A stretch of 64,000 nt of DNA, taken from positions 1-64,000 of the forward strand of contig OZ237739.1 in NCBI GenBank assembly GCA_965178125.1, in the 5' to 3' direction. A program made the translations under genes and the position numbers. Shown one piece after another: positions 1 through 64,000 of this stretch (its first letter is position 1; every line of letters begins with the position of its first letter). The notes below the pieces were generated by a model. It had not been told where the DNA came from. It saw nothing but the letters and a program-made list of their open reading frames with translations, and searched no databases. Source of the stretch: Bilabrum cf. latius (Eukaryota).

Positions 1-248
1 ACCCTAACCCTAACCCTAACCCTAACCCTAACCCTAACCCTAACCCTAACCCTAACCCTAACCCTAACCCTAACCCTAACCCTAACCCTAACCCTAACCC
101 TAACCCTAACCCTAACCCTAACCCTAACCCTAACCCTAACCCTAACCCTAACCCTAACCCTAACCCTAACCCTAACCCTAACCCTAACCCTAACCCTAAC
201 CCTAACCCTAACCCTAACCCTAACCCTAACCCTAACCCCTAACCCTAA
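1..248. repeat. Telomeric (CCCTAA)n array at window start
   Basis: Near-perfect CCCTAA tandem repeats from base 1, in C-strand orientation as expected at a left chromosome end. Confidence 0.97.
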
Positions 249-373
249 GAAAATATTTTTTCCCCGACCCTGTCCCTGACTTTATATTAGATACCCTAAC
301 CCTAACCCTAACCCTAACCCTAACCCTAACCCTAACCCTAACCCTAACCCTAACCCTAACCCTAACCCTAACC

Positions 374-1531
374 AGGCCGTCCCGATGCAGTTTGAACGGT
401 CTTCATATCACCTGTAGTTGCCGAGATCGTAGCACGTCGTTTTTCGGTGTGAAATTCTTCATACACCCATATCGGCGCCGCGCGGCCAGAACGGAACCTG
501 GGGAATATTTGGCCCATGTTTTGCCCCCAGGCCGTCCCGATGCAGTTTGAACGGTCTTCATATCACCTGTAGTTGCCGAGATCGTAGCACGTCGTTTTTC
601 GGTGTGAAATTCTTCATACACCCATATCGGCGCCGCGCGGCCAGAACGGAACCTGGGGAACATTTGGCCCATGTTTTGCCCCCAGGCCGTCCCGATGCAG
701 TTTGAACGGTCTTCATATCACCTGTAGTTGCCGAGATCGTAGCACGTCGTTTTTCGGTGTGAAATTCTTCATACACCCATATCGGCGCCGCGCGGCTAGA
801 ACGGAACCTGGGGAACATTTGGCCCATGTTGTGCCCCCAGGCCGTCCCGATGCAGTTTGAACGGTCTTCATATCACCTGTAGTTGCCGAGATCGTAGCAC
901 GTCGTTTTTCGGTGTGAAATTCTTCATACACCCATATCGGCGCCGCGCGGTCAGAACGGAACCTGGGGAACATTTGGCCCATGTTGTGCCCCCAGGCCGT
1001 CCCGATGCAGTTTGAACGGTCTTCATATCACCTGTAGTTGCCGAGATCGTAGCACGTCGTTTTTCGGTGTGAAATTCTTCATACACCCATATCGGCGCCG
1101 CGCGGCCAGAACGGAACCTGGGGAACATTTGGCCCATGTTGTGCCCCCAGGCCGTCCCGATGCAGTTTGAACGGTCTTCATATCACCTGTAGTTGCCGAG
1201 ATCGTAGCACGTCGTTTTTCGGTGTGAAATTCTTCATACACCCATATCGGCGCCGCGCGGCCAGAACGGAACCTGGGGAACATTTGGCCCATGTTGTGCC
1301 CCCAGGCCGTCCCGATGCAGTTTGAACGGTCTTCATATCACCTGTAGTTGCCGAGATCGTAGCACGTCGTTTTTCGGTGTGAAATTCTTCATACACCCAT
1401 ATCGGCGCCGCGCGGCCAGAACGGAACCTGGGGAACATTTGGCCCATGTTGTGCCCCCAGGCCGTCCCGATGCAGTTTGAACGGTCTTCATATCACCTGT
1501 AGTTGCCGAGATCGTAGCACGTCGTTTTTCG
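374..1531. repeat. 155-bp satellite array 1 (~7.5 units)
   Basis: The unit CCAGGCCGTCCCGATGCAG...GGCCCATGTTGTGCC recurs every 155 bp with few SNPs. Confidence 0.97.
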
Positions 1532-1790
1532 ACAAATATTGAAGATGAAAATATTTTTTCCCCGACCCTGTCCCTGACTTTATATTAGATACCCTAACCC
1601 TAACCCTAACCCTAACCCTAACCCTAACCCTAACCCTAACCCTAACCCTAACCCTAACCCTAACCCTAACCCTAACCCTAACCCTAACCCTAACCCTAAC
1701 CCTAACCCTAACCCTAACCCTAACCCTAACCCTAACCCTAACCCTAACCCTAACCCTAACCCTAACCCTAACCCCTAACCTAAACCCTAA

Positions 1791-2448
1791 TACCTGTAGT
1801 TGCCGAGATCGTAGCACGTCGTTTTTCGGTGTGAAATTCTTCATACACCCATATCGGCGCCGCGCGGTCAGAACGGAACCTGGGGAACATTTGGCCCATG
1901 TTGTGCCCCCAGGCCGTCCCGATGCAGTTTGAACGGTCTTCATATCACCTGTAGTTGCCGAGATCGTAGCACGTCGTTTTTCGGTGTGAAATTCTTCATA
2001 CACCCATATCGGCGCCGCGCGGCCAGAACGGAACCTGGGGAACATTTGGCCCATGTTGTGCCCCCAGGCCGTCCCGATGCAGTTTGAACGGTCTTCATAT
2101 CACCTGTAGTTGCCGAGATCGTAGCACGTCGTTTTTCGGTGTGAAATTCTTCATACACCCATATCGGCGCCGCGCGGCCAGAACGGAACCTGGGGAACAT
2201 TTGGCCCATGTTGTGCCCCCAGGCCGTCCCGATGCAGTTTGAACGGTCTTCATATCACCTGTAGTTGCCGAGATCGTAGCACGTCGTTTTTCGGTGTGAA
2301 ATTCTTCATACACCCATATCGGCGCCGCGCGGCCAGAACGGAACCTGGGGAACATTTGGCCCATGTTGTGCCCCCAGGCCGTCCCGATGCAGTTTGAACG
2401 GTCTTCATATCACCTGTAGTTGCCGAGATCGTAGCACGTCGTTTTTCG
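1791..2448. repeat. 155-bp satellite array 2 (~4.2 units)
   Basis: Same unit, entered mid-unit (ACCTGTAGTTG) directly after a telomere tract. Confidence 0.95.
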
Positions 2449-2860
2449 ACAAATATTGAAGATGAAAATATTTTTTCCCCGACCCTGTCCCTGACTTTAT
2501 ATTAGATACCCTAACCCTAACCCTAACCCTAACCCTAACCCTAACCCTAACCCTAACCCTAACCCTAACCCTAACCCTAACCCTAACCCTAACCCTAACC
2601 CTAACCCTAACCCTAACCCTAACCCTAACCCTAACCCTAACCCTAACCCTAACCCTAACCCTAACCCTAACCCTAACCCTAACCCTAACCCTAACCCTAA
2701 CCCTAACCCTAACCCTAACCCTAACCCTAACCCTAACCCCTAACCCTAAGAAAATATTTTTTCCCCGACCCTGTCCCTGACTTTATATTAGATACCCTAA
2801 CCCTAACCCTAACCCTAACCCTAACCCTAACCCTAACCCTAACCCTAACCCTAACCCTAA

Positions 2861-4020
2861 CCAGGCCGTCCCGATGCAGTTTGAACGGTCTTCATATCAC
2901 CTGTAGTTGCCGAGATCGTAGCACGTCGTTTTTCGGTGTGAAATTCTTCATACACCCATATCGGCGCCGCGCGGCCAGAACGGAACCTGGGGAATATTTG
3001 GCCCATGTTTTGCCCCCAGGCCGTCCCGATGCAGTTTGAACGGTCTTCATATCACCTGTAGTTGCCGAGATCGTAGCACGTCGTTTTTCGGTGTGAAATT
3101 CTTCATACACCCATATCGGCGCCGCGCGGCCAGAACGGAACCTGGGGAATATTTGGCCCATGTTGTGCCCCCAGGCCGTCCCGATGCAGTTTGAACGGTC
3201 TTCATATCACCTGTAGTTGCCGAGATCGTAGCACGTCGTTTTTCGGTGTGAAATTCTTCATACACCCATATCGGCGCCGCGCGGCTAGAACGGAACCTGG
3301 GGAACATTTGGCCCATGTTGTGCCCCCAGGCCGTCCCGATGCAGTTTGAACGGTCTTCATATCACCTGTAGTTGCCGAGATCGTAGCACGTCGTTTTTCG
3401 GTGTGAAATTCTTCATACACCCATATCGGCGCCGCGCGGCCAGAACGGAACCTGGGGAACATTTGGCCCATGTTTTGCCCCCAGGCCGTCCCGATGCAGT
3501 TTGAACGGTCTTCATATCACCTGTAGTTGCCGAGATCGTAGCACGTCGTTTTTCGGTGTGAAATTCTTCATACACCCATATCGGCGCCGCGCGGCCAGAA
3601 CGGAACCTGGGGAACATTTGGCCCATGTTTTGCCCCCAGGCCGTCCCGATGCAGTTTGAACGGTCTTCATATCACCTGTAGTTGCCGAGATCGTAGCACG
3701 TCGTTTTTCGGTGTGAAATTCTTCATACACCCATATCGGCGCCGCGCGGCCAGAACGGAACCTGGGGAACATTTGGCCCATGTTGTGCCCCCAGGCCGTC
3801 CCGATGCAGTTTGAACGGTCTTCATATCACCTGTAGTTGCCGAGATCGTAGCACGTCGTTTTTCGGTGTGAAATTCTTCATACACCCATATCGGCGCCGC
3901 GCGGCCAGAACGGAACCTGGGGAACATTTGGCCCATGTTGTGCCCCCAGGCCGTCCCGATGCAGTTTGAACGGTCTTCATATCACCTGTAGTTGCCGAGA
4001 TCGTAGCACGTCGTTTTTCG
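2861..4020. repeat. 155-bp satellite array 3 (~7.5 units)
   Basis: Same unit; the order of SNP variants matches array 4. Confidence 0.97.
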
Positions 4021-4426
4021 ACAAATATTGAAGATGAAAATATTTTTTCCCCGACCCTGTCCCTGACTTTATATTAGATACCCTAACCCTAACCCTAACC
4101 CTAACCCTAACCCTAACCCTAACCCTAACCCTAACCCTAACCCTAACCCTAACCCTAACCCTAACCCTAACCCTAACCCTAACCCTAACCCTAACCCTAA
4201 CCCTAACCCTAACCCTAACCCTAACCCTAACCCTAACCCTAACCCTAACCCTAACCCTAACCCTAACCCTAACCCTAACCCTAACCCTAACCCTAACCCT
4301 AACCCCTAACCCTAAGAAAATATTTTTTCCCCGACCCTGTCCCTGACTTTATATTAGATACCCTAACCCTAACCCTAACCCTAACCCTAACCCTAACCCT
4401 AACCCTAACCCTAACCCTAACCCTAA

Positions 4427-5586
4427 CCAGGCCGTCCCGATGCAGTTTGAACGGTCTTCATATCACCTGTAGTTGCCGAGATCGTAGCACGTCGTTTTTC
4501 GGTGTGAAATTCTTCATACACCCATATCGGCGCCGCGCGGCCAGAACGGAACCTGGGGAATATTTGGCCCATGTTTTGCCCCCAGGCCGTCCCGATGCAG
4601 TTTGAACGGTCTTCATATCACCTGTAGTTGCCGAGATCGTAGCACGTCGTTTTTCGGTGTGAAATTCTTCATACACCCATATCGGCGCCGCGCGGCCAGA
4701 ACGGAACCTGGGGAATATTTGGCCCATGTTGTGCCCCCAGGCCGTCCCGATGCAGTTTGAACGGTCTTCATATCACCTGTAGTTGCCGAGATCGTAGCAC
4801 GTCGTTTTTCGGTGTGAAATTCTTCATACACCCATATCGGCGCCGCGCGGCTAGAACGGAACCTGGGGAACATTTGGCCCATGTTGTGCCCCCAGGCCGT
4901 CCCGATGCAGTTTGAACGGTCTTCATATCACCTGTAGTTGCCGAGATCGTAGCACGTCGTTTTTCGGTGTGAAATTCTTCATACACCCATATCGGCGCCG
5001 CGCGGCCAGAACGGAACCTGGGGAACATTTGGCCCATGTTTTGCCCCCAGGCCGTCCCGATGCAGTTTGAACGGTCTTCATATCACCTGTAGTTGCCGAG
5101 ATCGTAGCACGTCGTTTTTCGGTGTGAAATTCTTCATACACCCATATCGGCGCCGCGCGGCCAGAACGGAACCTGGGGAACATTTGGCCCATGTTTTGCC
5201 CCCAGGCCGTCCCGATGCAGTTTGAACGGTCTTCATATCACCTGTAGTTGCCGAGATCGTAGCACGTCGTTTTTCGGTGTGAAATTCTTCATACACCCAT
5301 ATCGGCGCCGCGCGGCCAGAACGGAACCTGGGGAACATTTGGCCCATGTTGTGCCCCCAGGCCGTCCCGATGCAGTTTGAACGGTCTTCATATCACCTGT
5401 AGTTGCCGAGATCGTAGCACGTCGTTTTTCGGTGTGAAATTCTTCATACACCCATATCGGCGCCGCGCGGCCAGAACGGAACCTGGGGAACATTTGGCCC
5501 ATGTTGTGCCCCCAGGCCGTCCCGATGCAGTTTGAACGGTCTTCATATCACCTGTAGTTGCCGAGATCGTAGCACGTCGTTTTTCG
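4427..5586. repeat. 155-bp satellite array 4 (~7.5 units)
   Basis: Offset 1566 bp from array 3 with the same variant order. Confidence 0.97.
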
Positions 5587-6315
5587 ACAAATATTGAAGA
5601 TGAAAATATTTTTTCCCCGACCCTGTCCCTGACTTTATATTAGATACCCTAACCCTAACCTAACCCTAACCCTAACCCTAACCCTAACCCTAACCCTAAC
5701 CCTAACCCTAACCCTAACCCTAACCCTAACCCTAACCCTAACCCTAACCCTAACCCTAACCCTAACCCTAACCCTAACCCTAACCCTAACCCTAACCCTA
5801 ACCCTAACCCTAACCCTAACCCTAACCCTAACCCTAACCCTAACCCTAACCCTAACCAACAATAAATAAGATGTACAGATCAAGGGCTATCTAAATATAT
5901 ATAATGTGCGGCGTTTTTTTTTTGGTCAAAAAATGGGTCTGCCCCGATCCTAACATGACCCCCAGATACCCTAACCCTAACCCTAACCCTAACCCTAACC
6001 CTAACCCTAACCCTAACCCTAACCCTAACCCTAACCCTAACCCTAACCCTAACCCTAACCCTAACCCTAACCCTAACCTGTTCTTGCTGGGAGGAGCCGT
6101 GTGAGGGCGGTGGATGGCTCCGGCGAATCAGAGGGTCCGGCGTGTTTTGGCCGGGTTGAGGATAGGGTAGATTGGTGTTTGAGTGTTTGGTGTTTGTTGA
6201 AAGGTGAACTTGTCTGCAACCGGATTTCCTCTGCAACCGGATTTCCTGGAAGACCCACACTGGCAGTGTTGGTCAAGAAGTTCTCGAGTTCCGGTTTATA
6301 GGGTAGGCCAACGGC

Positions 6316-9295
6316 ATGCGTGGTGCAAGAACAACATGTATCCACACTCCCACACTTCAAGGACATTACTAGATGGACATAGCTTCGATATGGTCGCGGT
6401 GTAGAACAATTATAAGCGAACGCGACCTTCACTTGGCCGGGAAACGCATAGTGGTCCCAGAAGTACAGTCGTGGAAGCGTCTCATGGGGTCATGCATGGT
6501 CAGTCACCCTGAGCCCAAGATATTGGTCTAGAATTTGGCGACCACGTTGCAGGCCTCGAAACTGTCTCTAGTAAGACGTGGCTGCATTAATAATCAAAGC
6601 TCAACTGGCAATGCAAGCATCCCGATCATGAATCGTACTTCCGGTTCGATTTCGTTCGCAGATTGTATCGCCCCCAGGACCAACGGGGACACTACTTCTG
6701 TAGACTTTGGCTGGCATATGCAAGTACGAATAGCCATGTGCGTCAAGTAGCTAGGCATCTGGAGGCCATGCAGCCCAAAGTCGAGCAGTCGAGCCACATG
6801 GCAGCATTCGATACGTACCTCGAACTGACAGCCATCAGTGCATGCTATCTGTTGAAGAGACGATGGCACTTGCGGTTGGCCTCTCTGTGGATATTCTTGA
6901 CTCATCCATCACTGAGGAGAAGGCCGCGAGCCATCTGCTAGAAATGTTTGGGCTTTTGCGTCTGAAAGACACACTCGTAGGAAGTAGCTGGGATTCCAGC
7001 CACGGAAATGGGCATTCCGGAATATCTGGGGGAGAGGTAAGATGTCATGGCTGCCACGCGCGCTTGTCTTGGGTTCGCCGCATTCAGCATGGATGCCACA
7101 CCGTTGCTTTGACCGATGCCTCTTGCATTTTCAACAGTCCCATTGTTTCATCACCACAGGCTAGACGACTATCAATTGCAGAAGCAATTTCCACCCCGAT
7201 GGCAGCTATGCTCCTCGACGAGCCGACTAACGGGCTGGATGCTGGCTGGGCGCTCCGAACTGTGGAGCTGCTTGGCCAGCTGGCCCGGTAGGCTCGCATC
7301 CCTGTGGTCATGACGCTGTAGTAGCCCTCGATAGATATATTCCAGCTGTTTGAGCACGTGGTCGTGCTTGGACTGGAGGGGCAGTGCATATACGAGGGGC
7401 CCCGGCAGGACGTGGCTCGGAGCTTGGTCTAGCGCGGCCTCGAGTGCCCGCTCCATGTGTCCCTCCCCGAGTGGCTCGTGGCGCTGGCATGCTCTCCGGG
7501 GGATGTACTGGCTGCGCACTGCCATCGATCGGGTTCACAGATCGCATCACCGTCCCCAAGCAGCCCCCTCTGGACACACGGCTAGAGCCGCGAGGAAGGC
7601 GCAGGGCGGGGGGTGGTCGGCAAACAAGGGCAAGTCACAGATGCAGTCAGCGGACAGATGTGCAATGACACTGGAAGTATCGCAGAGTCAAACACTACCG
7701 GAGACAATGTAGGCTAGGAAAGAGTGAAGGCCACCATCAGCCAGCTGGGCTCGAGCACCAGTAGTTTGCCAGCTCAAGTCCCCACGCAGGCCACTGTGTC
7801 TAGATCTGTTCAGGATACTCGCATGCCAGCACCTCCAGGTTGGACTACGCCGGATGCGGGCCGTTCCGAATTAGGCTCGCTGGACCGCATCTTCCACGAG
7901 CTGAGGCTGCTGCTGTGGGCAGATTGCCTTGTCGTGTGGCGGGACACTGCATATGTGAAGGCACACATTGTGAATGCAATTGTCATTGGGCTGCTGATTG
8001 GAGGGGTATACTTCCAGCTCGACTCTACCGATTACTAGCAGTAAGCCGCATCTGTGCATCACTAGCGCTTTGCCTCCTTAGCCTTCCCCTCACCTCCCTC
8101 TCCAAGATTGCACGCCGTGCCATCGTGCCGTCGCAGGGTGGTGTCGTTGTCGTATTTCTGCTACCTGTACTTGGTATCAGGTAACATCACAGTGATTCCG
8201 CTTGCTTTGAGATCCAGAGAAGTCGCCGCGAAGCATGTGCTCGCGTCGCGCGTTCGCTGGCCCTGTGCGCAGGCCTTGAGCGCGTGCCTAGCTACAATAC
8301 CGATCGCAGTATTGGAGTGCATCATCGTGTCGACCTGCTTCTACTTCATGGCAGGGCTCGTTCCGAATGCTGCGTCATACTCCCTCTTTGTTGGAATCGC
8401 CATTCTGGTGGACGTGGCGATGGCAGGCTATTTCAGATGCGTGGCCTGGCTGAGCGGGTCGAGAGGGTACGCCTTTGCCCAGTCGGTTGCTCTCGGCCCC
8501 TTGGCACTGATTCAGCTCACGAACGGGTTCGTGGTTACGCAAGAGAACCTCAGCCCGCTCTTCCAAGGCATTTATTGGGCTAACCCTCTCGCGCATGGGA
8601 TTCGGGCGGTGGCAATAGACCAGTTCCAGTCCCCTCGCTATGACCACAGGCTGCTGTTGGCGGCACCTCTGAATGGGTCCGCTGCCCTAGGTCCGCGGGC
8701 AGGAGATGCCTATTTGAATGCTTTCTAGATTTCAACAGAAAGAGGGGAATTCTGGGTTCTGGTTAGCCTAATGGTCCTCGTTCTGCAGGCCGTGTGTTGC
8801 AACGGATGCTCCATTGTGGCCTTCTCCTGCTGCATAGCTTCACCTGGAGATACTGCCATTCGCCATGCACGACCTGGGGTAAAACATGCTCGCAACGTGT
8901 TGGATGCCCTGGAGCGCGCGTCAGGCATTCCATCGCAGCCGGTCTAGGTATGTGAGGGTCGCCAGCCTGTCCCAAAACATGCATCGCCTCGATGCAGCAT
9001 CGCTTGGCAGGACCTGTCGGTTGCAGTGCACACCGATGCAGAGGACAAAGAAATACTGAGTAATGTCTATGGGATCTGTAGCAGTGGGCAGGTCGCGGCA
9101 GTCATGGGCAAGTCCGGGGCAGGGAAGAGCACGCTCATGAATGCGCTCGTTGGTGCGGCCCCAGCTGCTGGCTCAGTCCAGGGGACTGTGCGCGTTGGAT
9201 TTGCGAACGATCCTAGACGCGGTGGGCCTGCGGTTGCATACGTAGAGCAATTTTCCCACCTTGTGCCGCAGCAGACTGTGCTGGAGACATTGCAG
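6316..9295 (+). pseudogene. ABCG/PDR-type ABC transporter, 3'-truncated (NBD1-TMD1-partial NBD2)
   Basis: With TAG=Q and introns at ~6571-6661, 7037-7159 and 8041-8137 the frame is open. It gives a degenerate Walker A (IVSPPGPTGTLLLQTLAG), signature ISGGEARRLSIAE, Walker B MLLDEPTNGLD, H-loop region TL**PSIDIFQLF, TM segments, and NBD2 Walker A GKSGAGKST plus Q-loop YVEQ. No NBD2 signature or TMD2 follows. The start codon is uncertain. Confidence 0.75.
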
Positions 9296-9726
9296 GTGCC
9301 AGTGCCGGGGCTAGCAGGTTGGGTGTGTGGGCGATGGATGGGGCCATGGTGCCAGTGCCGGGGCTAGCAGGTCGGGTGTGTGGGCGATGGATGGAGGCCA
9401 TGGTGCCTGTGCTGGTGCAAGCAGGTCGGGTGTGTGGGCGATGGATGGGTCCATGGTGCCTGTGCCGGGGCTAGCAGGTCGGGTGTGTGGGGCGATGGAT
9501 GGGGCCATGGTGCCTGTGCTGGGGCAAGCAGGTCGGGAGTGAGGGCGATGGATGGGGCCATGGTGCCTGTGCCGGGGCAAGCAAGTTGGGAGTGAGGGCG
9601 ATGGATGGGGCCATGGCGGATGTGCTGGGGCAAGCAGGTCGGGAGTGCGGGCGATGGATGGGGCCATGGCGGATGTGCTGGGGCAAGCAGGTCGGGAGTG
9701 CGGGCGATGGATGGGGCCATGGCGCC
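9292..9726. repeat. ~58-59-bp minisatellite (~7 copies), probably intronic
   Basis: GGTGCC(A/T)GTGCCGGGGCTAGCAGGTCGGGTGTGTGGGCGATGGATGGGGCCAT repeated with progressive divergence. Confidence 0.9.
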
Positions 9727-9848
9727 TAGCACCATCGTTTCGAGCACAGATCTGGCTCAGTGCGATCGTGCGACCACTTGGACGCTGCACAGTATCGCCA
9801 TCTTGTGGACTCTGTCAACTTGTACGGAACATGCCAACTTTGGGGGAG

Positions 9849-9892
9849 CCTAATCCTAACCTAACCCCCCCTAAAACCCTAACCCACCTAAG
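9849..9892. repeat. Degenerate interstitial telomeric tract
   Basis: CCTAATCCTAACCTAACCCCCCCTAAAACCCTAACCCACCTAA, on the same strand as the terminal array. Confidence 0.75.
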
Positions 9893-9930
9893 CCTTGGAG
9901 GTTTCATCTCGAGTAAAGTCGAGTTCAACC

Positions 9931-11651
9931 ATGCAGATATTATTGGCTGCAATTCTTAGCGCATCAATCCTTGCTTTGGCACATGATGCGCCGTATGTAG
10001 GTGAGGGCCAACGTGAGGCTGAGCATTGGCTGCCTACCCGTGGATTCGCACGACAACGACCGGCTGCCCTCGATTCATTCGCCGGCATTTGGCCTTCCTT
10101 CCTCTATGGATCGACGAATTCGCAGCGGTTAATTCATACGACGCCACGAACGGCGCCTACAACGAGAGCCAGGTGCTGGCGGCCGCCGAGTACCTTGACA
10201 AGAGCGGCTACGCGGCGCGCACCATCGTCATCGACGGCGGATGGTACACGGATGCCGACGGTAACGCGATCATTGATGAGTACGGCCGCCCAATGCCGGA
10301 CCCGGAGCGGTTCCCGAGCTCCCGGGGCGGCCTCGGCTTCGGGCCGCTGGTGCAGAGGCTGCGGCAGTTCCAGAATTACGGGATGCTCAAGCTTGGCGTG
10401 TGGATGATCCGCGGGATCCCGCGCATCGCGGTTGAGAAAAACACCCCCATCTTCAACAGCAGCTTCCGAGCTCGCGACGCGTACACCCTCGAGACCAACT
10501 GTTCCTGGAGCTCTCTGGCCTTCGGTGTAGAGGCGCCCTCCCATGCGGGTGAGGCGTACTATAGCTCCTTGCACTCGATGCTGGCCGACTGGGGGGCCAC
10601 CTTCCTGAAAATGGACTGTATGTGGCCCTCAGAGAAGACTTGGAAGCAAGGGGAGAGCTTCCTTCCGGAGCTGGAGCTCTTCGGGCGCACCTTCAAGGCC
10701 GCCTCTATGTCCACGGGGCACTCCATCGACATCTCGCTCAGCCCGGGAGAGACGGTGACCCCTGCCAATGGAAGCTGGGTGGCCGCGCAAGGCTTTGCGA
10801 AGCTGTATCGCGTGACACAGGACCTCTGGGACGTGTGGCGCGCCGACAAAGGCGTACATTATCCGACGGACATCGTCAGCAAGCTCAACGTGGCAAGGGA
10901 TTTCGCCAAGGCGGGTCTCATTGGCGCCAACGGGTCGTTTCCAGACCTCGACATGATGCCCATTGGCAGGCTGGGGTCCCACGGCAAGCCCAGCGGGGGC
11001 AGGGAGGGCCCTGCAGGGTGCACCCACCTGACGGCCAGTCAGGCGCGGTTCGCCGCCACGCTCTGGGGCATTGCGAGGGCCCCTCTCGTGTACGGCGCGT
11101 ATCTTCCCCTGCAGCCGGACATGTACGACTGTGACAAAGTGGCGAAGGCGATCATGGAGAACCTGGGACTGCCGACGGTGCACTCGTTGGGCGTGGACCC
11201 GCGCGAGGTGAGCCGCGAGATGCCGCCCTGCTCGCAGGACGGAGGCGAGGGGGAGGACGAGGAGGGGATTGTCCCCCTGACTGCCACCTGGGTGTCGGGG
11301 GTGTGGGACCCCTTTGGCAAAGACGTGGCTAACGACGTGAACGTCGCAGTGCTCAACACGGACAGCAAGCCGAGGACAGTTACCATCCAATTCAACCAGA
11401 CCGGGTTAAAAGTAACTAGTATCGACAGGTGCTGGTGCACGCAGGACGTTTGGTATGACGACACCGGTGACGATGATAATGGAACTTGGCGCCCCTGGCC
11501 GCCTGGGGATGACCCGACGTCAACCTCCTCTGGATACATTACCCCGGACACGCCGCTCACTGTGACTGTTGGGCCCGAGGACGGATACCTGACCCTGCTG
11601 TACTCATCCAGCGAGAAGTACTATCCCTGCAAGCAGTGCAAGGGACGGTGA
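9931..11651 (+). CDS. Secreted glycoside hydrolase family 27 (alpha-galactosidase-like)
   Basis: Signal peptide MQILLAAILSASILALA and an intron at ~10001-10125. Motifs: NSYD, IVIDGGWY, DEYGRPMPDPERFPS, WGATFLKMDC, YRVTQDLWD and FPDLDMMPIG. TGA stop. Confidence 0.88.
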
Positions 11652-12155
11652 GCAGCAGGTGCCTCAATGCAAGCTTCATATTCTGTGCTGGCGAGCCTTT
11701 GGGCACACACACCACTGCGGCAGGTGTGACAACGCCCCCTAACTGGACGGGACGAGGCGACGCCCCCTAACTGGACGGGACGAGGCGACGCCCCCGGCAG
11801 AGCCACCACGGGGACGGGGCTAACGGGCACCTGGCCCGGGTCGAGCCGAAAAAAAGAAAACCCTAGGCTCGGGCGAACAGCGCCCCTGCCCGAGCCAAAC
11901 ATTCCGCTCAGGCGCGATCTCTGAAATCGAGACAAACCTAGTTTAAATAATTCCGCTTGGCAAAGTTGTCCCGTGCCCGAGCCGAACTTTCGGCTCGGGC
12001 ACGGCCGCCGTCTGCCACAGCCCAAGGTTCCGCTACGCCGGCGGCGCCAGCGGGACGTGCTGCACTGCATGGTGTGTCGGTTTCGTGAAGTTGCCACTGG
12101 TTGGTCGGCATCACCAGGGCACATTGCTCCTTCGCATAAATAGAGGGGGGTAAGG

Positions 12156-13115
12156 ATGCCCAAGGAAGTATCGGATGCCAAAACTATGAAAGGGGCCGAA
12201 ATCGCCAAGTCAAAGCCAAAGGATGAGCTGAAGGTCCCAGACCCGGCGTTTTCGTACCCCATGCTTCTTTTGGGATTCATGTGCTTCGTTCCCCACGCCC
12301 TGTTTCTGTGGCACAAGTACGAAACTACTAAGGACAAGGAAAACCCGTTTGGGGAGACACCGTGGTATGAGCCTGTGTCGTTGGCCGTGGGCTACCTCAC
12401 AATGCTATACCTCGGCCCTCTGGCGATGGCCGGCCGCAACTCGTTCCAGATCAAGGAAATTATGGTTGCCTACAACGTTTACCAAGTTATTCTCAATGCT
12501 GTTATGGTAGCTGGACTGTGGCATGGGGCATTGAATGATGGGCAGCCGCTGTGGGGCAAGGTGCTGGACTTTGGCCCGAAGGGACACCCGATCGCATTTT
12601 TCGTCTGGATGCACTACAACGACAAGTTTGTAGAATACCTAGACTCGTTGTTCTTTATCATGCGGCGCAACTTCTTCCTGCTGACTGGCCTGCACTGCTG
12701 GCATCACCTCATTATGGGTCCGGTGTGGTGGTGTGTGATCGCTTATGCTGCTGGAGGTGATGCATGGTACGGAAGCATGTGGAACTCGTTCATCCATGTC
12801 GTTATGTATGGATACTACGCCCTCAAGATCGTAAAGAGTCCCATCGCGAGCTCTATGCAGATGTGGGTGACTGTCCTATAGCTGGTGCAGTTCTGCGCCG
12901 TGGCCGCCCAGAGTGCCTACTTGCTGTATCGCGAGCATGCGCTGGGCATCCCCTCGTACCCGACTTGGCTGACCATCTTGCAGCTGCTTGTGATGATGAA
13001 CATGTTCGTGATGTTCATGCAGTACTTCGCCGGCAGGTACTGCGGGGGCAAGAAGAAGAGCAAGGGCAAGGACAAGGAGACGGCCGCCATCCAGGGCGGC
13101 AAGAAGACCGAGTGA
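12156..13115 (+). CDS. Fatty acid elongase (GNS1/SUR4, ELO family)
   Basis: Motifs KFVEYLDS, LHCWHH (HxxHH box), NSFIHVVMYGYY and TVL*LVQF, where TAG 12879-12881 sits at the conserved Q. C-terminal KKTE ER signal and TGA stop. Confidence 0.93.
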
Positions 13116-13304
13116 GGGATCAAGGACGGGAAGGGAGAGGTGAAACATGCCAATCGAGGCCTGTTCGTGGACTGGGACCCGTGGTTTGCAATCAAACGTA
13201 TTTCATTGACAGTGGCTTGTATGATTTTCTGCTCGTGACGCCATAAGGCAACCATCAAACACGCGCCAAGCCTACACCTCAACATTCATGTCGACTGTTG
13301 GCCC

Positions 13305-13430
13305 TCACCCAGGCCCTTGCCGCCTCGACCTAGACTGCAGCGCAGCCCACTGCTGCTGGTACAAAGAGCCCCCCCTTGGCACCCCCTGGGGCACCCCTTG
13401 CTGCATGGGCATGCTCGGTGCGACTCCGGA

Positions 13431-13464
<34 letters not shown>

Positions 13465-15461
13465 GCTTCGACTGACGGGACGGTTCGCTACATATGCACC
13501 TGGCCTGCCGCCGGCGCTGACCCCGCCGTGCCAGCCGCACTTGGGTTGATGCGGACCCCTTGTGCCATGGCTTGCTGCTGCATAGCCATCATCTGCTGCC
13601 TCATTGCCATCATCTGCTGCTGCATAGCCTGCATTGCCTGCATCTACTGCCAGGCAGCGGTGCCAGGTATCCCCATCCCAGTACTCATGCCAGCGGCACC
13701 CGGCCCCCTGCGCCCACCGACAGGGGGCAATACCCCCGGAGGCAGACCCAGTGCCGCAGGGGTGCCCTGTGCAGCTGGCCCTGTGCCTGGCGCGTAGAAA
13801 GCAGGCCCATAGTCGAGCGGTCGCGCCTTGTCCTGCTCCTTGCGCTGTCTCCTCCGACTCACTCGAGCGCGAGGCTTACCATCCCCTGCTCCAACACCAC
13901 CATCTGTCCCTGCACCCGACTGCTCCCCCGCCCCAGCCCCCGGCCGCACCCTCCGCTTCGCCGCCTTGCGCGCCTTCTTCGCCCTGGCCTCCTCCTCATC
14001 GTCACTGTACTCCATCTCCCAGGCGTTAGGCTCCTCGTCGTGCCACGTGGACGCATCGCTGCCTTTGACCCTGCAGGCGTGCAGCTTCACCGCCCTGGCT
14101 GCAGTGGGCAGGAAGCACAGCGGAGTGCCAGCCTCCAGCTGCGACACATCGCACACAGGCAGGCGGGAGGCACGGCCAACACGAGGAGCCGCAGCTGCTG
14201 GAGTAGTCTCTACCTCCCCTGCTCCATCTCCTGCCCCGTCCCTAGCATTGTCCCCGTCCTCCATTCCCACCTGTTCTCCGCTCCCAGCGCCACTCTCATC
14301 CGCGCCTGACGGCTGGCTCACTCGTTTGGGCAGCTTGACCGTGTACATGGGCGCGTGCACAGGGCCCCACACCTCCACGATCCGGCCCACGACGCTGACA
14401 GGGACATATCGGGCGACCTCGGCATCGCGCGAGGCAGCCTGCGCCTCGATGGCACCTGCCCCAGCCCCAGCTCCAGCCCCCGCACCGGCTGGAGTCGAGC
14501 CGCTGGCCACGCCCTCCTGACCGGCTGCCTGCGCGGAGACAGCCAGATCGGGGGCAGCATGGATGGATGGAACCAGAGCTCCGACGGCCCTTGTAGCCGC
14601 TTCAGAAGCAGGCAGCCCGGCCAGAGCAGCCCGCTGTGCGGCCAGCTGCGCCTCGAACACCGCTTCCTACGAGCCTGCCCCCATGCCTTGCTGCTGCCGC
14701 TCGTCCCATGTCCGGGGAACCTCGGGTGCATCCTAAGTGCGCCGGCCATGAAGAAGAACCGTTCCTTCATCAAGTGTGACGACTCCAGCAGCTGCTCTAG
14801 CCACCACTACCCTATCATGCGGGGAGTAGTGTAGCAAGCTGGCCGCAGCTCGAGCCGGGCCAGGCTTGTCGACTTCAGCCGTCGTATCAGCAAGAATAAC
14901 TGGAGCATCATCAGCCTCTGCTGTTGCAGAGTCAAAATCTCGTTCATGCTCCGATTTGGGGCCACCAGCGAGCAGTGACGTTCCACCCGCCGGTGCTGTC
15001 CCAGTCACGCTGTCAGCGACTGAACCTTCATCGCTGTCCTCGTCGCTGCCATCAGAATCATCGGAACCATCGCTTTGGCTTGACTCATCTTCAGGTGAAA
15101 CGTCTTGCCTGGTGGGTCCGCCTGATTGGACGTCATCGTATCCCTCCTCGCTGCGATCTGCGCGGGCTTCTGGAGGGCCAATCTCCAGGGCGATTTGGGC
15201 TAGGTCAGCAGAATGGCCAGTCAACGCTGAAGCAGATTTCCCTTCATTTTCAACAGCTGCTGCATACACGACGCCGGGCGAGGCTTCTGGTTCTCCTTTT
15301 GGCCCAGAAGGAATCGCTGCATGAACAGCAACAGCTTCAAGCGACTCAGCGGGAACCATTGGAAGCCCATTCGTCGAAGTGGTAGGAGCTTGCGCAAGCG
15401 GATCAAATTCATCATCAGATTCAAGGGCTGGGTCATGAATAGCTTCTTTTGAAGACGACAT
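13305..15461 (-). CDS. NAF1: H/ACA snoRNP assembly factor NAF1 (Gar1/Naf1 domain)
   Basis: VVGRIVEVWGPVHAPMYTV and KGSDASTWHDEE...EYSDDEEE. Single frame through TAGs at 14733, 14667 and 13644, into a Gln/Met-rich tail ending in TGA. Confidence 0.85.
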
Positions 15462-15528
15462 AATCTTGCAATACCTTCAGTTGACGTTGTGGTGTTCTTT
15501 GTTTGCATGTTCCGGTTTCGGAACTCGA

Positions 15529-17232
15529 TCATCGAGGTCCACTGCTCTCGACCCGGCGCTTCTTCTTTGCGCCAACCCCAGAAGTGAGCAATCTACCGCC
15601 GGCGCGAGCATCGGAGTCGCCAGTAGCACCAGCCGCCTCTGCCTCCCCAGCGTCTACAGCTGCCTCGGCCTCGCCGTCCTCCTCAGCTTGCCCAGCCCCA
15701 GCCCCAGCCTCGCCGTCCTCCTCAGCTTGCCCAGCCCCAGCCCCAGCCTCGCCGTCCTCCTCAGCTTGCCCAGCCCCAGCCCCAGCCTCGCCTTCCTCCT
15801 CAGCTTGCCCAGCCCCAGCCCCAGCCTCGCCGTCCTCCTCAGCTTGCCCAGCCCCAGCCCCAGCCTCGCCTTCCTCCTCAGCTTGCCCAGCCCCAGCCCC
15901 AGCCTCGCCTTCCTCCTCAGCTTGCCCAGCCCCAGCCCCAGCCTCGCCGTCCTCCTCAGCTTGCCCAGCCCCAGCCCCAGCCTCGCCGTCCTCCTCAGCT
16001 TGCCCAGCCCCAGCCCCAGCCTCGCCGTCCTCCTCAGCTTGCCCAGCCCCAGCCCCAGCCTCGCCGTCCTCCTCAGCTTGCCCAGCCCCAGCCCCAGCCT
16101 CGCCGTCCTCCTCAGCTTGCCCAGCCCCAGCCCCAGCCTCGCCGTCCTCCTCAGCTTGCCCAGCCCCAGCCCCAGCCTCGCCGTCCTCCTCAGCTTGCCC
16201 AGCCCCAGCCTCGCCGCCCTCCTCAATCACGTCGGGGATCTCACCATCAGCAGGGAAATAAGCGGGGATGGCACTCCTGTATGCGTCCGTGGCCGCATAA
16301 TCAAAGACACAGAAAATGACCCGCTCCAGACAGCTGCTTCCTGCCATAGGGTCCTCTGGTTTGGCTGCATCAGGGCTGCCACTGTCGCCGCCTGCACCAG
16401 TGCCTTCAGTATCCGTGGCTGCGCGCCCAGGCGGAGTTACACCAGCTACATTCGGTCCAGAGGAAACACTCTGTTCCTTGGCCTCGCTTCTTTCACCACC
16501 ATCCGATGCAACCGCGCCGACCGCTGCGTCCTCGCTGCGAGCATCGGATGTATTTGCATCCCCACCTGCAGCAGACTCGGACCCTTTTGGTACATCTAGA
16601 GGCAGGCTAGTGGCCTGACTGTCAGCACTTCCTCCTGCGCCCTGTTTGCCTGCGCTTGCCTCACGTTCCCGAGCACTGCGGGCCATGTGGGCGCGCACCT
16701 CCTCGAGCGCGATACAGCTGGCTTCTTCCACGGGGTATCCATACACACCCGTGGAAACGCTGCAGAATGCAATGCTCTTAAGTTGGCGATTATCAGCTTC
16801 TCGCAGCACCGACCTGTAACACTGTCGCAGTTGGTGTTCTGCCTCATCGGCTCGCCGGCGGTAGTAAATCGGGCCAACGGTGTGAATCACAAATTTTGCA
16901 GGTAGGTTGAACCCATGAGTTGTCTTGGCATCGCCAGTATCGCAGCCTCGGAGTCGCCTGCAAGCGTTTAGTAGGCGGGGTCCCGCTGCCCGGTGGATGG
17001 CTCCATCAACCCCACCTCCACCAAGCAAGCTGCGATTCGCTGCATTCACAATAGCATCAACTGGCAACCTTGTGATATCTCCTCGCCACAAGTAGATGCT
17101 TGCAGATAATCGTTTCAGGATGTCAGGATCCAATGCTATTCGCTTGGCTTGTCTAGCTGATGCTTGTTGCGCATGCTGGCCGCCGTTCGCAAATACAACG
17201 CCAAGCTCGCGAATGCTTTTTAGCCCTTTCAT
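15529..17232 (-). CDS. Macrodomain protein (MacroD/YmdB-like) with acidic repeat tail
   Basis: [45 protein letters not shown] and [16 protein letters not shown] stop. Confidence 0.92.
15668..16222. repeat. 39-bp coding minisatellite (~14 copies) in the macrodomain gene
   Basis: Encodes [13 protein letters not shown] on the minus strand. Confidence 0.93.
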
Positions 17233-17394
17233 CGTCTGCCGATGTACGTGACAATGCTCTGGTCTTTCGTACAATTTCTGATTCGGCCAGGCCTTTCGTG
17301 GAATCGCACGCAACCGCGCCGGCAGAGAAAGCCCAGGCGGTCAGCACGTATTACAGCGGTTGCTATTGCCAAGACTCATTCTCCAGTTGATACA

Positions 17395-20300
17395 ATGTCT
17401 GGGTTTGGCGCGCTTGACGACATAACCGATGGAGACGACTACGAAGACGATTCCTTGTCATACGCAGCGCCGTCGAATCCTCTTGCAGTTTAGCGAGAGG
17501 AAGTTGCAGCATCCTTGCTGGGCTCTGATGAAGCCTCACTGCCGAAGAGTGCATCAGGAATCGAAGCACCGAGCCCCGGCTAGGGTCGCTCATCAGGTGT
17601 CTCAAGATCGCCTCCTACACATCGCGAAGCCACCGGGTCCAGTGCCGCTACCTCTGCAGCCAGCGCACGGTCAGGCACAGGATCCTCCGGAATAGGCGCA
17701 CCAGCGAACAATGGCCGGGTCTCTGATAGTCGGGGCTCTGGTGGAGATGATGCAGGCGATGCGGCATTAGGCACGATTCCCGCACTGTCGGGCGCCTTCG
17801 CGCTGACTGCTGCTTTCGATTGGAGAGATGGAAGGTACCAAGCACGACCTGACATCCAAGATCTCAAGGCCGTGCGAGGAAGCACGGTGTCTGGCTCAGA
17901 ATCGAGCGTTCTAGTGGCTTCACGACCAGGTGGTGCTCCTGCCGCGATTGCGGTGCTGTCCTTGGCTCCGGCAGGTGCTCAGCTGCCAGCCGCGCTCGCC
18001 CCGCAGGGCACTCCTCTGGACGGCTCTACTCCAGCCACGCGAAGGAAGCAACCTTGCTATGTATCGTTGCGCGCTACGCAGCCCGCCGGGCTGTCGCTGA
18101 GCCTGTGCATGCGGGACGCGGACGAGGCGGACCGGCTGCTCCGGCACTCGATCGGAGAGCTGCTCAGGGCCAGGCACGGGGCGGCGCCCTCCAGAGAGAA
18201 GGCCGCGGCTGCTCCTGCGCAGAGCGCGCCTCCTGCGTGGTGTGACCTGCCCCTGCCCAGCACCGCCGAGGATGCCCAGCCCGCTGTGCCCCCCCTCGGG
18301 TTCGGAGACAAGGCCCGCGTGGCTTGGAAGGTGTGGGCGGCCGCTGACTTGGACCGGGCGTTACGCAAGGCTGCACAGACCACCACGGGCCTACGCGTGC
18401 CTCCTGCTGCTCAGTCTCCCGCGGGCAGCCCCGCCAAGCTCAAGGTGAGGCCTCCCCCCGCCCTGGAGGGGGCTGGGCCCGAGGCGCTTGCCCGGGCTGC
18501 AGCAGCGCCTGGCCCCGAGGACGTGCGGGATGAAAGCACCGGCCCGGTGGGGCGGCTGCTGCTGGGCGCGAGGAAGGGACAGCCCCGGCTCGGGGTCGTA
18601 CGGGCTCAGGGGGCGCTGGCAGCGCTGGTCCCATCTGGAGAGGAGGAGGAGCAGAGCTGGGCGGGGTGCGGCTGGGTGCTGGTAGAGCTCGTGGTGGAGC
18701 AAGTGAAGCTGGCGAGTGATCGAGCGGCGCGCAAGCAGCGGTCTGGAGGCCCCACTCCTGGGTCCATGGTTGAGTACGAAGGGGAGGGGGACGAAGGGGG
18801 AGGGGCTGCAGGCATCGGGGAGGGCAAGGGCGAGGATGGAGAAGAAGAAGAAGAAGAGGAAGAAGAACACGAAGAGGAAGAAGAAGGGGGTGAGGATGAT
18901 GAGGGTGATGATGACGATGAGGATGATGAGGATGATGCAGCCGCTACTGATGACGAGGACAGTGGCACACGCGACCGCAGGACCAAGATGCTCGCGGCGA
19001 CATCGTCACCACAGGTGCGGGCGCTGGCAGCGGCCATGCATGCAGACCAGCGCAGGAGGTCCAGGACCTCATCGCAGGCATCTGTGAGCTCTATCCCGGC
19101 GAGCAAGGGTGCTGGAGAGCAAGGGCACCCGACTGCCAGCAGCCTGCAAGCTCAAACTGTGGCAGGGCCAGAGCCGGGCAGCGCGCCTGAGCCTGCAACT
19201 GCAGCGCCCGATTCCCGCGAGCAGGCCTAGATCTAGCGTCAGCCGGAACCGACACAGCAGCGACAAGGCAACGACCCGGTTGATAGGACTGGCGATGCTG
19301 CGGGGCTCCCCACGTCCGCCCCTGTTCCTGGTTCGGGTGCGCTCGGTGGACTGGGAGGGGTTGCGATTGGCTCTGGCATGCCCATGGAGCAGCTCATGGC
19401 TCTGGTCGCGACCGCTGCGTCTTCCGCTGCAGCGGTGGCAGTACAGGGAGCGCGGGCACCGGTAAATCCAGGGGCGGCTTCGGGTCGCGAGGGTGCATCA
19501 GCAAAGAGCCAGGAGGAGAGCCATGGCCACGGGCAGGTGCAGGCGCTGGAAGCAAGGCTCGCTAGCCTGGAAGCCCAGCTGGCCCAGAGTGCCGCTGGTA
19601 GCACAAGGACAGGTAGCATGGGCGCCAGCGCTGGGGCAACCAGCCGGGGCGGTGAAGCAGATGAAGTCTCCGCGCAGCAGGCAGCAGCAACCATCACTGA
19701 CAGCGTCGCAGTCATGGCGGAGCGGTGCAGTCGCGCGGAAGATCTGGTGGCTTCACTGCGGGCGGAGGTGCAGGCTAGTCGAGAGGAGGCCAGGGCGATG
19801 AGGGAGGCCCAGGAGCGGGCCGCGACGCAGGCAGAAGAGGCCACCCGTCGGGCAGCTGCCTCCCGGTTGGATCTATCCGAGGCCACGCGGAAGTGCTCAG
19901 AGCTGGAGGAGCGGCTGGCTGCGGGGGCAGGGGAAGGGGCACCAGCGGGGAGGACTTCAGCCAATGAGGAAGCGGTAAAGGAGCTGCAGCGGCAGGTTGA
20001 GGAGGAGAAGCAGAAGAGGGAGGCCGTGGAGCGTGCCCTGCAAGAGGCCCGCGCGGCTCTCGAAAAAGAGCAGCAGGAGAAGAAGAAGGCCGCGGCAGCG
20101 GTTGCAGAGGTGGGGAGGCGCGCCAAGCAGCGGGAGGAGCAGCTGGTGCAGCGCACGAAGGCGCACATCCAAGGACTCCGAGACCGCTTCAAGGAAGAAG
20201 CCGAGGCTCGAGTGCGGGCTGCGAGGGAGGAAGGCGTGCGGGAAGGGAGGCAGCTGGCAGAGGCAAAGGCAGAGGCAGAGGCAGAGGCAGAGGCAGAGGC

Positions 20301-20739
20301 AGAGGCAGAGGCAGAGGCAGAGGCAGAGGCAGAGGCAGAGGCAGAGTCTAGCAAGGCCGCCGAGGATATGGAGAAGGGTGAGGAAAAAGTTAAGGAGAAG
20401 GGGAAGAAGGGCGTCAGCGAGGAATCAGCGGGTGTGGATTCAGAGCTTGCTCCTGTTGCGAGTGCTGCGGTCACTGAGCCAGACGCAGCAGAGCCAGCGC
20501 GTGGGAACCTGGATGACGCTGCTGACAATGGGCCGGGCTCGGTTGGGGAGCCAGGGGTCGAATCCAGTGGGGACGTGTAGGCGTTAGCGAGTGGTGCAGA
20601 AGAGAGCAATGGTGATCCTGTAGGGGCAGGCTCTGATAATGCTGCTGGTTCTCATGACTTGGAAGGGAACCACGGTGAGGGCAGTTCAGTGGAATCGGGG
20701 GACTTCAGAGATGCGGAGGAGGATGAAGAGGATTGGTGA
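17395..20739 (+). CDS. Hypothetical ~1114-aa acidic/coiled-coil protein
   Basis: One continuous frame from ATG 17395 to TGA 20739 when TAGs at 17491, 17581, 19228, 19234 and 20578 are read through. Contains a D/E tract, a coiled-coil region and (AE)n. Confidence 0.75.
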
Positions 20740-21305
20740 TGTTGCTCATGCACCAACCAATGGCTTTTGATTATTCGACTGCAGGCACCGCGCTGGCGAA
20801 TGCATCCGCAGAGGCTAGGGCCGTGCGATCGATTTAGTGCACGTTGGTCGCAAGCAATCGGTTTCACGCGCGATGGCCTCCAGATGTCGTTGGGCTGCAA
20901 TTCAGATCTTGCGCAAGAGGGAACCTACACGTAAGAGAGAAAGCCGTTTGGTTTTTATTATTTGACTGGAACTGTTGTTGTTAATTGGCAGTGGTACCGC
21001 TGCTGTCGGTGCATCGAGAGGTATTGATTGTTTTGCAGCGCTGGCTGGTCTGGCTCGCAGAGCTGTCTCTCGTGTGCAGCACATGCTTATTTTGAGATGA
21101 AGTACCGGCCCTAGCTATTTATTTACCTATTTAAACCACTTTGAACGTGCCGTGCTTCATTCGAGGCACCAATTATGCCAGCAAGCATTCTCAGTTGGTG
21201 CTGCTACCCAGGTCGATCGGTCTGTTTGCATGCTTACGAGCGAAGACGGAAGCCGCTCTATCATATCTACCCTCGAGACTTATCCGCCAATTATATTCGC
21301 AGATA

Positions 21306-21967
21306 ATGGCTGCTAATCAAACAAGCGCAGCAGATTTCTCGCGAACGCGCCCACCGACCGTCTGGGAGTACCAGTGCCTGACCTCTGGATTCGCCGAGCC
21401 TGGCGGGCTCATGACTTGTTTGTACGTCATGTTTTGCCCCGTAAGAATCAATAAAGCCTTCTACAGTGCTAGCATGTCTGTAAACAACGCCATATTCTGA
21501 AACTCGCCCCATTCTCGCGCTGATCTCACGTTGCAGTGTTTGGCTGCCGGATGGGTGTGTGAGTCGAATACGATAGAACTAGGAATCGAATTGGTTTAAT
21601 TTAACTGCATGTCAGCTATCACCGGTGCTGTTCTGGAACGGTTCGTGATGCATTGTGAGCTAGCATGCGGATTAGATTGGATTCTCAGAAATTAGTTCCC
21701 ATTCTCTTCGCAGCCTCTGTGTCAGGGACAAACTACATCGGTTCAGTTCTATGCTACCTACCTTGCCCATGCGTTGTTGGCGGCTTGAACCGCGGTGCTC
21801 TCCGCGAGGTGATCGGAGTGGAGGGCAACATCGTGACGGATGTGCTGTGCCACCTGCCCGTGTGCACGTGCTGCGCTCTCTGCCAAGAGATCAACGAGAT
21901 GCAGTTCCGGGAAGGGTGCAACTACGGAATCAAGCGCGGGAAGCCCCTTCCCCCGGCCCAGGCGTGA
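21306..21967 (+). CDS. PLAC8-family cysteine-rich protein (multi-exon)
   Basis: CLYVMFCP followed by a GTAAG intron; last exon CPCVVGGLNRGALREVIGVEG...CTCCALCQEINE; TGA stop. Confidence 0.8.
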
Positions 21968-22305
21968 GATGTCGTGAGGACCTCGCCTGCTGGTTAGCAT
22001 CACGTGATGGTCATGTCTCCTCGCGACCGAGCTCCGATGCCCTCAGGCGCTGCCCTTCTCTACTTTATTATCATGTTTGTACCGCAGCAGCGTCACCGTA
22101 AACCCAGGCCGCGTGGGCTGATCATCATGGGAGCCTTGTGCTCACAGGCGGTTGAGCAGACTGCCTTGCCAGTGGCTTGGCATGCCACGCGCGCGGTACC
22201 ACCCCTCGCGCACTAGTATGTGTCGATAGGAAGAGATCTTAAAGCTCACGAAGCGCTGCTCGCTGCTAGTCTCAGAGCGAGCCCGGTTGGCGATGACAAT
22301 GAGAT

Positions 22306-22916
22306 TCAGTCTTCATCCTTCTGTGTCCAGACTACCAGCCATGCACTTGTCGTACCAAGCAAGCAAATATCCATTTACGTACTCGTGGGGGGCTCAGTAG
22401 AAATCTCTGCGACGCCCTCTACGCTTTTGCCGACTGATACGCCGAGCATGCGTGCAGCAGCAACTACATCGGCTTCAGAGAGCGACGCGCGATCTTCCGG
22501 CCCGCTCGACGAGGCAGCCGAGCCGCTTGCGCGGGCCGGCTTCGAGGCACTACCAGCCTTGAAACTGGCCTCAGCAGCTTCTAACTTTTGTGCGCGTGCG
22601 ATACCCTGCCTAGCACGGAATGCTGCTCTTGGGGCTGCTTTTAACAAGTCGACTAGGGCCTAAGAGGCCGACGCAGCAATTAGAATTGAAGCTCTGTCAC
22701 CTTCTGGACCCTCCTCGAGAATTGCCCCCCCTGAGTTTGCAATTCGCTCGGCCAGTGATGGTGGAATCTGCGTTGTGGAAGGAATGCGAGCTTGCTGCGG
22801 CCAGGTTCGCACGGAAAAAAGGCTGGAAGGCATGCATACAAGACCAAAGCAGTGAAACTACTAACAGGAATAATATTTGTAGGCTCGCTTGTCCGCCTTT
22901 CTCCTTTTTCGGACAT
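22306..22916 (-). CDS. Small histone-fold protein, possibly a divergent TAF10
   Basis: TQIPPSL...LIAASAS*ALVDLLKAA...SLSEADVVAAARMLGVSV resembles the TAF10 pattern by eye. TAG at 22660; exon ends uncertain. Confidence 0.4.
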
Positions 22917-23127
22917 TACTAGTGCTCTTTACGGAAAATTATGAATCACGTAACAGCACCCTACAAAATAAATCTGCTTTTATTCGCTCCACAGCTTTCA
23001 AGCAGCTTGTTCCAGACGTTCAAGCGTTTTTATTGGTGATTTTGTCTGCTTACAGCCTAATTTTGTATCAGACGCGTGCATTAAGGGGAGAATATCGCTG
23101 CGAAATCAGCGAGCATAGTGACAGGTC

Positions 23128-26100
23128 ATGTCATCCGCTGCGCGAGCATCATCATTGTCTAGCTTGACTTCCCTTAGGGGGTTGACGTCTTCCATATGCC
23201 GGTCAAGTAGGTATTGGAGCTAGTTGTAGGTACTTGGTCGCCCTGCGATGGCCGCAGCTGTTGAGGCCTCTGCGAACCAAGATGGCAAGCATGCTACAAG
23301 GAAGTACTCGGCAACTGCAAGTTTGCAGGCTCGTCAGCGTCGCCCAATAGGGATGAAAGAGCCAATTGATAGTGGAGGACGAGTTATTTAGTCTCCAGTC
23401 GATGTGGCAGACAAGATGCAGTTCCCTGAGCGCCCGGACGGCTCGACCAGCCGCGAGCGCTAGCGTCGAGCCTTGCGCCCATCTGCCGCCCTCGACAAGC
23501 TACCCGACCCCGAGTCGCTGCTAGCTGCGCTTAGAGGTGTCCAGTCTGAGGCTCTCCGCATGCAGCAGCGTTCCACTGATGTTGTGTTGCGCCGGATCCG
23601 CTCCGGGCAAGCCGTCGACCCGTCCTTGGCAGAGCGTGAGGGCTTGCTGGGCGACCTGGCGGAGACAGCCAACGGGATCGCCGAGATTAGAGCTGGAATG
23701 CAGCAAGAATTTGCCCAGGCAGTTGCAATGGAGCGGCAGAGCGATGCCGCTTAGCTCGTCCGCGCCATTCGAGAGCAAATGCGCACCGAGGGCGAGGGTG
23801 AGGGTACTGTGGATCCCAAGTCGCAGCAGGCGCTGGACGAGGCCCTAGAGAGGGTCGTGATGGGAGACGATGGGGCGGCTGCCGCTGCGATGCAGGCTGT
23901 CCGGGCGGGAGAGGGCGCGGTGGAGGCGTGTCTCCGCAGCGTGGAGGCAGCGGTGCAGGAGCAGGAGTCGGCCCGGAAGGAGATCCGGAGCGAGTGGGCA
24001 GCAACAGCAGATACAGATGAACATGCAGGAGAGGACGGCATTGAATTTCACCCTGCGAGCATTGAGTACGAGCTGATGCAGCGTAGGCACAACGAAAAGT
24101 GCTACGGGAGTCCAGACGCGAGTGAGGAGAATGCTGAGGGGGTCCTTCCGCCGGGCGCCATCCGGTTCCAGGAGGCCCTGCTGGCGAGGAGGCTCGAGAT
24201 GCTGGAGAATGTTCGCGTCTAGCAAGGCGGCCGCACCATCCAGCAGACCATGCGGCAGTTTGAAGCGGTGGCCGATGCGTCGCGCCAGACCCTCATGCAG
24301 GTGGAGGCGGCCCCCCTGTCCCCCGAGTAGCGCGAGGAGCTCGACAAGATCACCCAGGACATCGAGCAGCAAGCGCAGGCGGGAAGGAAGGCAGCTGTGC
24401 AGGCGCTGGAGGGCGCAATGGAACGGCTTCACGAGGACTTGCCTTACTCCACGATGGAGGAGACGGACAAAGCGATGCGGCTGGTGCCCAAGGCGCACGA
24501 GACAGACAGTGCTGCCAGCGAGGTTTTCGGGCCCTTGATGCAGGAGCTGGAGGCTGCGGCAGAGAAGGGCGGCGGACCCAACACCGGCCGGGCACTGGCC
24601 CGGGCGGTCAGTCGCGCGGCCTAGGTGAGGGCGCTCATGCTGCTGAACATTGTGGCTGATGTGGCGGAGTGGGGGCCAGCACGTGAAGGGACTGGGGCCG
24701 AAGCTGCTGTCAGCAAGGAGGCGCAGCCCCCATCCGACGAAGAAAGCAAAGCCCCGCGTGGTTCTTTCGAAGCCGTGCAGTATCGGTCAGCCGAAGACCA
24801 GATGGTGATGGCCTGCTGCGACCCGATGCCCTCGGCGCCGGGACAGCCCGATGGCTTCTACTAGTCCGCTCTCGCCAAGAGAGCCAAGCGAGCCGCCGAG
24901 CTGGCGCAGGAGGCCCTGGCCAAGCTTGGACAGACGAGCCTGGAGCAGGCCAAGGCAGCAGGCGCGGAGCAGGTGCAGCTGCAGGAGGCGGAGGTGTCTA
25001 TGGACCTGGCCAGGGAGGCAGGGGTGCTGCTGCACGAGGTGCTGGCGGCGGCAGAGGGCGGCGGCGCCTTTTCTTCCACCGGTGGATTGAGTCAGGGGGC
25101 GAAGGCCTCTTTGGACTCGCTGAGGAGCACCGCGGCCCGTCTGCTCTCGGAGGGGTTCGAGGTGGTGGATCCCCGCGAGGCAGATCTCTTCGAGGAGCAG
25201 CAGTTCGAGGCGGCGAGGAAGGGGCAGAGCATCGAGGACAGGCGGGCCAGGTGGGAGCGCAAGCTGCAGCTGGCCACGGAATCGCTGGGAGACGCTCGCG
25301 ATGCAGGGGACGCGGAGGCCGCCGAGGCGAGCGCAAGCCACACCCGCCGCCTGCTGGCGCGGCACGCCATCGAGGTCCTCTCGGCGGACCGCGACCTGGC
25401 CTCCGCGTGGCGCTAGCTGGCCCTGGACGTGCCCCTGGAGCTCAAGCGGATGGATGATGCCCTGCTCGAGGCGGGGTACGAGGTGGCGGTCAGCATGGTG
25501 CGGTACCAGGACGTGGTCAACGCCAAGAAGAGGGCCTCCAGGACCCTGCAGCCGGATGAGCTGCAGCAGCTCCCCGAGTTCTTGCGCAGGCGGATGGTGG
25601 CTACCGCGGGGCGGCACTCTGCCTCTGACCAGATTGTGGCGGCTCGCTTCGGCGTGGGCCCGCTGGTGTCCCGGCCAGATGAGATGGACCCCTTGTTCTC
25701 TTTGAACTCGGCGGCGCTGGACGAGATCAGGAGGATGCCAGAGCCGTTCCGATCCAAGCTGCTGGACCGGCTGGTGTGGTCGCTGCCCCCCGAGGCCGTG
25801 CTGGACGTGGCTCGGTATGACGAGGAGATCGCGGAGCACATCCGGAGGGAGCGGGTCAGGCGCATGGCTGGCCTGGACGGGGAGGAGCACGGGGACAAGC
25901 AGGGCGCGCCCGGGCTGCCGTACGCCTCCCGTGTGCAGTACGACAGCCGGTACTTTACTCACGAGACGGAGCCCTCGAGGCACCACCCCGTGGCGGACAG
26001 GGGCCTTTACTGCCTGCTGGCCAGGGACGCGGGAGAGATGGAGGCACTCGTGCCGGAGGGGGTCCCTCGCTCCCTCAAGGTCGAGTTTGACGCGACTGCC

Positions 26101-27498
26101 CGCCGGGCGGTGATGCTACGCGCCGAATCGCTGGCTCTGGGCGAGGCGCTGGACCAGTTCGCCCGCGAGACCGAGGGGCTCTCGGAGGAGCAAGGGGACC
26201 AGCGGGCTTCCTAGGTGGCTGCCTGGGCCCAGCAGCAGCGGGAGGCGATCAGCAGCTGGGAGAGCCGCAGCCAGGACCCGCGGGGCCGAGCGCTGCCTGC
26301 GCGACCTGCCAAGGACGGGAGGCGGCACGTGGTAGCCTACGAGGAGGACATGGAGGCGGGGGCCAGGCCAGTGGCTACCAGCGCGGCCGGCGTGCAGTGG
26401 CACCCCTTGCAGGGGGGCGTGCACAGCAAGGCCGCGGGGGCTGGGGCTGCGGGTGGGGCTGCATCTGGGTCGGGCGAGGGCCAGTCAGCCGTGCCCTCGC
26501 TGCCCCCCTTCACCATGCTCGCGGGCCCTCGGGACTCGGGCAAGAGCGCGGCCCTCCTGTACGCCGTGCACCGCGCCCGGCAGAGCGGCTGGGTTGCGCT
26601 CTTTGTGCCGGACAGCTTTTCGTGGCTCAATGACGCTGTCATGGTGACTGCGTCGGAGGCGAGGCCAGGCAAGCTTGACCAGCCAGACCTGTCTGCGGAG
26701 CTGCTGGCGCACATGCTGAGCGCGCATGCGGACCAGCTGGGCCAGGTGGTGCAGCGGCGGTCCTACCGCGTGGGCGAGTACCTTCCCTCCGATGCCGACG
26801 AGGAGGTCCGTCGCAAGAAGGAGGAGCTAAGGGCGGCGGACCTGTCCGAGCGGGCCCGGCGGCAAGCCGAGGCCAGCCAGAGGGGCGAGGACGCGGCTGA
26901 CGTGACGATCGAGAGCCAGCTGGAGGCCTTCGAGGAGGGCCCCGACCACGACCGCAAGGGGGAGGGGTACACCCTGAGGGACCTCTGCGAGTGGGGAGTG
27001 AGGCACCCGGGCCGCGCCTCGGACGCGGTGGTGGATCTGGTGGAGGAGCTGCGGCTGTGCGTGGAGTTCCCGGTGCTGCTGGCCGTGGATGGGGTCAACG
27101 AGCTGTACGAGAAGTCCGTGTATCCCTTTGCAGGCAGGCACTGGTGGCCCGGGCAGGCTCTCTCTGTGCCATCCACGATCGCCCCCTTTGATGCGAAGGG
27201 CCCCCGGGGGGAGGCCCTCGCGATGCGCAGGGGCGTGGTGCTGTGCTCCAGCACGTCCACCCACCGCAAGGTGCACGAGATGTCTCACAGGACCAAGGTG
27301 CCCAGCTCTTGCGTGCTGCGGATGCCGCGCATGTCCCGGCGGGAGGTGCACAACCAGCTGCTGCACTACCACATGACGGGCAGGTTCCTGTCTCTTCGGT
27401 TCAGGCAGGACGTGGACGCAGAGGCCGTGGAGACCTTCCGCACGCTGAGCTCGGGCATCCCGGGGCAGGTCCGGGAGGCGGCGCTGCAGGTCTTGTGA
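23128..27498 (+). CDS. DAP3: Mitochondrial ribosomal protein mS29/DAP3-like with a very long N-terminal extension (~1456 aa)
   Basis: Ser/Arg-rich presequence. One frame through 11 TAGs (23221, 23227, 23389, 23461, 23752, 24220, 24328, 24622, 24862, 25414, 26212). C-terminal P-loop LAGPRDSGKS and PVLLAVDGVN; TGA stop. Confidence 0.78.
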
Positions 27499-27705
27499 GG
27501 CAGCTAGCAGGGCGGAGCAGTGCGCAAGCGTAGCTTGTGTAGCAGTAGCTGATAGCATCAGTGGTGATTGTAAAGTGTAGATACAGTGAAACAGTCGATC
27601 TACACAGCTTTTGATCTATCTGCCTCAACCGTCTATATGACAACCAATCAAGCTCTCCGCAATACATGCGCCTATCCACTCCAGACTAGTTAGCATTCAT
27701 AACAT

Positions 27706-28374
27706 TCAGTTCGTGGCCGGGGGGTCCTTCTCGAACTCCATGAGAGCAAGAATGGCGGACGCCAGTAGGGAAGCACCCAGGATTGCGTAACCGGTCTGGT
27801 TCACTTCCTTGATCTCATGCCCCTGAGCGTTGTCCCACACAAGGTGCCTGATACCGCCCATCAGATGGAAAGTGAGAGGGAAAGCGACCCCAAAGCGAGC
27901 AATTGTGCCCATCATCGGCACCTGCTGCACGGTGTCGACGAACGTCTCAACCGAGAGACCGGTGAGGGCAAACATGGTCCCGCAGCCCTGGACGGCTGCG
28001 ATGTATTAAATATTTGGCACATGGAGAGCAGGTATCGCCTCAGGGATTGCGGCACAGCACACGCTTGCGAGTGATTGGATGGCAACAACATCTACATCAG
28101 TCTTACCGACGAACAGGAATATTCCGGTGCCTCGGAAGATCGTTGACGTAATCATGTTAATACCAAACTTGTAGATGGTAAGATGGGGGGACATCGGCCG
28201 GGGGCCCTTCGCCCTGGAAACCGCACCAGCAGCAGCTGAAGACTGGTACCTGGTTCGGTTCAAGTCAGCCGCTACCAGGCTCTGTGCCGCTGGTCGCGCA
28301 TGCACGAGCTGGCTCGAGCGAAGCGATCGCATTGATGACACCAAAGCAGAGCGTGCCCTTGCAACAGACGCCAT
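27706..28374 (-). CDS. SDHC: Succinate dehydrogenase cytochrome b560 subunit
   Basis: Presequence, RPMSPHLTIYKF...RGTG, intron ~27996-28106, FHLMGGIRHLVWD; TGA stop. Confidence 0.92.
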
Positions 28375-28639
28375 AGTTTTCTTCACACGGGCAAGAAATA
28401 GTCTGACGGGTTGATGGCCTGCGGATGCGGTTGTAACCAGCATTGAGGTTGCAACCGGGACTGGAGTTCCTCCCCACGGCGGGTGGGGATGCGGAGTATC
28501 CATGATTGGACATGCTGTGCATGCGATTTGATACTGCCTCAAATTTGCTTGTTGGGCCATGCAGTAATATTCATTGCTGAAACCCTCGTCATGCGGCACC
28601 AGGCATTGAGAGACTCCACAAGCCCGGTGCCTAGAATGC

Positions 28640-29360
28640 TCAGTGTGCCTCCCCGTCTGCCACTGCCTTGTTCCTCATCCAAAACCTTCGCACAAACCCA
28701 GACAGACCCACATCAGTGATATTGAACTTGAGCAACGCCGCAGCGGACACTACAGTAAATGCTCCGAGCCCCATGAGGATGGCCTTCTGCATGGACTCGT
28801 CCTGCACGCCCATGTGCGGCATATAATCGACCAGCACAGACCTCATGCCGATGTGAGCATGAAGGGGGACGATGAATCCCATGGACAGGTCCAGCACCGT
28901 CGAGAGCGGCGACGAGGTCACAACAGCGAGCGGGATACCAAGCGCCAAGCCGTAGGCGGTCAGGTGATGCACCTCCTTCACGCTCGAGGCGTGTGGCAAC
29001 CGATCAAGAAGAACTGCGAGATTAAGAGCAGCATACAATTAATTTAAGGATGTACGAAGCTATGGTGGTGTGAGTGAGGACGTGGCCGACTTGAGCTATG
29101 CTGCTCACGGTCAGGCAAAGCAGCCGGGGATGACGTCGAAATGCCTCGCGATGCAGTTGGCACAGCCTGGATCATACCTGCAATGCAAATTGAAGGTGCA
29201 AGGTGCGGTAGGTGCCTCCATTTCGATAACTTGCACATCCTACAAGAAGTTTCCATGTACCACTTGTACGGCGCAGTCGGCGTGATACCTTACCGTAGCG
29301 GGAGCTACAAGCGGCACTCAACTGAGCAAGTCGGCGAACGGACCTTCGGGCCAGCGCCAT
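28640..29360 (-). CDS. SDHD: Succinate dehydrogenase small membrane anchor (CybS)
   Basis: Presequence MALARRSVRRLAQ, introns ~29178-29293 and ~29014-29108, LHAHIGMRSVLVDYMPH and DVGLSGFVRRFW; TGA stop. Confidence 0.88.
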
Positions 29361-29487
29361 GATGCAGATATCAAGAGAATTAGCGGTGATACGGAAGCGA
29401 TAGCTTGTGGCTGGTTTTGCGGAACCACATGCGCGGCGACAATCGGCTGTGCGCCATGCAGCATATTTGCCTTGATCTCGAGCTGCC

Positions 29488-30600
29488 ATGCTTGCCCGGG
29501 CGTTTTCTCGAGTTGCACGGAGATCTACAAGTCTTGCTTTGCGATCGGTCCAGAGCCGAACACTGTCGAGCTCTAGCCCATGTGCTCAAGAGGCCGCAAC
29601 TGTGAGACATCTGCTGTAGTGATGAGGTGGCGATGGGCTTCTCGATGCCGAAGAGGCTTTTGCTCATGCCAACGCTATTATTTCAATTTATGAATCATAT
29701 CCGCACTGGCCGCTGCTGAAGGCACTTGTTAGCATCTTGAGCCAACACGGGAAGGTGACCGCTGAAGGCGTATTCCTAGTGTTTCTGATTTACACCTCTG
29801 TTCGCGTTGCTCTTGAGCATGCATGGGCGCATGATCCTTTTTTTTTGTTTGTATACTCGCAGGCCGGATCGAACATTAAGACTTTCAAGATTTATAGATG
29901 GGATCCCGAGGCGGATGACAGCAAGCCCGTGCTGCAGTCGTATGCCGTCGACCTGAATGAGTGCGGCCCCATGGTCCTTGATGCCCTCATCAAGATTAAG
30001 AACGAGCAGGATGCCACATTGACTTTCCGCCGGTCCTGTCGTGAGGGAATTTGCGGCAGCTGCGCGATGAACATTGATGGGGTGAACGGGCTGGCCTGTC
30101 TGACGTACATCCCCAAGGGGGAGGAGGCCAAGAGCGCGGACGCGGTGAAGATCTACCCGCTGCCTCACATGCACGTGGTGAAGGACCTGGTGCCTGACAT
30201 GTCGAATTTCTACGAGCAGTACAAGAGCATCCAGCCCTGGCTGCAGCGCAAGGACGACAAGGTGGATGAAAACACCGAGCTCTTGCAGTCTCACGACGAC
30301 CGCCGCAAGCTGGATGGCATGTACGAGTGCATCCTGTGCGCGTGCTGCTCTACGTCGTGCCCCTCGTACTGGTGGAACTCGGAGAAGTACCTGGGCCCCG
30401 CCGTGCTCATGCAGGCCTATCGGTGGGTGAGCGACTCGAGGGACCACTTCACCAAGGAGCGCATGCAGGCGCTGGATGACGAGTACAAGCTGTACAGGTG
30501 CCACCAGATCATGAACTGCACCAGGGTGTGCCCCAAGGGCCTCAACCCCGCCCGCGCCATCGCCAAGCTCGTCAAGGAGATGCCGGAGGCGTACGCGTGA
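29488..30600 (+). CDS. SDHB: Succinate dehydrogenase iron-sulfur subunit
   Basis: Presequence [12 protein letters not shown], intron ~29602-29862, [33 protein letters not shown] and [20 protein letters not shown] stop. Confidence 0.97.
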
Positions 30601-30838
30601 TGTGGGGCGAGCGCGTGGGCAGCCCGACAAACGGGACACAATTTGCCAGTGCTAAAAGGCTACTACCTCAACTGTACCTACTTGCTTGTTTCTCCGTGTC
30701 CCACAGCACGTAGCATCCCACAGCTACGTGCTGTACTGCATGCATCACGCATTTTGTGCACGGATCCCACTCTCGTCACCTACCAACATCCCGTCGTGTT
30801 GTCTTCGAATTCCTGGCCAGTGCCTCAAGATTCCGAGC

Positions 30839-32492
30839 ATGACGAAGCGCCGCAGAGATGGGATGCCCTTCCGAAAGAGGCGTAGAAAGATTGAGTCAGC
30901 CGGGCCAGACCAGGAGAAGCTTGCTCAAGCCTCAGCCGGCGCTTTAGGGAACGACGCAACAGCAACTGTGGCTCGTCCAACCTTTGACCCGCTAACCGAC
31001 GAGGGGAAAAGCGCACTGGCCAGAAGATTAGCTGCTATAGGTACGTATTATTGATTTGGTCGCATGGTCTACGTTGGCTCTCCGATGATAACCCAAGGTT
31101 AGCTCTGTCGCTGCACTTGCTTTCGCAGATGAGGAGGAGCGGACTGCAGCCCTTGGAGAATTGCGCGATTGGTTCAAATCGAATGCTGCATCGATGACTA
31201 GGTTGCAGCATCTTCGCTTGTGGCGAGCCCTCTGGTATTGTCTGTGGCTGGCAGACAAGAGGCCGTACCAGCGTGTCGTAGCCGAAACCATCGCATCGTT
31301 GACCGACGGGCTGGATCCCAATGCTAGAGAGATGGACCTGGCTGCGTGCTTTGTCTACGTGGATGCAGGCCTCGAAACTATCCAACGTGATTGGGGCTCG
31401 CTGGATCGGTGGCGCATGGACAAGTTCCGCATGTTGCTTCGATTGCTGCTCTCGCAGCTGCTCAACATTGTGGCGAACCGATGCGACTTTGCTGCCCCTG
31501 CGTGCGAAGCTTACCTGGGAATCATCATGGGCAGGCTGCTTTCTCGGCCTCCCAATGATGTGCGGTTCTTTGCTTCCACCGTCCTGCCGCCTCTGATCGC
31601 CGGCCAGTGCGAAGGAGCCAGCACCGCACAGGTTCGCTTGCTCCTGATGCCCGTCTTTGCCACCATGCACGCCCCCGGAAGTGGAGGGGGCGCCCTGCAT
31701 GCCATTTTGAGAGAGAGGGTCGTGTGGACGCTCGTGGACGCTATCTCCTAGCAGGCGGCCGCACGGCGGGAGGAGCTGGAGCGGGAGCGGCAGGAAGACG
31801 ACAAGGAGGAGGAGGAGGTAGCGGCGGCCGGGGCCCGGAAGAAGAAGAAGCAAGGCAAGAAAAATAGCAAGGGCGAGAGCAAGATGACAGCAGGAGGCGT
31901 CGCAACCGCAGAGGCCCCTGGTGCCCCGGACATGGACGGCGTGGCACTGGGTAGGGTCAACACGGCCGCACTCGCTGCGGACGTGTTCGAGGTGGCTGCA
32001 CACCCGGGCACGGATGCTGAGGAGCGTTCGCTCTTGTACGCACTCGCAAAGAAGTGCAGGCTGGCAGCCGGGCGGGCGGGGCACGCCTACTCGTATACTC
32101 CTCCGGGTGCAGGCGCTGCGGTTGTGGTGGGGCGCGGGAGCGTAGTGCCTGGGGATGACGACTGCGATGCCGAGGTGGGGGGCATGCAGGTGGGGGCGGC
32201 TGCAGTGCTCGGTCTGCTCGCTGGGGCGGTAGACGAGGAAAGCGATGATTCCAGCAGCGAGGAGGAGGAGGAGGAGGATGATGATGAGGAGGAGGAGGAG
32301 GAGGAGGATGAGGATGAGGATGAGAAGGATGATCACACTTTAGGACCTTCCAGTGGAGCTGGTTCGAGCAGCATGTTGAGTGGAAAGAAGAGGAGGCGCG
32401 AGCAGGAGCACGAGGAGGGAGAGGCAGCTGCAGGCAAGCGCAAGGGCAAGGGCAAGGGCAGGAAGGGCGCCAAGGGCAGGAAGGGAAGATGA
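30839..32492 (+). CDS. RRP1: Nucleolar protein RRP1/Nop52
   Basis: LWRALWYCLWLADK and WGSLDRWRMDKF; intron ~31041-31128; in-frame TAG at 31749; acidic/basic tail; TGA stop. Confidence 0.85.
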
Positions 32493-32579
32493 TGAGAAAA
32501 AATTATGCTGGTAAAGTGACCCTAAAGCATGGCATATACGCAATTCATATACTTTCACGATTCAAGCACGGCATCATCA

Positions 32580-33308
32580 TCATGTGTGCCCGCTGGCAGC
32601 CCCAGATCCAGCCTTGGCCCCGATGGCTTCCAGGTCCACCGTGGACACCGCTGCTCGCTTTCGACGCACGTGAGAGGGAACAAAGCCCCCTGCACCTCCT
32701 ATGCGGCGAGATAATTTCGTGGTACTGCTAGTGCTACAAGCGGTCGATTTCCCGGGACCTGCCGTCTGTCCTTCACTGCTGGCTCCGTGAGCGGGGGTCT
32801 GAAGGCTGCCAGCAGAGCTCTTGGCTGGTGCTGCCATGCTTGACTGAGCGGCGGGGGCTGACTTTGCACTCGACGAACTGGATTCGGATTGTCTGTGCAC
32901 GGACCGAACAGCTAAGGCCCGACTGCCGCTGAAGACCGCGCCAAGGGGATCAGACGCCAGGTCGTCCTCGACGGCATCCCGATCCCTGAGACCTCGGGGC
33001 AACCCACGGAGCCCAATTCGACCATCTACTCGTCGGACCTTGTCACTAGATAGTCCAAAAGGAAACGGCAGTGGCACTGGTAGCGGCAGTCGAGGGGCAG
33101 CTCTTGCAAGCCTCTAGGTCGAGCCGCCTACTTGTAGGCTCGCCTCATCCATGCGTTTTCGCTTGCTGCCAAGCTATGCATCTTCACTAATAGTCGAAAC
33201 GCCAGATGGGTCTTTGCCTCCCGGCGTTACTGGAGAGGCAGTCCCCCCTGCCTCATTTTCACTGTCGCTGTCGTCGCTGCTTTCATACTACAGCACCGGT
33301 GCCTGCAT
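32580..33308 (-). CDS. Hypothetical protein (~242 aa)
   Basis: ATG 33308 to TGA 32580 is open with TAGs at 33288, 33174 and 33114. Begins with YESSDDSDSE and ends near FVPSHVRRKRAAVSTVDL. Confidence 0.65.
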
Positions 33309-33522
33309 TGAACTATTACTAGACGGCCAACTTACAACTGCTAGATTCGGGAGAATGGCACCAGTACTACTGCACGAAAAGAAATGATTGAGGCGGACCC
33401 GGAGTATTTCAAGCCGTGTCTCGAAACCGAAAATCGGGATTAGTTCTGGGATTAGTTGAGTGGGGATTCGATTCGAGACAAATTTCTGACGAATTAACTT
33501 GAACTGAGCCTAGCGGGGTTCC

Positions 33523-36500
33523 ATGCCCCGTAAAGGTAGTACCAAAGCCGTGAGCATTATCTTTGATGCTTACATTTAGTTTTAAGAGTAACTTTGGTAT
33601 AGTTCGATGATATTTTGCAGTGCCTGAACGCTTTGACTCGATACGCACAACATTAATTGTTTTTTGCACCTCAAACGTTGATTGACGAGCCAACCTACTC
33701 CCAATGCCTGGAACAATACGCATGATCGCTAATAATCCTCGCAGGGTTTTGTTCGTCCTAGATCAGCGCGTACACCTGACAGACAGACATCATCCCAAGG
33801 CGCCGGGCCAGACAGCAGTTCACACGGCTCTATCTCGAGTCGGAGTCCGAAACGGAAGGCTAGACGCACACAGGAGTCAAACAACGTGCGAATTGATGAC
33901 GCAACCTCCTCGTCCGAATAGAAAGTGCGGCCGAAACGGGCTGCATCCAAGGGAGTTGCGGGCGCCGTGCAAAAAGCGGCTGGTCGTGTTCCAAGCCATC
34001 CAACTTCAATTTCTACACCCAAGAGCAACCAACAGCTTCTTTTACCTTAGGGAGAACGTTCTGGTCGGGCGGGGTCTGAGGGAAACTCAACCAAAACCCC
34101 GCGCAGCACCCGCACCCCGGATGGTGGGGGGAGGTCGTCGAGGGGCAAGAAGAAGGGCGCCCGGCCGGCAAGCAGCGAGGACGAGGATGATGACGATGGG
34201 TTCGGCTTCGACCGTGAGAGCTTGGGCAGTGGAGGCGCGGCATCAACGAAGGTCGCTGCAAGCGGCCAGCCCCTGCGCAGCACCCGCACCCCGGATGGTG
34301 GGGGGAGGTCGTCGAGGGGCAAGAAGAAGGGCGCCCGGCCGGCAAGCAGCGAGGACGAGGATGATGACGATGGGTTCGGCTTCGACCGTGAGAGCTTGGG
34401 CAGTGGAGGCGCGGCATCAACGAAGGCCGCTGCAAGCGGCCAGCCCCTGCGCAGCACCCGCACCCCGGATGGTGGGGGGAGGTCGTCGAGGGGCAAGAAG
34501 AAGGGCGCCCGGCCGGCAAGCAGCGAGGACGAGGATGATGACGATGGGTTCGGCTTCGACCGTGAGAGCTTGGGCAGTGGAGGCGCGGCATCAACGAAGG
34601 CCGCTGCAAGCGGCCAGCCCCTGCGCAGCACCCGCACCCCGGATGGTGGGGGGAGGTCGTCGAGGGGCAAGAAGAAGGGCGCCCGGCCGGCAAGCAGCGA
34701 GGACGAGGATGATGACGATGGGTTCGGCTTCGACCGTGAGAGCTTGGGCAGTGGAGGCGCGGCATCAACGAAGGCCGCTGCAAGCGGCCAGCCCCTGCGC
34801 AGCACCCGCACCCCGGATGGTGGGGGGAGGTCGTCGAGGGGCAAGAAGAAGGGCGCCCGGCCGGCAAGCAGCGAGGACGAGGATGATGACGATGGGTTCG
34901 GCTTCGACCGTGAGAGCTTGGGCAGTGGAGGCGCGGCATCAACGAAGGCCGCTGCAAGCGGCCAGCCCCTGCGCAGCACCCGCACCCCGGATGGTGGGGG
35001 GAGGTTGTCGAGGGGCACGAAGAAGGGCGCCCGGCCGGCAAGCAGCGAGGACGAGGATGATGACGATGGGTTCGGCTTCGACCGTGAGAGCTTGGGCAGT
35101 GGAGGCGCGGCATCAACGAAGGCCGCTGCAAGCGGCCAGCCCCTGCGCAGCACCCGCACCCCGGATGGTGGGGGGAGGTCGTCGAGGGGCAAGAAGAAGG
35201 GCGCCCGGCCGGCAAGCAGCGAGGACGAGGATGATGACGACTACGGTGAGAGGGTAAGCACACCGCTGAAGTCAGCAGCTAGTGGTGCTGGAGCTAGCGA
35301 TCCTTCTTCAGATAGCGATGAGAACGTCGACGCTTCTGCTGGCTCCCTTGGCGTATTTCTACATTCTTAGCATACTAACAGTTCCCTGCAACGTGCAGAG
35401 AAAGGTGCAGCTCAGCTCTTGGAGTACATGGGTGCGGAGTTCAACTTGAACAACCTGCATGCTGTTTGGGAAGAGTTCATCAAGTCGCGCAAGGGTGAAC
35501 AGCCCGTTGCTCGTGGTGCCGGGAATAAGGCGGTCGAGAACATGTGCATCCTGGAATTGTCAGGTGGTGTGATTCGCGAGCTATTGCAGGCGAATGCTGT
35601 CATGCAGAAAGCCAAGGCGTCTTTCAAACTGGGTCCGAAGCACACCTGGAAGGCACAGGAAGCGAATGTATTCCTGCAGATTGCAGCATGGCTGCTAACG
35701 GACGAGGCCCAATTCTCTTACGGCTCCGTTGGCAAGCGGACAGGCATGCTGCAGTTCACAAGTATAGTCCCGTCTGCTGTTCAAGCGATGGTCAAGGCCG
35801 CGAGTAAGGGCGAAGGGACATCCTCCAAAGTGGCAACCTCAGCAACAACAAAGAAATCGGAGGATCGCCGAGTTTTGTGGGGCAGGTTTGGCCAATGGTT
35901 CCGGAAGGCACTGGAACAGGCGCGATCGGTAACCTCTCAGCTCAAGCAGAAGGTGTTGTCGTCGTCCGTCACTGGGAATGGGTCGCTAGTTTTCCACGTT
36001 GCAAGGGCTCTACATTCTGCCGCTTCGGACTTGCCTGGGCAGCACGAAGCTGTGGTTGGTGCATTGGGCACGCTGGTCGATTTCTTGAAGGGCGAAAAGA
36101 GCATGTCCGACAAGAAGAAGGCTCTAGCCCAGAATGTACGCAGTTCGCTGAAGCTCCAGGGAGCTGACATGCCATGGACCAAGGAGTGGATACAGTCGAT
36201 CCAAGCTTCTGTGCACAGGGCGGGTGATGGAGAGGCTGAGGTGCTCACAGGATCCATGTCAGTGCCTAAGGAGGTCATCAAGAAAAAAGGGAAAATGAAG
36301 GGCCAACGAGCGAAAAAAGCGACCAGCCATGGACCTGATCATATGGCTGCCTTGATTGAGCAGCATGCCCGCGGCAACGCCGCCATCCAGGAGGTCCTGC
36401 AACGGATCATGGGACCACCTGCAACCGACACCCAGCGTCCCCAGGATGAAGCAATGAAGGCTGCACAGAGGGATGGTACCAGTGGCCTATACCCCGGTGT

Positions 36501-36897
36501 GCTTCAGGCATTCCAGGCCCTGTGCGCTTATGCAGCGTCCGAGGAGACGGGGGAGGACCTGATGGAGCGGCTGCAAGAACCTCAGCTACAAGATGCTCTA
36601 GTGGCGCTGTCTGTTACGACGTCACAGGGACTAGTGCGCCTAATGATCACCCTGCCAAAAACGTTGACGGAGGTCAGCTACCGCGTCCTGGTGACCAGAC
36701 TGACCAGTCTCGCCGTGGAGGACTGGTCAGCTGAGGGAGTGACGCCAAAATCACAGCATGTGCTCCGGCAGGGTTTGGCGCTGCTCCTGCCGATCGTGGC
36801 AGAGTTTAAGACATGGGAAGAATTCAGCTCCAAGTGTCCAGAAATGCCAGATCCAGCAGCCATCGAAATGAGGAAGATGTTCGGGTCTGATGCATGA
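33523..36897 (+). CDS. Harbinger accessory (second) protein with internal repeats
   Basis: Putative exon 1 MPRKGSTKA, an intron ending CCTCGCAG at ~33744, then an open frame with TAG readthrough to TGA 36897. A second intron may end at 35398 (TACTAAC branch site). Its position is typical of the Harbinger DNA-binding ORF, but I could not recognise a Myb/SANT motif by eye. Confidence 0.65.
34100..35243. repeat. 174-bp tandem repeat (~6.6 copies) inside the Harbinger accessory gene
   Basis: Encodes a 58-aa unit RSTRTPDGGGRSSRGKKKGARPASSEDEDDDDGFGFDRESLGSGGAASTKAAASGQPL; copies are nearly identical. Confidence 0.95.
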
Positions 36898-37143
36898 TCC
36901 ACGCGTGACGCATTTCCACAGGTGGCCAATGCTGATGACTTTGGCCCATGAAAAATGTGAACCCAATTAAGGATAAGTCGAAGCCGCCGCTGGCCTTCGT
37001 ACCCATGTTTTGTTTATGTTGTATTTGTATGTTGTCTAGAAGTGAACGTGACTTTAAAAGCACTAGAGATCTACAGCGAACGAACGAACAAACGAATCTT
37101 GATATTCTCAGCATGAGGTCAAATCAAGTAGTAGACTTTCCGA

Positions 37144-39212
37144 TCAACTGGCTGCGCTGAAGCCGCGAGCCCAGCTCGACGCGTACTCATGCATGTCAAA
37201 GAGTGGCCATTTCCGCAGCGAATTCGAGGACAAGTATCTTGTGATAGCCCGCTGCAGCTTCTCGCCGCGTGTCGCAAGAGAGCCCTAGCCATATCGACCT
37301 AATCCGCGCCCATCTTCAAACTGGTCCTGCATATTCTGGTCTGTATACTCAGCAAACTGGTCTTCTGGTATCTACCTAACGTAGGACGCATCAGTTGACG
37401 TTGGGCTCTACGGACAATGCCTTGATGAGTTATCCGGTTCCTGCAGAACAATTTCATGTGTGGCTTCGTCCACCTTCCAGCGAGCTTCATTTAGGGCTTC
37501 CATTTCAGTAGGAAACCCCTTGGTATTCCTTGGAACCTCAACCGATCGCACCTACCTGGCAGTCAACGAGCGCAGCTCTCCTGTCGCAGCACGTAGAGTT
37601 TCAGCGTGCAGCCTCATCTCGGTACTCAAGAAAGATGTCCCCTCGAAGCTTCGAATTATTGCCTCTCTGGACAGTTCCTGGAAGTGGTACTTTCCGTCAG
37701 TCCCTTTCCTCAGCTCAGAGAGAGCACCGAATGGCAAGGGGGCATAGCTGCCGTCGTGCGACGCAGTGATATCGAATCTGGTCGCACCATCTCGCACAGC
37801 CTGCATGAGAGCAACCACCCAGGCAGGTCGTGCCCAGTCGATTGGGTCATCCATATCGGCATACTTGGGCACCAAACGTAGGAAATTGTTCAGTACAACC
37901 GTGATCAAAGACTGGTAGTACGCCTGATCGTACTAACGTGTTGTGTCTCGCATTTTGCCAAAACGGCTCTTCAGGATTCCGAAACCGTGCTCCACAATTA
38001 CTCTAAATCCACTAAGCACTGCGTTTGCTTTGGCAACGAGTGCTGCCCAAGCCACGGAAGATTTCTAGCCTAAAATCTTCTTTCCCTGAGCTGCTGCAGG
38101 CTTCAGCAGACAGGCGCTTCTGCTGTATGCACTATCGCCGATAATCCAGAGTGGGGTGCCAGTATGAACCGGGAAAGGATACTCACCCGACTCAAATCGC
38201 TATTTCAAGAAACTTCGGGAGTTTTTCATCGTAGCGCGGCCATTTACGCGGACCGTTTCGAACCTGTCCGCTAGCGCCTTCGCCATCTGTTTGTGGAATG
38301 AATGCTTCTTGAGCAGAGTCGAATCGTGCACTGAAGCAGAGTATCCGATACAGGCGTCCCTTACTATCCGCCTACAGTCCGTTATTGCAGAAATGGTCAT
38401 GCCAACTCCCTTGTGTCCCATTAGGTGCCTTTCACCGTCAGTAGGCGCACCGCACGGCACGAAGCAGCCGTCAGTGGCCATGAGGCACCCTGGAATGCAC
38501 GAATCGAATGTACTTGTATAAAGTCCGAGTCGAAGCAGCTCCCTGCCACGCGGCAAAGCGACGCAACGCGAAGCAAGACTATTGTCTGGTTTGCCTTCCA
38601 TCGCCATTCCCTCATCAACAGACATGCGTCGCTCGGTGAGCAGCCCGAATATTGCTCGAGAGACCATTACAAAAGCGTTGGTCATCTAGGGTTTTGGGAT
38701 ACCCCAGCTAGTCTCCGCCATTCGGTATCCACCTTCTGCGCCATAGGAGCTGAGCAATGCACTCGCAGAAGAACAGCATATGCACGGCGCCAACAAGGCA
38801 CAAGATGAACCCGGTAAATCTTACTGTTTCTAAGTGTTGCTAGAAAGAGGGTTATCGTTTGATCGATCGAAAGCAATCGGGGGCGTCCGGTCCGCCGCTT
38901 CCAGGCTGGCTCGAGCCACGGCAGGATACACAGCTTGAGCGCTTTGAACTGGTCTGGCGTAAATCCCGTCGTGTTAAAGAATCTAATGTCTTCAAAAACA
39001 CCAGGAGGCTGTATGGTGCCATTCTCACGGGTACCTTTGAGCTGCTACACCCTAGCAGGGTCCCGTTCGTACCTCCCTCGCATGTCTGCTTGGGCATCTG
39101 CTTCTTTGCGCTAACGATCGAACTCTACGACTATGGTAACGTAAAGTTGATTGTTCAAATTAATTAACGCAAGCAAAAGCACTATCAGTAGGGCCTTGTT
39201 GCCTCGTGGCAT
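37144..39212 (-). CDS. Harbinger/PIF (HARBI1-like) DDE transposase
   Basis: Motifs FFNTTGFTPDQF, GCLMATDGCFVP, SVHDSTLL, WIIGDSAY, RVIVEHGFGILKSRF and VLNNF. One intron at ~38736-38824, 10 in-frame TAGs, TGA stop. Confidence 0.9.
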
Positions 39213-39397
39213 GCTGGTTGAAACTAACCCAGAAAATTTAATTCGAACCGAGCACGAAATTGGATTAAAATGTGCAATTTAATTATTAATTTAATCCGGA
39301 TTCGGAGTTTCGAGACAGCACTTCATTCGTTCGCCACCACTTCTCGAAAGAGACAGTTTCAGGCTAACACAAACATACTGAGTTGACATCTTATCTC

Positions 39398-39670
39398 ATG
39401 GCAAGCGTCGCTAGCGTTGTGGAACATAATCCGGAGGTGTGTTTCAAGTTTTTCTTGTTTTCGGCTCTCATGGTAGTAGCGCCTGCTGTTTGTTTTGCTG
39501 TTGCATGGCAGGTCTTCGAGACAACTGTTGACCAAGCAGGAGTTGCCGCGTTTGTGTCTGTGAATATTGTCATGGCAGCCTACGTAGTTATGGCTGTGTA
39601 TGAAAAGCCGCCGGAGAGCACAACACCCGCAAAGCGGCCAGTGGTCGCCAGCGAGAAGAAAGGCCAGTGA
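39398..39670 (+). CDS. VMA21: V-ATPase assembly factor VMA21-like
   Basis: Two TM helices (KFFLFSALMVVAP; AAFVSVNIVMAAYVVMAVYE) and a C-terminal KKGQ ER-retrieval motif; TGA stop. Confidence 0.8.
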   Translation: MASVASVVEHNPEVCFKFFLFSALMVVAPAVCFAVAWQVFETTVDQAGVAAFVSVNIVMAAYVVMAVYEKPPESTTPAKRPVVASEKKGQ

Positions 39671-39673
39671 AGC

Positions 39674-42181
39674 TCAGGTGCTGCCCCCTAGTCCCCCGAC
39701 CCAGTCCAGCAGGTCATCAACATCATCAACCTTGGGACTTGCCTAGGTGCCATCCGGATGGGCTTGTTCGTCTTGCTGCTGCTACGACTGCGGCGGTGGC
39801 GATGCAGCCCCGCGATCTCCGACAGCCTCTCGCCCGGCTTTGGCTTTGCTCGCATTGCTCTGGATGGCTCGCATGCGCAAGTACGCCGACCGAGATGCGG
39901 CTGCCACAGCAGCAGGCAATGGGGCCGCCTTGCTCCTGACGGGTTTGTGACCAGAGTCGCTGCCCCCGCTGCCAGGAGCCGATTTGCCCTCGGACGACTG
40001 ATCGCCAGTCGGGATCCTGCCCGAATACATGAGTTTGTCAGCAGTGGGAGCAGCCATCGGTGCTACAGTGCCCACGGCTGGATTGGCGCCGCTGCCACTG
40101 GCACTGGCCACAGACCCGGTGCTGTCGTGGCCCTGGGCAGGAGCCCCCTTGAGCCGACTGACCTCCTCCTCCAGCTGCCGCTGGGCGTGGGCCTGCTCCG
40201 CGAGCGCCGTGGACAGCCGGGCCTGCTCCTCGGCCTGTGTGGCAAGGAGCTGCAGCAGCTGCTGCACGTCCACACCAGTGCTAGTGCTAGCGCTAGTGTT
40301 GGTAGCCTGTGCTGCCTGTGTGCCCTGGGCCTAGGGCCCGCGCTCCCGCTGCCACCCGTTCCGCTGCAAAGATAGCGGAGTCCCTGATGGTGACCCGCTC
40401 GGGGGGTCGCGGGAACCTCCCCAACGCCGGCCGGCGGCATCAAACGGTTGGCTCTGGCCACGGTACATTGGCGTGTCGGGTTGTCCCCGCCCCTCTTCCG
40501 GACTGTAGAATCCCTCCGGTGCCCCCGCAGTGCCATGCACCTCACCCCGACTCCCCGGCCGCAGGGCCTCCTCCCCGACAGTCCCCCGGAGCGCGCTCTC
40601 GATGCGCCGCCTCCGGTCGAGGTCTGCAGCTGACAGAACGGAGGACACGGAGCCCCGCCTAGCACTGGCACTGGCACTGGCACTAGCACCAGCACCAGCA
40701 CGGGGCCCAAACCCAGGGCTGGCTGACTGCGAGGGTTCACCCGCGTCTACTCGGATGGGGGAGCGGGGCGGCGACAGCGCGGAGGATCCGGGTGGAGGAG
40801 AGGAGCGGGGGCGGCCCTGATTCTGGGACTGCCGGGACTGGGTACTTGCCCGAGCCTGTGGGCTGGGGCTGGGTTCAGGTCGCCCGCTGGCAAGCTGTTG
40901 TTGATGTGCTTGAGCTTGTGCTTGATCCAGAGCTCCAGTCCTATCCATCCGCTCTTTCCCCCACTGCGATGCCTCTTTCGCTCTCCCACTCGCCCACACA
41001 GCCCGCTTCCTCTCCAGTTCTGCCAGCCTGTCAGCCGCCGAGGCAGGCGCCCGCGTGCCACTCCCACTCCCAGTCCCTACTCCTGCCCCAGTCCCTGTCG
41101 CCATCCCTGTCCCTGTCCCTGCCCCAGCCCCCCACCCCGCCCCTTCACCTCCAGCAGCACCCGCGTTGCTCGAGCCCCCCTTGGCCAGAACCGAGGCGGG
41201 CAGCTCCACCCCGCCGCTCGTGCGCACCACCAGTCTCCCCCGCCCGCTTGCCGGGTCCCGCACCTCTGCCACCCGTGCGCTCAGCAGGGCCAGCTGCACC
41301 GCACGGGTCTCCGCGCTCGCGCCTTGGACCCCCGCGCTGCCGTCCAGCTCGGCTCGAGCTCGTGCCTGCGCACCACGGAGCCGCGCCTGCAGCTGATCGC
41401 GATTCATCTCTCCGCGGGGCGCTGGCTCATGCTCGCCGGCGACGGCCGAGCCAGCTTGCTGTGGCCTCCAAGTGGCTGGGACCCTGCTGTCGGCAGCTCT
41501 GGCGGGCAGTCGTGGCGCACGAGAGTAAGTCTGCTATGATGCATCTTCACTAGCTCCAACAGAGCGCTCCTGTCGAGCACGTGAGGTGGAGGCAAGTACG
41601 GGAGGCTCCGCCCGGGCCCAAGACGGGGTATGACCAGGATGACTGCCCGCTCTGCGCAATGCACCACGCTCAGCGCCTGCAAGTGCATGTGTAGCCTAGC
41701 GTATCGCAGTACGCATGGCACCAGGGGGCTGTCGTTTCGCCGACGGCCAGCGAGATTGTGCCTGCCCCATGGCGCTTCGCCCTGCCGCCGCGATCCTCCG
41801 CCTTCCACGAGCTCTATCCGCTACCCCACCGCGCTGGAATCCGCGAGAATTTTGAGATAGGCTACGTAATCGACTTGCATTCTAATGTGAGGTTGCTGAG
41901 CTTGGCATTTGCATCCTGACTGGCGGACGACTTTCAATCCGTTGCTGTGCATCCTCCGAGAAGGTCGAGAAGGACCCAGGAGACACCAAGCTTCTCGGCG
42001 TTGCCGCCCCCTCTGAGTACGCATGTTGAGGTGGAACGTGTGCGGATGGGTTTTTGCCCTGCCTCGCCCATGCCTAGTCTTGACTTTCGCGGATGTGACC
42101 TGGAGCAGGAGCAATGCCAGGGCGCACCAGGGGCCCATCACGCCTGGTGCCAAAGCTTCTGCCCGCATACTAGGCTTTCAT
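39674..42181 (-). CDS. Hypothetical ~835-aa low-complexity protein
   Basis: Continuous frame from ATG 42181 to TGA 39674 with at least 8 TAGs (e.g. 40331, and 39782 within QS*QQQ). Ends in VDDLLDWVGGL. Confidence 0.65.
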
Positions 42182-42652
42182 TTTGAACAACTGATATTCT
42201 TGCCATGGTCCAAGGTACATTACGGGCTACTGACGCTGCAAGAAACAGGCCCATGCTGGCAGAACCCGGAATGCGCTCCAAGCAACGCTGCACGCTGCGT
42301 TAGGACAGTACCTGTGGCAGTCTCAAGTTTCACGTTTAGTTCTAATTTGGGATTCAACACATACAAGCGAGCCTACAAGGAGCCACACGGCAGAAACAGT
42401 GAAGGGAAACAGAGTAACGCAAAGACCATGCAGAAGCGCTGGACCGGGGCAGTGCAGGCCATGGCGGCAGCTGGCTGGCGCTGGCCCACTACTGAGCAAT
42501 GCACTGCTGCAGCAGCTGCGACCGATCCTGTGCGAACCGCTCCGACTTCGCTCGGGCCGGTGCTTGGTGGTCCTGCTGGTGTGAGCGATCGCGGGTCCGA
42601 GGTGCTGCACGTGAGGCTCGCGTGGCGCCGATCCTTTTGCGTCCAGCGCCGG

Positions 42653-44598
42653 TCACTGCGACGAAGGGATCGGGAACGGCCCGTGGTTCTCCTGCACGAA
42701 GTGCACCGTATCGATGACATCCCCCGAGGGAGTCTGCACGAAGCTCCAGTCCGCATGGGACCCGTTCAGCACCTCGAGCACGCCGAACCCGTACACGTTG
42801 GCCTGGAAGGCAGACCACGCGGGAGGGTTGGGCCCCCACTTGTCCTAAAGCTCAGGACAGCCTGCTGCACCTGTAATAATATGCGTCTGCGATGTCGATG
42901 CAAATGCCATGATGCGCGGATGGTGTGCAGGAGCGAGTCAAGCCGAGGACAGCACAAATGGGGTGCAGCCAGGCAGGCAGGCAGCCAGGCAGGACTCACG
43001 GGCAGGCCCGGGTTCTCGTAGGGCTTGGGTCCGCCCTCGAAGGTCTCGTTCCACACCGGGTACGTGCGGCTGTACGAGTGCTCGTGCGCGGCGAATGCCA
43101 AGTCCACGCCGTACTTCATGGCCAGGGGCTCGAGGCCGTATGTGCCGTTGCGGATGACGCTGCGCTCCCCGTGGTGGCAGTCGTCGTTGTCGTCGCTGCG
43201 GTGTGAGGTCGACTATGGGGAAATGTACGGCTTGTTGCGAGTGTGCGCGTGACCGTCCCGACATGGGGCAGTGGTTAGCGAGAGTGCGCAAGCTAGACCT
43301 ATGCCTCTCTCACTTGGGCGCGCACATCATGGGCCGATGGAAGCACATGGCCATCCACCCGGGCCCCGATCCCTGCTGCCTGGCCTGGTTGGCCCTCTGC
43401 AGGTCCTCCTCCAGCCAGGCGTACTGCTGGGGGAGCATGTCCTTGCCGTGGGCACCAGAGTAGAAGTACACCTCCGAGCTGATCATGGAGAAGTGTGCGT
43501 GACCCAGGTCCAGGGAATGGTAGAGGGAGCCTCCTGTGGTCTTGGACCAGCTGTTGGTGGGCATGGCCGGGAACCTGGCGCGGTACTGCTTGAAATCTGC
43601 GAGGAGGAGGAGGAGGAGGAGGGCGGGTGCGCGTGCGTGTTTTCGGGCAAGGTGGAAGAGTCGAGTCGCGTTGCAGGTGCTTGCCATGCCATTCGGTTTT
43701 TGATGGATGATAGCTAGTGGAGCCATTGTCCCGCTCGTGCGAAAGGCACCGCAGGTGGAAGCTCAGCTTCCATTCCACCCGACAACCTGCCTGCCTCACC
43801 CTCGTCTGCCTCGTGGTTGCCAGGGTCCGTGTGGTAAGGCACGATTGCGGCGATGTCCTGGATCGTCTGCATCCACGTGTCTCCAAGATGGCCACTCTCG
43901 TCGTGCAAGTCGTCTGCGATGTCGATGCAAATGCCATGATGCGCGGATGGTGTGCAGGAGCGAGTCAAGCCGAGCACAGCGCTGTGGGGTGCATGCAGCC
44001 AGGCAGGACTCACAGGCGAAGTCGCCGCAATGGAGGATGGCGTCAATCTTGCCGTTTTCCGCGTAGTCCTTCAAGATAGGGAGGCTGACTTCATTGACGA
44101 GGCCCATATCACCGAAAATGGCGATCCGTGGCTACCAGTCCATCGTATCAGGTGCGGTTTTGAAGTGATATTGTGGGGAAATCGCGCTTGATCCCGCCGA
44201 AAAGCAGCCAACTTCATAATCATATGCGGTCTCTGGCTTCAAGCCGGACAACTTTACCTGCTCGATCCGTAAATGGGCAGCATAGGTTCGTACAAGGTGC
44301 TGCACCTTCAGTTGCACTTTCAGCTGAATCGCATACAAAAGTGCTCAGTGCTCACCACATGGATGGTTTGGGTGGGCGCATCGAATGGATTTGAAGTTCC
44401 ATTTTGGATCTTCCATTCCTGCTGGCCTTTGACCCCAAAGCGTACCTGGGTGCAGGTCATGTTCGGGGTCGACCAGGTGATATGCATTGATGAGGCGGCG
44501 CCTGCGTCTCCATAGTTGATGTGCAGTTGCCAGGGTGTAATGTCAGCAGATCGTACTAAAGCGCTGCAAAGAGCAAGCACGACAAGGCTAGAGCGCAT
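42653..44598 (-). CDS. Purple acid phosphatase (ACP7-like metallophosphoesterase), secreted, ~5 introns
   Basis: Signal peptide and FN3-like N-terminus; motifs GDMG, GDFAYD, PGNHE, HRPM, AHEHSYSR and HIITGAAG; TAG at 42845; TGA stop. Confidence 0.9.
42887..42999 (-). other. Spliceosomal intron B (introner-like, similar to 43914-44013)
   Basis: GTGAGTCCTGCCTGGCTGC...CATCGACATCGCAG; removing it restores NPGLP|THIITG. Confidence 0.85.
43914..44013 (-). other. Spliceosomal intron A (introner-like, similar to 42887-42999)
   Basis: GTGAGTCCTGCCTGGCTGC...CATCGACATCGCAG; removing it restores GDFAY-D. Confidence 0.85.
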
Positions 44599-44721
44599 TT
44601 TGTTAGGCGTGTGGACCGAGCCAGAATAAAGCTAAATCGGATTCTTGGCCCATTTATTATAGGGTGCCATTATTCGACAGCTTAGCGTTTTCCTATTGTT
44701 TTGCCCCATTGGGAGCACGCA

Positions 44722-47671
44722 ATGTCATTGGCTGGTGGATAGCGAACATTTGATATCTAGGAAGCATAGCGCGGTGAGGAGGTCCAGAGTAGATGCCAAG
44801 AAGCGCAAAAATCCAAGCAGCAGCTGTGACAACTGTCTTGAAGCATGCGTACCCGCACTCCCACCATTCGCAGATGCATTTGTGCAGGCGTTAGCCCTAG
44901 CCGATGGACGAGACGTCGATGGAAGCCCCGGCTAGGATCCATACGGCAAGGCTCCGGCTGCCCTTGAGTCTGATGGCAGCCCAAGCCGAGCCTGGGGCGA
45001 TGCTTGGAAGGTCCTCGTGCTGGACCCGTTCGCCAGAGCGGTCGTAGCGCCCCTCCTTCCAGTCTAGTAGCTGCGACGCATTGGTGTCACCCTGCATCTG
45101 CCACTTGAAGCTGCTCGCGAGAGCATCCCGGACGCCCCGGCCGTGTATGTCACCAGGCCGCGACCACCCGAGCTGGCTCGACTTGCGGTGGACCTAGCAT
45201 GGAGTAGCGCGGATGCCTGCAAGTCCGCACTAAGCGCTAGCACAGGGCCCAGCGCCAGCGCTGCCTCCACCTCCGCCACCTCCGCGCTGACATCCTCGTC
45301 TGCCCTGGCGGCTGCCTGGCCCGCCATCCGAGACGCGGCTCCGGGGGCGGCACCGGCCGGGGCAGACGCCGGGGCAGCAGCTGTGGAGGGCGCGGATCAG
45401 CCGCAGCCCCCGGGTCTGTACGGCGGGACCCACCTGCTGCTGTCGCATCCTTGCCCCCGGCCTCAGCTGGAGGAGCTCGCGGGGAGGGTGGCAGCGGCGG
45501 ATGATGCTGTGGCACGCAGGGCGCTGGGTGCCGGCCTAAGAGGAGGTTCTTCTCCCCCAGCCCCCTCAAATGCCCCCAGGGAGCTGCCCCCCGGTGTGGT
45601 GCTCCCCTCCCAGTCCCTCCTCAGCGTGCGGGAGGCCCCCCTCGGGTTCCTCGCACCCCTGCCCACGCTCTTCCACCTCGCGCAGCCCGGCATCTTCAGG
45701 CTGCTCACCGCACCGTCTGCCACGGAGCCGGCGGTCAAAGCAGCCGTCCGTGCCTCGGCGGAGGGGCTGGCGGCCGCCCTCGCCGCCCTGGACGCACCCG
45801 CCGAGATCGCCTCTCCCCCGGACGGGCCCGCCGCGGCTGTGGCCCAGGAAGCCGCGGAGATCATGAGGGCCGCGGGGCGGGCGGGGCACGGGGCTTTCAG
45901 GCAGAGGGGCGGGGCTGGGCCCGCTGCGATCTCTCGGGACAGGCCACTGGTGGTGGTGCTGGACCGGGGGGCCGATTTGGCGGCTGCCCTGCGGCACCCA
46001 GGGACCCTGGCCGGGCTGCTGGGGGAGGCAGTGGGCTCGCTGGGGCAGGCGGGCACTAGGGTGAGGACCAGCATGGACGTGGCCAGGCCGGCGGGGAGCG
46101 GCGCGGGCGGCGGGGCCGGTGCGGGGAGCAGCGAGGGGGAGGCCGGTGGCGGGCTGGGCACTCTGTTCGCAGGGCTGGTCGGTGGTGCGGCCGGTGCAGG
46201 GGCGGGAGCCGGCGCGGGTGCAGGCGCGGGCGGGGCTGCAGAGGTGGTGCAGGTGGATCTGGATGCGGGCGATTCGTTCTGGTCGCGCGCAGCCGGGCTG
46301 GAGTGGACCGCGGCGGTGCAGGCGCACAAGCGGGCGCTGGACGAGGTGGCGGCCCGGGAGGCGAAGGTCCGGAGCCAGGGAGAGGGCGGGGGTGCGGCCG
46401 CGGGGTCCGGTGCGGGGGCGGGGGCAGAGGGTGGCGACCTGCACGAGGCACTGAGCTCGCTGCCTGCCGTGTTGCGCAGCAAGGAGCGGCTGGCGAGGAT
46501 GGGCAAGCTGCTGCGGGCCGTGGACAGGCGCATGGGGCTCCGGTCGCTGGACAAGTTCTTCCTGCTGGGGCAGGAGAGCGTGGCGGGGCCGGGGGCGGGC
46601 TCCATGGAAGGGGAGCAGGTAGTCCAGATGGTGGCGGGCGAGGTGGACGCCACTGACGCGGAGGAGGAGGGAGGCCCCAGTGGCGGAGGGGCGGGAGCGG
46701 CGGAAGGGGAGGGCGCTGACGACCGGGCGTGCGGGGCGGGGTCGCTGTCGGATCGCGCGCGACTGGCCTGTCAGTTCGTGGCCACTGTTAGCGAGAGATC
46801 GGCTCGGCAGCTGGTGGAGAAGGCCGAGGGCGGCGGCGCTGGGGGTGCCGGCAATGCCGACGAGGCAGCGGGCGCCCTGTGGGAGCGGCTGGCAGACGTG
46901 CTCTGCGGGGCGCTGGAGGCAGGCGCGGGCAAGGTCAGCGGCAGGGTGCAGGCCGCCACGACGTCCCTCCTGTGGGCCGGGGACCTCGAGCTGGCCGGGG
47001 GCCCAGACCCCATGCCGCAGGCCTCGGTGGCCGTGCCCGCCTCTGAGGCAGAGGCCTCCCCTGCCCCTGGCCCGGGCACCCCCGGCTTCGAGGACGAGCT
47101 CAAAGCGGCGCAGGACGCGGTGCTCTTCTGCGCAGAGCAGCGGCGCGTGGTGGATCTGCTCGCGGCGCAGCACAGGGGCGGGGAAGGGGGGGCCCCGGGG
47201 GCTGGACGCGCGATCGCGGCTGCGCTGGGCGAGGGCGCGGGCGCGCAGTGGCTGGCTGGGCTGGGGTCCCACGTGGACACGCTGCTCGCCTCTGCCTCCA
47301 AGCACATCGGGAGGCTGGTGGAGGGGGACGCGCGGGCCCCGCTCACGAGGCTAGTGGCGGCGGCTGCGGGGGACGCCGAGAGTGGCTCCGTGGGGGGCCC
47401 TGCGGCGGAGCAGGCCGATTCGCTCCGGGTGGTGGATCCCGCGGGAGGCAAGGCGGGGAGGGTGGGGCGGGGCACGCCCCGGCGGCGCGTGATCGCGTAC
47501 TTTGTTGGCGGCGTGACGATGGGCGAGTGGTCCGACCTGCAGCGGTGGGGCCGCGCCGCCAAGCCGCCCAGAGAGATCATCGTGGGAGGCACCTGCCTGC
47601 TGGAGCGGGAAGCGCTGCTGCGCGACATGGCCCGGATCGGGAAAGAGGCCAGAGCCAGGCGAAGAGGGTGA
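44722..47671 (+). CDS. SLY1: Sec1/Munc18 family protein, Sly1/SCFD1-like
   Basis: WKVLVLD...APLLPV**LRRIGVTLHL...IPDAPAVY, RPLVVVLDRGADL and VIAYFVGGVTMGE...IIVGGT. One 5' intron; TGA stop. Confidence 0.85.
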
Positions 47672-47789
47672 TCCTGGATGGTATTGATCTGGCACGATAG
47701 GATGAATGAAGACGCTACTCTATATTGTACGTATATTTCCGCAAGCCTAGGGCTAGCATCGCATCCAGGATTCGTCAGTCCACGCGAGT

Positions 47790-50700
47790 TCATTCGGCGG
47801 CCCGTCGAAGCGCGAACTCCTCCAAAAACCTCGACTTTGCAGCCCCAACCAGCGTGCGCTCGCCCTCGGCGTGCCACTTGGCCGCGCGCGCCGCCTCGCC
47901 GCCGCTCACAAGCCATTCGTAGCCCATGAGCCACACCTCGGCAGCGGCAGACTGGTCCTCCTCCGTGGCGCCGCGCCGCTCCGAAGCAGCAGCCGCGCCC
48001 GGCCCCGCCCTCCTCAGCCAGCCGGGCACGTCCCCACCCGGCAGCGCCCCGTAGGTCCCCTCCAGCACGAGCTCGGTGGCCCGCAGCCACACGGTCGCGG
48101 GGCAGGACCCCCGCGTGCACACGGGCAGCGCCGCCTCCAGGGCCCCCGCACCCCTCCTCTCCGCCCACTCGAGCGCCCACTCGCGCAGCTCCCGCATGGC
48201 CCCGGCCCCCAGCGACGAGCCCCCGCCCCCGCCCATGCCGGTGGCAGACATGGCCGCCCGCACCACGGCCAGCACCAGCACCTCGGCCCCCGGCCTCACG
48301 GACAGAGACCCCTGAGCAGAGGCCAGCACCCTGGGCCACGCCGCCAGCAGCCGCCTCCCCGAGACGCTCGGGCAGCAGGCCCCCAGCACCGCGGCCAGCC
48401 GTCCCGCCCTCGACCACACGGTCGCTGGAGCAGCCACCCCGTGCTTCTGCCTGGCTGCGACACAGGCCCCCAGGGGAGCGGCAGCTGCAGCGAGGGCAGC
48501 CACGATTCCCCTGGTCTTCTCCTATTCTTTCTCCTTGCCCTCTTCCCCGTCCCCACCCTCATCTTCGGCAGCAAGGGGCTCCAAGGTAGCTGCCGCCGAG
48601 GCAGCAGCGGCCAGATGCAGGTCGGAAGCCACCACCGCAGCCTCTGCATCGGCAGCCCCCAGGGCCTCGTGGAGCACCCGCCCCACAGCCACCGCCCCCG
48701 CGTGCTGGCCAGCAGCCACGAAGGCAGCCCCCAGCACCCTTGCCAGACAGCACGCGTGCGAGGCAGCCGACTGGCCGTCACCCTCCCTAAGGGCACGGTC
48801 TCGGGCCGCCCGCGCGAGGGCGCCCGCCTCCTCCGCCTCTGCCTCCGCGTCTGACATCACGCGGGGCCGCTTGCGACCGTCCCCGGAGCCAACGGCTGTG
48901 TCCTGCATCGCGTCATCCAGCTCGCCCAGGAAGGCAGGTCGCACGGCAGCCAGCGGGGACCGCCCCCCTCCCAGCGCCTCGCACGCAGCCTGACCCGCCC
49001 TCCACAGGTCAGGAGCACCGTCCGCCGCACCACGCGCAGCTGCCGCCAGCAAGCCCGCTTGCCTGGAAGCCCAGCTCCCGTCCCTCGCCGCTCCCACGGG
49101 AAGTGCCAGCAGGGAGCCCGCCACACGAGCGGCAGCTGCAGACAGGGACAATCCCGCGAGAGCCACCGGGCTGGCTGCCTCTGCCGAGCGCAATGACCCC
49201 CGCAACGACCGCACGCAGGCTCCAATATCAGCCAGACCGGGTCGCCCCGTGGTGTCCAAGCCGCTGCCGCCCTCCTGCCGCCCCCTCTTCCTGCCGGCAG
49301 AAGCGCCGCCAACACCCGCCCCATCGGATCCAGCCCCGCCTGTCTTGGCCAGCAGGTGGAAACCAACCCACGGCGCTCCCTTTCCCAGAGGGCCGGTGGG
49401 CGCGCTCCCCTTGGACGAAGAAGCGCCTGCCGCCTTGGCCGCCGTGGCCCTGGCCTGCTGCCCCGCTGGGCCCAGCAGCAGCCGCATGGCCGCGTTCTCT
49501 GCAGCTCGCGTGGCCCGCGATAGCTCGTCCGTGGCAGGGGCACACGCCGCTGGCACCGCCGCCCCCAGGATCGGCTGCAGCCCATCCCCATCCCCATCCC
49601 CATCCTCATTCGGCTTGCTCCTGGCCTTACCCTCATCAAGAAGCACCCCCGCCGCCGCCTGCCTCGCTGCGCCATGGGGCGCCCAGGCGATTGCAGCCAG
49701 TGAGACTGCCTCATCCTCCTCCTCTTGACCTTCCCCTGCCCCTCCAGCCTCAACGCCGCCAGTCGCACTGACAGCGCGCAGCACGGGGTCCTCCTCGCCC
49801 GTCCATGCGTCCGCCAGCTCTGACCATGGACCGGCAGCCGCACCCTCCACTGCCTGTGTGGAGCTTCCGGTCCTCAAGTCCCCCATATTCCGCGCCACTG
49901 CGTTCCGAGGTGCCTGCGCGTGCACCAGCTGCGCGAGGGAAGCCCCTGCTACCCGCTGGAGCACAGGGGCACGCGACCCAGAGACGGGGCCTGCGGCAGC
50001 TCCACCTGCACCGCCCGTGGCCTGCGACTCCTTCCTTGCCTCCTTCGCAGCCCCCTGCTGCTCCTCATCCTGCTCCTCTGCCTTGTCCTCCTCGTCGGAA
50101 GCCCCGTCAAGCACGAACAGGGGGCCCTCGCTCGCACCTGCCGCTGCGCTCCTCCTCGCCCTCGCTTCCACGCGCGCGCGATGCACTGCAGCCCAGGAAC
50201 GAGCCAGGGGGAGCAGCCTGCACAATGTGGCAGCCTCCCACGCCCGCCCATCCCCTGGGAATGCCTTGGCCAGCAGCCCCACGCACGTGGCAGTCACCTG
50301 GGGCAGGCGGTCCGGCTGCGGCAGCAAAGAGCCCCCCTGCTCGGATTCAGATTCAGATTCGGAATCGGAATCCCCGCCCCCTTCTTCCGCCCTTGCCTTG
50401 CCATCGTCGCCCTCCCCCTCCCCCACCCCCACCCCCCGCCTCGTCCTCCGCTGCTCTGCAAGCGCGACTGCCGCGGCAGCTGCCCTCAGTCGCCCTGCCT
50501 CACCGCCGGCCTCTGCCTGCACGTCAATGGCCAGTCGAAGCAGCTGGGCCTGCAGCGCCAGCCGCTCTCCCTCGCCCAGCCCAGCCACCTTGGCTGCATT
50601 CCGGGCCACCACGCGGGCCAGCTCACCCGCCGCCACTGCGTCCTGGCCCGCTCCCGTGGCGTCACCGGCGCTGCTCGCAGGGGTCAGGCCCAGCACTCGG

Positions 50701-51413
50701 CGCCTGGCCGATCGTCGCAGAGCCAGTTGCATCTCTAGACGGAATAAGGAGAGCCAGAGGGCTCCCTGACGAGGGGCAGGCAGCGCTCGCAGCCCGCGCT
50801 GCAGCCAGGCCCTGCTCGCGCCCACGTCCCCGGCGCCGTCGTCCCACGCCGCAGCAGCCGCAGCAAGCCACAATTCTACTGAGTGGGGGTGCAGTGCCGT
50901 TGCTTTGGGGAAAATGTCTTGCTCGGTTCGCTTGTGCTTGTGCCGCCTGGCGAAACCTGCAAATCCAAGCCATACGTCGACCCTCTTTCCAAGCCGACGG
51001 GCGGCGCGCTGCCAAATGAAAAGTGCCCTCTGCATTGGCTAGTAATCATGTGGAGACGGCTTTTGTATGCCTGCGAAAATGAGGTGCTGAGGTTTGGAAC
51101 TCCATATATCGATGCAGTTGCAGATGAGCGCGGTACTGTCTGTGCCTCTTGGTAGCGTACTGAGGGTCTCACCCATCTACTACCTGCGAATCTACAGCAT
51201 TTTATCTAGTGTTTCTTCGTATTCAGCCGCCTTTCTCCATACATCAAGGCTTGCTGCCTCCACTTTTGCTCTTGCAACCAGCTGATACTCAAATTCTCTA
51301 CGTTTCGTTGTAAGGGCCCTGATCTCATGCTCATTCAAAAGACCACGCTCGCCCCACGAAAGAAGAGCGGGAGCGGTACGCTCCAATATGCGCTATACCT
51401 CTGACGCGGCCAT
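47790..51413 (-). CDS. UTP6: U3 snoRNA-associated protein 6 (HAT repeats) with long insertions
   Basis: MAASEV*RILER...RREFEY, then HAT-like repeats (ALHPHSVELWLAAA; LQRGLRALP; LWLSLFRLE). One intron near 51.1 kb, TAG at 48522, TGA stop. Confidence 0.8.
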
Positions 51414-51574
51414 GTTGTGGCAGCAAGGATGGCTTCAATTCTGTTGTTGCCTGCTTGGGTACGTGACGAGTGATGGACCGTCGGATGTGCCACCACCACG
51501 ACTGATGGCACCGCTGCGATCGGATAGCCATACTTCAGATACATCAGTATGATTCACAAAGATAGTTTAGCCAT

Positions 51575-54500
51575 TCAAGCATCCGCGCTCTTACCCTCTG
51601 CCTACGATTCCTCCCCGCCCTCCTTGGCCCCCTCCCCCTCCCCCTCCTCGCCAGTCGCCTCCTTGGCAGGCTCCTCCTTCTCCTCCCCGGCATCTCCTGC
51701 CTCCTCCGTTTGGCCATCCAGCGCTGCCTGCAGTTCATCGGCAGACTGTGCCTTTTCCACTTTCTCCCCCTCCTTCTCCCCCTCCGCTGTCTCAGCCTCA
51801 CCCCCTTCCTTCTCGCCCTCCTCGACCGTTGCCTCCGCCACTTCCCTCGCAGTGTCCGCCTTGCGAGTCGCCTCCTTCACGTCCTCGGCAAGCTCCTCGG
51901 AGGAAGAACCGCCGCTATCCCCGCTTGCACGGCCCGCCGCAGCCGCCGCCGATGCCTGCGACCTCCCTGCGTGCCTCGCCGCCTCGGCAGCCCGCTTCTG
52001 GGCCGCTTGCTCGGCGCCCTCGGCCCGCCTGGCAGCCGCCTTGGCCTCGTCGCGGCCCGCCTCCAGCTTCTTGGCGGCCTCCTCGGCGCGGTCCGCCGCC
52101 GAGTCCGCGCTCTCCTTGGACAGCCGGGCGGCCTTCCTGTCACCCACGGCCCCGCTCTTCGCCTCTTCCGCCTTTAGCCTAGACTCCCGGGCCAGCTTTG
52201 CCTCCCGGCGAGCGTCGCCTAGAGCTGCCGTGGCCGTCGCGGCCGCGGCAGCTGCCCTCTCCCCGCCGGCCGTCGCCTCCGTGGCCTTGCGCGCGGCAGT
52301 CTCCTCCGATGCCCTCGAGGCCTGCGCCGCCTTGCGGGCCGTGGACACGCCCGACACCACAGCCTCCCTGTCCTCCCGCGCGGCGTGCTCCGCCACCTTG
52401 GCGGCTGCAGAGGAAGAAGCAGCCGAGGTGGCCGACCTGCGCGCCCGCTCCGCACCGGCCACCGCCTCCTGCGATGCGCGATGTGCCGCCCTACGCGCCA
52501 CAAGCGTGGCGTTGTGGCTGCTTGCCGCGGCCTGCGAAGCAGTGGCGGCCGCCAGCGAGGCAGCCTCGGCCTGCTGCACCAGCCGCTGCGTCTGGTTGAG
52601 TGCCTTGCTGGCCCCACGCTTGGCATCCATGGCCTCGCCCGCTAGCTTCACGGCGCGCTCTAGAGTCTCGCGGACCTCCTCCGCGGCGTGCTGGGCCGCC
52701 CGTGCCGCCTCAACTGCCATTCGCGCGTCTGGGGACAGCGGCAGTGGCTCGGGGGAGGGCTGCACCTCTAGCGGGACTGGCACCACCAGCACCTGCTTCT
52801 GCTTGGCGGGAACTGGCGCTGCTTCTTGCTTGGCAGCAGGTGCAGGTGCAGCCTCGTCAGCGACAGGCGCGGCAGCGACAGGTGCAACCTCATCAGCGAC
52901 AGGTGCAGGTGCAACCTCGTCAGCGACAGGTGCAGCCTCGTCAGCGACAGGCGCGGCAGCGACAGGTGCAACCTCATCAGCGACAGGTGCGGCAGCGACA
53001 GGTGCAGGTGCAGCCTCGTCAGCGACAGGCGCGGCAGCAACAGGTGCAGCCTCGTCAGCGACAGGCGCGGCAGCGACAGGTGCAGGTGCAGCCTCGTCAG
53101 CGACAGGCGCGGCAGCAACAGGTGCAACCTCATCAGCGACAGGTGCAGGTGCAGCCTCGTCAGCGACAGGCGCGGCAGCGACAGGTGCAACCTCATCAGC
53201 GACAGGTGCAGGTGCGGTCTCCTCAGCGACTGGCGCGGCAGGTGCAGGTTCGTCCCTGGCTGCACTCCTCATGCGAATGCGGGAGCCCCCCCGCACCTTG
53301 CTAGACACCCCGGCCTGCGACTACAGTAGGACCGTGCCAGCGTCCATTGCAGGCGGTGCCTGTGCTGCGGCAGCGCTTGCTGGCCTGGGAACCATCTGAA
53401 GCAGACCGGTGGACGCAGAGACGGTGGCTCCTGTCTCCTGGATGTAGCTCGCGCACTGCTGCACGGTCCACGACCCAGTAGTGCGAGCCAGCTCGGCCGC
53501 GGCTTGCACTCGCTGAGCCATGATACCGCCCGCGCCAGCCACGGCGCGCTGCGCCGCCTCAGCCTGTGCCTGCGCAGCGGCGGCCCTGGCCAGCCTGGCC
53601 CCGCAGGACTGGTCCTCGGGGCTGGGTGCCACGAGGGGCACGCAGGAGCCAGCCGAGGAGGAGGACGAAGAGCTCAGCTCGTCGGGGCGTTCCATGGACC
53701 CGCACTGCCTCGCGGACAGCACCCTGAATGCGCCCTGCATGACCTCCTGCTGTTCCCTGGACAACCTGGAGCCGACCTGCAGCAGAGATGCACCCTCGTC
53801 ATCGGCCTTGCTCTCCTCCTCTTCACCGTGCTTCTCCTCTGCGACCTCCTCTCTGGCTTCCTGCCGGTTGGTCAGCACCTTCTTGGCGTGGTGCAAAGCA
53901 TCCACTACATCGCTGAGGTCAGTGGAATCATTGGAGTCTTTCTGCTCGTCCTCCTCGTCCTTGGAATCCTCCTCCTCTTCGTCCTCCTCCTCCTCCTCCT
54001 CCTCGTCCTCGTCCTTGGAGTCCTCCTCCTCCTCGTCCTTGGAGTCCTCCTCCTCCTCGTCGTCCTTGGAGTCCCCCTCTTCGTCCTTGGAGTCCTCCTC
54101 CTCGTCCTTGGAATCCTCCTCCTCGTCCTTGGAATCCTCCTCCTCGTCCTTGGAATCCTCCTCCTCTTCGTCCTTGGAATCCTCCTCCTCTTCGTCCTCA
54201 GCGCCCGCTTTCGCGTTCCCACAGCGCTTGAGACAGACACCGTCGCACACTTGGGAGCACTTCTCGGCCTCGCCCCCCTTCTGCTTGCAGACAGCCTCGC
54301 AAACAGGCCTGCAGTGCTTGCAATCGTCCTTGGCCGGGCCGTCCTTTTGCCAGTCGTTACCGAGCACATAGTGTGCATTCAACCCGCCACCGTTCCCATG
54401 CGCGATGGCACTGCCAGCAGCGGTAGGACGACCGTCTTCTTCATCGCCCTCACTCTCGGCCTTGGCCTTGGTCTCGCCCTCCTCAGCGGGTGCTGCTGCT

Positions 54501-56391
54501 GCTGCTGCAGGTGCTGCCTCCTTGGCCTTGGTCTCGCCCTCCTCAGCGGGTGCTGCTGCTGCTGCTGCTGCAGGTGCTGCCTCCTTGGCCTTGGTCTCGC
54601 CCTCCTCAGCGGGTGCTGCTGCTGCTGCTGCAGGTGCTGCCTCCTCGGCCTTGGTCTCGCCCTCCTCAGCGGGTGCTGCTGCTGCTGCTGCAGGTGCTGC
54701 CTCCTTGGCCTTGGTCTCGCCCTCCTCAGCGGGTGCTGCTGCAGCTGCTGCAGGTGCTGCCTCCTCGGCCTTGGTCTCGCCCTCCTCAGCGGGTGCTGCT
54801 GCAGCTGCTGCAGGTGCTGCCTCCTCGGCCTTGGCCTTGGTCTCGCCCTCCTCAGCGGGTGCTGCTGCTGCTGCTGCAGGTGCTGCCTCCTCGGCCTTGG
54901 TCTCGCCCTCCTCAGCGGGTGCTGCTGCTGCTGCTGCAGGTGCTGCCTCCTTGGCCTTGGTCTCGCCCTCCTCAGCGGGTGCTGCTGCTGCTGCTGCAGG
55001 TGCTGCCTCCTTGGCCTTGGTCTCGCCCTCCTCAGCGGGTGCTGCTGCTGCTGCTGCAGGTGCTGCCTCCTCGGCCTTGGTCTCGCCCTCCTCAGCGGGT
55101 GCTGCTGCTGCTGCTGCAGGTGCTGCCTCCTCGGCCTTGGTCTCACCCTCCTCAGCGGGTGCTGCTGCAGCTGCTGCAGGTGCTGCCTCCTCGGCCTTGG
55201 TCTCGCCCTCCTCAGCGGGTGCTGCTGCTGCTGCTGCAGGTGCTGCCTCCTCGGCCTTGGTCTCACCCTCCTCAGCGGGTGCTGCTGCTGCTGCTGCAGG
55301 TGCTGCCTCCTTGGCCTTGGTCTCGCCCTCCTCAGCGGGTGCTGCTGCTGCTGCTGCAGGTGCTGCCTCCTCGGCCTTGGTCTCGCCCTCCTCAGCGGGT
55401 GCTGCTGCTGCTGCTGCAGGTGCTGCCTCCTCGGCCTTGGCCTTGGTTTCGCCCTCCTCAGCGGGTGCTGCTGCTGGTGCTGCAGGTGCCGCCTCCTCGG
55501 CCTTGGTCTCGCCCGTCTCCACCACAGTAGGCAAGAATGCCTCTCCGCCACTCTCTTCGTGCCTGTCCTTGACATTCTCCACAGCCTCGCTGACCTTGGC
55601 CTTGGTTTCTGCTGAAAGGCTCTCCACGTCTGCATCTGTGCTCGTCACAGTGCCGTCCTCCTGGAGGTCCAGCACGCGGGCCTCGGGCTTGTCGGCCCCG
55701 CCCGATTCCTCGTGGTCCTGCTTCATGTCTTCTACGGAGTCTTTAACGGCCTAGGCCACATCCGGAGAGAGTTCGCCCAGGCTCTGCTGCGTGGGCGGGG
55801 CTTGCTCGGCAGCCTTGGCTTCCTCCTTGGATTCCGAAGCAGCTTCCACCCCAGTTTCGCTAGTTGTCTCGCTCTTCTCAGCATCAAGAGAGGGTAGATC
55901 ATCTGGATTGGCACCTGCGTGATCTGTTCCGCGGCCAATAACTTTGTCTGCCATCGAAATGTCGTCCTTTGGCTCGAGACTAGCTACTCCAGATTGCAAC
56001 AGTGCAGAGCCTCGCAGACCAACGTAAGCATGCTGCGATCCGAAAAATAATAAACTTAAGACAATATATTCGCTAGAAATGGCAGCAAGTGCGTAAGGAT
56101 AGCCACCAAGCTTCAACACATGTTGCAAGCCTTCGGTCCTCACGGGTGCTAGCCCTGCCGCGTCGCTATTCATTCGTCGGCATTGCGAAACGCCTGCGTC
56201 GATGGAACAAAATAAAGATGTGGATGCAATGTGCGCTGCCATAGAGAAAACACGAGGCTGAGATCGGTGTGAAAGGGCAAGCACGGATCGACCATGCTGC
56301 TGGCACCTCTTCTGGGGTTTATGAAGACACAATCCAAACACTTACCAGCTGATAAGGCTATGATCGATAATATTATTGCAATTGACCGCAT
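51575..56391 (-). CDS. Large secreted Ala/Glu-rich repeat protein (~1500 aa)
   Basis: Signal peptide MRSIAIILSIIALSA followed by a GTAAG intron, then one frame through TAGs at 55751, 53321 and 51602 to TGA 51575. Three repeat blocks and a Cys-rich module. Confidence 0.75.
52845..53250. repeat. Coding repeat (APVADE[A/V]AP...)n
   Basis: Modular short units within the secreted protein gene. Confidence 0.85.
53945..54200. repeat. Coding acidic repeat (DSKDEEE)n
   Basis: 21-27-bp units. Confidence 0.85.
54460..55512. repeat. ~60-bp coding minisatellite (~17 copies)
   Basis: Encodes A[E/K]EAAPAAAAAAPAEEGETK. Confidence 0.93.
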
Positions 56392-56575
56392 GATACAACC
56401 ACCAGGGCTAGTACAGAGCACCCGGGAGGTCGTTGTAGGGGAAAGCCAGCTCTGCCTCTCGAAAACCAGTCTATGCACGTTACAAAAAATCATGATGTTC
56501 CGCAAAGGATGCGCGGCGTCTGTCCGGAGTGGAAATAATACACTTAGGATTTGAAATCAGCAACTCTGTGATAGC

Positions 56576-57727
56576 ATGGACGCATAGACAGCCATTGATG
56601 CTGGATCAGTATTTTCATTTGCAGCAGGAGGCATTAGCACCGAGAGCGATGATTGGAATAAGGTAGAAGAGCTATTATCGAGCAAACCAATGCTTGCCAG
56701 GGTAAAGGACCAGCACGGGGACTACGCCATTCACAAAGCGTGCGAGCGAGGAACACTAGATGCTATTGATCGATTAGTGCCGCATTCACGAGCAGCTCTA
56801 TCGAAGCCAGGGGCCCGTGGCTGGCCCCCGCTTCACGTTGCCTGCTTGCAGGGACGCGCAGATGTTGTCGCCAAGTTGCTGGGGTGTATTTCTAGCTCTC
56901 ATGGGAATGTGGTTGCCGCAGAGTGCACGGCTTTGAGACATTCTGCAAGGTTAGTGCCTCCTCTGGGCGTGGCATGCGCCCGTGGGCTCTCTGACGCAGT
57001 GCTGGTCCTCGCAAAGGCCGGCGGCCCAACCTGGGGCCCAGCCAGCGCGGACACTGACGGTCTCACGCCGGCCCACTGGGCTGCTGCGCATGGCCATGGC
57101 TCATGTATTATGCAATTAGCCCAAGCGACGGAAGAAGCTTGCTCGAGCGCCCGCCAGCGCCTACCCACCGAGCTGGACTCCGTGCTGGCGGCAACTGCAA
57201 AGGACGGGAGCACCCCTCTGCACCTGGCCTGTGCGGGGGGACACATGAAAGCAGCCGTGTGGATCTGTGACGCGGGTGCGCGGCGCTGGGCTCGCGCCCA
57301 GCTTGCTGCCCGCCGACTGTCTGCCTCCTCCTCCTCGAGTGCTGCAGCCGAGGGGGACCAAGGAAGCGCTGCAACGTCCTCGTCCTCGTCCTCGTCTGTA
57401 TATGCTTCAAGCAGCGGAGTAGATTCCGGGGGAGTCGGCGGCGGGATGGAAGACCAGGATGCACTCGTCAGGGAACAAACCAAGTATTGCGAGAACAGGC
57501 TGCTGGGGGCTGCGGACGCGCGGGGCCGCACCCCGATGCACGTCGCCGCCATGGCGGGGCACTCCTCTCTGGTGGCCCAGCTCGTGTCCAGGGGAGGGGA
57601 CATGGCGCGGGGGGACCACACCGGGATGACTCCGGCGATGCTTAAGAAAGATGCAGAGGCTGCCCGGGTGGCGGCTGCCAGTGCTGCCATGCATGCTGCC
57701 GGTGGGGAGGACGCCGTGGAGACCTGA
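56576..57727 (+). CDS. Ankyrin-repeat protein
   Basis: GWPPLHVAC, GLTPAHWAA, GSTPLHLAC and GRTPMHVAA. The upstream in-frame ATG needs readthrough of TAG at 56585; TGA stop. Confidence 0.9.
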
Positions 57728-57867
57728 GGGCGAATGTGGCTGAGGTCGAATTTGGTCCCACTGCTGTTCGTGGGTCATATCTGAGACACTACAGTGCGAT
57801 CTGTGTTGTTGTGCCATTGCGAAGGAGACCAGACTCGCCCCATGATCACCTGCCCCTGCTCGCCACG

Positions 57868-60702
57868 TCACCTGCTGGACACCACGGAGCGGAACGCCTC
57901 CTGAGAGAGCCGCACCTGCCCCACGCTCTTCATCCTCGCCTTGCCCTCCTTCTGCTTCTCCAGCAGCTTCCGCTTGCGACTCACGTCCCCCCCTCCCACG
58001 GTCTTGCCGCTCTTGGTCAGCACGTCCTTCCTGTAGGGCGCGATCCTCTCCCTAGCGACCACCTTGCCGCCCACGAGTGCCTGAATGACCACCTCGAACT
58101 GCTGCCGCTTGATCTCCGCGCGCAGTCGCTGCGCCACCCGCCTACCCTCCACGTCGGCGGTGTCAGCCGGCGCCACGAAGCTGAGAGGCTCCACCTCCTT
58201 CCCGTTGAGAACCATATCAACCTTGACCACGTCGCTCTCCCTGAAGCCCGCTGGCTCGTATGCCATGGCTGCGTATCCCTTGGTCACGCTCTTGAGCTGG
58301 TCGAAGAGGTCCTTGGCCAGCTCCTGCCACGGCACCTCATACAGCAGCACCGCGGGCGGACCCCCATCCCCACCCTCCTCCCCGCTCCCGCCACCGCTCG
58401 CGCCCATGACCGCGTCTGTCTACCATTCCATGTCCAGCTGCTCGCCACGGCTGTCCCGCAGCACCCGCATCACAGCAGCCACACCCCAGTCCGGACACCG
58501 CACCTCGCACCTCACCACGGGCTCCCACACCTTGGCGATATCTTGCGTGCTGGGCATCTGGTCAGGCCTCCGGGCTACCACGCAGCGCCAGGCCGCTGCG
58601 CCCTGCGAACGCACCGCCTCCAGCGCGCCCGCCGTGTGCTAAAGCTCCCGGTCGAATGAGGTTTCAGGCAGGTCCAGGGCCGCGATGCGAGCCGAAAGGT
58701 CTCCCCCCACACCGCCGCTGCCTTGCTCCGCCTCATCGATCGCGCTGCGGAAGGCCTTCAGGTCGGCCCCCGCCGCTCTAAGCTCTCTCTCGAAGTCCAG
58801 CTTCCTCTACTTGGCCCCCTGCGAGCCCTCCTTGAGCACGACAAGCAAGGGGGCCATGGGCGCCGTCACCACGACCTCCTGTCCGTGCTCCTGCCGCAGC
58901 CTCTCCTGCACCACGTCCATGTGCAGCAGTCCGAGGAACCCGCACCGGAACCCGCTCCCGAGACTGGCGCTCCTCTCCTTCGTCGCCTCCAGCGAGGCGT
59001 CTGTCAGCTGCAGCCGAGACACCGCCGCGTCCAGCGCCTCAAAGTCACCCCCGTCCGCGGGATAGACGGAAGCAAACACCATCGGTCGCGCCGGCTCGAA
59101 CCCCGGCAGCGGGTGCACATCCGCCTCTCCCGCCCGCAGGGGCACTGACGGCCTGTCGGGGTCATCGACCAGCGTGTCTCCAACGCGGCACTCCCTCGCA
59201 TCCCGAATCCCTGCGGAGAACCAGCCCACGGTCCCCGCCGGCAGCACGTCTGCCCTCAGGGGCCTGGGCGAGAGGATGCCCAGGTCCTGCACGCGGTACC
59301 TCTTGCCCGTGCTGGCCAGCTGCACAGAAGCTCCCTTCTTCAAGGAGCCGTCCCTCACCTGCACCACGCCCACGGAGCCACGGTGCGGGTCGTGCCAGCT
59401 GTCAAAGAGGAACCCCCGCAGACGAGAGGCCGGCTGCCCGCTGCCCCACCCGGTGGACGCTCCCGCCCGGGCCCGCTCCGCCGCCACGCGATAATACTCG
59501 TCCATCGAGGCAGGGTCAGGATTCGGAGCATCGCCGGCACCGGCCTGGCGCTTGTCTCTGACCCCCCTTCCAGGCGCGGGGGGCGGCAGCATCTCCGCGA
59601 TTGCCCTCAGCACGTCCGCTGTTCCCTCGCCCGTCTTGGCGCTCGTCCACAGGCACCACTCCTCCGCGTGAGGAGGGAACAACAGACCCCCTCCCCCCGT
59701 GCCTCCGCTTCCACTCACACCGCCACCTGACTCTCTCTCCCTCTGACTCGCCTGCCAGGCCACCTCGTCCTGCAGCAGCCCACGCAGCGCAAGCTCCGGG
59801 TCTGCCCCTGGCAGGTCCACCTTGGTGAGCACCGGCAGCACGGCCAGCCCAGCGGCGCGGGCCAGCCGCAAGTTGGACAGCGTCTGTGCCTGCACGCCCT
59901 GGGCAGCGTCCACCAGCAGCAGCGCCCCGTCGCAGGCAGCCATGGCCCGGCTCACCTCGTACTAGAAGTCCACGTGCCCGGGCGTGTCGATCAGGTTGTA
60001 GAGCCAGGGGCCGGAGGAAGGGGCGTTGGCGCTTGACCCGCGGTCATCGCCGTCGCCTGGCTAGCCGGCTGGGTCCTCCCCCCAGTCCCAGCCTTTCCCG
60101 AGCGCGGCAGCCTCCGTCGCAGTCTCCCACAGCGGGCGAATCGGTGCAGCCGGCTCCTCCTCGCCGGCGTGTAGCCCAGCAACGGTTTCATGGGACAGAA
60201 GCAAGGACGCCGTCTGGGCACGCACAGTGATCCCTCGCTCTCGTTCGACATCGAGCATGTCAAGGCACTGCGACTAATCCTTGTTGAGCTTGTCTACATT
60301 CTGGGCGGTCTCGAGCAGCCGATCACACAGCGTGCTTTTGCCGTGATCAACGTGTGCAATCACGCACAGGTTACGAATCCTCTCCATTGGTATGTTTGCA
60401 TATGATTGCAACAATCGCTCCTCTCCCGCCGTGTTCACGGCCGAGGTTGACTGGGTTTGAGTAGAGGCTCCAGTAGTTGCACATCGGATGCTTCCGTGCC
60501 GGATGCAACCGAATGGACGCCGGTGTCTCGATTGGCGCAATTTCATTGACCCCAAAGACTAAGTGCACAGCTGGAGTTGCTTCCCGTGTGAAGCAGAGTG
60601 GCTTCGCGAGCACACTGACCTGGTAGATGCGACGAGCCGGGACAACACCTGCATTCTCCAAGTTCGCAGCAAAGCAGCGGCAGGCCGAACCCGTCGAAGC
60701 AT
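57868..60702 (-). CDS. GUF1: Mitochondrial translation factor GUF1/LepA (EF4)
   Basis: Presequence, [56 protein letters not shown] and [17 protein letters not shown]. Intronless frame through 7 TAGs (60559, 60274, 60061, 59962, 58807, 58639, 58420); TGA stop. Confidence 0.93.
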
Positions 60703-60983
60703 AAAAGACGTGATGTAGTGTGCTAGCTGCAGAGGAATTGGCCAACTCGGCTCGAGTGTGCTCTCTATTCGATCTCTTCATCGAGGAGACCAGCTCCGAA
60801 TCGTTGCGGCGGCAAGCACTTGCATGCCAGTGGTTCAGCGGCGATTTCGGTTGCACGAGCCAAAATGCTTGAAAGCGTAGTAGGTAGAGCAATACACGCA
60901 AAGCTAAGCAAACGCACAAGCACGAACGGCAGGCCCCTGAGACCTGCAGGCCGTCTCATCAGTGAGTGCCGAGGTGCATCACG

Positions 60984-63900
60984 TCAGAATTGGCTATCGC
61001 CATCGCTGTCGTACATGTGGGGCCAGTGCACCTGGCTCGACATACCGACCGCACCCGCTGGCACGTTAATCCCAGCCAGCTGGCCGTGGCTAGTGCCCAG
61101 CCCCTGGCTGGCCCCCGCCCCTCCCGCTCCCCCTCGCAGCCCCACGTGCAGCGGGTCCACGTCTGGGTCCAGCCGCAGAGGCATGGGGTCCACGCCGAGC
61201 CCTACTTCCTCACCCGCAGCCTAGTCGTGGGCCAGCAGCATTGGCGAGACAGAGGCTGGCAGGTCAACGCCAGCGCCTCCCCCCACCCCCACCCCTGCTT
61301 CAATCCCGAGAGGCGCCTCAATCGACTCAAGAACGAGCGGGTGTGCGTCACTGTGGGACAGGGTGTCGCGATGAGACAGGGTGTCGTGCCCTGCCGTCCA
61401 AGGGCCATGCAGGTGCGAAGCGGATGGATCGCTCGTCACATCGAGCTAAGCTCCCACCACGGAGCCAGCGCGAGAGAGTGAGTCGGAAGCACCGGACCCT
61501 GGCACGTGCGCCACTGATCCCGCGGGACTGCCAGGGTACGAACTGCCGTGCTAGGAGGAGGAGGAAGGGGGGGCGTGGGTGCGGGGCGGCAGCATGGCTG
61601 GTTCGATCTGCGCCCTCCCTTGACCAAAGCCGCGCTGGTGCCCTGGCCCGCGCTGGTGAAGAGGCGCCGCCAGCCGACGCAATTGAGGGGCACCCGAGAC
61701 AGCGGGGGCCTGGGAAGCCGGCCCACCCAGCACCCGCATTGCCACGGAGCCCATGCCGATGCCCTGGCCCACAGTCATGCTCCCGCTGTGGCCCACAGTC
61801 ATGCTCCCGCTGTGGCCCACAGTCATGCTCCCGCTGTGGCCAGCCAGCCCCGTCGACGCGCCAGGCTACAGCACCTGGTGCTGCCGCCACCTGCTGTTGC
61901 CCCCTTCACCGCGAGTCATGGACTCTGAGGAAGAGGAGGTGGACGAGGCCGAGGACGACGATGACGAGTGCGACGACGCAGTGCCATGCATCCTGCGGCG
62001 GTCCCTGATGCCGACGATGCCCCACGCATCCGACCCGCTGGACGAGTACCCAGTGCCCGACACAGAGCTGCCATCCTCGTCCTCTTCCCTTTCCCCTTGC
62101 CAGTCCACGTGCCCATGCCCGTGCCCGTGCCTGCTTCCCACACTCGCAGATCCCGAGCCAGAGCCCCCCACAGAGCCGGCGTCAGACAGGTCACCCGGCG
62201 CGCTGTCTCGTCCGGGGAACTCTGAGGAGCTGGGCGCCGACTGGGCCGATGCCACGCGCCCTCGCTGGTCGCGCCGTCTGGAACTGGGGTCGCGCGGCGG
62301 GGCGGTGCCGCCGATCATGCGCGAGAGCGGCATGCTGAGCCCGCCCTCGGGGCCGAGGGGGGTGCGGCCATCCTGAGGCTGCCCCCGGGGCGGTGCCACA
62401 GGCGCTCGGCTGGGGCTTGCGACAGCTCTCGATGATGAGGTCGCTGCAGCGGTGAGGTGCGCGTGCACGTGCTGGTGGTGCGTGCTGTAGCCCTGGCTGC
62501 CCGTCGTATCCACCATCACGGAGGCGCTCTGATACACCGCACCCGCACCCACACTCACACCCGAGTCCATGGCGCGCTGCCCAGTGCTGCTTGTGGGAGC
62601 TGAGGCAGCAGCGGGTGACTGCACAGAAGCCGCACCTGCAGCGGCCACATGCCCCGGTATCTCTCGCGGGGGTAGTGCCGCCGCCGCCAGCGCCACTGTC
62701 GCTGCCCTGGCCAGCTCCTTGCTTGCTTTCTTGCCCTCTTCCCCCGCGCCAAGCGCCAGTGCGAGCGCCCTCGATGCGCACCGCTGGGCGTGTGCCTCCG
62801 CCGCCACCAGCGCCGCCGAGTCGTTCTCCTGCGCCCCCACCGCTGCGTCAGAGGCGCCTGACGACTGGGGGGCAGGGCCGACCCCCAGCAGCATGCCCAG
62901 CTCGGACCAGGCCTCCTTCCCCTTCCCCTCGGCCCCCTTGCCCGCCCCCAGAAGAGCACGGAGAGCGCCCCTGCAGACCGCCAGCGCTGCCCTCGCGGAG
63001 TGAAGCCCGGCGACCTTGTCGCTGCCAGCCCTGTGAGAGTGGGCGTGCCTGGCCTGCAGAAGATCCCCCGTCTCCTCCAGGGCCGCAGAGCCGGACCCGC
63101 GCAGCGCACCCGCTACCTGCTACACAAACTCCCCGCGCGCCAGACGGGAAGCGATCACTGCGCCGGCGTGCCCTGGGAGAGCGCCGGCCTCTACGTACTG
63201 CCGCCCCTGTCCCTGTCCCTGTCCCTGTCCTTGCCCTTGCCCTTGCTGGAGCTGCTTCTCCCGCACGAGCCTGGAGGCCTTCACCACCCGCCGGGCCATC
63301 CAGGCACCCTGCTGCCGGTCCCTTAGCCCCAGGGCACTCGAGGCCACCGCCCCGGCCATGGCTCCCACAGCCCCCCACGCACCGTCGTCTCCCTCTTCGG
63401 CCCATGAAGCGTCACCGGCGGAGGCAGGCGACCTCTAGGGGGAAGCGGCCCTGCTGCTGCGCCCGCGCCGCGATGACGCCCCCCTCCTGCCGGACGAGGA
63501 CCTGCCCCCCTTCCTGCCGCCAGGTGCCTGCACCTTGAGCTCTGATCCCGGAGAGGGCAGCACAGCAGCACTCAGAGACTCGAGGGCCTCCGCCACTGCC
63601 TGCCGCCGGGCCCGCTCCCTCCCGTTCTTGCGCTCTCGGCGGGCTGTGGGGCCGGCGGAGGCCTGCGCGCGGGAGGACTTCGCGCGCCCCCCCCTGCTTG
63701 CACTGCGAGAGCGGAAAGTGCCGTCGGGAGCCGGGACGGGCGCGCCGTACTGCCCATCGTCCTGGTCATGGTACTGGTCCTGGCTCGCGGCACCGTCCTC
63801 AACATCCTCAGCGCAGTCGCCGAGGGCATGCGCGTATCTGCGGCGCTTCCTGGGTCTCCTGGAACTCTCGCGGCTGTTTGTGGCTGGCAGAGAATACTCT

Positions 63901-64000
63901 AATTCCGGCGGGCCCGCACCTGGTGCGCCAACAGAGACAAATGGATCGCTTGCGTTAGGGCCTGCAACGGCTTCCTGTGCGCTTGCCACGGCAGCACCAG
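60984..64000 (-). CDS. Low-complexity protein with a bHLH-like basic helix; 5' end outside window
   Basis: The ORFs ending at 63435, 63120, 61866, 61551 and 61221 share one frame and all stop at TAG; the final stop is TGA at 60984. Contains RRERKNGRERARRQAVAEALESLS. Confidence 0.6.

Follow-up and report, generated by a model that had tools for sequence, protein, structure and literature searches.

Do the genes in this stretch of Bilabrum cf. latius DNA use UAG as a codon for an amino acid, and if so, which amino acid does it specify and what has become of UAA? We have studied the 64 kb window (i.e., the whole stretch of DNA) together with a 14.7 kb metagenome contig, L001, from an environmental relative. 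Three further data sets (X5, X6 and X7) are RNA runs as judged by their spliced contigs, though none was registered as RNA, and X1 is an unspliced DNA run. The three RNA runs come from two studies, other than that of X1, and their contigs aligned to the window at 20400-34050 only. The reading that emerges, and that we regard as highly probable, is that UAG specifies glutamine and UGA ends all the examinable genes, and that UAA, which is not read as sense, is presumably a rarely used stop.

UAG is decoded as a sense codon in open, conserved and expressed genes of two species. The frames of the intronless GUF1, mS29, SLY1, UTP6 and ELO are open only when TAG is read through, and homology continues on both sides of the TAGs. 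GUF1 (LepA; 57868-60777, reverse strand) is a single exon ending in TGA and containing seven TAGs, at 60559, 60274, 60061, 59962, 58807, 58639 and 58420. The Pfam matches from GTP_EFTU through to LepA_C lie in one frame, the alignment with LepA in the PDB extends to either side of the TAGs, and there is an orthologue in L001. mS29 (DAP3; 23122-27498, forward strand; Pfam DAP3, E = 3.9e-19) has a long N-terminal extension, a TGA end and 11 TAGs spanning 23221 to 26212. Our recount of the TAGs in GUF1 and mS29 gave the same numbers as an earlier note on this DNA. The main exon of SLY1 (Sec1 family; 44636-47671, forward strand; Pfam Sec1, E = 2e-34) ends in TGA and has TAGs at 44660, 44933, 45065 and 45068; the frame lacks an upstream ATG, so that a first exon probably lies further upstream. 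UTP6 (47790-51434, reverse strand; Pfam U3_assoc_6) ends in TGA and contains six TAGs (51393, 51192, 51180, 51177, 51039 and 48522). The fatty-acid elongase ELO (11925-13115, forward strand; Pfam ELO, E = 4.3e-45) also ends in TGA, and has a TAG at 12879 within the sequence LxLVQF, where x is the TAG.

In-frame TAG was found elsewhere in the window. The second exon of RRP1 (Nop52; 31128-32492, forward strand; Pfam Nop52, E = 5.7e-35) ends in TGATGA and contains a TAG at 31749. A NAF1-like gene (13305-15476, reverse strand), with a weak Pfam Gar1/Naf1 match (E = 3e-4, below the curated cut-off), has four TAGs, two of which (13644 and 13488) lie in a tail rich in Gln and Met, and an ORF for a transposase of the PIF/Harbinger type (37144-38820, reverse strand; Pfam DDE_Tnp_4, E = 3.9e-9) has eight. 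There are also long ORFs at 17161-20739 (forward strand; six TAGs, no Pfam family), at 39674-42322 (reverse strand; nine TAGs, one of them at 39782 within QSxQQQ; no known family) and at 60984-63998 (reverse strand; six TAGs, a weak HLH match). The last is open at the window end, and its orthologue in L001 contains 11 TAGs. All of these end in TGA. Altogether we count 72 TAGs in 15 reading frames, plus 14 in an ABCG-like frame, part of which fall in probable introns, and thus the earlier estimate of roughly 80 holds. The six TAG coordinates quoted with it (12879, 51393, 7319/7322, 13644, 39782 and 59962) are all exact. A few of the tallied TAGs sit in ORFs that lack homology, or are possibly located 5' of the true start.

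The ABCG-like gene provides a weaker case. This ABCG/PDR-like gene (6632-9595, forward strand; Pfam ABC2_membrane and ABC_tran) has introns, and its 14 TAGs are those of the frame read through them. Of the adjacent TAGs at 7319 and 7322 (TLxxPS), which had been put forward as lying at the H-loop glutamine, the second does align with the Q of the IHQPS/IYQCS motif of Pdr5 and Cdr1. However, the first ATP-binding domain is degenerate and the end of the gene carries a 53-bp tandem array at 9295-9727, which together with the introns indicates that the gene may be decaying. As evidence this gene is weaker than was claimed.

Might the TAGs be artefacts, in that the assembly is wrong, the RNA is edited to CAG, or the TAGs lie in introns or in pseudogenes? 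The ABCG-like gene, with some TAGs in probable introns and its possible decay, is what could be said for this. Elsewhere the RNA provides a direct observation. All 11 TAGs of mS29, together with the RRP1 TAG, are present in spliced RNA contigs of the three runs, with no differences from the genome, which shows that TAG is retained in the mature mRNA. An X5 contig covers mS29 at 23001-27588 with no differences and no gaps, and the contigs of X5, X6 and X7 are all colinear with the genome there, with no internal joint. For RRP1, the intron at 31039-31126 has been spliced out, and exon sequence 31127-32248 is covered without differences in the three runs. Since the mS29 TAGs are identical in spliced RNA, assembly error, editing and introns are excluded for that gene. 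X1 and the three RNA runs agree with the window without a single difference over 20400-32248 and 23001-27588. Moreover, the trait is repeated in an independent metagenome contig, with orthologues under purifying selection (see below). The explanation by artefact is refuted for mS29, RRP1, GUF1, UTP6 and SLY1, and we give it practically no credence overall.

We compared the number of in-frame TAGs with that expected by chance, using nine coding stretches whose borders are set by homology or RNA (6,739 codons). TAG occurs 31 times in frame, and 29 and 28 times in the two other frames. By contrast, TAA occurs 0 times in frame versus 7 and 10 times off frame, and TGA 0 times versus 93 and 155. TAG is thus not avoided in the coding frame, while the other two codons are excluded from it.

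These counts bear on whether UAG could have an ambiguous meaning, either as a context-dependent stop of the Condylostoma or karyorelict type, or as a codon read by a near-cognate tRNA-Gln with no dedicated suppressor. Natural near-cognate readthrough of UAG is described as inserting Gln (according to PMC13192750), so the residue would be as expected. Against this, TAG occurs about as often in frame as off frame, and TGA and TAA never occur in frame, in contrast to the ambiguous codes. Single genes contain up to 11 TAGs (mS29, and GUF1 of the relative), and even if each of 11 TAGs were read through at 90%, less than one third of the product would be full length. Nor does TAG end any of the 24 genes whose ends could be examined. 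UAG is not a terminator in these genes, and an ambiguous UAG is very unlikely.

The identity of the inserted residue can be approached by comparison with the environmental relative. L001 is syntenic with the window, the DNA being 66-74% identical. Its GUF1 is 74% identical to that of the window, colinear to the last residue, and contains 11 TAGs. Identity at the three codon positions of GUF1 is 0.78/0.84/0.42, a pattern indicative of purifying selection. The SLY1 proteins are 70% identical; TAG 45065 is opposite CAG, whereas at 45068 both species have TAG. There are two TAG sites common to the two species, and therefore the change in UAG is older than their split. UAG accounts for about 10% of the Gln codons in the window organism and about 24% in the relative.

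We examined pairs of orthologous codons in conserved context, requiring at least 8 identities among 12 ungapped flanking residues. At 13 of the 18 such sites the codon opposite TAG in the second species was CAG or CAA; under the same filter canonical Gln codons were opposite Q at 81%. The partners at the remaining five sites were A, E, H, L and G, once each. The log-likelihood for Q was -29.5, with the next residue at -66.1, i.e., Q is more than 36 units ahead of every other residue. Q was also ranked first when the flank threshold was set at 6 or 10. The fast-evolving g60 pair (36% identity), in which Q is opposite TAG at 1 of 13 aligned positions, was excluded from this likelihood count. TAGs in the GUF1 of the relative fall on columns where Q is present in 14/14, 14/14 and 11/14 homologues. 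Taken together, the codon pairs and the invariant Q columns show that UAG is glutamine, as the earlier note had proposed.

Individual sites conform to this assignment to differing degrees. The ELO TAG at 12879 was expected to be at a glutamine, and it aligns with the Q of LTSLQLVQF in the ELOVL7 structure. The same expectation for UTP6 is borne out at 51393, where the relative has CAA; opposite 51039 it has CAG. Three other UTP6 TAGs are opposite T, S and R, where conservation is poor, and the RRP1 TAG at 31749 lies in a non-conserved stretch and is uninformative on the residue. The GUF1 TAG at 59962 (DFxYEV, x being the TAG) had been raised as a caveat, the usual residue there being Ser or Thr. 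This is resolved by the relative, which has CAG at this codon, indicating Gln in this lineage on a column that is A, S, T or N in other organisms. That column, and the one bearing the GUF1 TAG common to both species, where 12 of 14 homologues have L, are what might be adduced for a sense codon with another meaning, such as the Leu of the rhizarian exLh or the Ser of Scotinosphaera. Yet neither L nor S is among the top-ranked residues, Q leads by more than 36 log units at all three thresholds, and in the relative three TAGs occupy columns where Q is invariant or nearly so. A residue other than glutamine is extremely improbable.

If UAG is read as glutamine, is UAA read in the same way? We counted in-frame TAA in 15 long ORFs of the window (13,252 codons), and found none against 61 TAGs. 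CAA makes up 114 of the 557 CAR codons (20.5%), so that about 16 TAAs would be expected from the ratio of CAA to CAG, and the probability of finding none is about 8e-7. In four orthologues of the relative (4,129 codons) there was again no TAA against 38 TAGs; there CAA makes up 48 of 122 CAR codons (39%), about 25 TAAs are expected, and the probability of none is 5.6e-9. In the two species together 99 TAGs were found in frame, and no TAA.

Two TAAs in the window do lie in frame between joined ORFs. One, at 28008, is located in an intron of SDHC (27996-28106, reverse strand; GTAAG...CGCAG). A CT..AC joint skipping these 111 bases is present in X5, X6 and X7 and absent from the DNA run X1, and the spliced frame encodes an intact Sdh_cyt protein. 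This TAA is within an intron supported by RNA, and so is not coding. The other, at 8042, is within an insert of the ABCG-like gene that looks like an intron. The earlier observation that the inferred exons contain no TAA is thus upheld.

These data deal with the proposal that both UAA and UAG are read as Gln, as in NCBI table 6, and that TAA has gone unseen because a GC-rich genome contains so little of it. UGA is the only stop observed and no confirmed gene ends in TAA, as table 6 would have it. However, CAA is common in both species while in-frame TAA is missing, TAA is found off frame in the same stretches, and the TAAs that join ORFs lie in an intron or in an insert resembling one. UAA is not read as Gln or as any other sense codon. 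We consider this proposal close to refuted, and highly improbable.

The ends of genes provide further information. We assembled a set of 24, comprising 20 from the window and four from the relative, the reading frame being backed by homology or RNA in 14 of the 20 window genes. TGA was found at all 24, and neither TAG nor TAA at any. SDHB, SDHC, SDHD and PLAC8 are well-expressed genes of the window, and all end in TGA. Only one candidate for a gene ending in TAA was found, a small spliced ORF (22375-22938, reverse strand) with an intron at 22768-22865 whose joint is present in three RNA runs. It matched no Pfam family, and a search of 1.84 billion representatives returned two hits, of low complexity. 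With no homologue, it was dropped as proof of a TAA stop.

Whether UAA should have been seen among 24 ends depends upon the reference chosen. In non-coding DNA of the window the ratio of TAA to TGA is 190:307 (TAA 38%), which predicts some TAA stops, and the probability of 0/24 is about 1e-5. The off-frame ratio in coding sequence is 17:248, which does not call for any, the probability of 0/24 being about 0.2. UAA presumably remains a stop. The earlier note had described UAG as decoupled from UAA; this stands insofar as UAA is not sense, while a role of UAA as terminator was seen at none of the 24 ends.

The alternative is that UAG is glutamine and UGA the only working stop, with UAA effectively unassigned or too leaky, in a transitional code. 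The 24 TGA ends accord with this, including as they do the well-expressed genes and those of the relative, whose GC3 is 0.54-0.58, as does the low probability calculated from non-coding DNA. Against it, the sample is small, the off-frame ratio makes the absence of TAA unremarkable, and the small spliced ORF at 22375 would end in TAA, albeit with no homologue. Where UAA has not been reassigned, no eukaryotic release factor is known to recognize UGA to the exclusion of both UAA and UAG, which also counts against this alternative. In its favor, the earlier UAG-only cases as described in PMC5304391 and PMC11687900 all mainly use UAA, which is not what is found here. On balance we judge a sole UGA stop to be possible but unlikely, and retain UAA as a rarely used stop in the preferred reading.

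A mechanism can be envisaged for the preferred reading. UAG would be read by a tRNA-Gln with anticodon CUA, which is a single anticodon change from tRNA-Gln(CUG), and which would not read UAA. Its partner would be an eRF1 that has lost recognition of UAG, still recognizes UGA, and probably recognizes UAA. A tRNA scan of the window and of L001 and L002 found no tRNA gene, and a scan of the sequences for RNA families gave no Rfam match.

In a tree of GUF1 the window and its relative lie on a long branch, in a polytomy with Cafeteria and other sequences. A specific affinity with the bicosoecids, suggested by the best named GUF1 hit, was dropped in view of that polytomy. The search with the SLY1 protein gave two weak hits dominated by low-complexity words, of no use for placement, and the PDB matches of SDHB and mS29 do not place the organism. 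We found no report of UAG as Gln in this lineage in the literature searched, most subscription journals and the supplements of papers, possibly with further taxa, lying outside that search. A new independent origin of the reassignment is likely, though not proven. It is doubtful, though conceivable, that we are dealing with an unrecognised, deep-branching, aerobic and GC-rich lineage of at least two divergent members, of which one is represented in metagenomes alone, and in which UGA is the sole stop and UAA an orphan, leaving 62 sense codons. Such a code would be an intermediate, still in use today, on the way from the standard code to UAR = Gln, and the opposite of all the earlier UAG-only cases, which lean on UAA.

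The code deduced here resembles several known systems in part. NCBI table 6, in which UAR is Gln, is used by many ciliates, the Dasycladales and hexamitin diplomonads. It shares with the present code UAG as Gln and UGA as the only terminator seen, but here UAA is not sense (no TAA against 99 TAGs). In the codes of Condylostoma and the karyorelicts every stop codon is found both in frame and at the ends of genes; here neither TGA nor TAA occurs in frame, and TAG ends none of 24 genes. The codon assignments of Iotanema coincide with those of NCBI table 15. Standard-code gene calling truncates the public proteins of this lineage (P0121 and P0122 are shortened pieces of UTP6), and so pipelines for annotation and for phylogenomics need table-15-like decoding.

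From the accounts in PMC5304391 and PMC11687900, nuclear codes that split UAG from UAA are rare, those listed being from one fornicate, one rhizarian and one green alga, together with a few lineages of ciliates. The present study adds an aerobic, GC-rich lineage and its environmental relative, seemingly unreported as such. The organism has been sequenced as both DNA and RNA, and it is therefore probably in culture. Its use of UGA bears on the co-evolution of release-factor specificity and suppressor tRNAs, and on whether the capture of UAG can be a step towards a UAR = Gln code.

UAG is Leu with UAA kept in the rhizarian exLh (PMC5304391), and also in a ciliate MAG, and is Ser in Scotinosphaera (as cited in PMC11687900); these share the decoupling of UAG and UAA, but the residue here is Gln. 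UAG alone is Gln in two phyllopharyngean lineages and Protocruzia tuzeti among the ciliates (McGowan et al., 2024; PMC11687900). Like them, this organism uses UAG as Gln and keeps UAA out of coding sequence. The ciliates, however, are reported there to have 86.9-98.3% UAA stops and 27-54% GC, whereas the window has 53-68% GC, CCCTAA (TTAGGG-type) telomeres, ordinary GT..AG introns of 88-372 bases, and gene ends that are all UGA. For Iotanema spirale (Metamonada, Fornicata), Panek et al. (2017; PMC5304391) describe UAG as Gln, with both UAA and UGA serving as stops. [quoted passage not shown] Yet Iotanema uses UAA as its main stop (104 UAA versus 15 UGA; PMC5304391), where all 24 gene ends are UGA here, and it is an anaerobic gut flagellate, while the GC-rich window, with its TTAGGG-type telomeres, encodes complex II subunits (SDHB, SDHC and SDHD), a mitoribosomal protein and mitochondrial GUF1.

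The window covers a eukaryotic chromosome end, with CCCTAA telomere repeats at positions 1-373 and a subtelomere of 155-bp repeats and further telomere blocks extending to ~6.1 kb. Within 1-6100 this 155-bp satellite, in ~33 copies, alternates with six separate CCCTAA arrays (1-373, 1591-1790, 2508-2862, 4080-4428, 5646-5857 and 5968-6078). Beyond lies a compact gene array with a GC content of 53-68%.

Reading through TAG opens long frames encoding complete conserved proteins, bearing out the proposal of the earlier note that UAG is a sense codon; the TAG coordinates quoted there were all exact. GUF1/LepA (57868-60777, minus strand) runs from GTP_EFTU to LepA_C in a single frame containing 7 TAGs. 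There are 11 in mS29/DAP3 (23122-27498, plus), 6 in UTP6 (47790-51434, minus), 4 in SLY1 (44636-47671, plus) and 2 in ELO (11925-13115, plus). NAF1 (a weak match), RRP1/Nop52, an ankyrin protein and an ABCG/PDR-like gene are also among the frames opened in this way. The last of these is subtelomeric and may be a pseudogene, since a 53-bp tandem array of 8 copies (9295-9727) lies where its second ATP-binding domain should continue, and its first Walker A region looks degenerate.

As a control, stop codons were counted in nine coding stretches (6,739 codons) whose limits were set by homology or RNA rather than by stop codons. In frame there were 31 TAG, 0 TAA and 0 TGA codons, compared with off-frame counts of 29/28 for TAG, 7/10 for TAA and 93/155 for TGA. 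Evidently TAG is equally common in frame and off frame; TGA and TAA, by contrast, are kept out of the coding frame. A PIF/Harbinger-type transposase ORF (DDE_Tnp_4; 37144-38820, minus strand) has 8 in-frame TAGs and a TGA end; it is either an element adapted to the host code or a decayed copy.

The TAG codons are not artefacts. Four public sequencing runs were aligned to positions 20400-34050. One (X1) gave a single unspliced contig of 11,988 bases, and is thus DNA. The others (X5, X6 and X7), from two other studies and under other organism labels, gave contigs of about gene size. From ten joints in these of GT..AG or CT..AC type, missing from X1, and a poly-T loose end, we deduce that the three runs contain RNA. 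A contig of 4,588 bases from X5 spans 23001-27588 with no differences, gaps or joints, and most of this span is also covered by X6 and X7. Processed transcripts thereby contain every one of the 11 mS29 TAGs as well as the TAG of RRP1 at 31749. The in-frame TAA at 28008 falls within the SDHC intron (27996-28106) defined by RNA joints.

The introns are ordinary (88-372 bases). The ten defined by RNA (20931-33744) begin GT[AGT]AG, except for one GTACG (after a 2-base joint shift), and nine end in CGCAG, an unusually long 3′ splice-site consensus. The complex II genes SDHC (minus), SDHD (minus) and SDHB (plus) are adjacent within 3 kb (27706-30600) and have one intron each; the 3′ end of the SDHD transcript extends into the SDHC region. 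Within 21303-22938, a well-expressed PLAC8 gene (plus) has an intron in its 3′ UTR, and its transcript overlaps tail to tail with a spliced transcript of the minus strand, in which the only long ORF would have TAA at its end.

The variant code is common to the organism and an environmental relative. A search with the UTP6 N-terminus returned two public protein fragments, cut short by standard-code gene calling. P0121 is 97% identical to the window protein, while P0122 is 67% identical across the whole match and near-identical at the N-terminus. P0121 (window UTP6 residues 133-306) begins directly after the TAG at 51039 and stops at a Gln codon of the window; its strain may have TAG at that position, a change that would be silent if UAG encodes Gln. 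P0122 led to a metagenome contig of 14,726 bases (L001), which is syntenic with the window over 43.3-63.0 kb (DNA identity 66-74%) and has orthologues of the 60984 ORF, GUF1, UTP6, SLY1 and purple acid phosphatase. GUF1 adjoins UTP6 in L001 (5806-6056), whereas in the window (51575-57727) they are separated by genes for a repeat-rich acidic protein (1,588 codons) and an ankyrin protein; these two genes (51.6-57.7 kb) have no orthologues on L001.

The four long orthologues of L001 contain 11, 11, 8 and 8 in-frame TAGs and no TAA, and all four end in TGA. Protein identity with the window is 74% for GUF1, 70% for SLY1 and 54% for UTP6, and GUF1 identity by codon position is 0.78/0.84/0.42. These values mark the orthologues as working genes subject to purifying selection. 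Both species have TAG at two of the same sites (GUF1 786/808 and SLY1 145/96), indicating that the code change predates their split.

Which amino acid does UAG specify? Orthologous codons were paired in GUF1, UTP6 and SLY1. The window contributed 17 TAG sites and the relative 27; 5 fell in gaps and 2 were TAG in both species. The remainder were filtered by identity over 12 ungapped flanking residues. With at least 8 identical, 13 of the 18 partners were Q, and A, E, H, L and G each occurred once. This is as expected of a Gln codon, since the same filter gives a Q partner for 81% of canonical Gln codons. At least 6 identities gave 15 Q, 3 A and five residues seen once, and at least 10 gave 8 Q and three residues seen once. 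Using substitution frequencies from these alignments themselves, the log-likelihood for TAG was −29.5 for Gln and −66.1 for the next residue, and Gln ranked first at all three thresholds. A fourth pair, the 60984 ORF (36% identity), was excluded from the count; there Q was 1 of 13 aligned TAG partners, with no more than 4/12 flanking residues identical.

Homologues point the same way. Three TAGs in the GUF1 of the relative lie on columns with Q in 14/14, 14/14 and 11/14 homologues. In ELO, the TAG at 12879 lies opposite the Q of the ELOVL7 sequence LTSLQLVQF; in ABCG, the second TAG of TLxxPS lies opposite the Q of IHQPS/IYQCS. The caveat raised earlier for GUF1 59962 is answered: other organisms have A, S, T or N at this site, but the relative has CAG. 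One site is odd: the shared GUF1 TAG lies on a column with L in 12/14 homologues. With codon pairs and Q columns in agreement, the earlier assignment of UAG as probably Gln is upheld.

The decoupling of UAA from UAG is likewise borne out, in the sense that TAA does not encode Gln. In 13,252 window codons there were 0 TAA against 61 TAG, with CAA making up 114/557 CAR codons. In the relative, where GC3 is lower, there were 0 TAA against 38 TAG, with CAA at 48/122 CAR codons (P = 5.6e-9); its gene limits were set by orthology, which keeps the test from being circular. We found no positive evidence of UAA as a terminator in 20 window genes and 4 of the relative, all ending in TGA. Homology or RNA supports 14 of the 20 window genes, and the spliced forms checked among them were SDHB, SDHC, SDHD, RRP1 and the PLAC8 gene. 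How surprising 0/24 TAA ends should be depends on the null model: the TAA:TGA ratio of window non-coding DNA (190:307) gives P ~1e-5, and that of off-frame coding sequence (17:248) P ~0.2. The sole TAA-ended candidate, a small spliced minus-strand ORF (22375-22938), matches no Pfam family and lacks a real homologue.

The conclusion that emerges is that the nuclear code here is a genuine variant, in which UAG is Gln and UAA is not sense. In the proposed mechanism, a tRNA-Gln(CUA) would decode UAG and not UAA, and would act alongside an eRF1 that has lost UAG recognition. PMC11687900 argues that the specificity of tRNA-Gln(CUA) is the reason UAG can change alone.

The organism carries the complex II genes, a mitoribosomal protein and a mitochondrial GUF1, and is thus aerobic and no fornicate. 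Nor do its GC content, its CCCTAA telomeres, set against the telomere types of ciliates, and the ordinary structure of its chromosome and introns fit a ciliate. An independent origin of the code change is therefore likely. The top named GUF1 match was Cafeteria (40% identity, 575 bits; bacteria ~470 bits), but in a GUF1 tree the window and its relative formed a long branch in a polytomy that does not place the lineage; PDB matches of SDHB and mS29 gave no help in placing it.

The variant code seems to have gone unreported in this lineage. Full-text literature, excluding supplements and most subscription journals, reported UAG as Gln only in the known cases, and the 7 papers found to name Iotanema with code terms described no organism such as this. 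Here UGA terminates every gene examined, an unusual feature. In contrast, UAA is the main stop codon both in Iotanema, with 104 UAA against 15 UGA (PMC5304391), and in phyllopharyngean ciliates, at 86.9-98.3% of stops (PMC11687900). UGA-only gene ends set the present case apart from every described UAG-only code.

Follow-up and report, generated by a model that had tools for sequence, protein, structure and literature searches.

The window, by which we refer to the whole stretch of 64,000 nucleotides that was analyzed, contains three adjacent nuclear genes for subunits of complex II within 2.9 kb (27706-30600). SDHC (27706-28374) and SDHD (28640-29360) lie on the minus strand and SDHB (29488-30600) on the plus strand, and all three are intact. 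The start codons of SDHD and SDHB are placed head to head with exactly 127 nt between them, and the stop codon of SDHD is followed on the same strand, after 265 nt, by the ATG of SDHC. An earlier note on this DNA had proposed these identities, these strands and a head-to-head distance of about 127 bp; the identities are now confirmed by Pfam and by alignments to complex II structures, the strands by the gene models, and the distance by direct measurement.

Subunit genes of one eukaryotic enzyme are normally scattered. The presence of three of the four complex II genes in 2.9 kb, two of them facing each other across a divergent region of 127 nt, is thus a rare and compact counter-example. By our own calculation, which assumes random gene order, the chance that three named genes are consecutive is 6/(N(N-1)), or ~6e-8 at an assumed N of 10,000, and when thousands of same-complex triples are allowed for, the chance at this assumed N is still well below 1e-3. 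The three-gene arrangement is real and unusual, and its SDHC-SDHD part is already on record in green algae, as considered below.

Gene models and protein families

The models of all three genes were built by sequence logic only. In each model, a single GT-AG intron with a consistent phase interrupts the gene, and the spliced coding sequence has a length divisible by three and a single stop codon, which is terminal. All six pieces tested (SDHB exon 2, SDHD exon 2, SDHC exons 1 and 2, and both flanking genes) gave Pfam matches.

For SDHB (SDH2, the iron-sulfur subunit), exon 1 (29488-29601, plus strand) encodes a predicted presequence of 38 codons with 6 Arg and Lys, 1 Asp or Glu and 12 Ser and Thr residues, and the ATG is preceded, at a distance of 5 codons, by a stop in the same frame. 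The intron (29602-29862; 261 nt, GTGAGA...TCGCAG, phase 0) is followed by exon 2 (29863-30600), which contains the entire mature protein and the stop codon, for a product of 283 aa. Exon 2 matched Pfam Fer2_3 at 9.3e-34 (116 bits, cutoff 27), Fer4_17 at 1.8e-11 and Fer4_8 at 3.5e-10, as well as Fer4_10, and when aligned with avian SDHB (1yq3_B; E = 3.4e-114), the three cysteine motifs correspond column for column. We take these motifs to be those of the three Fe-S clusters. The predicted protein thus presents both features by which the family is recognized, namely the 2Fe-2S and 4Fe-4S/3Fe-4S domains and the three cysteine motifs.

SDHD (SDH4, the small anchor subunit CybS) begins with exon 1 (29294-29360, minus strand), a predicted presequence of 22 codons, MALARRSVRRLAQLSAACSSRY, that includes 5 Arg and Lys and no Asp or Glu residues. 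This is followed by an intron at 29014-29293 (280 nt, GTAAGG...TCGCAG, phase 1) and by exon 2 at 28640-29013, which includes the stop codon. As exon 2 offers no in-frame ATG 5' of the conserved part, an upstream exon is needed, and the spliced coding sequence of 441 nt is open, with a product of 146 aa. Exon 2 matched CybS (PF05328), which Pfam describes as a eukaryotic, mitochondrial family, at 5.8e-17 (62 bits, cutoff 27) over profile positions 31-132 of 133. Against porcine SDHD (2.8e-6), PLHAHIGMRSVLVDY was aligned with TLHGHWGIGQVVTDY, and PLHAHIG...VDY with TLHGHWG...TDY, such that the LHAH...DY motif is kept. From the porcine and avian structures, we take the His of LH.H to be the haem ligand and the Asp-Tyr to belong to the quinone site. 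With the profile, this His and the Asp-Tyr in place, the predicted protein is a CybS of the mitochondrial type.

In SDHC (SDH3, the large anchor subunit cytochrome b560), exon 1 (28107-28374, minus strand) encodes a presequence of ~57 aa and the start of the mature protein (RPMSPHLTIYKF...FRGTG), with 9 Arg and Lys and 1 Asp or Glu among the first 57 aa. The intron (27996-28106; 111 nt, GTAAGA...TCGCAG, phase 1) has a GC content of 0.49, as compared to 0.58 for the coding sequence, and lies within the mature protein, between two Sdh_cyt matches. Exon 2 (27706-27995), which includes the stop codon, fits exon 1 in splice phase, and the spliced coding sequence of 558 nt is open and gives a product of 185 aa. 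The two Sdh_cyt matches cover profile positions 4-35 in exon 1 (6.6e-6; 26.7 bits, cutoff 25.8) and 47-121 in exon 2 (2.7e-11; 44.1 bits, same cutoff). Exon 1 was aligned with residues 16-49 of avian SDHC, which was also the best PDB match of exon 2 (3.6e-12), with FPLTFHLMGGIRHLVWD aligned with FPLSYHTWNGIRHLVWD. The motifs SPH...S...RGTG and H...RHLVWD are kept in the alignment, with a Phe in place of the avian His before the Arg (TIFRGTG vs SITHRGTG). The His of H..G.RHLxWD is presumably the haem ligand, and the Ser and Arg of S...RGTG presumably belong to the quinone site. The two profile matches and these residues together place the predicted protein in the Sdh_cyt family (PF01127).

When the three proteins are compared, the N-terminal extensions of 22 (SDHD), 38 (SDHB) and ~57 aa (SDHC) contain 5-9 basic and 0-1 acidic residues; they are rich in Arg, Ser, Ala and Leu and almost free of acidic residues. 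The view that each gene has its own presequence and spliceosomal intron is thus upheld by these Arg-rich N-termini and by the GT-AG introns of consistent phase, and the introns of SDHB and SDHD, which had been described as lying in or just after the presequence, are both located at the presequence end. Introns and predicted presequences, which bacterial and mtDNA-encoded forms lack, are what one expects from nuclear genes for imported mitochondrial proteins, and all three genes appear to possess them.

Flanks, chromosome end and intergenic regions

On the left, the cluster is flanked by the last large exon of mS29/DAP3 (26215-27498, plus strand; Pfam DAP3 8.9e-20), which is convergent with SDHC, with 207 nt between their stop codons. 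The mS29 neighbor of the earlier note thus stands, as this exon also matches PDB mS29 chains, the best being 6z1p at 5e-11, which we take to be a Tetrahymena entry. On the right, a gene for a Nop52/Rrp1-like nucleolar protein (30839-31748, plus strand; Pfam Nop52 3.3e-32) begins 238 nt beyond the stop codon of SDHB and is interrupted by an intron (31041-31129), the junction of which was read from the sequence. The window begins with a chromosome end (1-6078), where Tandem Repeats Finder detected a (CCCTAA)n telomere at 1-373, followed by a 155-bp satellite with interstitial telomere blocks. The SDH cluster is therefore subtelomeric, at ~27 kb from a telomere of the TTAGGG type.

The GC3 values of SDHB, SDHD and SDHC (0.68-0.80) fall within the range of nine neighboring coding pieces (0.54-0.89), such that the genes bear no compositional sign of recent arrival. 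Between the SDH genes, no tRNA, no Rfam match and no other mitochondrial ORF was found. A NUMT was considered and ruled out, in agreement with the earlier note, by the intact frames, introns, presequences, neighbor-like GC3 and the lack of tRNAs or other mitochondrial fragments. We also looked for SDHA (as FAD_binding_2 and Succ_DH_flav_C matches) and SDHAF genes in the window by Pfam. Neither turned up in the 128 ORFs that are 160 aa or longer (of which 15 had any match), nor in the 150 ORFs scanned out of 170 shorter ones (70-159 aa) whose GC3 is 0.62 or higher (5 with matches).

In the divergent region between SDHD and SDHB (29361-29487), which may serve as a shared promoter, the first ATG upstream of SDHB is 32 nt away from its start codon, and the first one upstream of SDHD is 70 nt away. 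A 5' UTR that contains no upstream ATG is thus limited to at most 31 nt for SDHB and 69 nt for SDHD, and if both 5' UTRs are of this kind, as we assume, both transcription starts would be found inside the region. The spacer between SDHD and SDHC (28375-28639, read on the minus strand) must, as judged from the gene models, contain the 3' end of SDHD together with the promoter and 5' UTR of SDHC. It presents 8 sense-strand ATGs, of which the one closest to the start codon of SDHC is 69 nt away from it, and has no tRNA, no Rfam match and, by eye, no obvious poly(A)-signal-like word.

The longest word common to the two regions in a k-mer comparison is one 9-mer, GCCATGCAG. Of 500 shuffles, 72 matched or exceeded the number of shared 7-mers and 62 that of shared 8-mers, and so, with no significant shared motif, the 9-mer should be taken as a lead only in the search for a promoter element. 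A sigma-70 and terminator scan, which is of a bacterial type and has no bearing on a eukaryote, returned 2 promoter-like and 2 terminator-like sites, not above shuffles. Bidirectional-promoter pairs are defined by divergent transcription starts less than ~1 kb apart together with correlated expression. As the other gaps in this neighborhood are only 207, 238 and 265 nt long, a short gap is normal here, and 127 nt alone is not proof of a specialized bidirectional promoter.

Relatives and linked SDH genes elsewhere

The best non-self match of SDHB is 78% identical, and diatoms and Nannochloropsis reach ~73%. In a FastTree analysis of 120 SDHB rows, the window sequence falls in a clade of 37 rows (support 98), which adjoins a clade of 78 diatom and Nannochloropsis rows. 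Some members of the 37-row clade have long N-terminal extensions, and others (P0005, P0007 and P0008) begin just before the conserved KxFKIYRW, as would be expected of an exon-2 ORF. This suggests that a nuclear SDHB composed of a presequence exon and a mature exon may be older than the present organism. In the protein database, relatives of SDHC exon 2 are 99% and 87% identical (P0124 and P0125), and those of SDHD 48% (P0122 and P0123). A search of a prokaryotic genome collection with the SDHD alignment and SDHC exon 2 gave no relatives. A non-green, stramenopile/SAR-like organism is tentatively favored by the telomere, the position of SDHB in its tree and the match of mS29. The ESM Atlas clusters for SDHD and mS29 contain Basidiomycota and Chlorophyta, an affinity that was set aside as a composition effect.

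Linkage of the same gene families is well known outside the nucleus. In bacteria, the operon order is sdhCDAB. Among mitochondrial genomes, that of the jakobid Andalucia encodes Sdh2-4, those of cryptophytes carry sdh3 and sdh4 in a syntenic block, and those of ancyromonads have sdh2 next to nad7 rather than to sdh3. In these systems, as here, the same gene families are physically linked; here, however, each of the three is a nuclear gene of its own, with an intron and a presequence, and there is no polycistronic signal. The transcription order also differs, since SDHD precedes SDHC and SDHB lies on the opposite strand, which is the reverse of bacterial sdhC to sdhD and of sdh3-sdh4 in cryptophyte mtDNAs. 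The locus is thus not operon-like in the sense of sdhCDAB. The earlier claim that the physical order C-D-B was kept holds only superficially, along the DNA, but not for transcription, where the divergent SDHB and the tandem pair read from D to C are not colinear with sdhCD(A)B. To go from a layout transcribed in the order C, D, B to the present one takes two or more rearrangements, and the order therefore carries nearly no signal of ancestry.

Related genes placed head to head at a short distance form the classic layout of a shared promoter, and we take human SDHD and TIMM8B to be such a pair. As in such eukaryotic pairs, the start codons of SDHD and SDHB lie close together on opposite strands; here, however, both partners are subunits of one enzyme and a third subunit follows in tandem, and the promoter may be shared.

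The closest nuclear counterpart is found in green algae. SDH3 and SDH4 are conserved proximal neighbors in 4 of 9 chlorophyte genomes, from two classes (Foflonker & Blaby-Haas 2021, PMC7826186, SI file 1), which just fits the definition of a conserved neighbor in that study, i.e. proximity in at least 4 of the 9 genomes. The pairs are Cre01.g020350/Cre01.g020305 in Chlamydomonas, Vocar.0045s0012/0013 in Volvox, chr07.g322/g321 in Chromochloris and 52339/52340 in Coccomyxa, while in Chlorella variabilis, Picochlorum, Bathycoccus, Micromonas and Ostreococcus both genes are present but not proximal (PMC7826186, SI file 1). The statement in the earlier note that nuclear SDH genes are unlinked is thus incomplete, given the neighbors in these four algae. 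The pair appears only in the supplement, as the main text of PMC7826186 does not mention SDH, and our literature search, which covered mostly open-access papers without preprint supplements, revealed no paper that describes a nuclear SDH cluster and no record other than this supplement. As with SDHC and SDHD here, the chlorophyte genes for SDH3 (cytochrome b560) and SDH4 (CybS) are immediate nuclear neighbors; SDH2, however, is not listed alongside them, whereas here SDHB joins the pair. The table gives no orientation, whereas here SDHD and SDHC are arranged in tandem, in this order, on the minus strand. In Volvox, the pair is flanked by genes for a WD40 protein and a tRNA methyltransferase (PMC7826186, SI file 1). 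As the present organism appears not to be a chlorophyte, the green-algal and present cases may be independent. For a co-regulated cluster, the chlorophyte pair may serve as a parallel in which selection acted on one portion of the arrangement.

Green algae also provide bicistronic mRNAs for mitochondrial proteins, such as one for TOM22-like and SDHAF3-like proteins, according to the available passages of Gallaher et al. 2021 (PMC7896298). In those passages, as may be the case here, neighboring small ORFs for the biogenesis of mitochondrial complexes are expressed together; they are described, however, as single mRNAs with short inter-ORF gaps, whereas the gap here is 265 nt long with 8 ATGs and is known from sequence alone. 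The SDH3-SDH4 pair is not named in these main-text passages.

How the linkage may have arisen

The earlier note set block transfer from mtDNA against a selected, co-regulated cluster, which is a sensible pair of alternatives. Our preferred reading, to which we assign a probability of roughly 50%, is that of a compact, co-regulated neighborhood with a shared divergent promoter, where adjacency arose or was kept by selection or by promoter sharing; we infer the shared promoter, the co-regulation and the selective maintenance from the layout described above. SDHC, SDHD and SDHB would then be ordinary functional nuclear genes in a compact, GC-rich protist chromosome, each probably forming its own transcription unit. 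SDHD and SDHB would be transcribed divergently from the one 127-nt region, which would hold both core promoters, and SDHC would follow SDHD on the same strand, 265 nt on, as a unit of its own. Each product would be imported by means of its own presequence and assembled with SDHA, which would be encoded outside the 64-kb window. A divergent promoter used in common, together with one chromatin state across the locus, could thereby keep the output of the Fe-S subunit in step with that of the two anchors that share the haem, and the adjacency would not be an undisturbed fossil of an mtDNA block. As SDHA is not part of the cluster, stoichiometric co-regulation would be incomplete, and as the pair is non-proximal in 5 of the 9 chlorophyte genomes, any selection is not strong.

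A different origin, which we consider possible but unlikely, is the en-bloc transfer of an mtDNA fragment with sdh3, sdh4 and sdh2, the genes of which gained promoters, presequences and introns after integration, while their linkage survived local inversions. Of the genes for complex II, the clustered trio comprises exactly the ones that have been retained in some mtDNAs (Sdh2-4 in Andalucia and sdh3-sdh4 in cryptophytes), and SDHA, for which the literature examined contains no report of an mtDNA-encoded copy, is absent from the scanned ORFs of the 64-kb window. The introns of SDHB and SDHD divide the presequence from the mature part as if presequence exons had been added, the location is subtelomeric, and the chlorophyte SDH3-SDH4 adjacency could be a second such relic. 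Such a relic would, however, require at least two rearrangements, since SDHD to SDHC with a divergent SDHB is not colinear with C, D, B; tRNA, Rfam and ORF scans found no mtDNA debris between the genes, GC3 is neighbor-like, and the 37-row clade suggests that a nuclear SDHB of this structure may predate the organism. In a wider and equally tentative form, the linkage would be the surviving footprint of the exit of the last complex II genes from the mitochondrion, with sdh3, sdh4 and sdh2 entering together or successively at one permissive subtelomeric site, borrowing each other's promoters there and remaining linked since, and with the chlorophyte pair as a second, independent instance. If this footprint reading were true, linkage of organelle-derived subunit genes could outlive endosymbiotic gene transfer; alternatively, selection may have re-created the linkage repeatedly, such that the two anchors, which share the haem as a dimer, are expressed together. 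Together with the green-algal SDH3-SDH4 pair, which has gone largely unnoticed, the present locus poses a question that can be tested in existing genomes, namely whether linkage survives transfer or is rebuilt by selection.

The adjacency might also be a neutral accident of rearrangement in the dynamic subtelomere of a compact genome, with no regulatory meaning. In line with this, the cluster lies only ~27 kb from the telomere and near a satellite with interstitial telomere repeats, its flanks (mS29 and Nop52) are functionally mixed, short gaps are usual in this region, and the k-mer comparison yielded no shared motif of significance. Nonetheless, we regard such an accident as rather unlikely, as its prior is very low (~6e-8 at the assumed 10,000 genes) even when many triples are allowed for, and as the C-D half recurs as a conserved pair in 4 chlorophytes (PMC7826186). 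Should the layout not be shared by relatives, it would be a lineage-specific curiosity, which might still be of use as a compact bidirectional promoter of natural origin, suited to mitochondrial genes. An operon-like expression of SDHD and SDHC from one dicistronic mRNA, as known from green algae, seems improbable. In its favor, SDHD is followed by SDHC on the same strand after only 265 nt, with no obvious poly(A)-signal-like word by eye in the spacer, and green-algal bicistrons for mitochondrial proteins do exist (PMC7896298). Against this, the 8 sense ATGs of the spacer would hamper leaky scanning or reinitiation, the organism does not appear green-alga-like by its mS29 match, SDHB tree and telomere, and the main-text passages available do not include the SDH3-SDH4 pair. 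Finally, it is hardly credible that the locus is an artefact of assembly or foreign DNA, such as a NUMT or an sdh operon gained recently from bacteria, as only gene content resembles sdhCDAB, whereas a GT-AG intron of the spliceosomal type and a presequence are present in all three genes. A bacterial operon was ruled out by these introns and presequences, by an SDHD of the CybS type and by the absence of SDHD and SDHC relatives from the prokaryotic genome collection, and E. coli SdhC matched SDHC exon 2 only at E = 0.73. As for misassembly, the window contains no N and the three genes span just 2.9 kb; moreover, the clusters of the SDHB ORF and of the SDHD ORF each include one contig of 7,750 nt, which would fit a second assembly that carries both genes.

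Gene models and predicted functions

Stop-to-stop ORFs and scripted spliced models resolve positions 27706-30600 into three genes, SDHC, SDHD and SDHB. SDHB (+ strand, 283 aa as spliced) comprises exon 1 (29488-29601), encoding a 38-residue presequence, a 261-nt intron (29602-29862) and exon 2 (29863-30600), which encodes the entire mature protein. SDHD (- strand, 146 aa as spliced) consists of exon 1 (29360-29294; 22 codons and one base), a 280-nt intron (29014-29293) and exon 2 (29013-28640), and SDHC (- strand, 185 aa as spliced) of exon 1 (28374-28107), a 111-nt intron (27996-28106) and exon 2 (27995-27706). All three introns have GT...AG ends, phase is consistent at every junction, and each spliced frame stays open until the single stop that ends it. 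Pfam matched all six submitted pieces (the SDH exons and the two flanking genes): SDHB to Fer2_3 (9e-34) and Fer4 dicluster families, SDHD to CybS (6e-17), SDHC to Sdh_cyt in both exons, and the flanks to DAP3/mS29 on the left and Nop52 on the right. The Sdh_cyt profile is divided between the SDHC exons (positions 4-35 and 47-121), as expected of a split gene. The adjacency of SDHC (-), SDHD (-) and SDHB (+) described in the earlier note is thus borne out by models and Pfam.

The hexamer TCGCAG closes all four delimited introns, namely the three above and one in Nop52 (31041-31129). The organism may have an extended 3' splice-site consensus, an impression from four introns rather than a statistic.

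SDHB exon 2 aligns with the avian SDHB structure (E = 3e-114), and its three cysteine motifs all fall in register. SDHC aligns to solved structures via RPxSPH...S...RGTG and H...G.RHLVWD, and SDHD via LH.H...DY. We take the aligned motif residues of the three proteins to be the Fe-S, haem and ubiquinone residues of porcine and avian complex II. The sole departure noticed in these alignments is in SDHC exon 1 (28107-28374, -), where Phe replaces the His before the quinone-site Arg (TIFRGTG, as compared with SITHRGTG in the avian and porcine proteins). The N-termini carry 5-9 basic and 0-1 acidic residues, as presequences do, and each gene has one intron, in agreement with the earlier claim of a separate presequence and introns for each. 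Judging by sequence, we conclude that the three are probably canonical, working complex II genes. A NUMT or bacterial insert was considered and is excluded by the intact spliced models, the in-register motifs and the presequence-like N-termini.

SDHD ends (28640-28680, -) in a 12-residue tail beyond the conserved ...FW, its last residue being His. The only two detectable non-self relatives of SDHD (P0122 and P0123, 48% identical) likewise carry extended tails with a terminal His, and animal SDHD stops 2 residues past the aligned Trp.

Gene arrangement and its precedents

SDHD and SDHB stand head to head with exactly 127 nt between their start codons, matching the earlier estimate of ~127 bp. 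The SDHD stop lies 265 nt before the SDHC start on the same strand, the mS29 and SDHC stops are 207 nt apart in convergent orientation, and 238 nt separate the SDHB stop from the Nop52 start. As the neighbourhood is compact throughout, the 127-nt gap is short yet not exceptional locally. Upstream ATGs occur 32, 70 and 69 nt before the SDHB, SDHD and SDHC starts, respectively. If the 5' UTRs are free of upstream ATGs, transcription of both SDHD and SDHB would begin within the 127-nt region, making a shared divergent promoter almost unavoidable. A word search found one 9-mer, GCCATGCAG, common to this region and the spacer upstream of SDHC; shared 7-mers and 8-mers were not enriched, being matched or beaten by 72 and 62 of 500 shuffles.

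Our literature search found no paper describing a nuclear SDH cluster. However, a supplementary table of Foflonker & Blaby-Haas 2021 (PMC7826186, SI file 1, rows 776-777 of a sheet with 317 neighbourhoods) does record SDH3 (SDHC) and SDH4 (SDHD) as a conserved proximal pair; to qualify, genes had to be proximal in 4 or more of the 9 chlorophyte genomes compared. The four species are Chlamydomonas reinhardtii (Cre01.g020350/Cre01.g020305), Volvox carteri (Vocar.0045s0012/0013, flanked by genes for a WD40 protein and for a tRNA methyltransferase), Chromochloris zofingiensis (chr07.g322/g321) and Coccomyxa subellipsoidea (52339/52340). For another five chlorophytes the entry reads 'present', meaning, per the legend, an orthologue that is not proximal; the main text does not mention SDH. 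Unlike in the window, SDH2 (SDHB) is not listed alongside. The C-D half is thus matched by a recorded, evolutionarily conserved counterpart in chlorophytes, and what appears new is the joining of SDHB via a putative divergent promoter. A study of polycistrons in green algae (PMC7896298) reports a bicistron encoding a TOM22-like protein together with an SDHAF3-like one; no passage of its main text was found to name SDH3 or SDH4.

Explanations for the cluster

We favour, with a probability of about 0.5, a compact and probably co-regulated complex II neighbourhood in which a shared divergent promoter would drive SDHD and SDHB, with SDHC downstream of SDHD in tandem. As such, the cluster would be one of the eukaryotic functional gene neighbourhoods, which include the green-algal SDH3-SDH4 pair. 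A sub-variant, in which SDHD and SDHC form a dicistron, we consider improbable. Chance is a poor explanation, even when thousands of possible same-complex triples are allowed: the probability that three named genes are consecutive is 6/(N(N-1)), or ~6e-8 for an assumed N of 10,000 genes, and we consider a neutral subtelomeric accident unlikely. The neighbouring mitochondrial gene pointed out previously is indeed DAP3/mS29 by Pfam, but adds little to the case, since it is no surprise for one of two flanks to be mitochondrial and the other, Nop52, is nucleolar. Artefact or foreign DNA is very improbable, and the earlier view that this is not a NUMT stands, given the intact frames, introns, presequences and conserved motifs.

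A relic of en-bloc transfer from mtDNA is a rather doubtful reading that stays alive, although without positive support from the window sequence. The cluster holds exactly those complex II genes kept by gene-rich mtDNAs (Sdh2-4 in Andalucia and sdh2 and sdh3 in Ancyromonas), SDHA, whose location had been proposed as a check, is absent from the ORFs scanned in the 64-kb window, and the SDHB and SDHD introns divide presequence from mature protein, consistent with their reported position in or just after the presequence. The claim that the physical order C-D-B was kept, however, fails, as transcription runs SDHD to SDHC with SDHB on the opposite strand. This reverses the C-before-D order of the bacterial operon, sdhCDAB, and is also opposite to the sdh3-sdh4 block reported in cryptophyte mtDNAs. 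At least two rearrangements among the three genes would have erased the order signal. Also against a relic, no tRNAs, Rfam matches or, among the ORFs scanned, other mitochondrial families were found between the genes, and the GC3 of the three genes (0.68-0.80) does not depart from that of nine coding pieces nearby, which span 0.54-0.89. The significance of the cluster would rise sharply if the block turned out to be shared across lineages or to derive from mtDNA.

Lineage affinities and the rest of the window

Lineage matters, as it bears on whether the C-D adjacency here and the one in chlorophytes go back to a single event. Telomere, SDHB and mS29 affinities lean away from the green lineage, none of them decisively. 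Chlorophyte telomeres are typically TTTAGGG or TTTTAGGG; the window starts with (CCCTAA)n, of TTAGGG type. The closest non-self relative of SDHB is 78% identical, and the named matches are diatoms and Nannochloropsis (~73%). A FastTree analysis of 120 rows places the window in a clade of 37 rows (support 98, one EukProt transcript included) adjoining a 78-row clade with diatoms and Nannochloropsis, a placement taken as a lead given the method and a sample chosen by similarity. For mS29, the best match is 6z1p, presumably the Tetrahymena mitoribosome, above 6xyw and 8a22/8apn, which we take to be those of Arabidopsis and Polytomella. In the ESM Atlas, Basidiomycota and Chlorophyta clusters are nearest for both SDHD and mS29, which we attribute to shared GC-rich amino-acid composition. 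The large protein database gave 3 hits among 87 candidates for SDHD and 2 among 4 for SDHC, so the lineage is poorly sampled; the prokaryotic genome collection yielded no relatives. For the SDHB and SDHD ORFs of the window, the database clusters that contain them name one contig each, 7,750 nt long in both cases, an indirect hint of a possible second assembly with both genes.

Five SDHB relatives (P0005, P0007, P0008, P0018 and P0027) start, or turn to junk, just upstream of the conserved KxFKIYRW, as does P0001, the ORF call from the window itself. The pattern would be consistent with an intron conserved at the boundary of presequence and mature protein across the clade.

The (ACCCTA)n repeats at 1-373 mark a chromosome end, followed by a 155-bp satellite (372-5586, 33.5 copies) broken by telomere blocks (1591-1790, 2508-2862, 4080-4428, 5646-5857 and 5968-6078); these repeats (1-6078) give the first 6 kb a strongly negative GC skew. 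Many long, high-GC3 ORFs are without Pfam match, such as 10023-11648 (+, 542 aa, GC3 0.80). Pfam-assigned genes are an ABCG-type transporter (6755-8725, +; ABC_tran, ABC2_membrane), an ELO fatty-acid elongase (12144-13112, +), and Macro-domain (15532-17340, -), PLAC8 (21659-21964, +), Sec1-family (45071-47668, +) and ankyrin-repeat (56588-57724, +) proteins. A LepA/GUF1-type translation GTPase, spread over several ORFs (57871-59961, -; LepA_C 4e-38, GTP_EFTU, EFG_III, EFG_C), would by family be another organelle-related gene beside mS29. Long, near-perfect tandem repeats have units of 53 bp (9295-9727, 8.1 copies), 39 bp (15668-16210, 13.9 copies), 174 bp (34097-35240, 6.6 copies) and 60 bp (54460-55514, 17.3 copies). 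The 39-bp array falls inside the Macro-domain ORF coordinates, and an AT skew of -0.53 accompanies the array at 54-56 kb.
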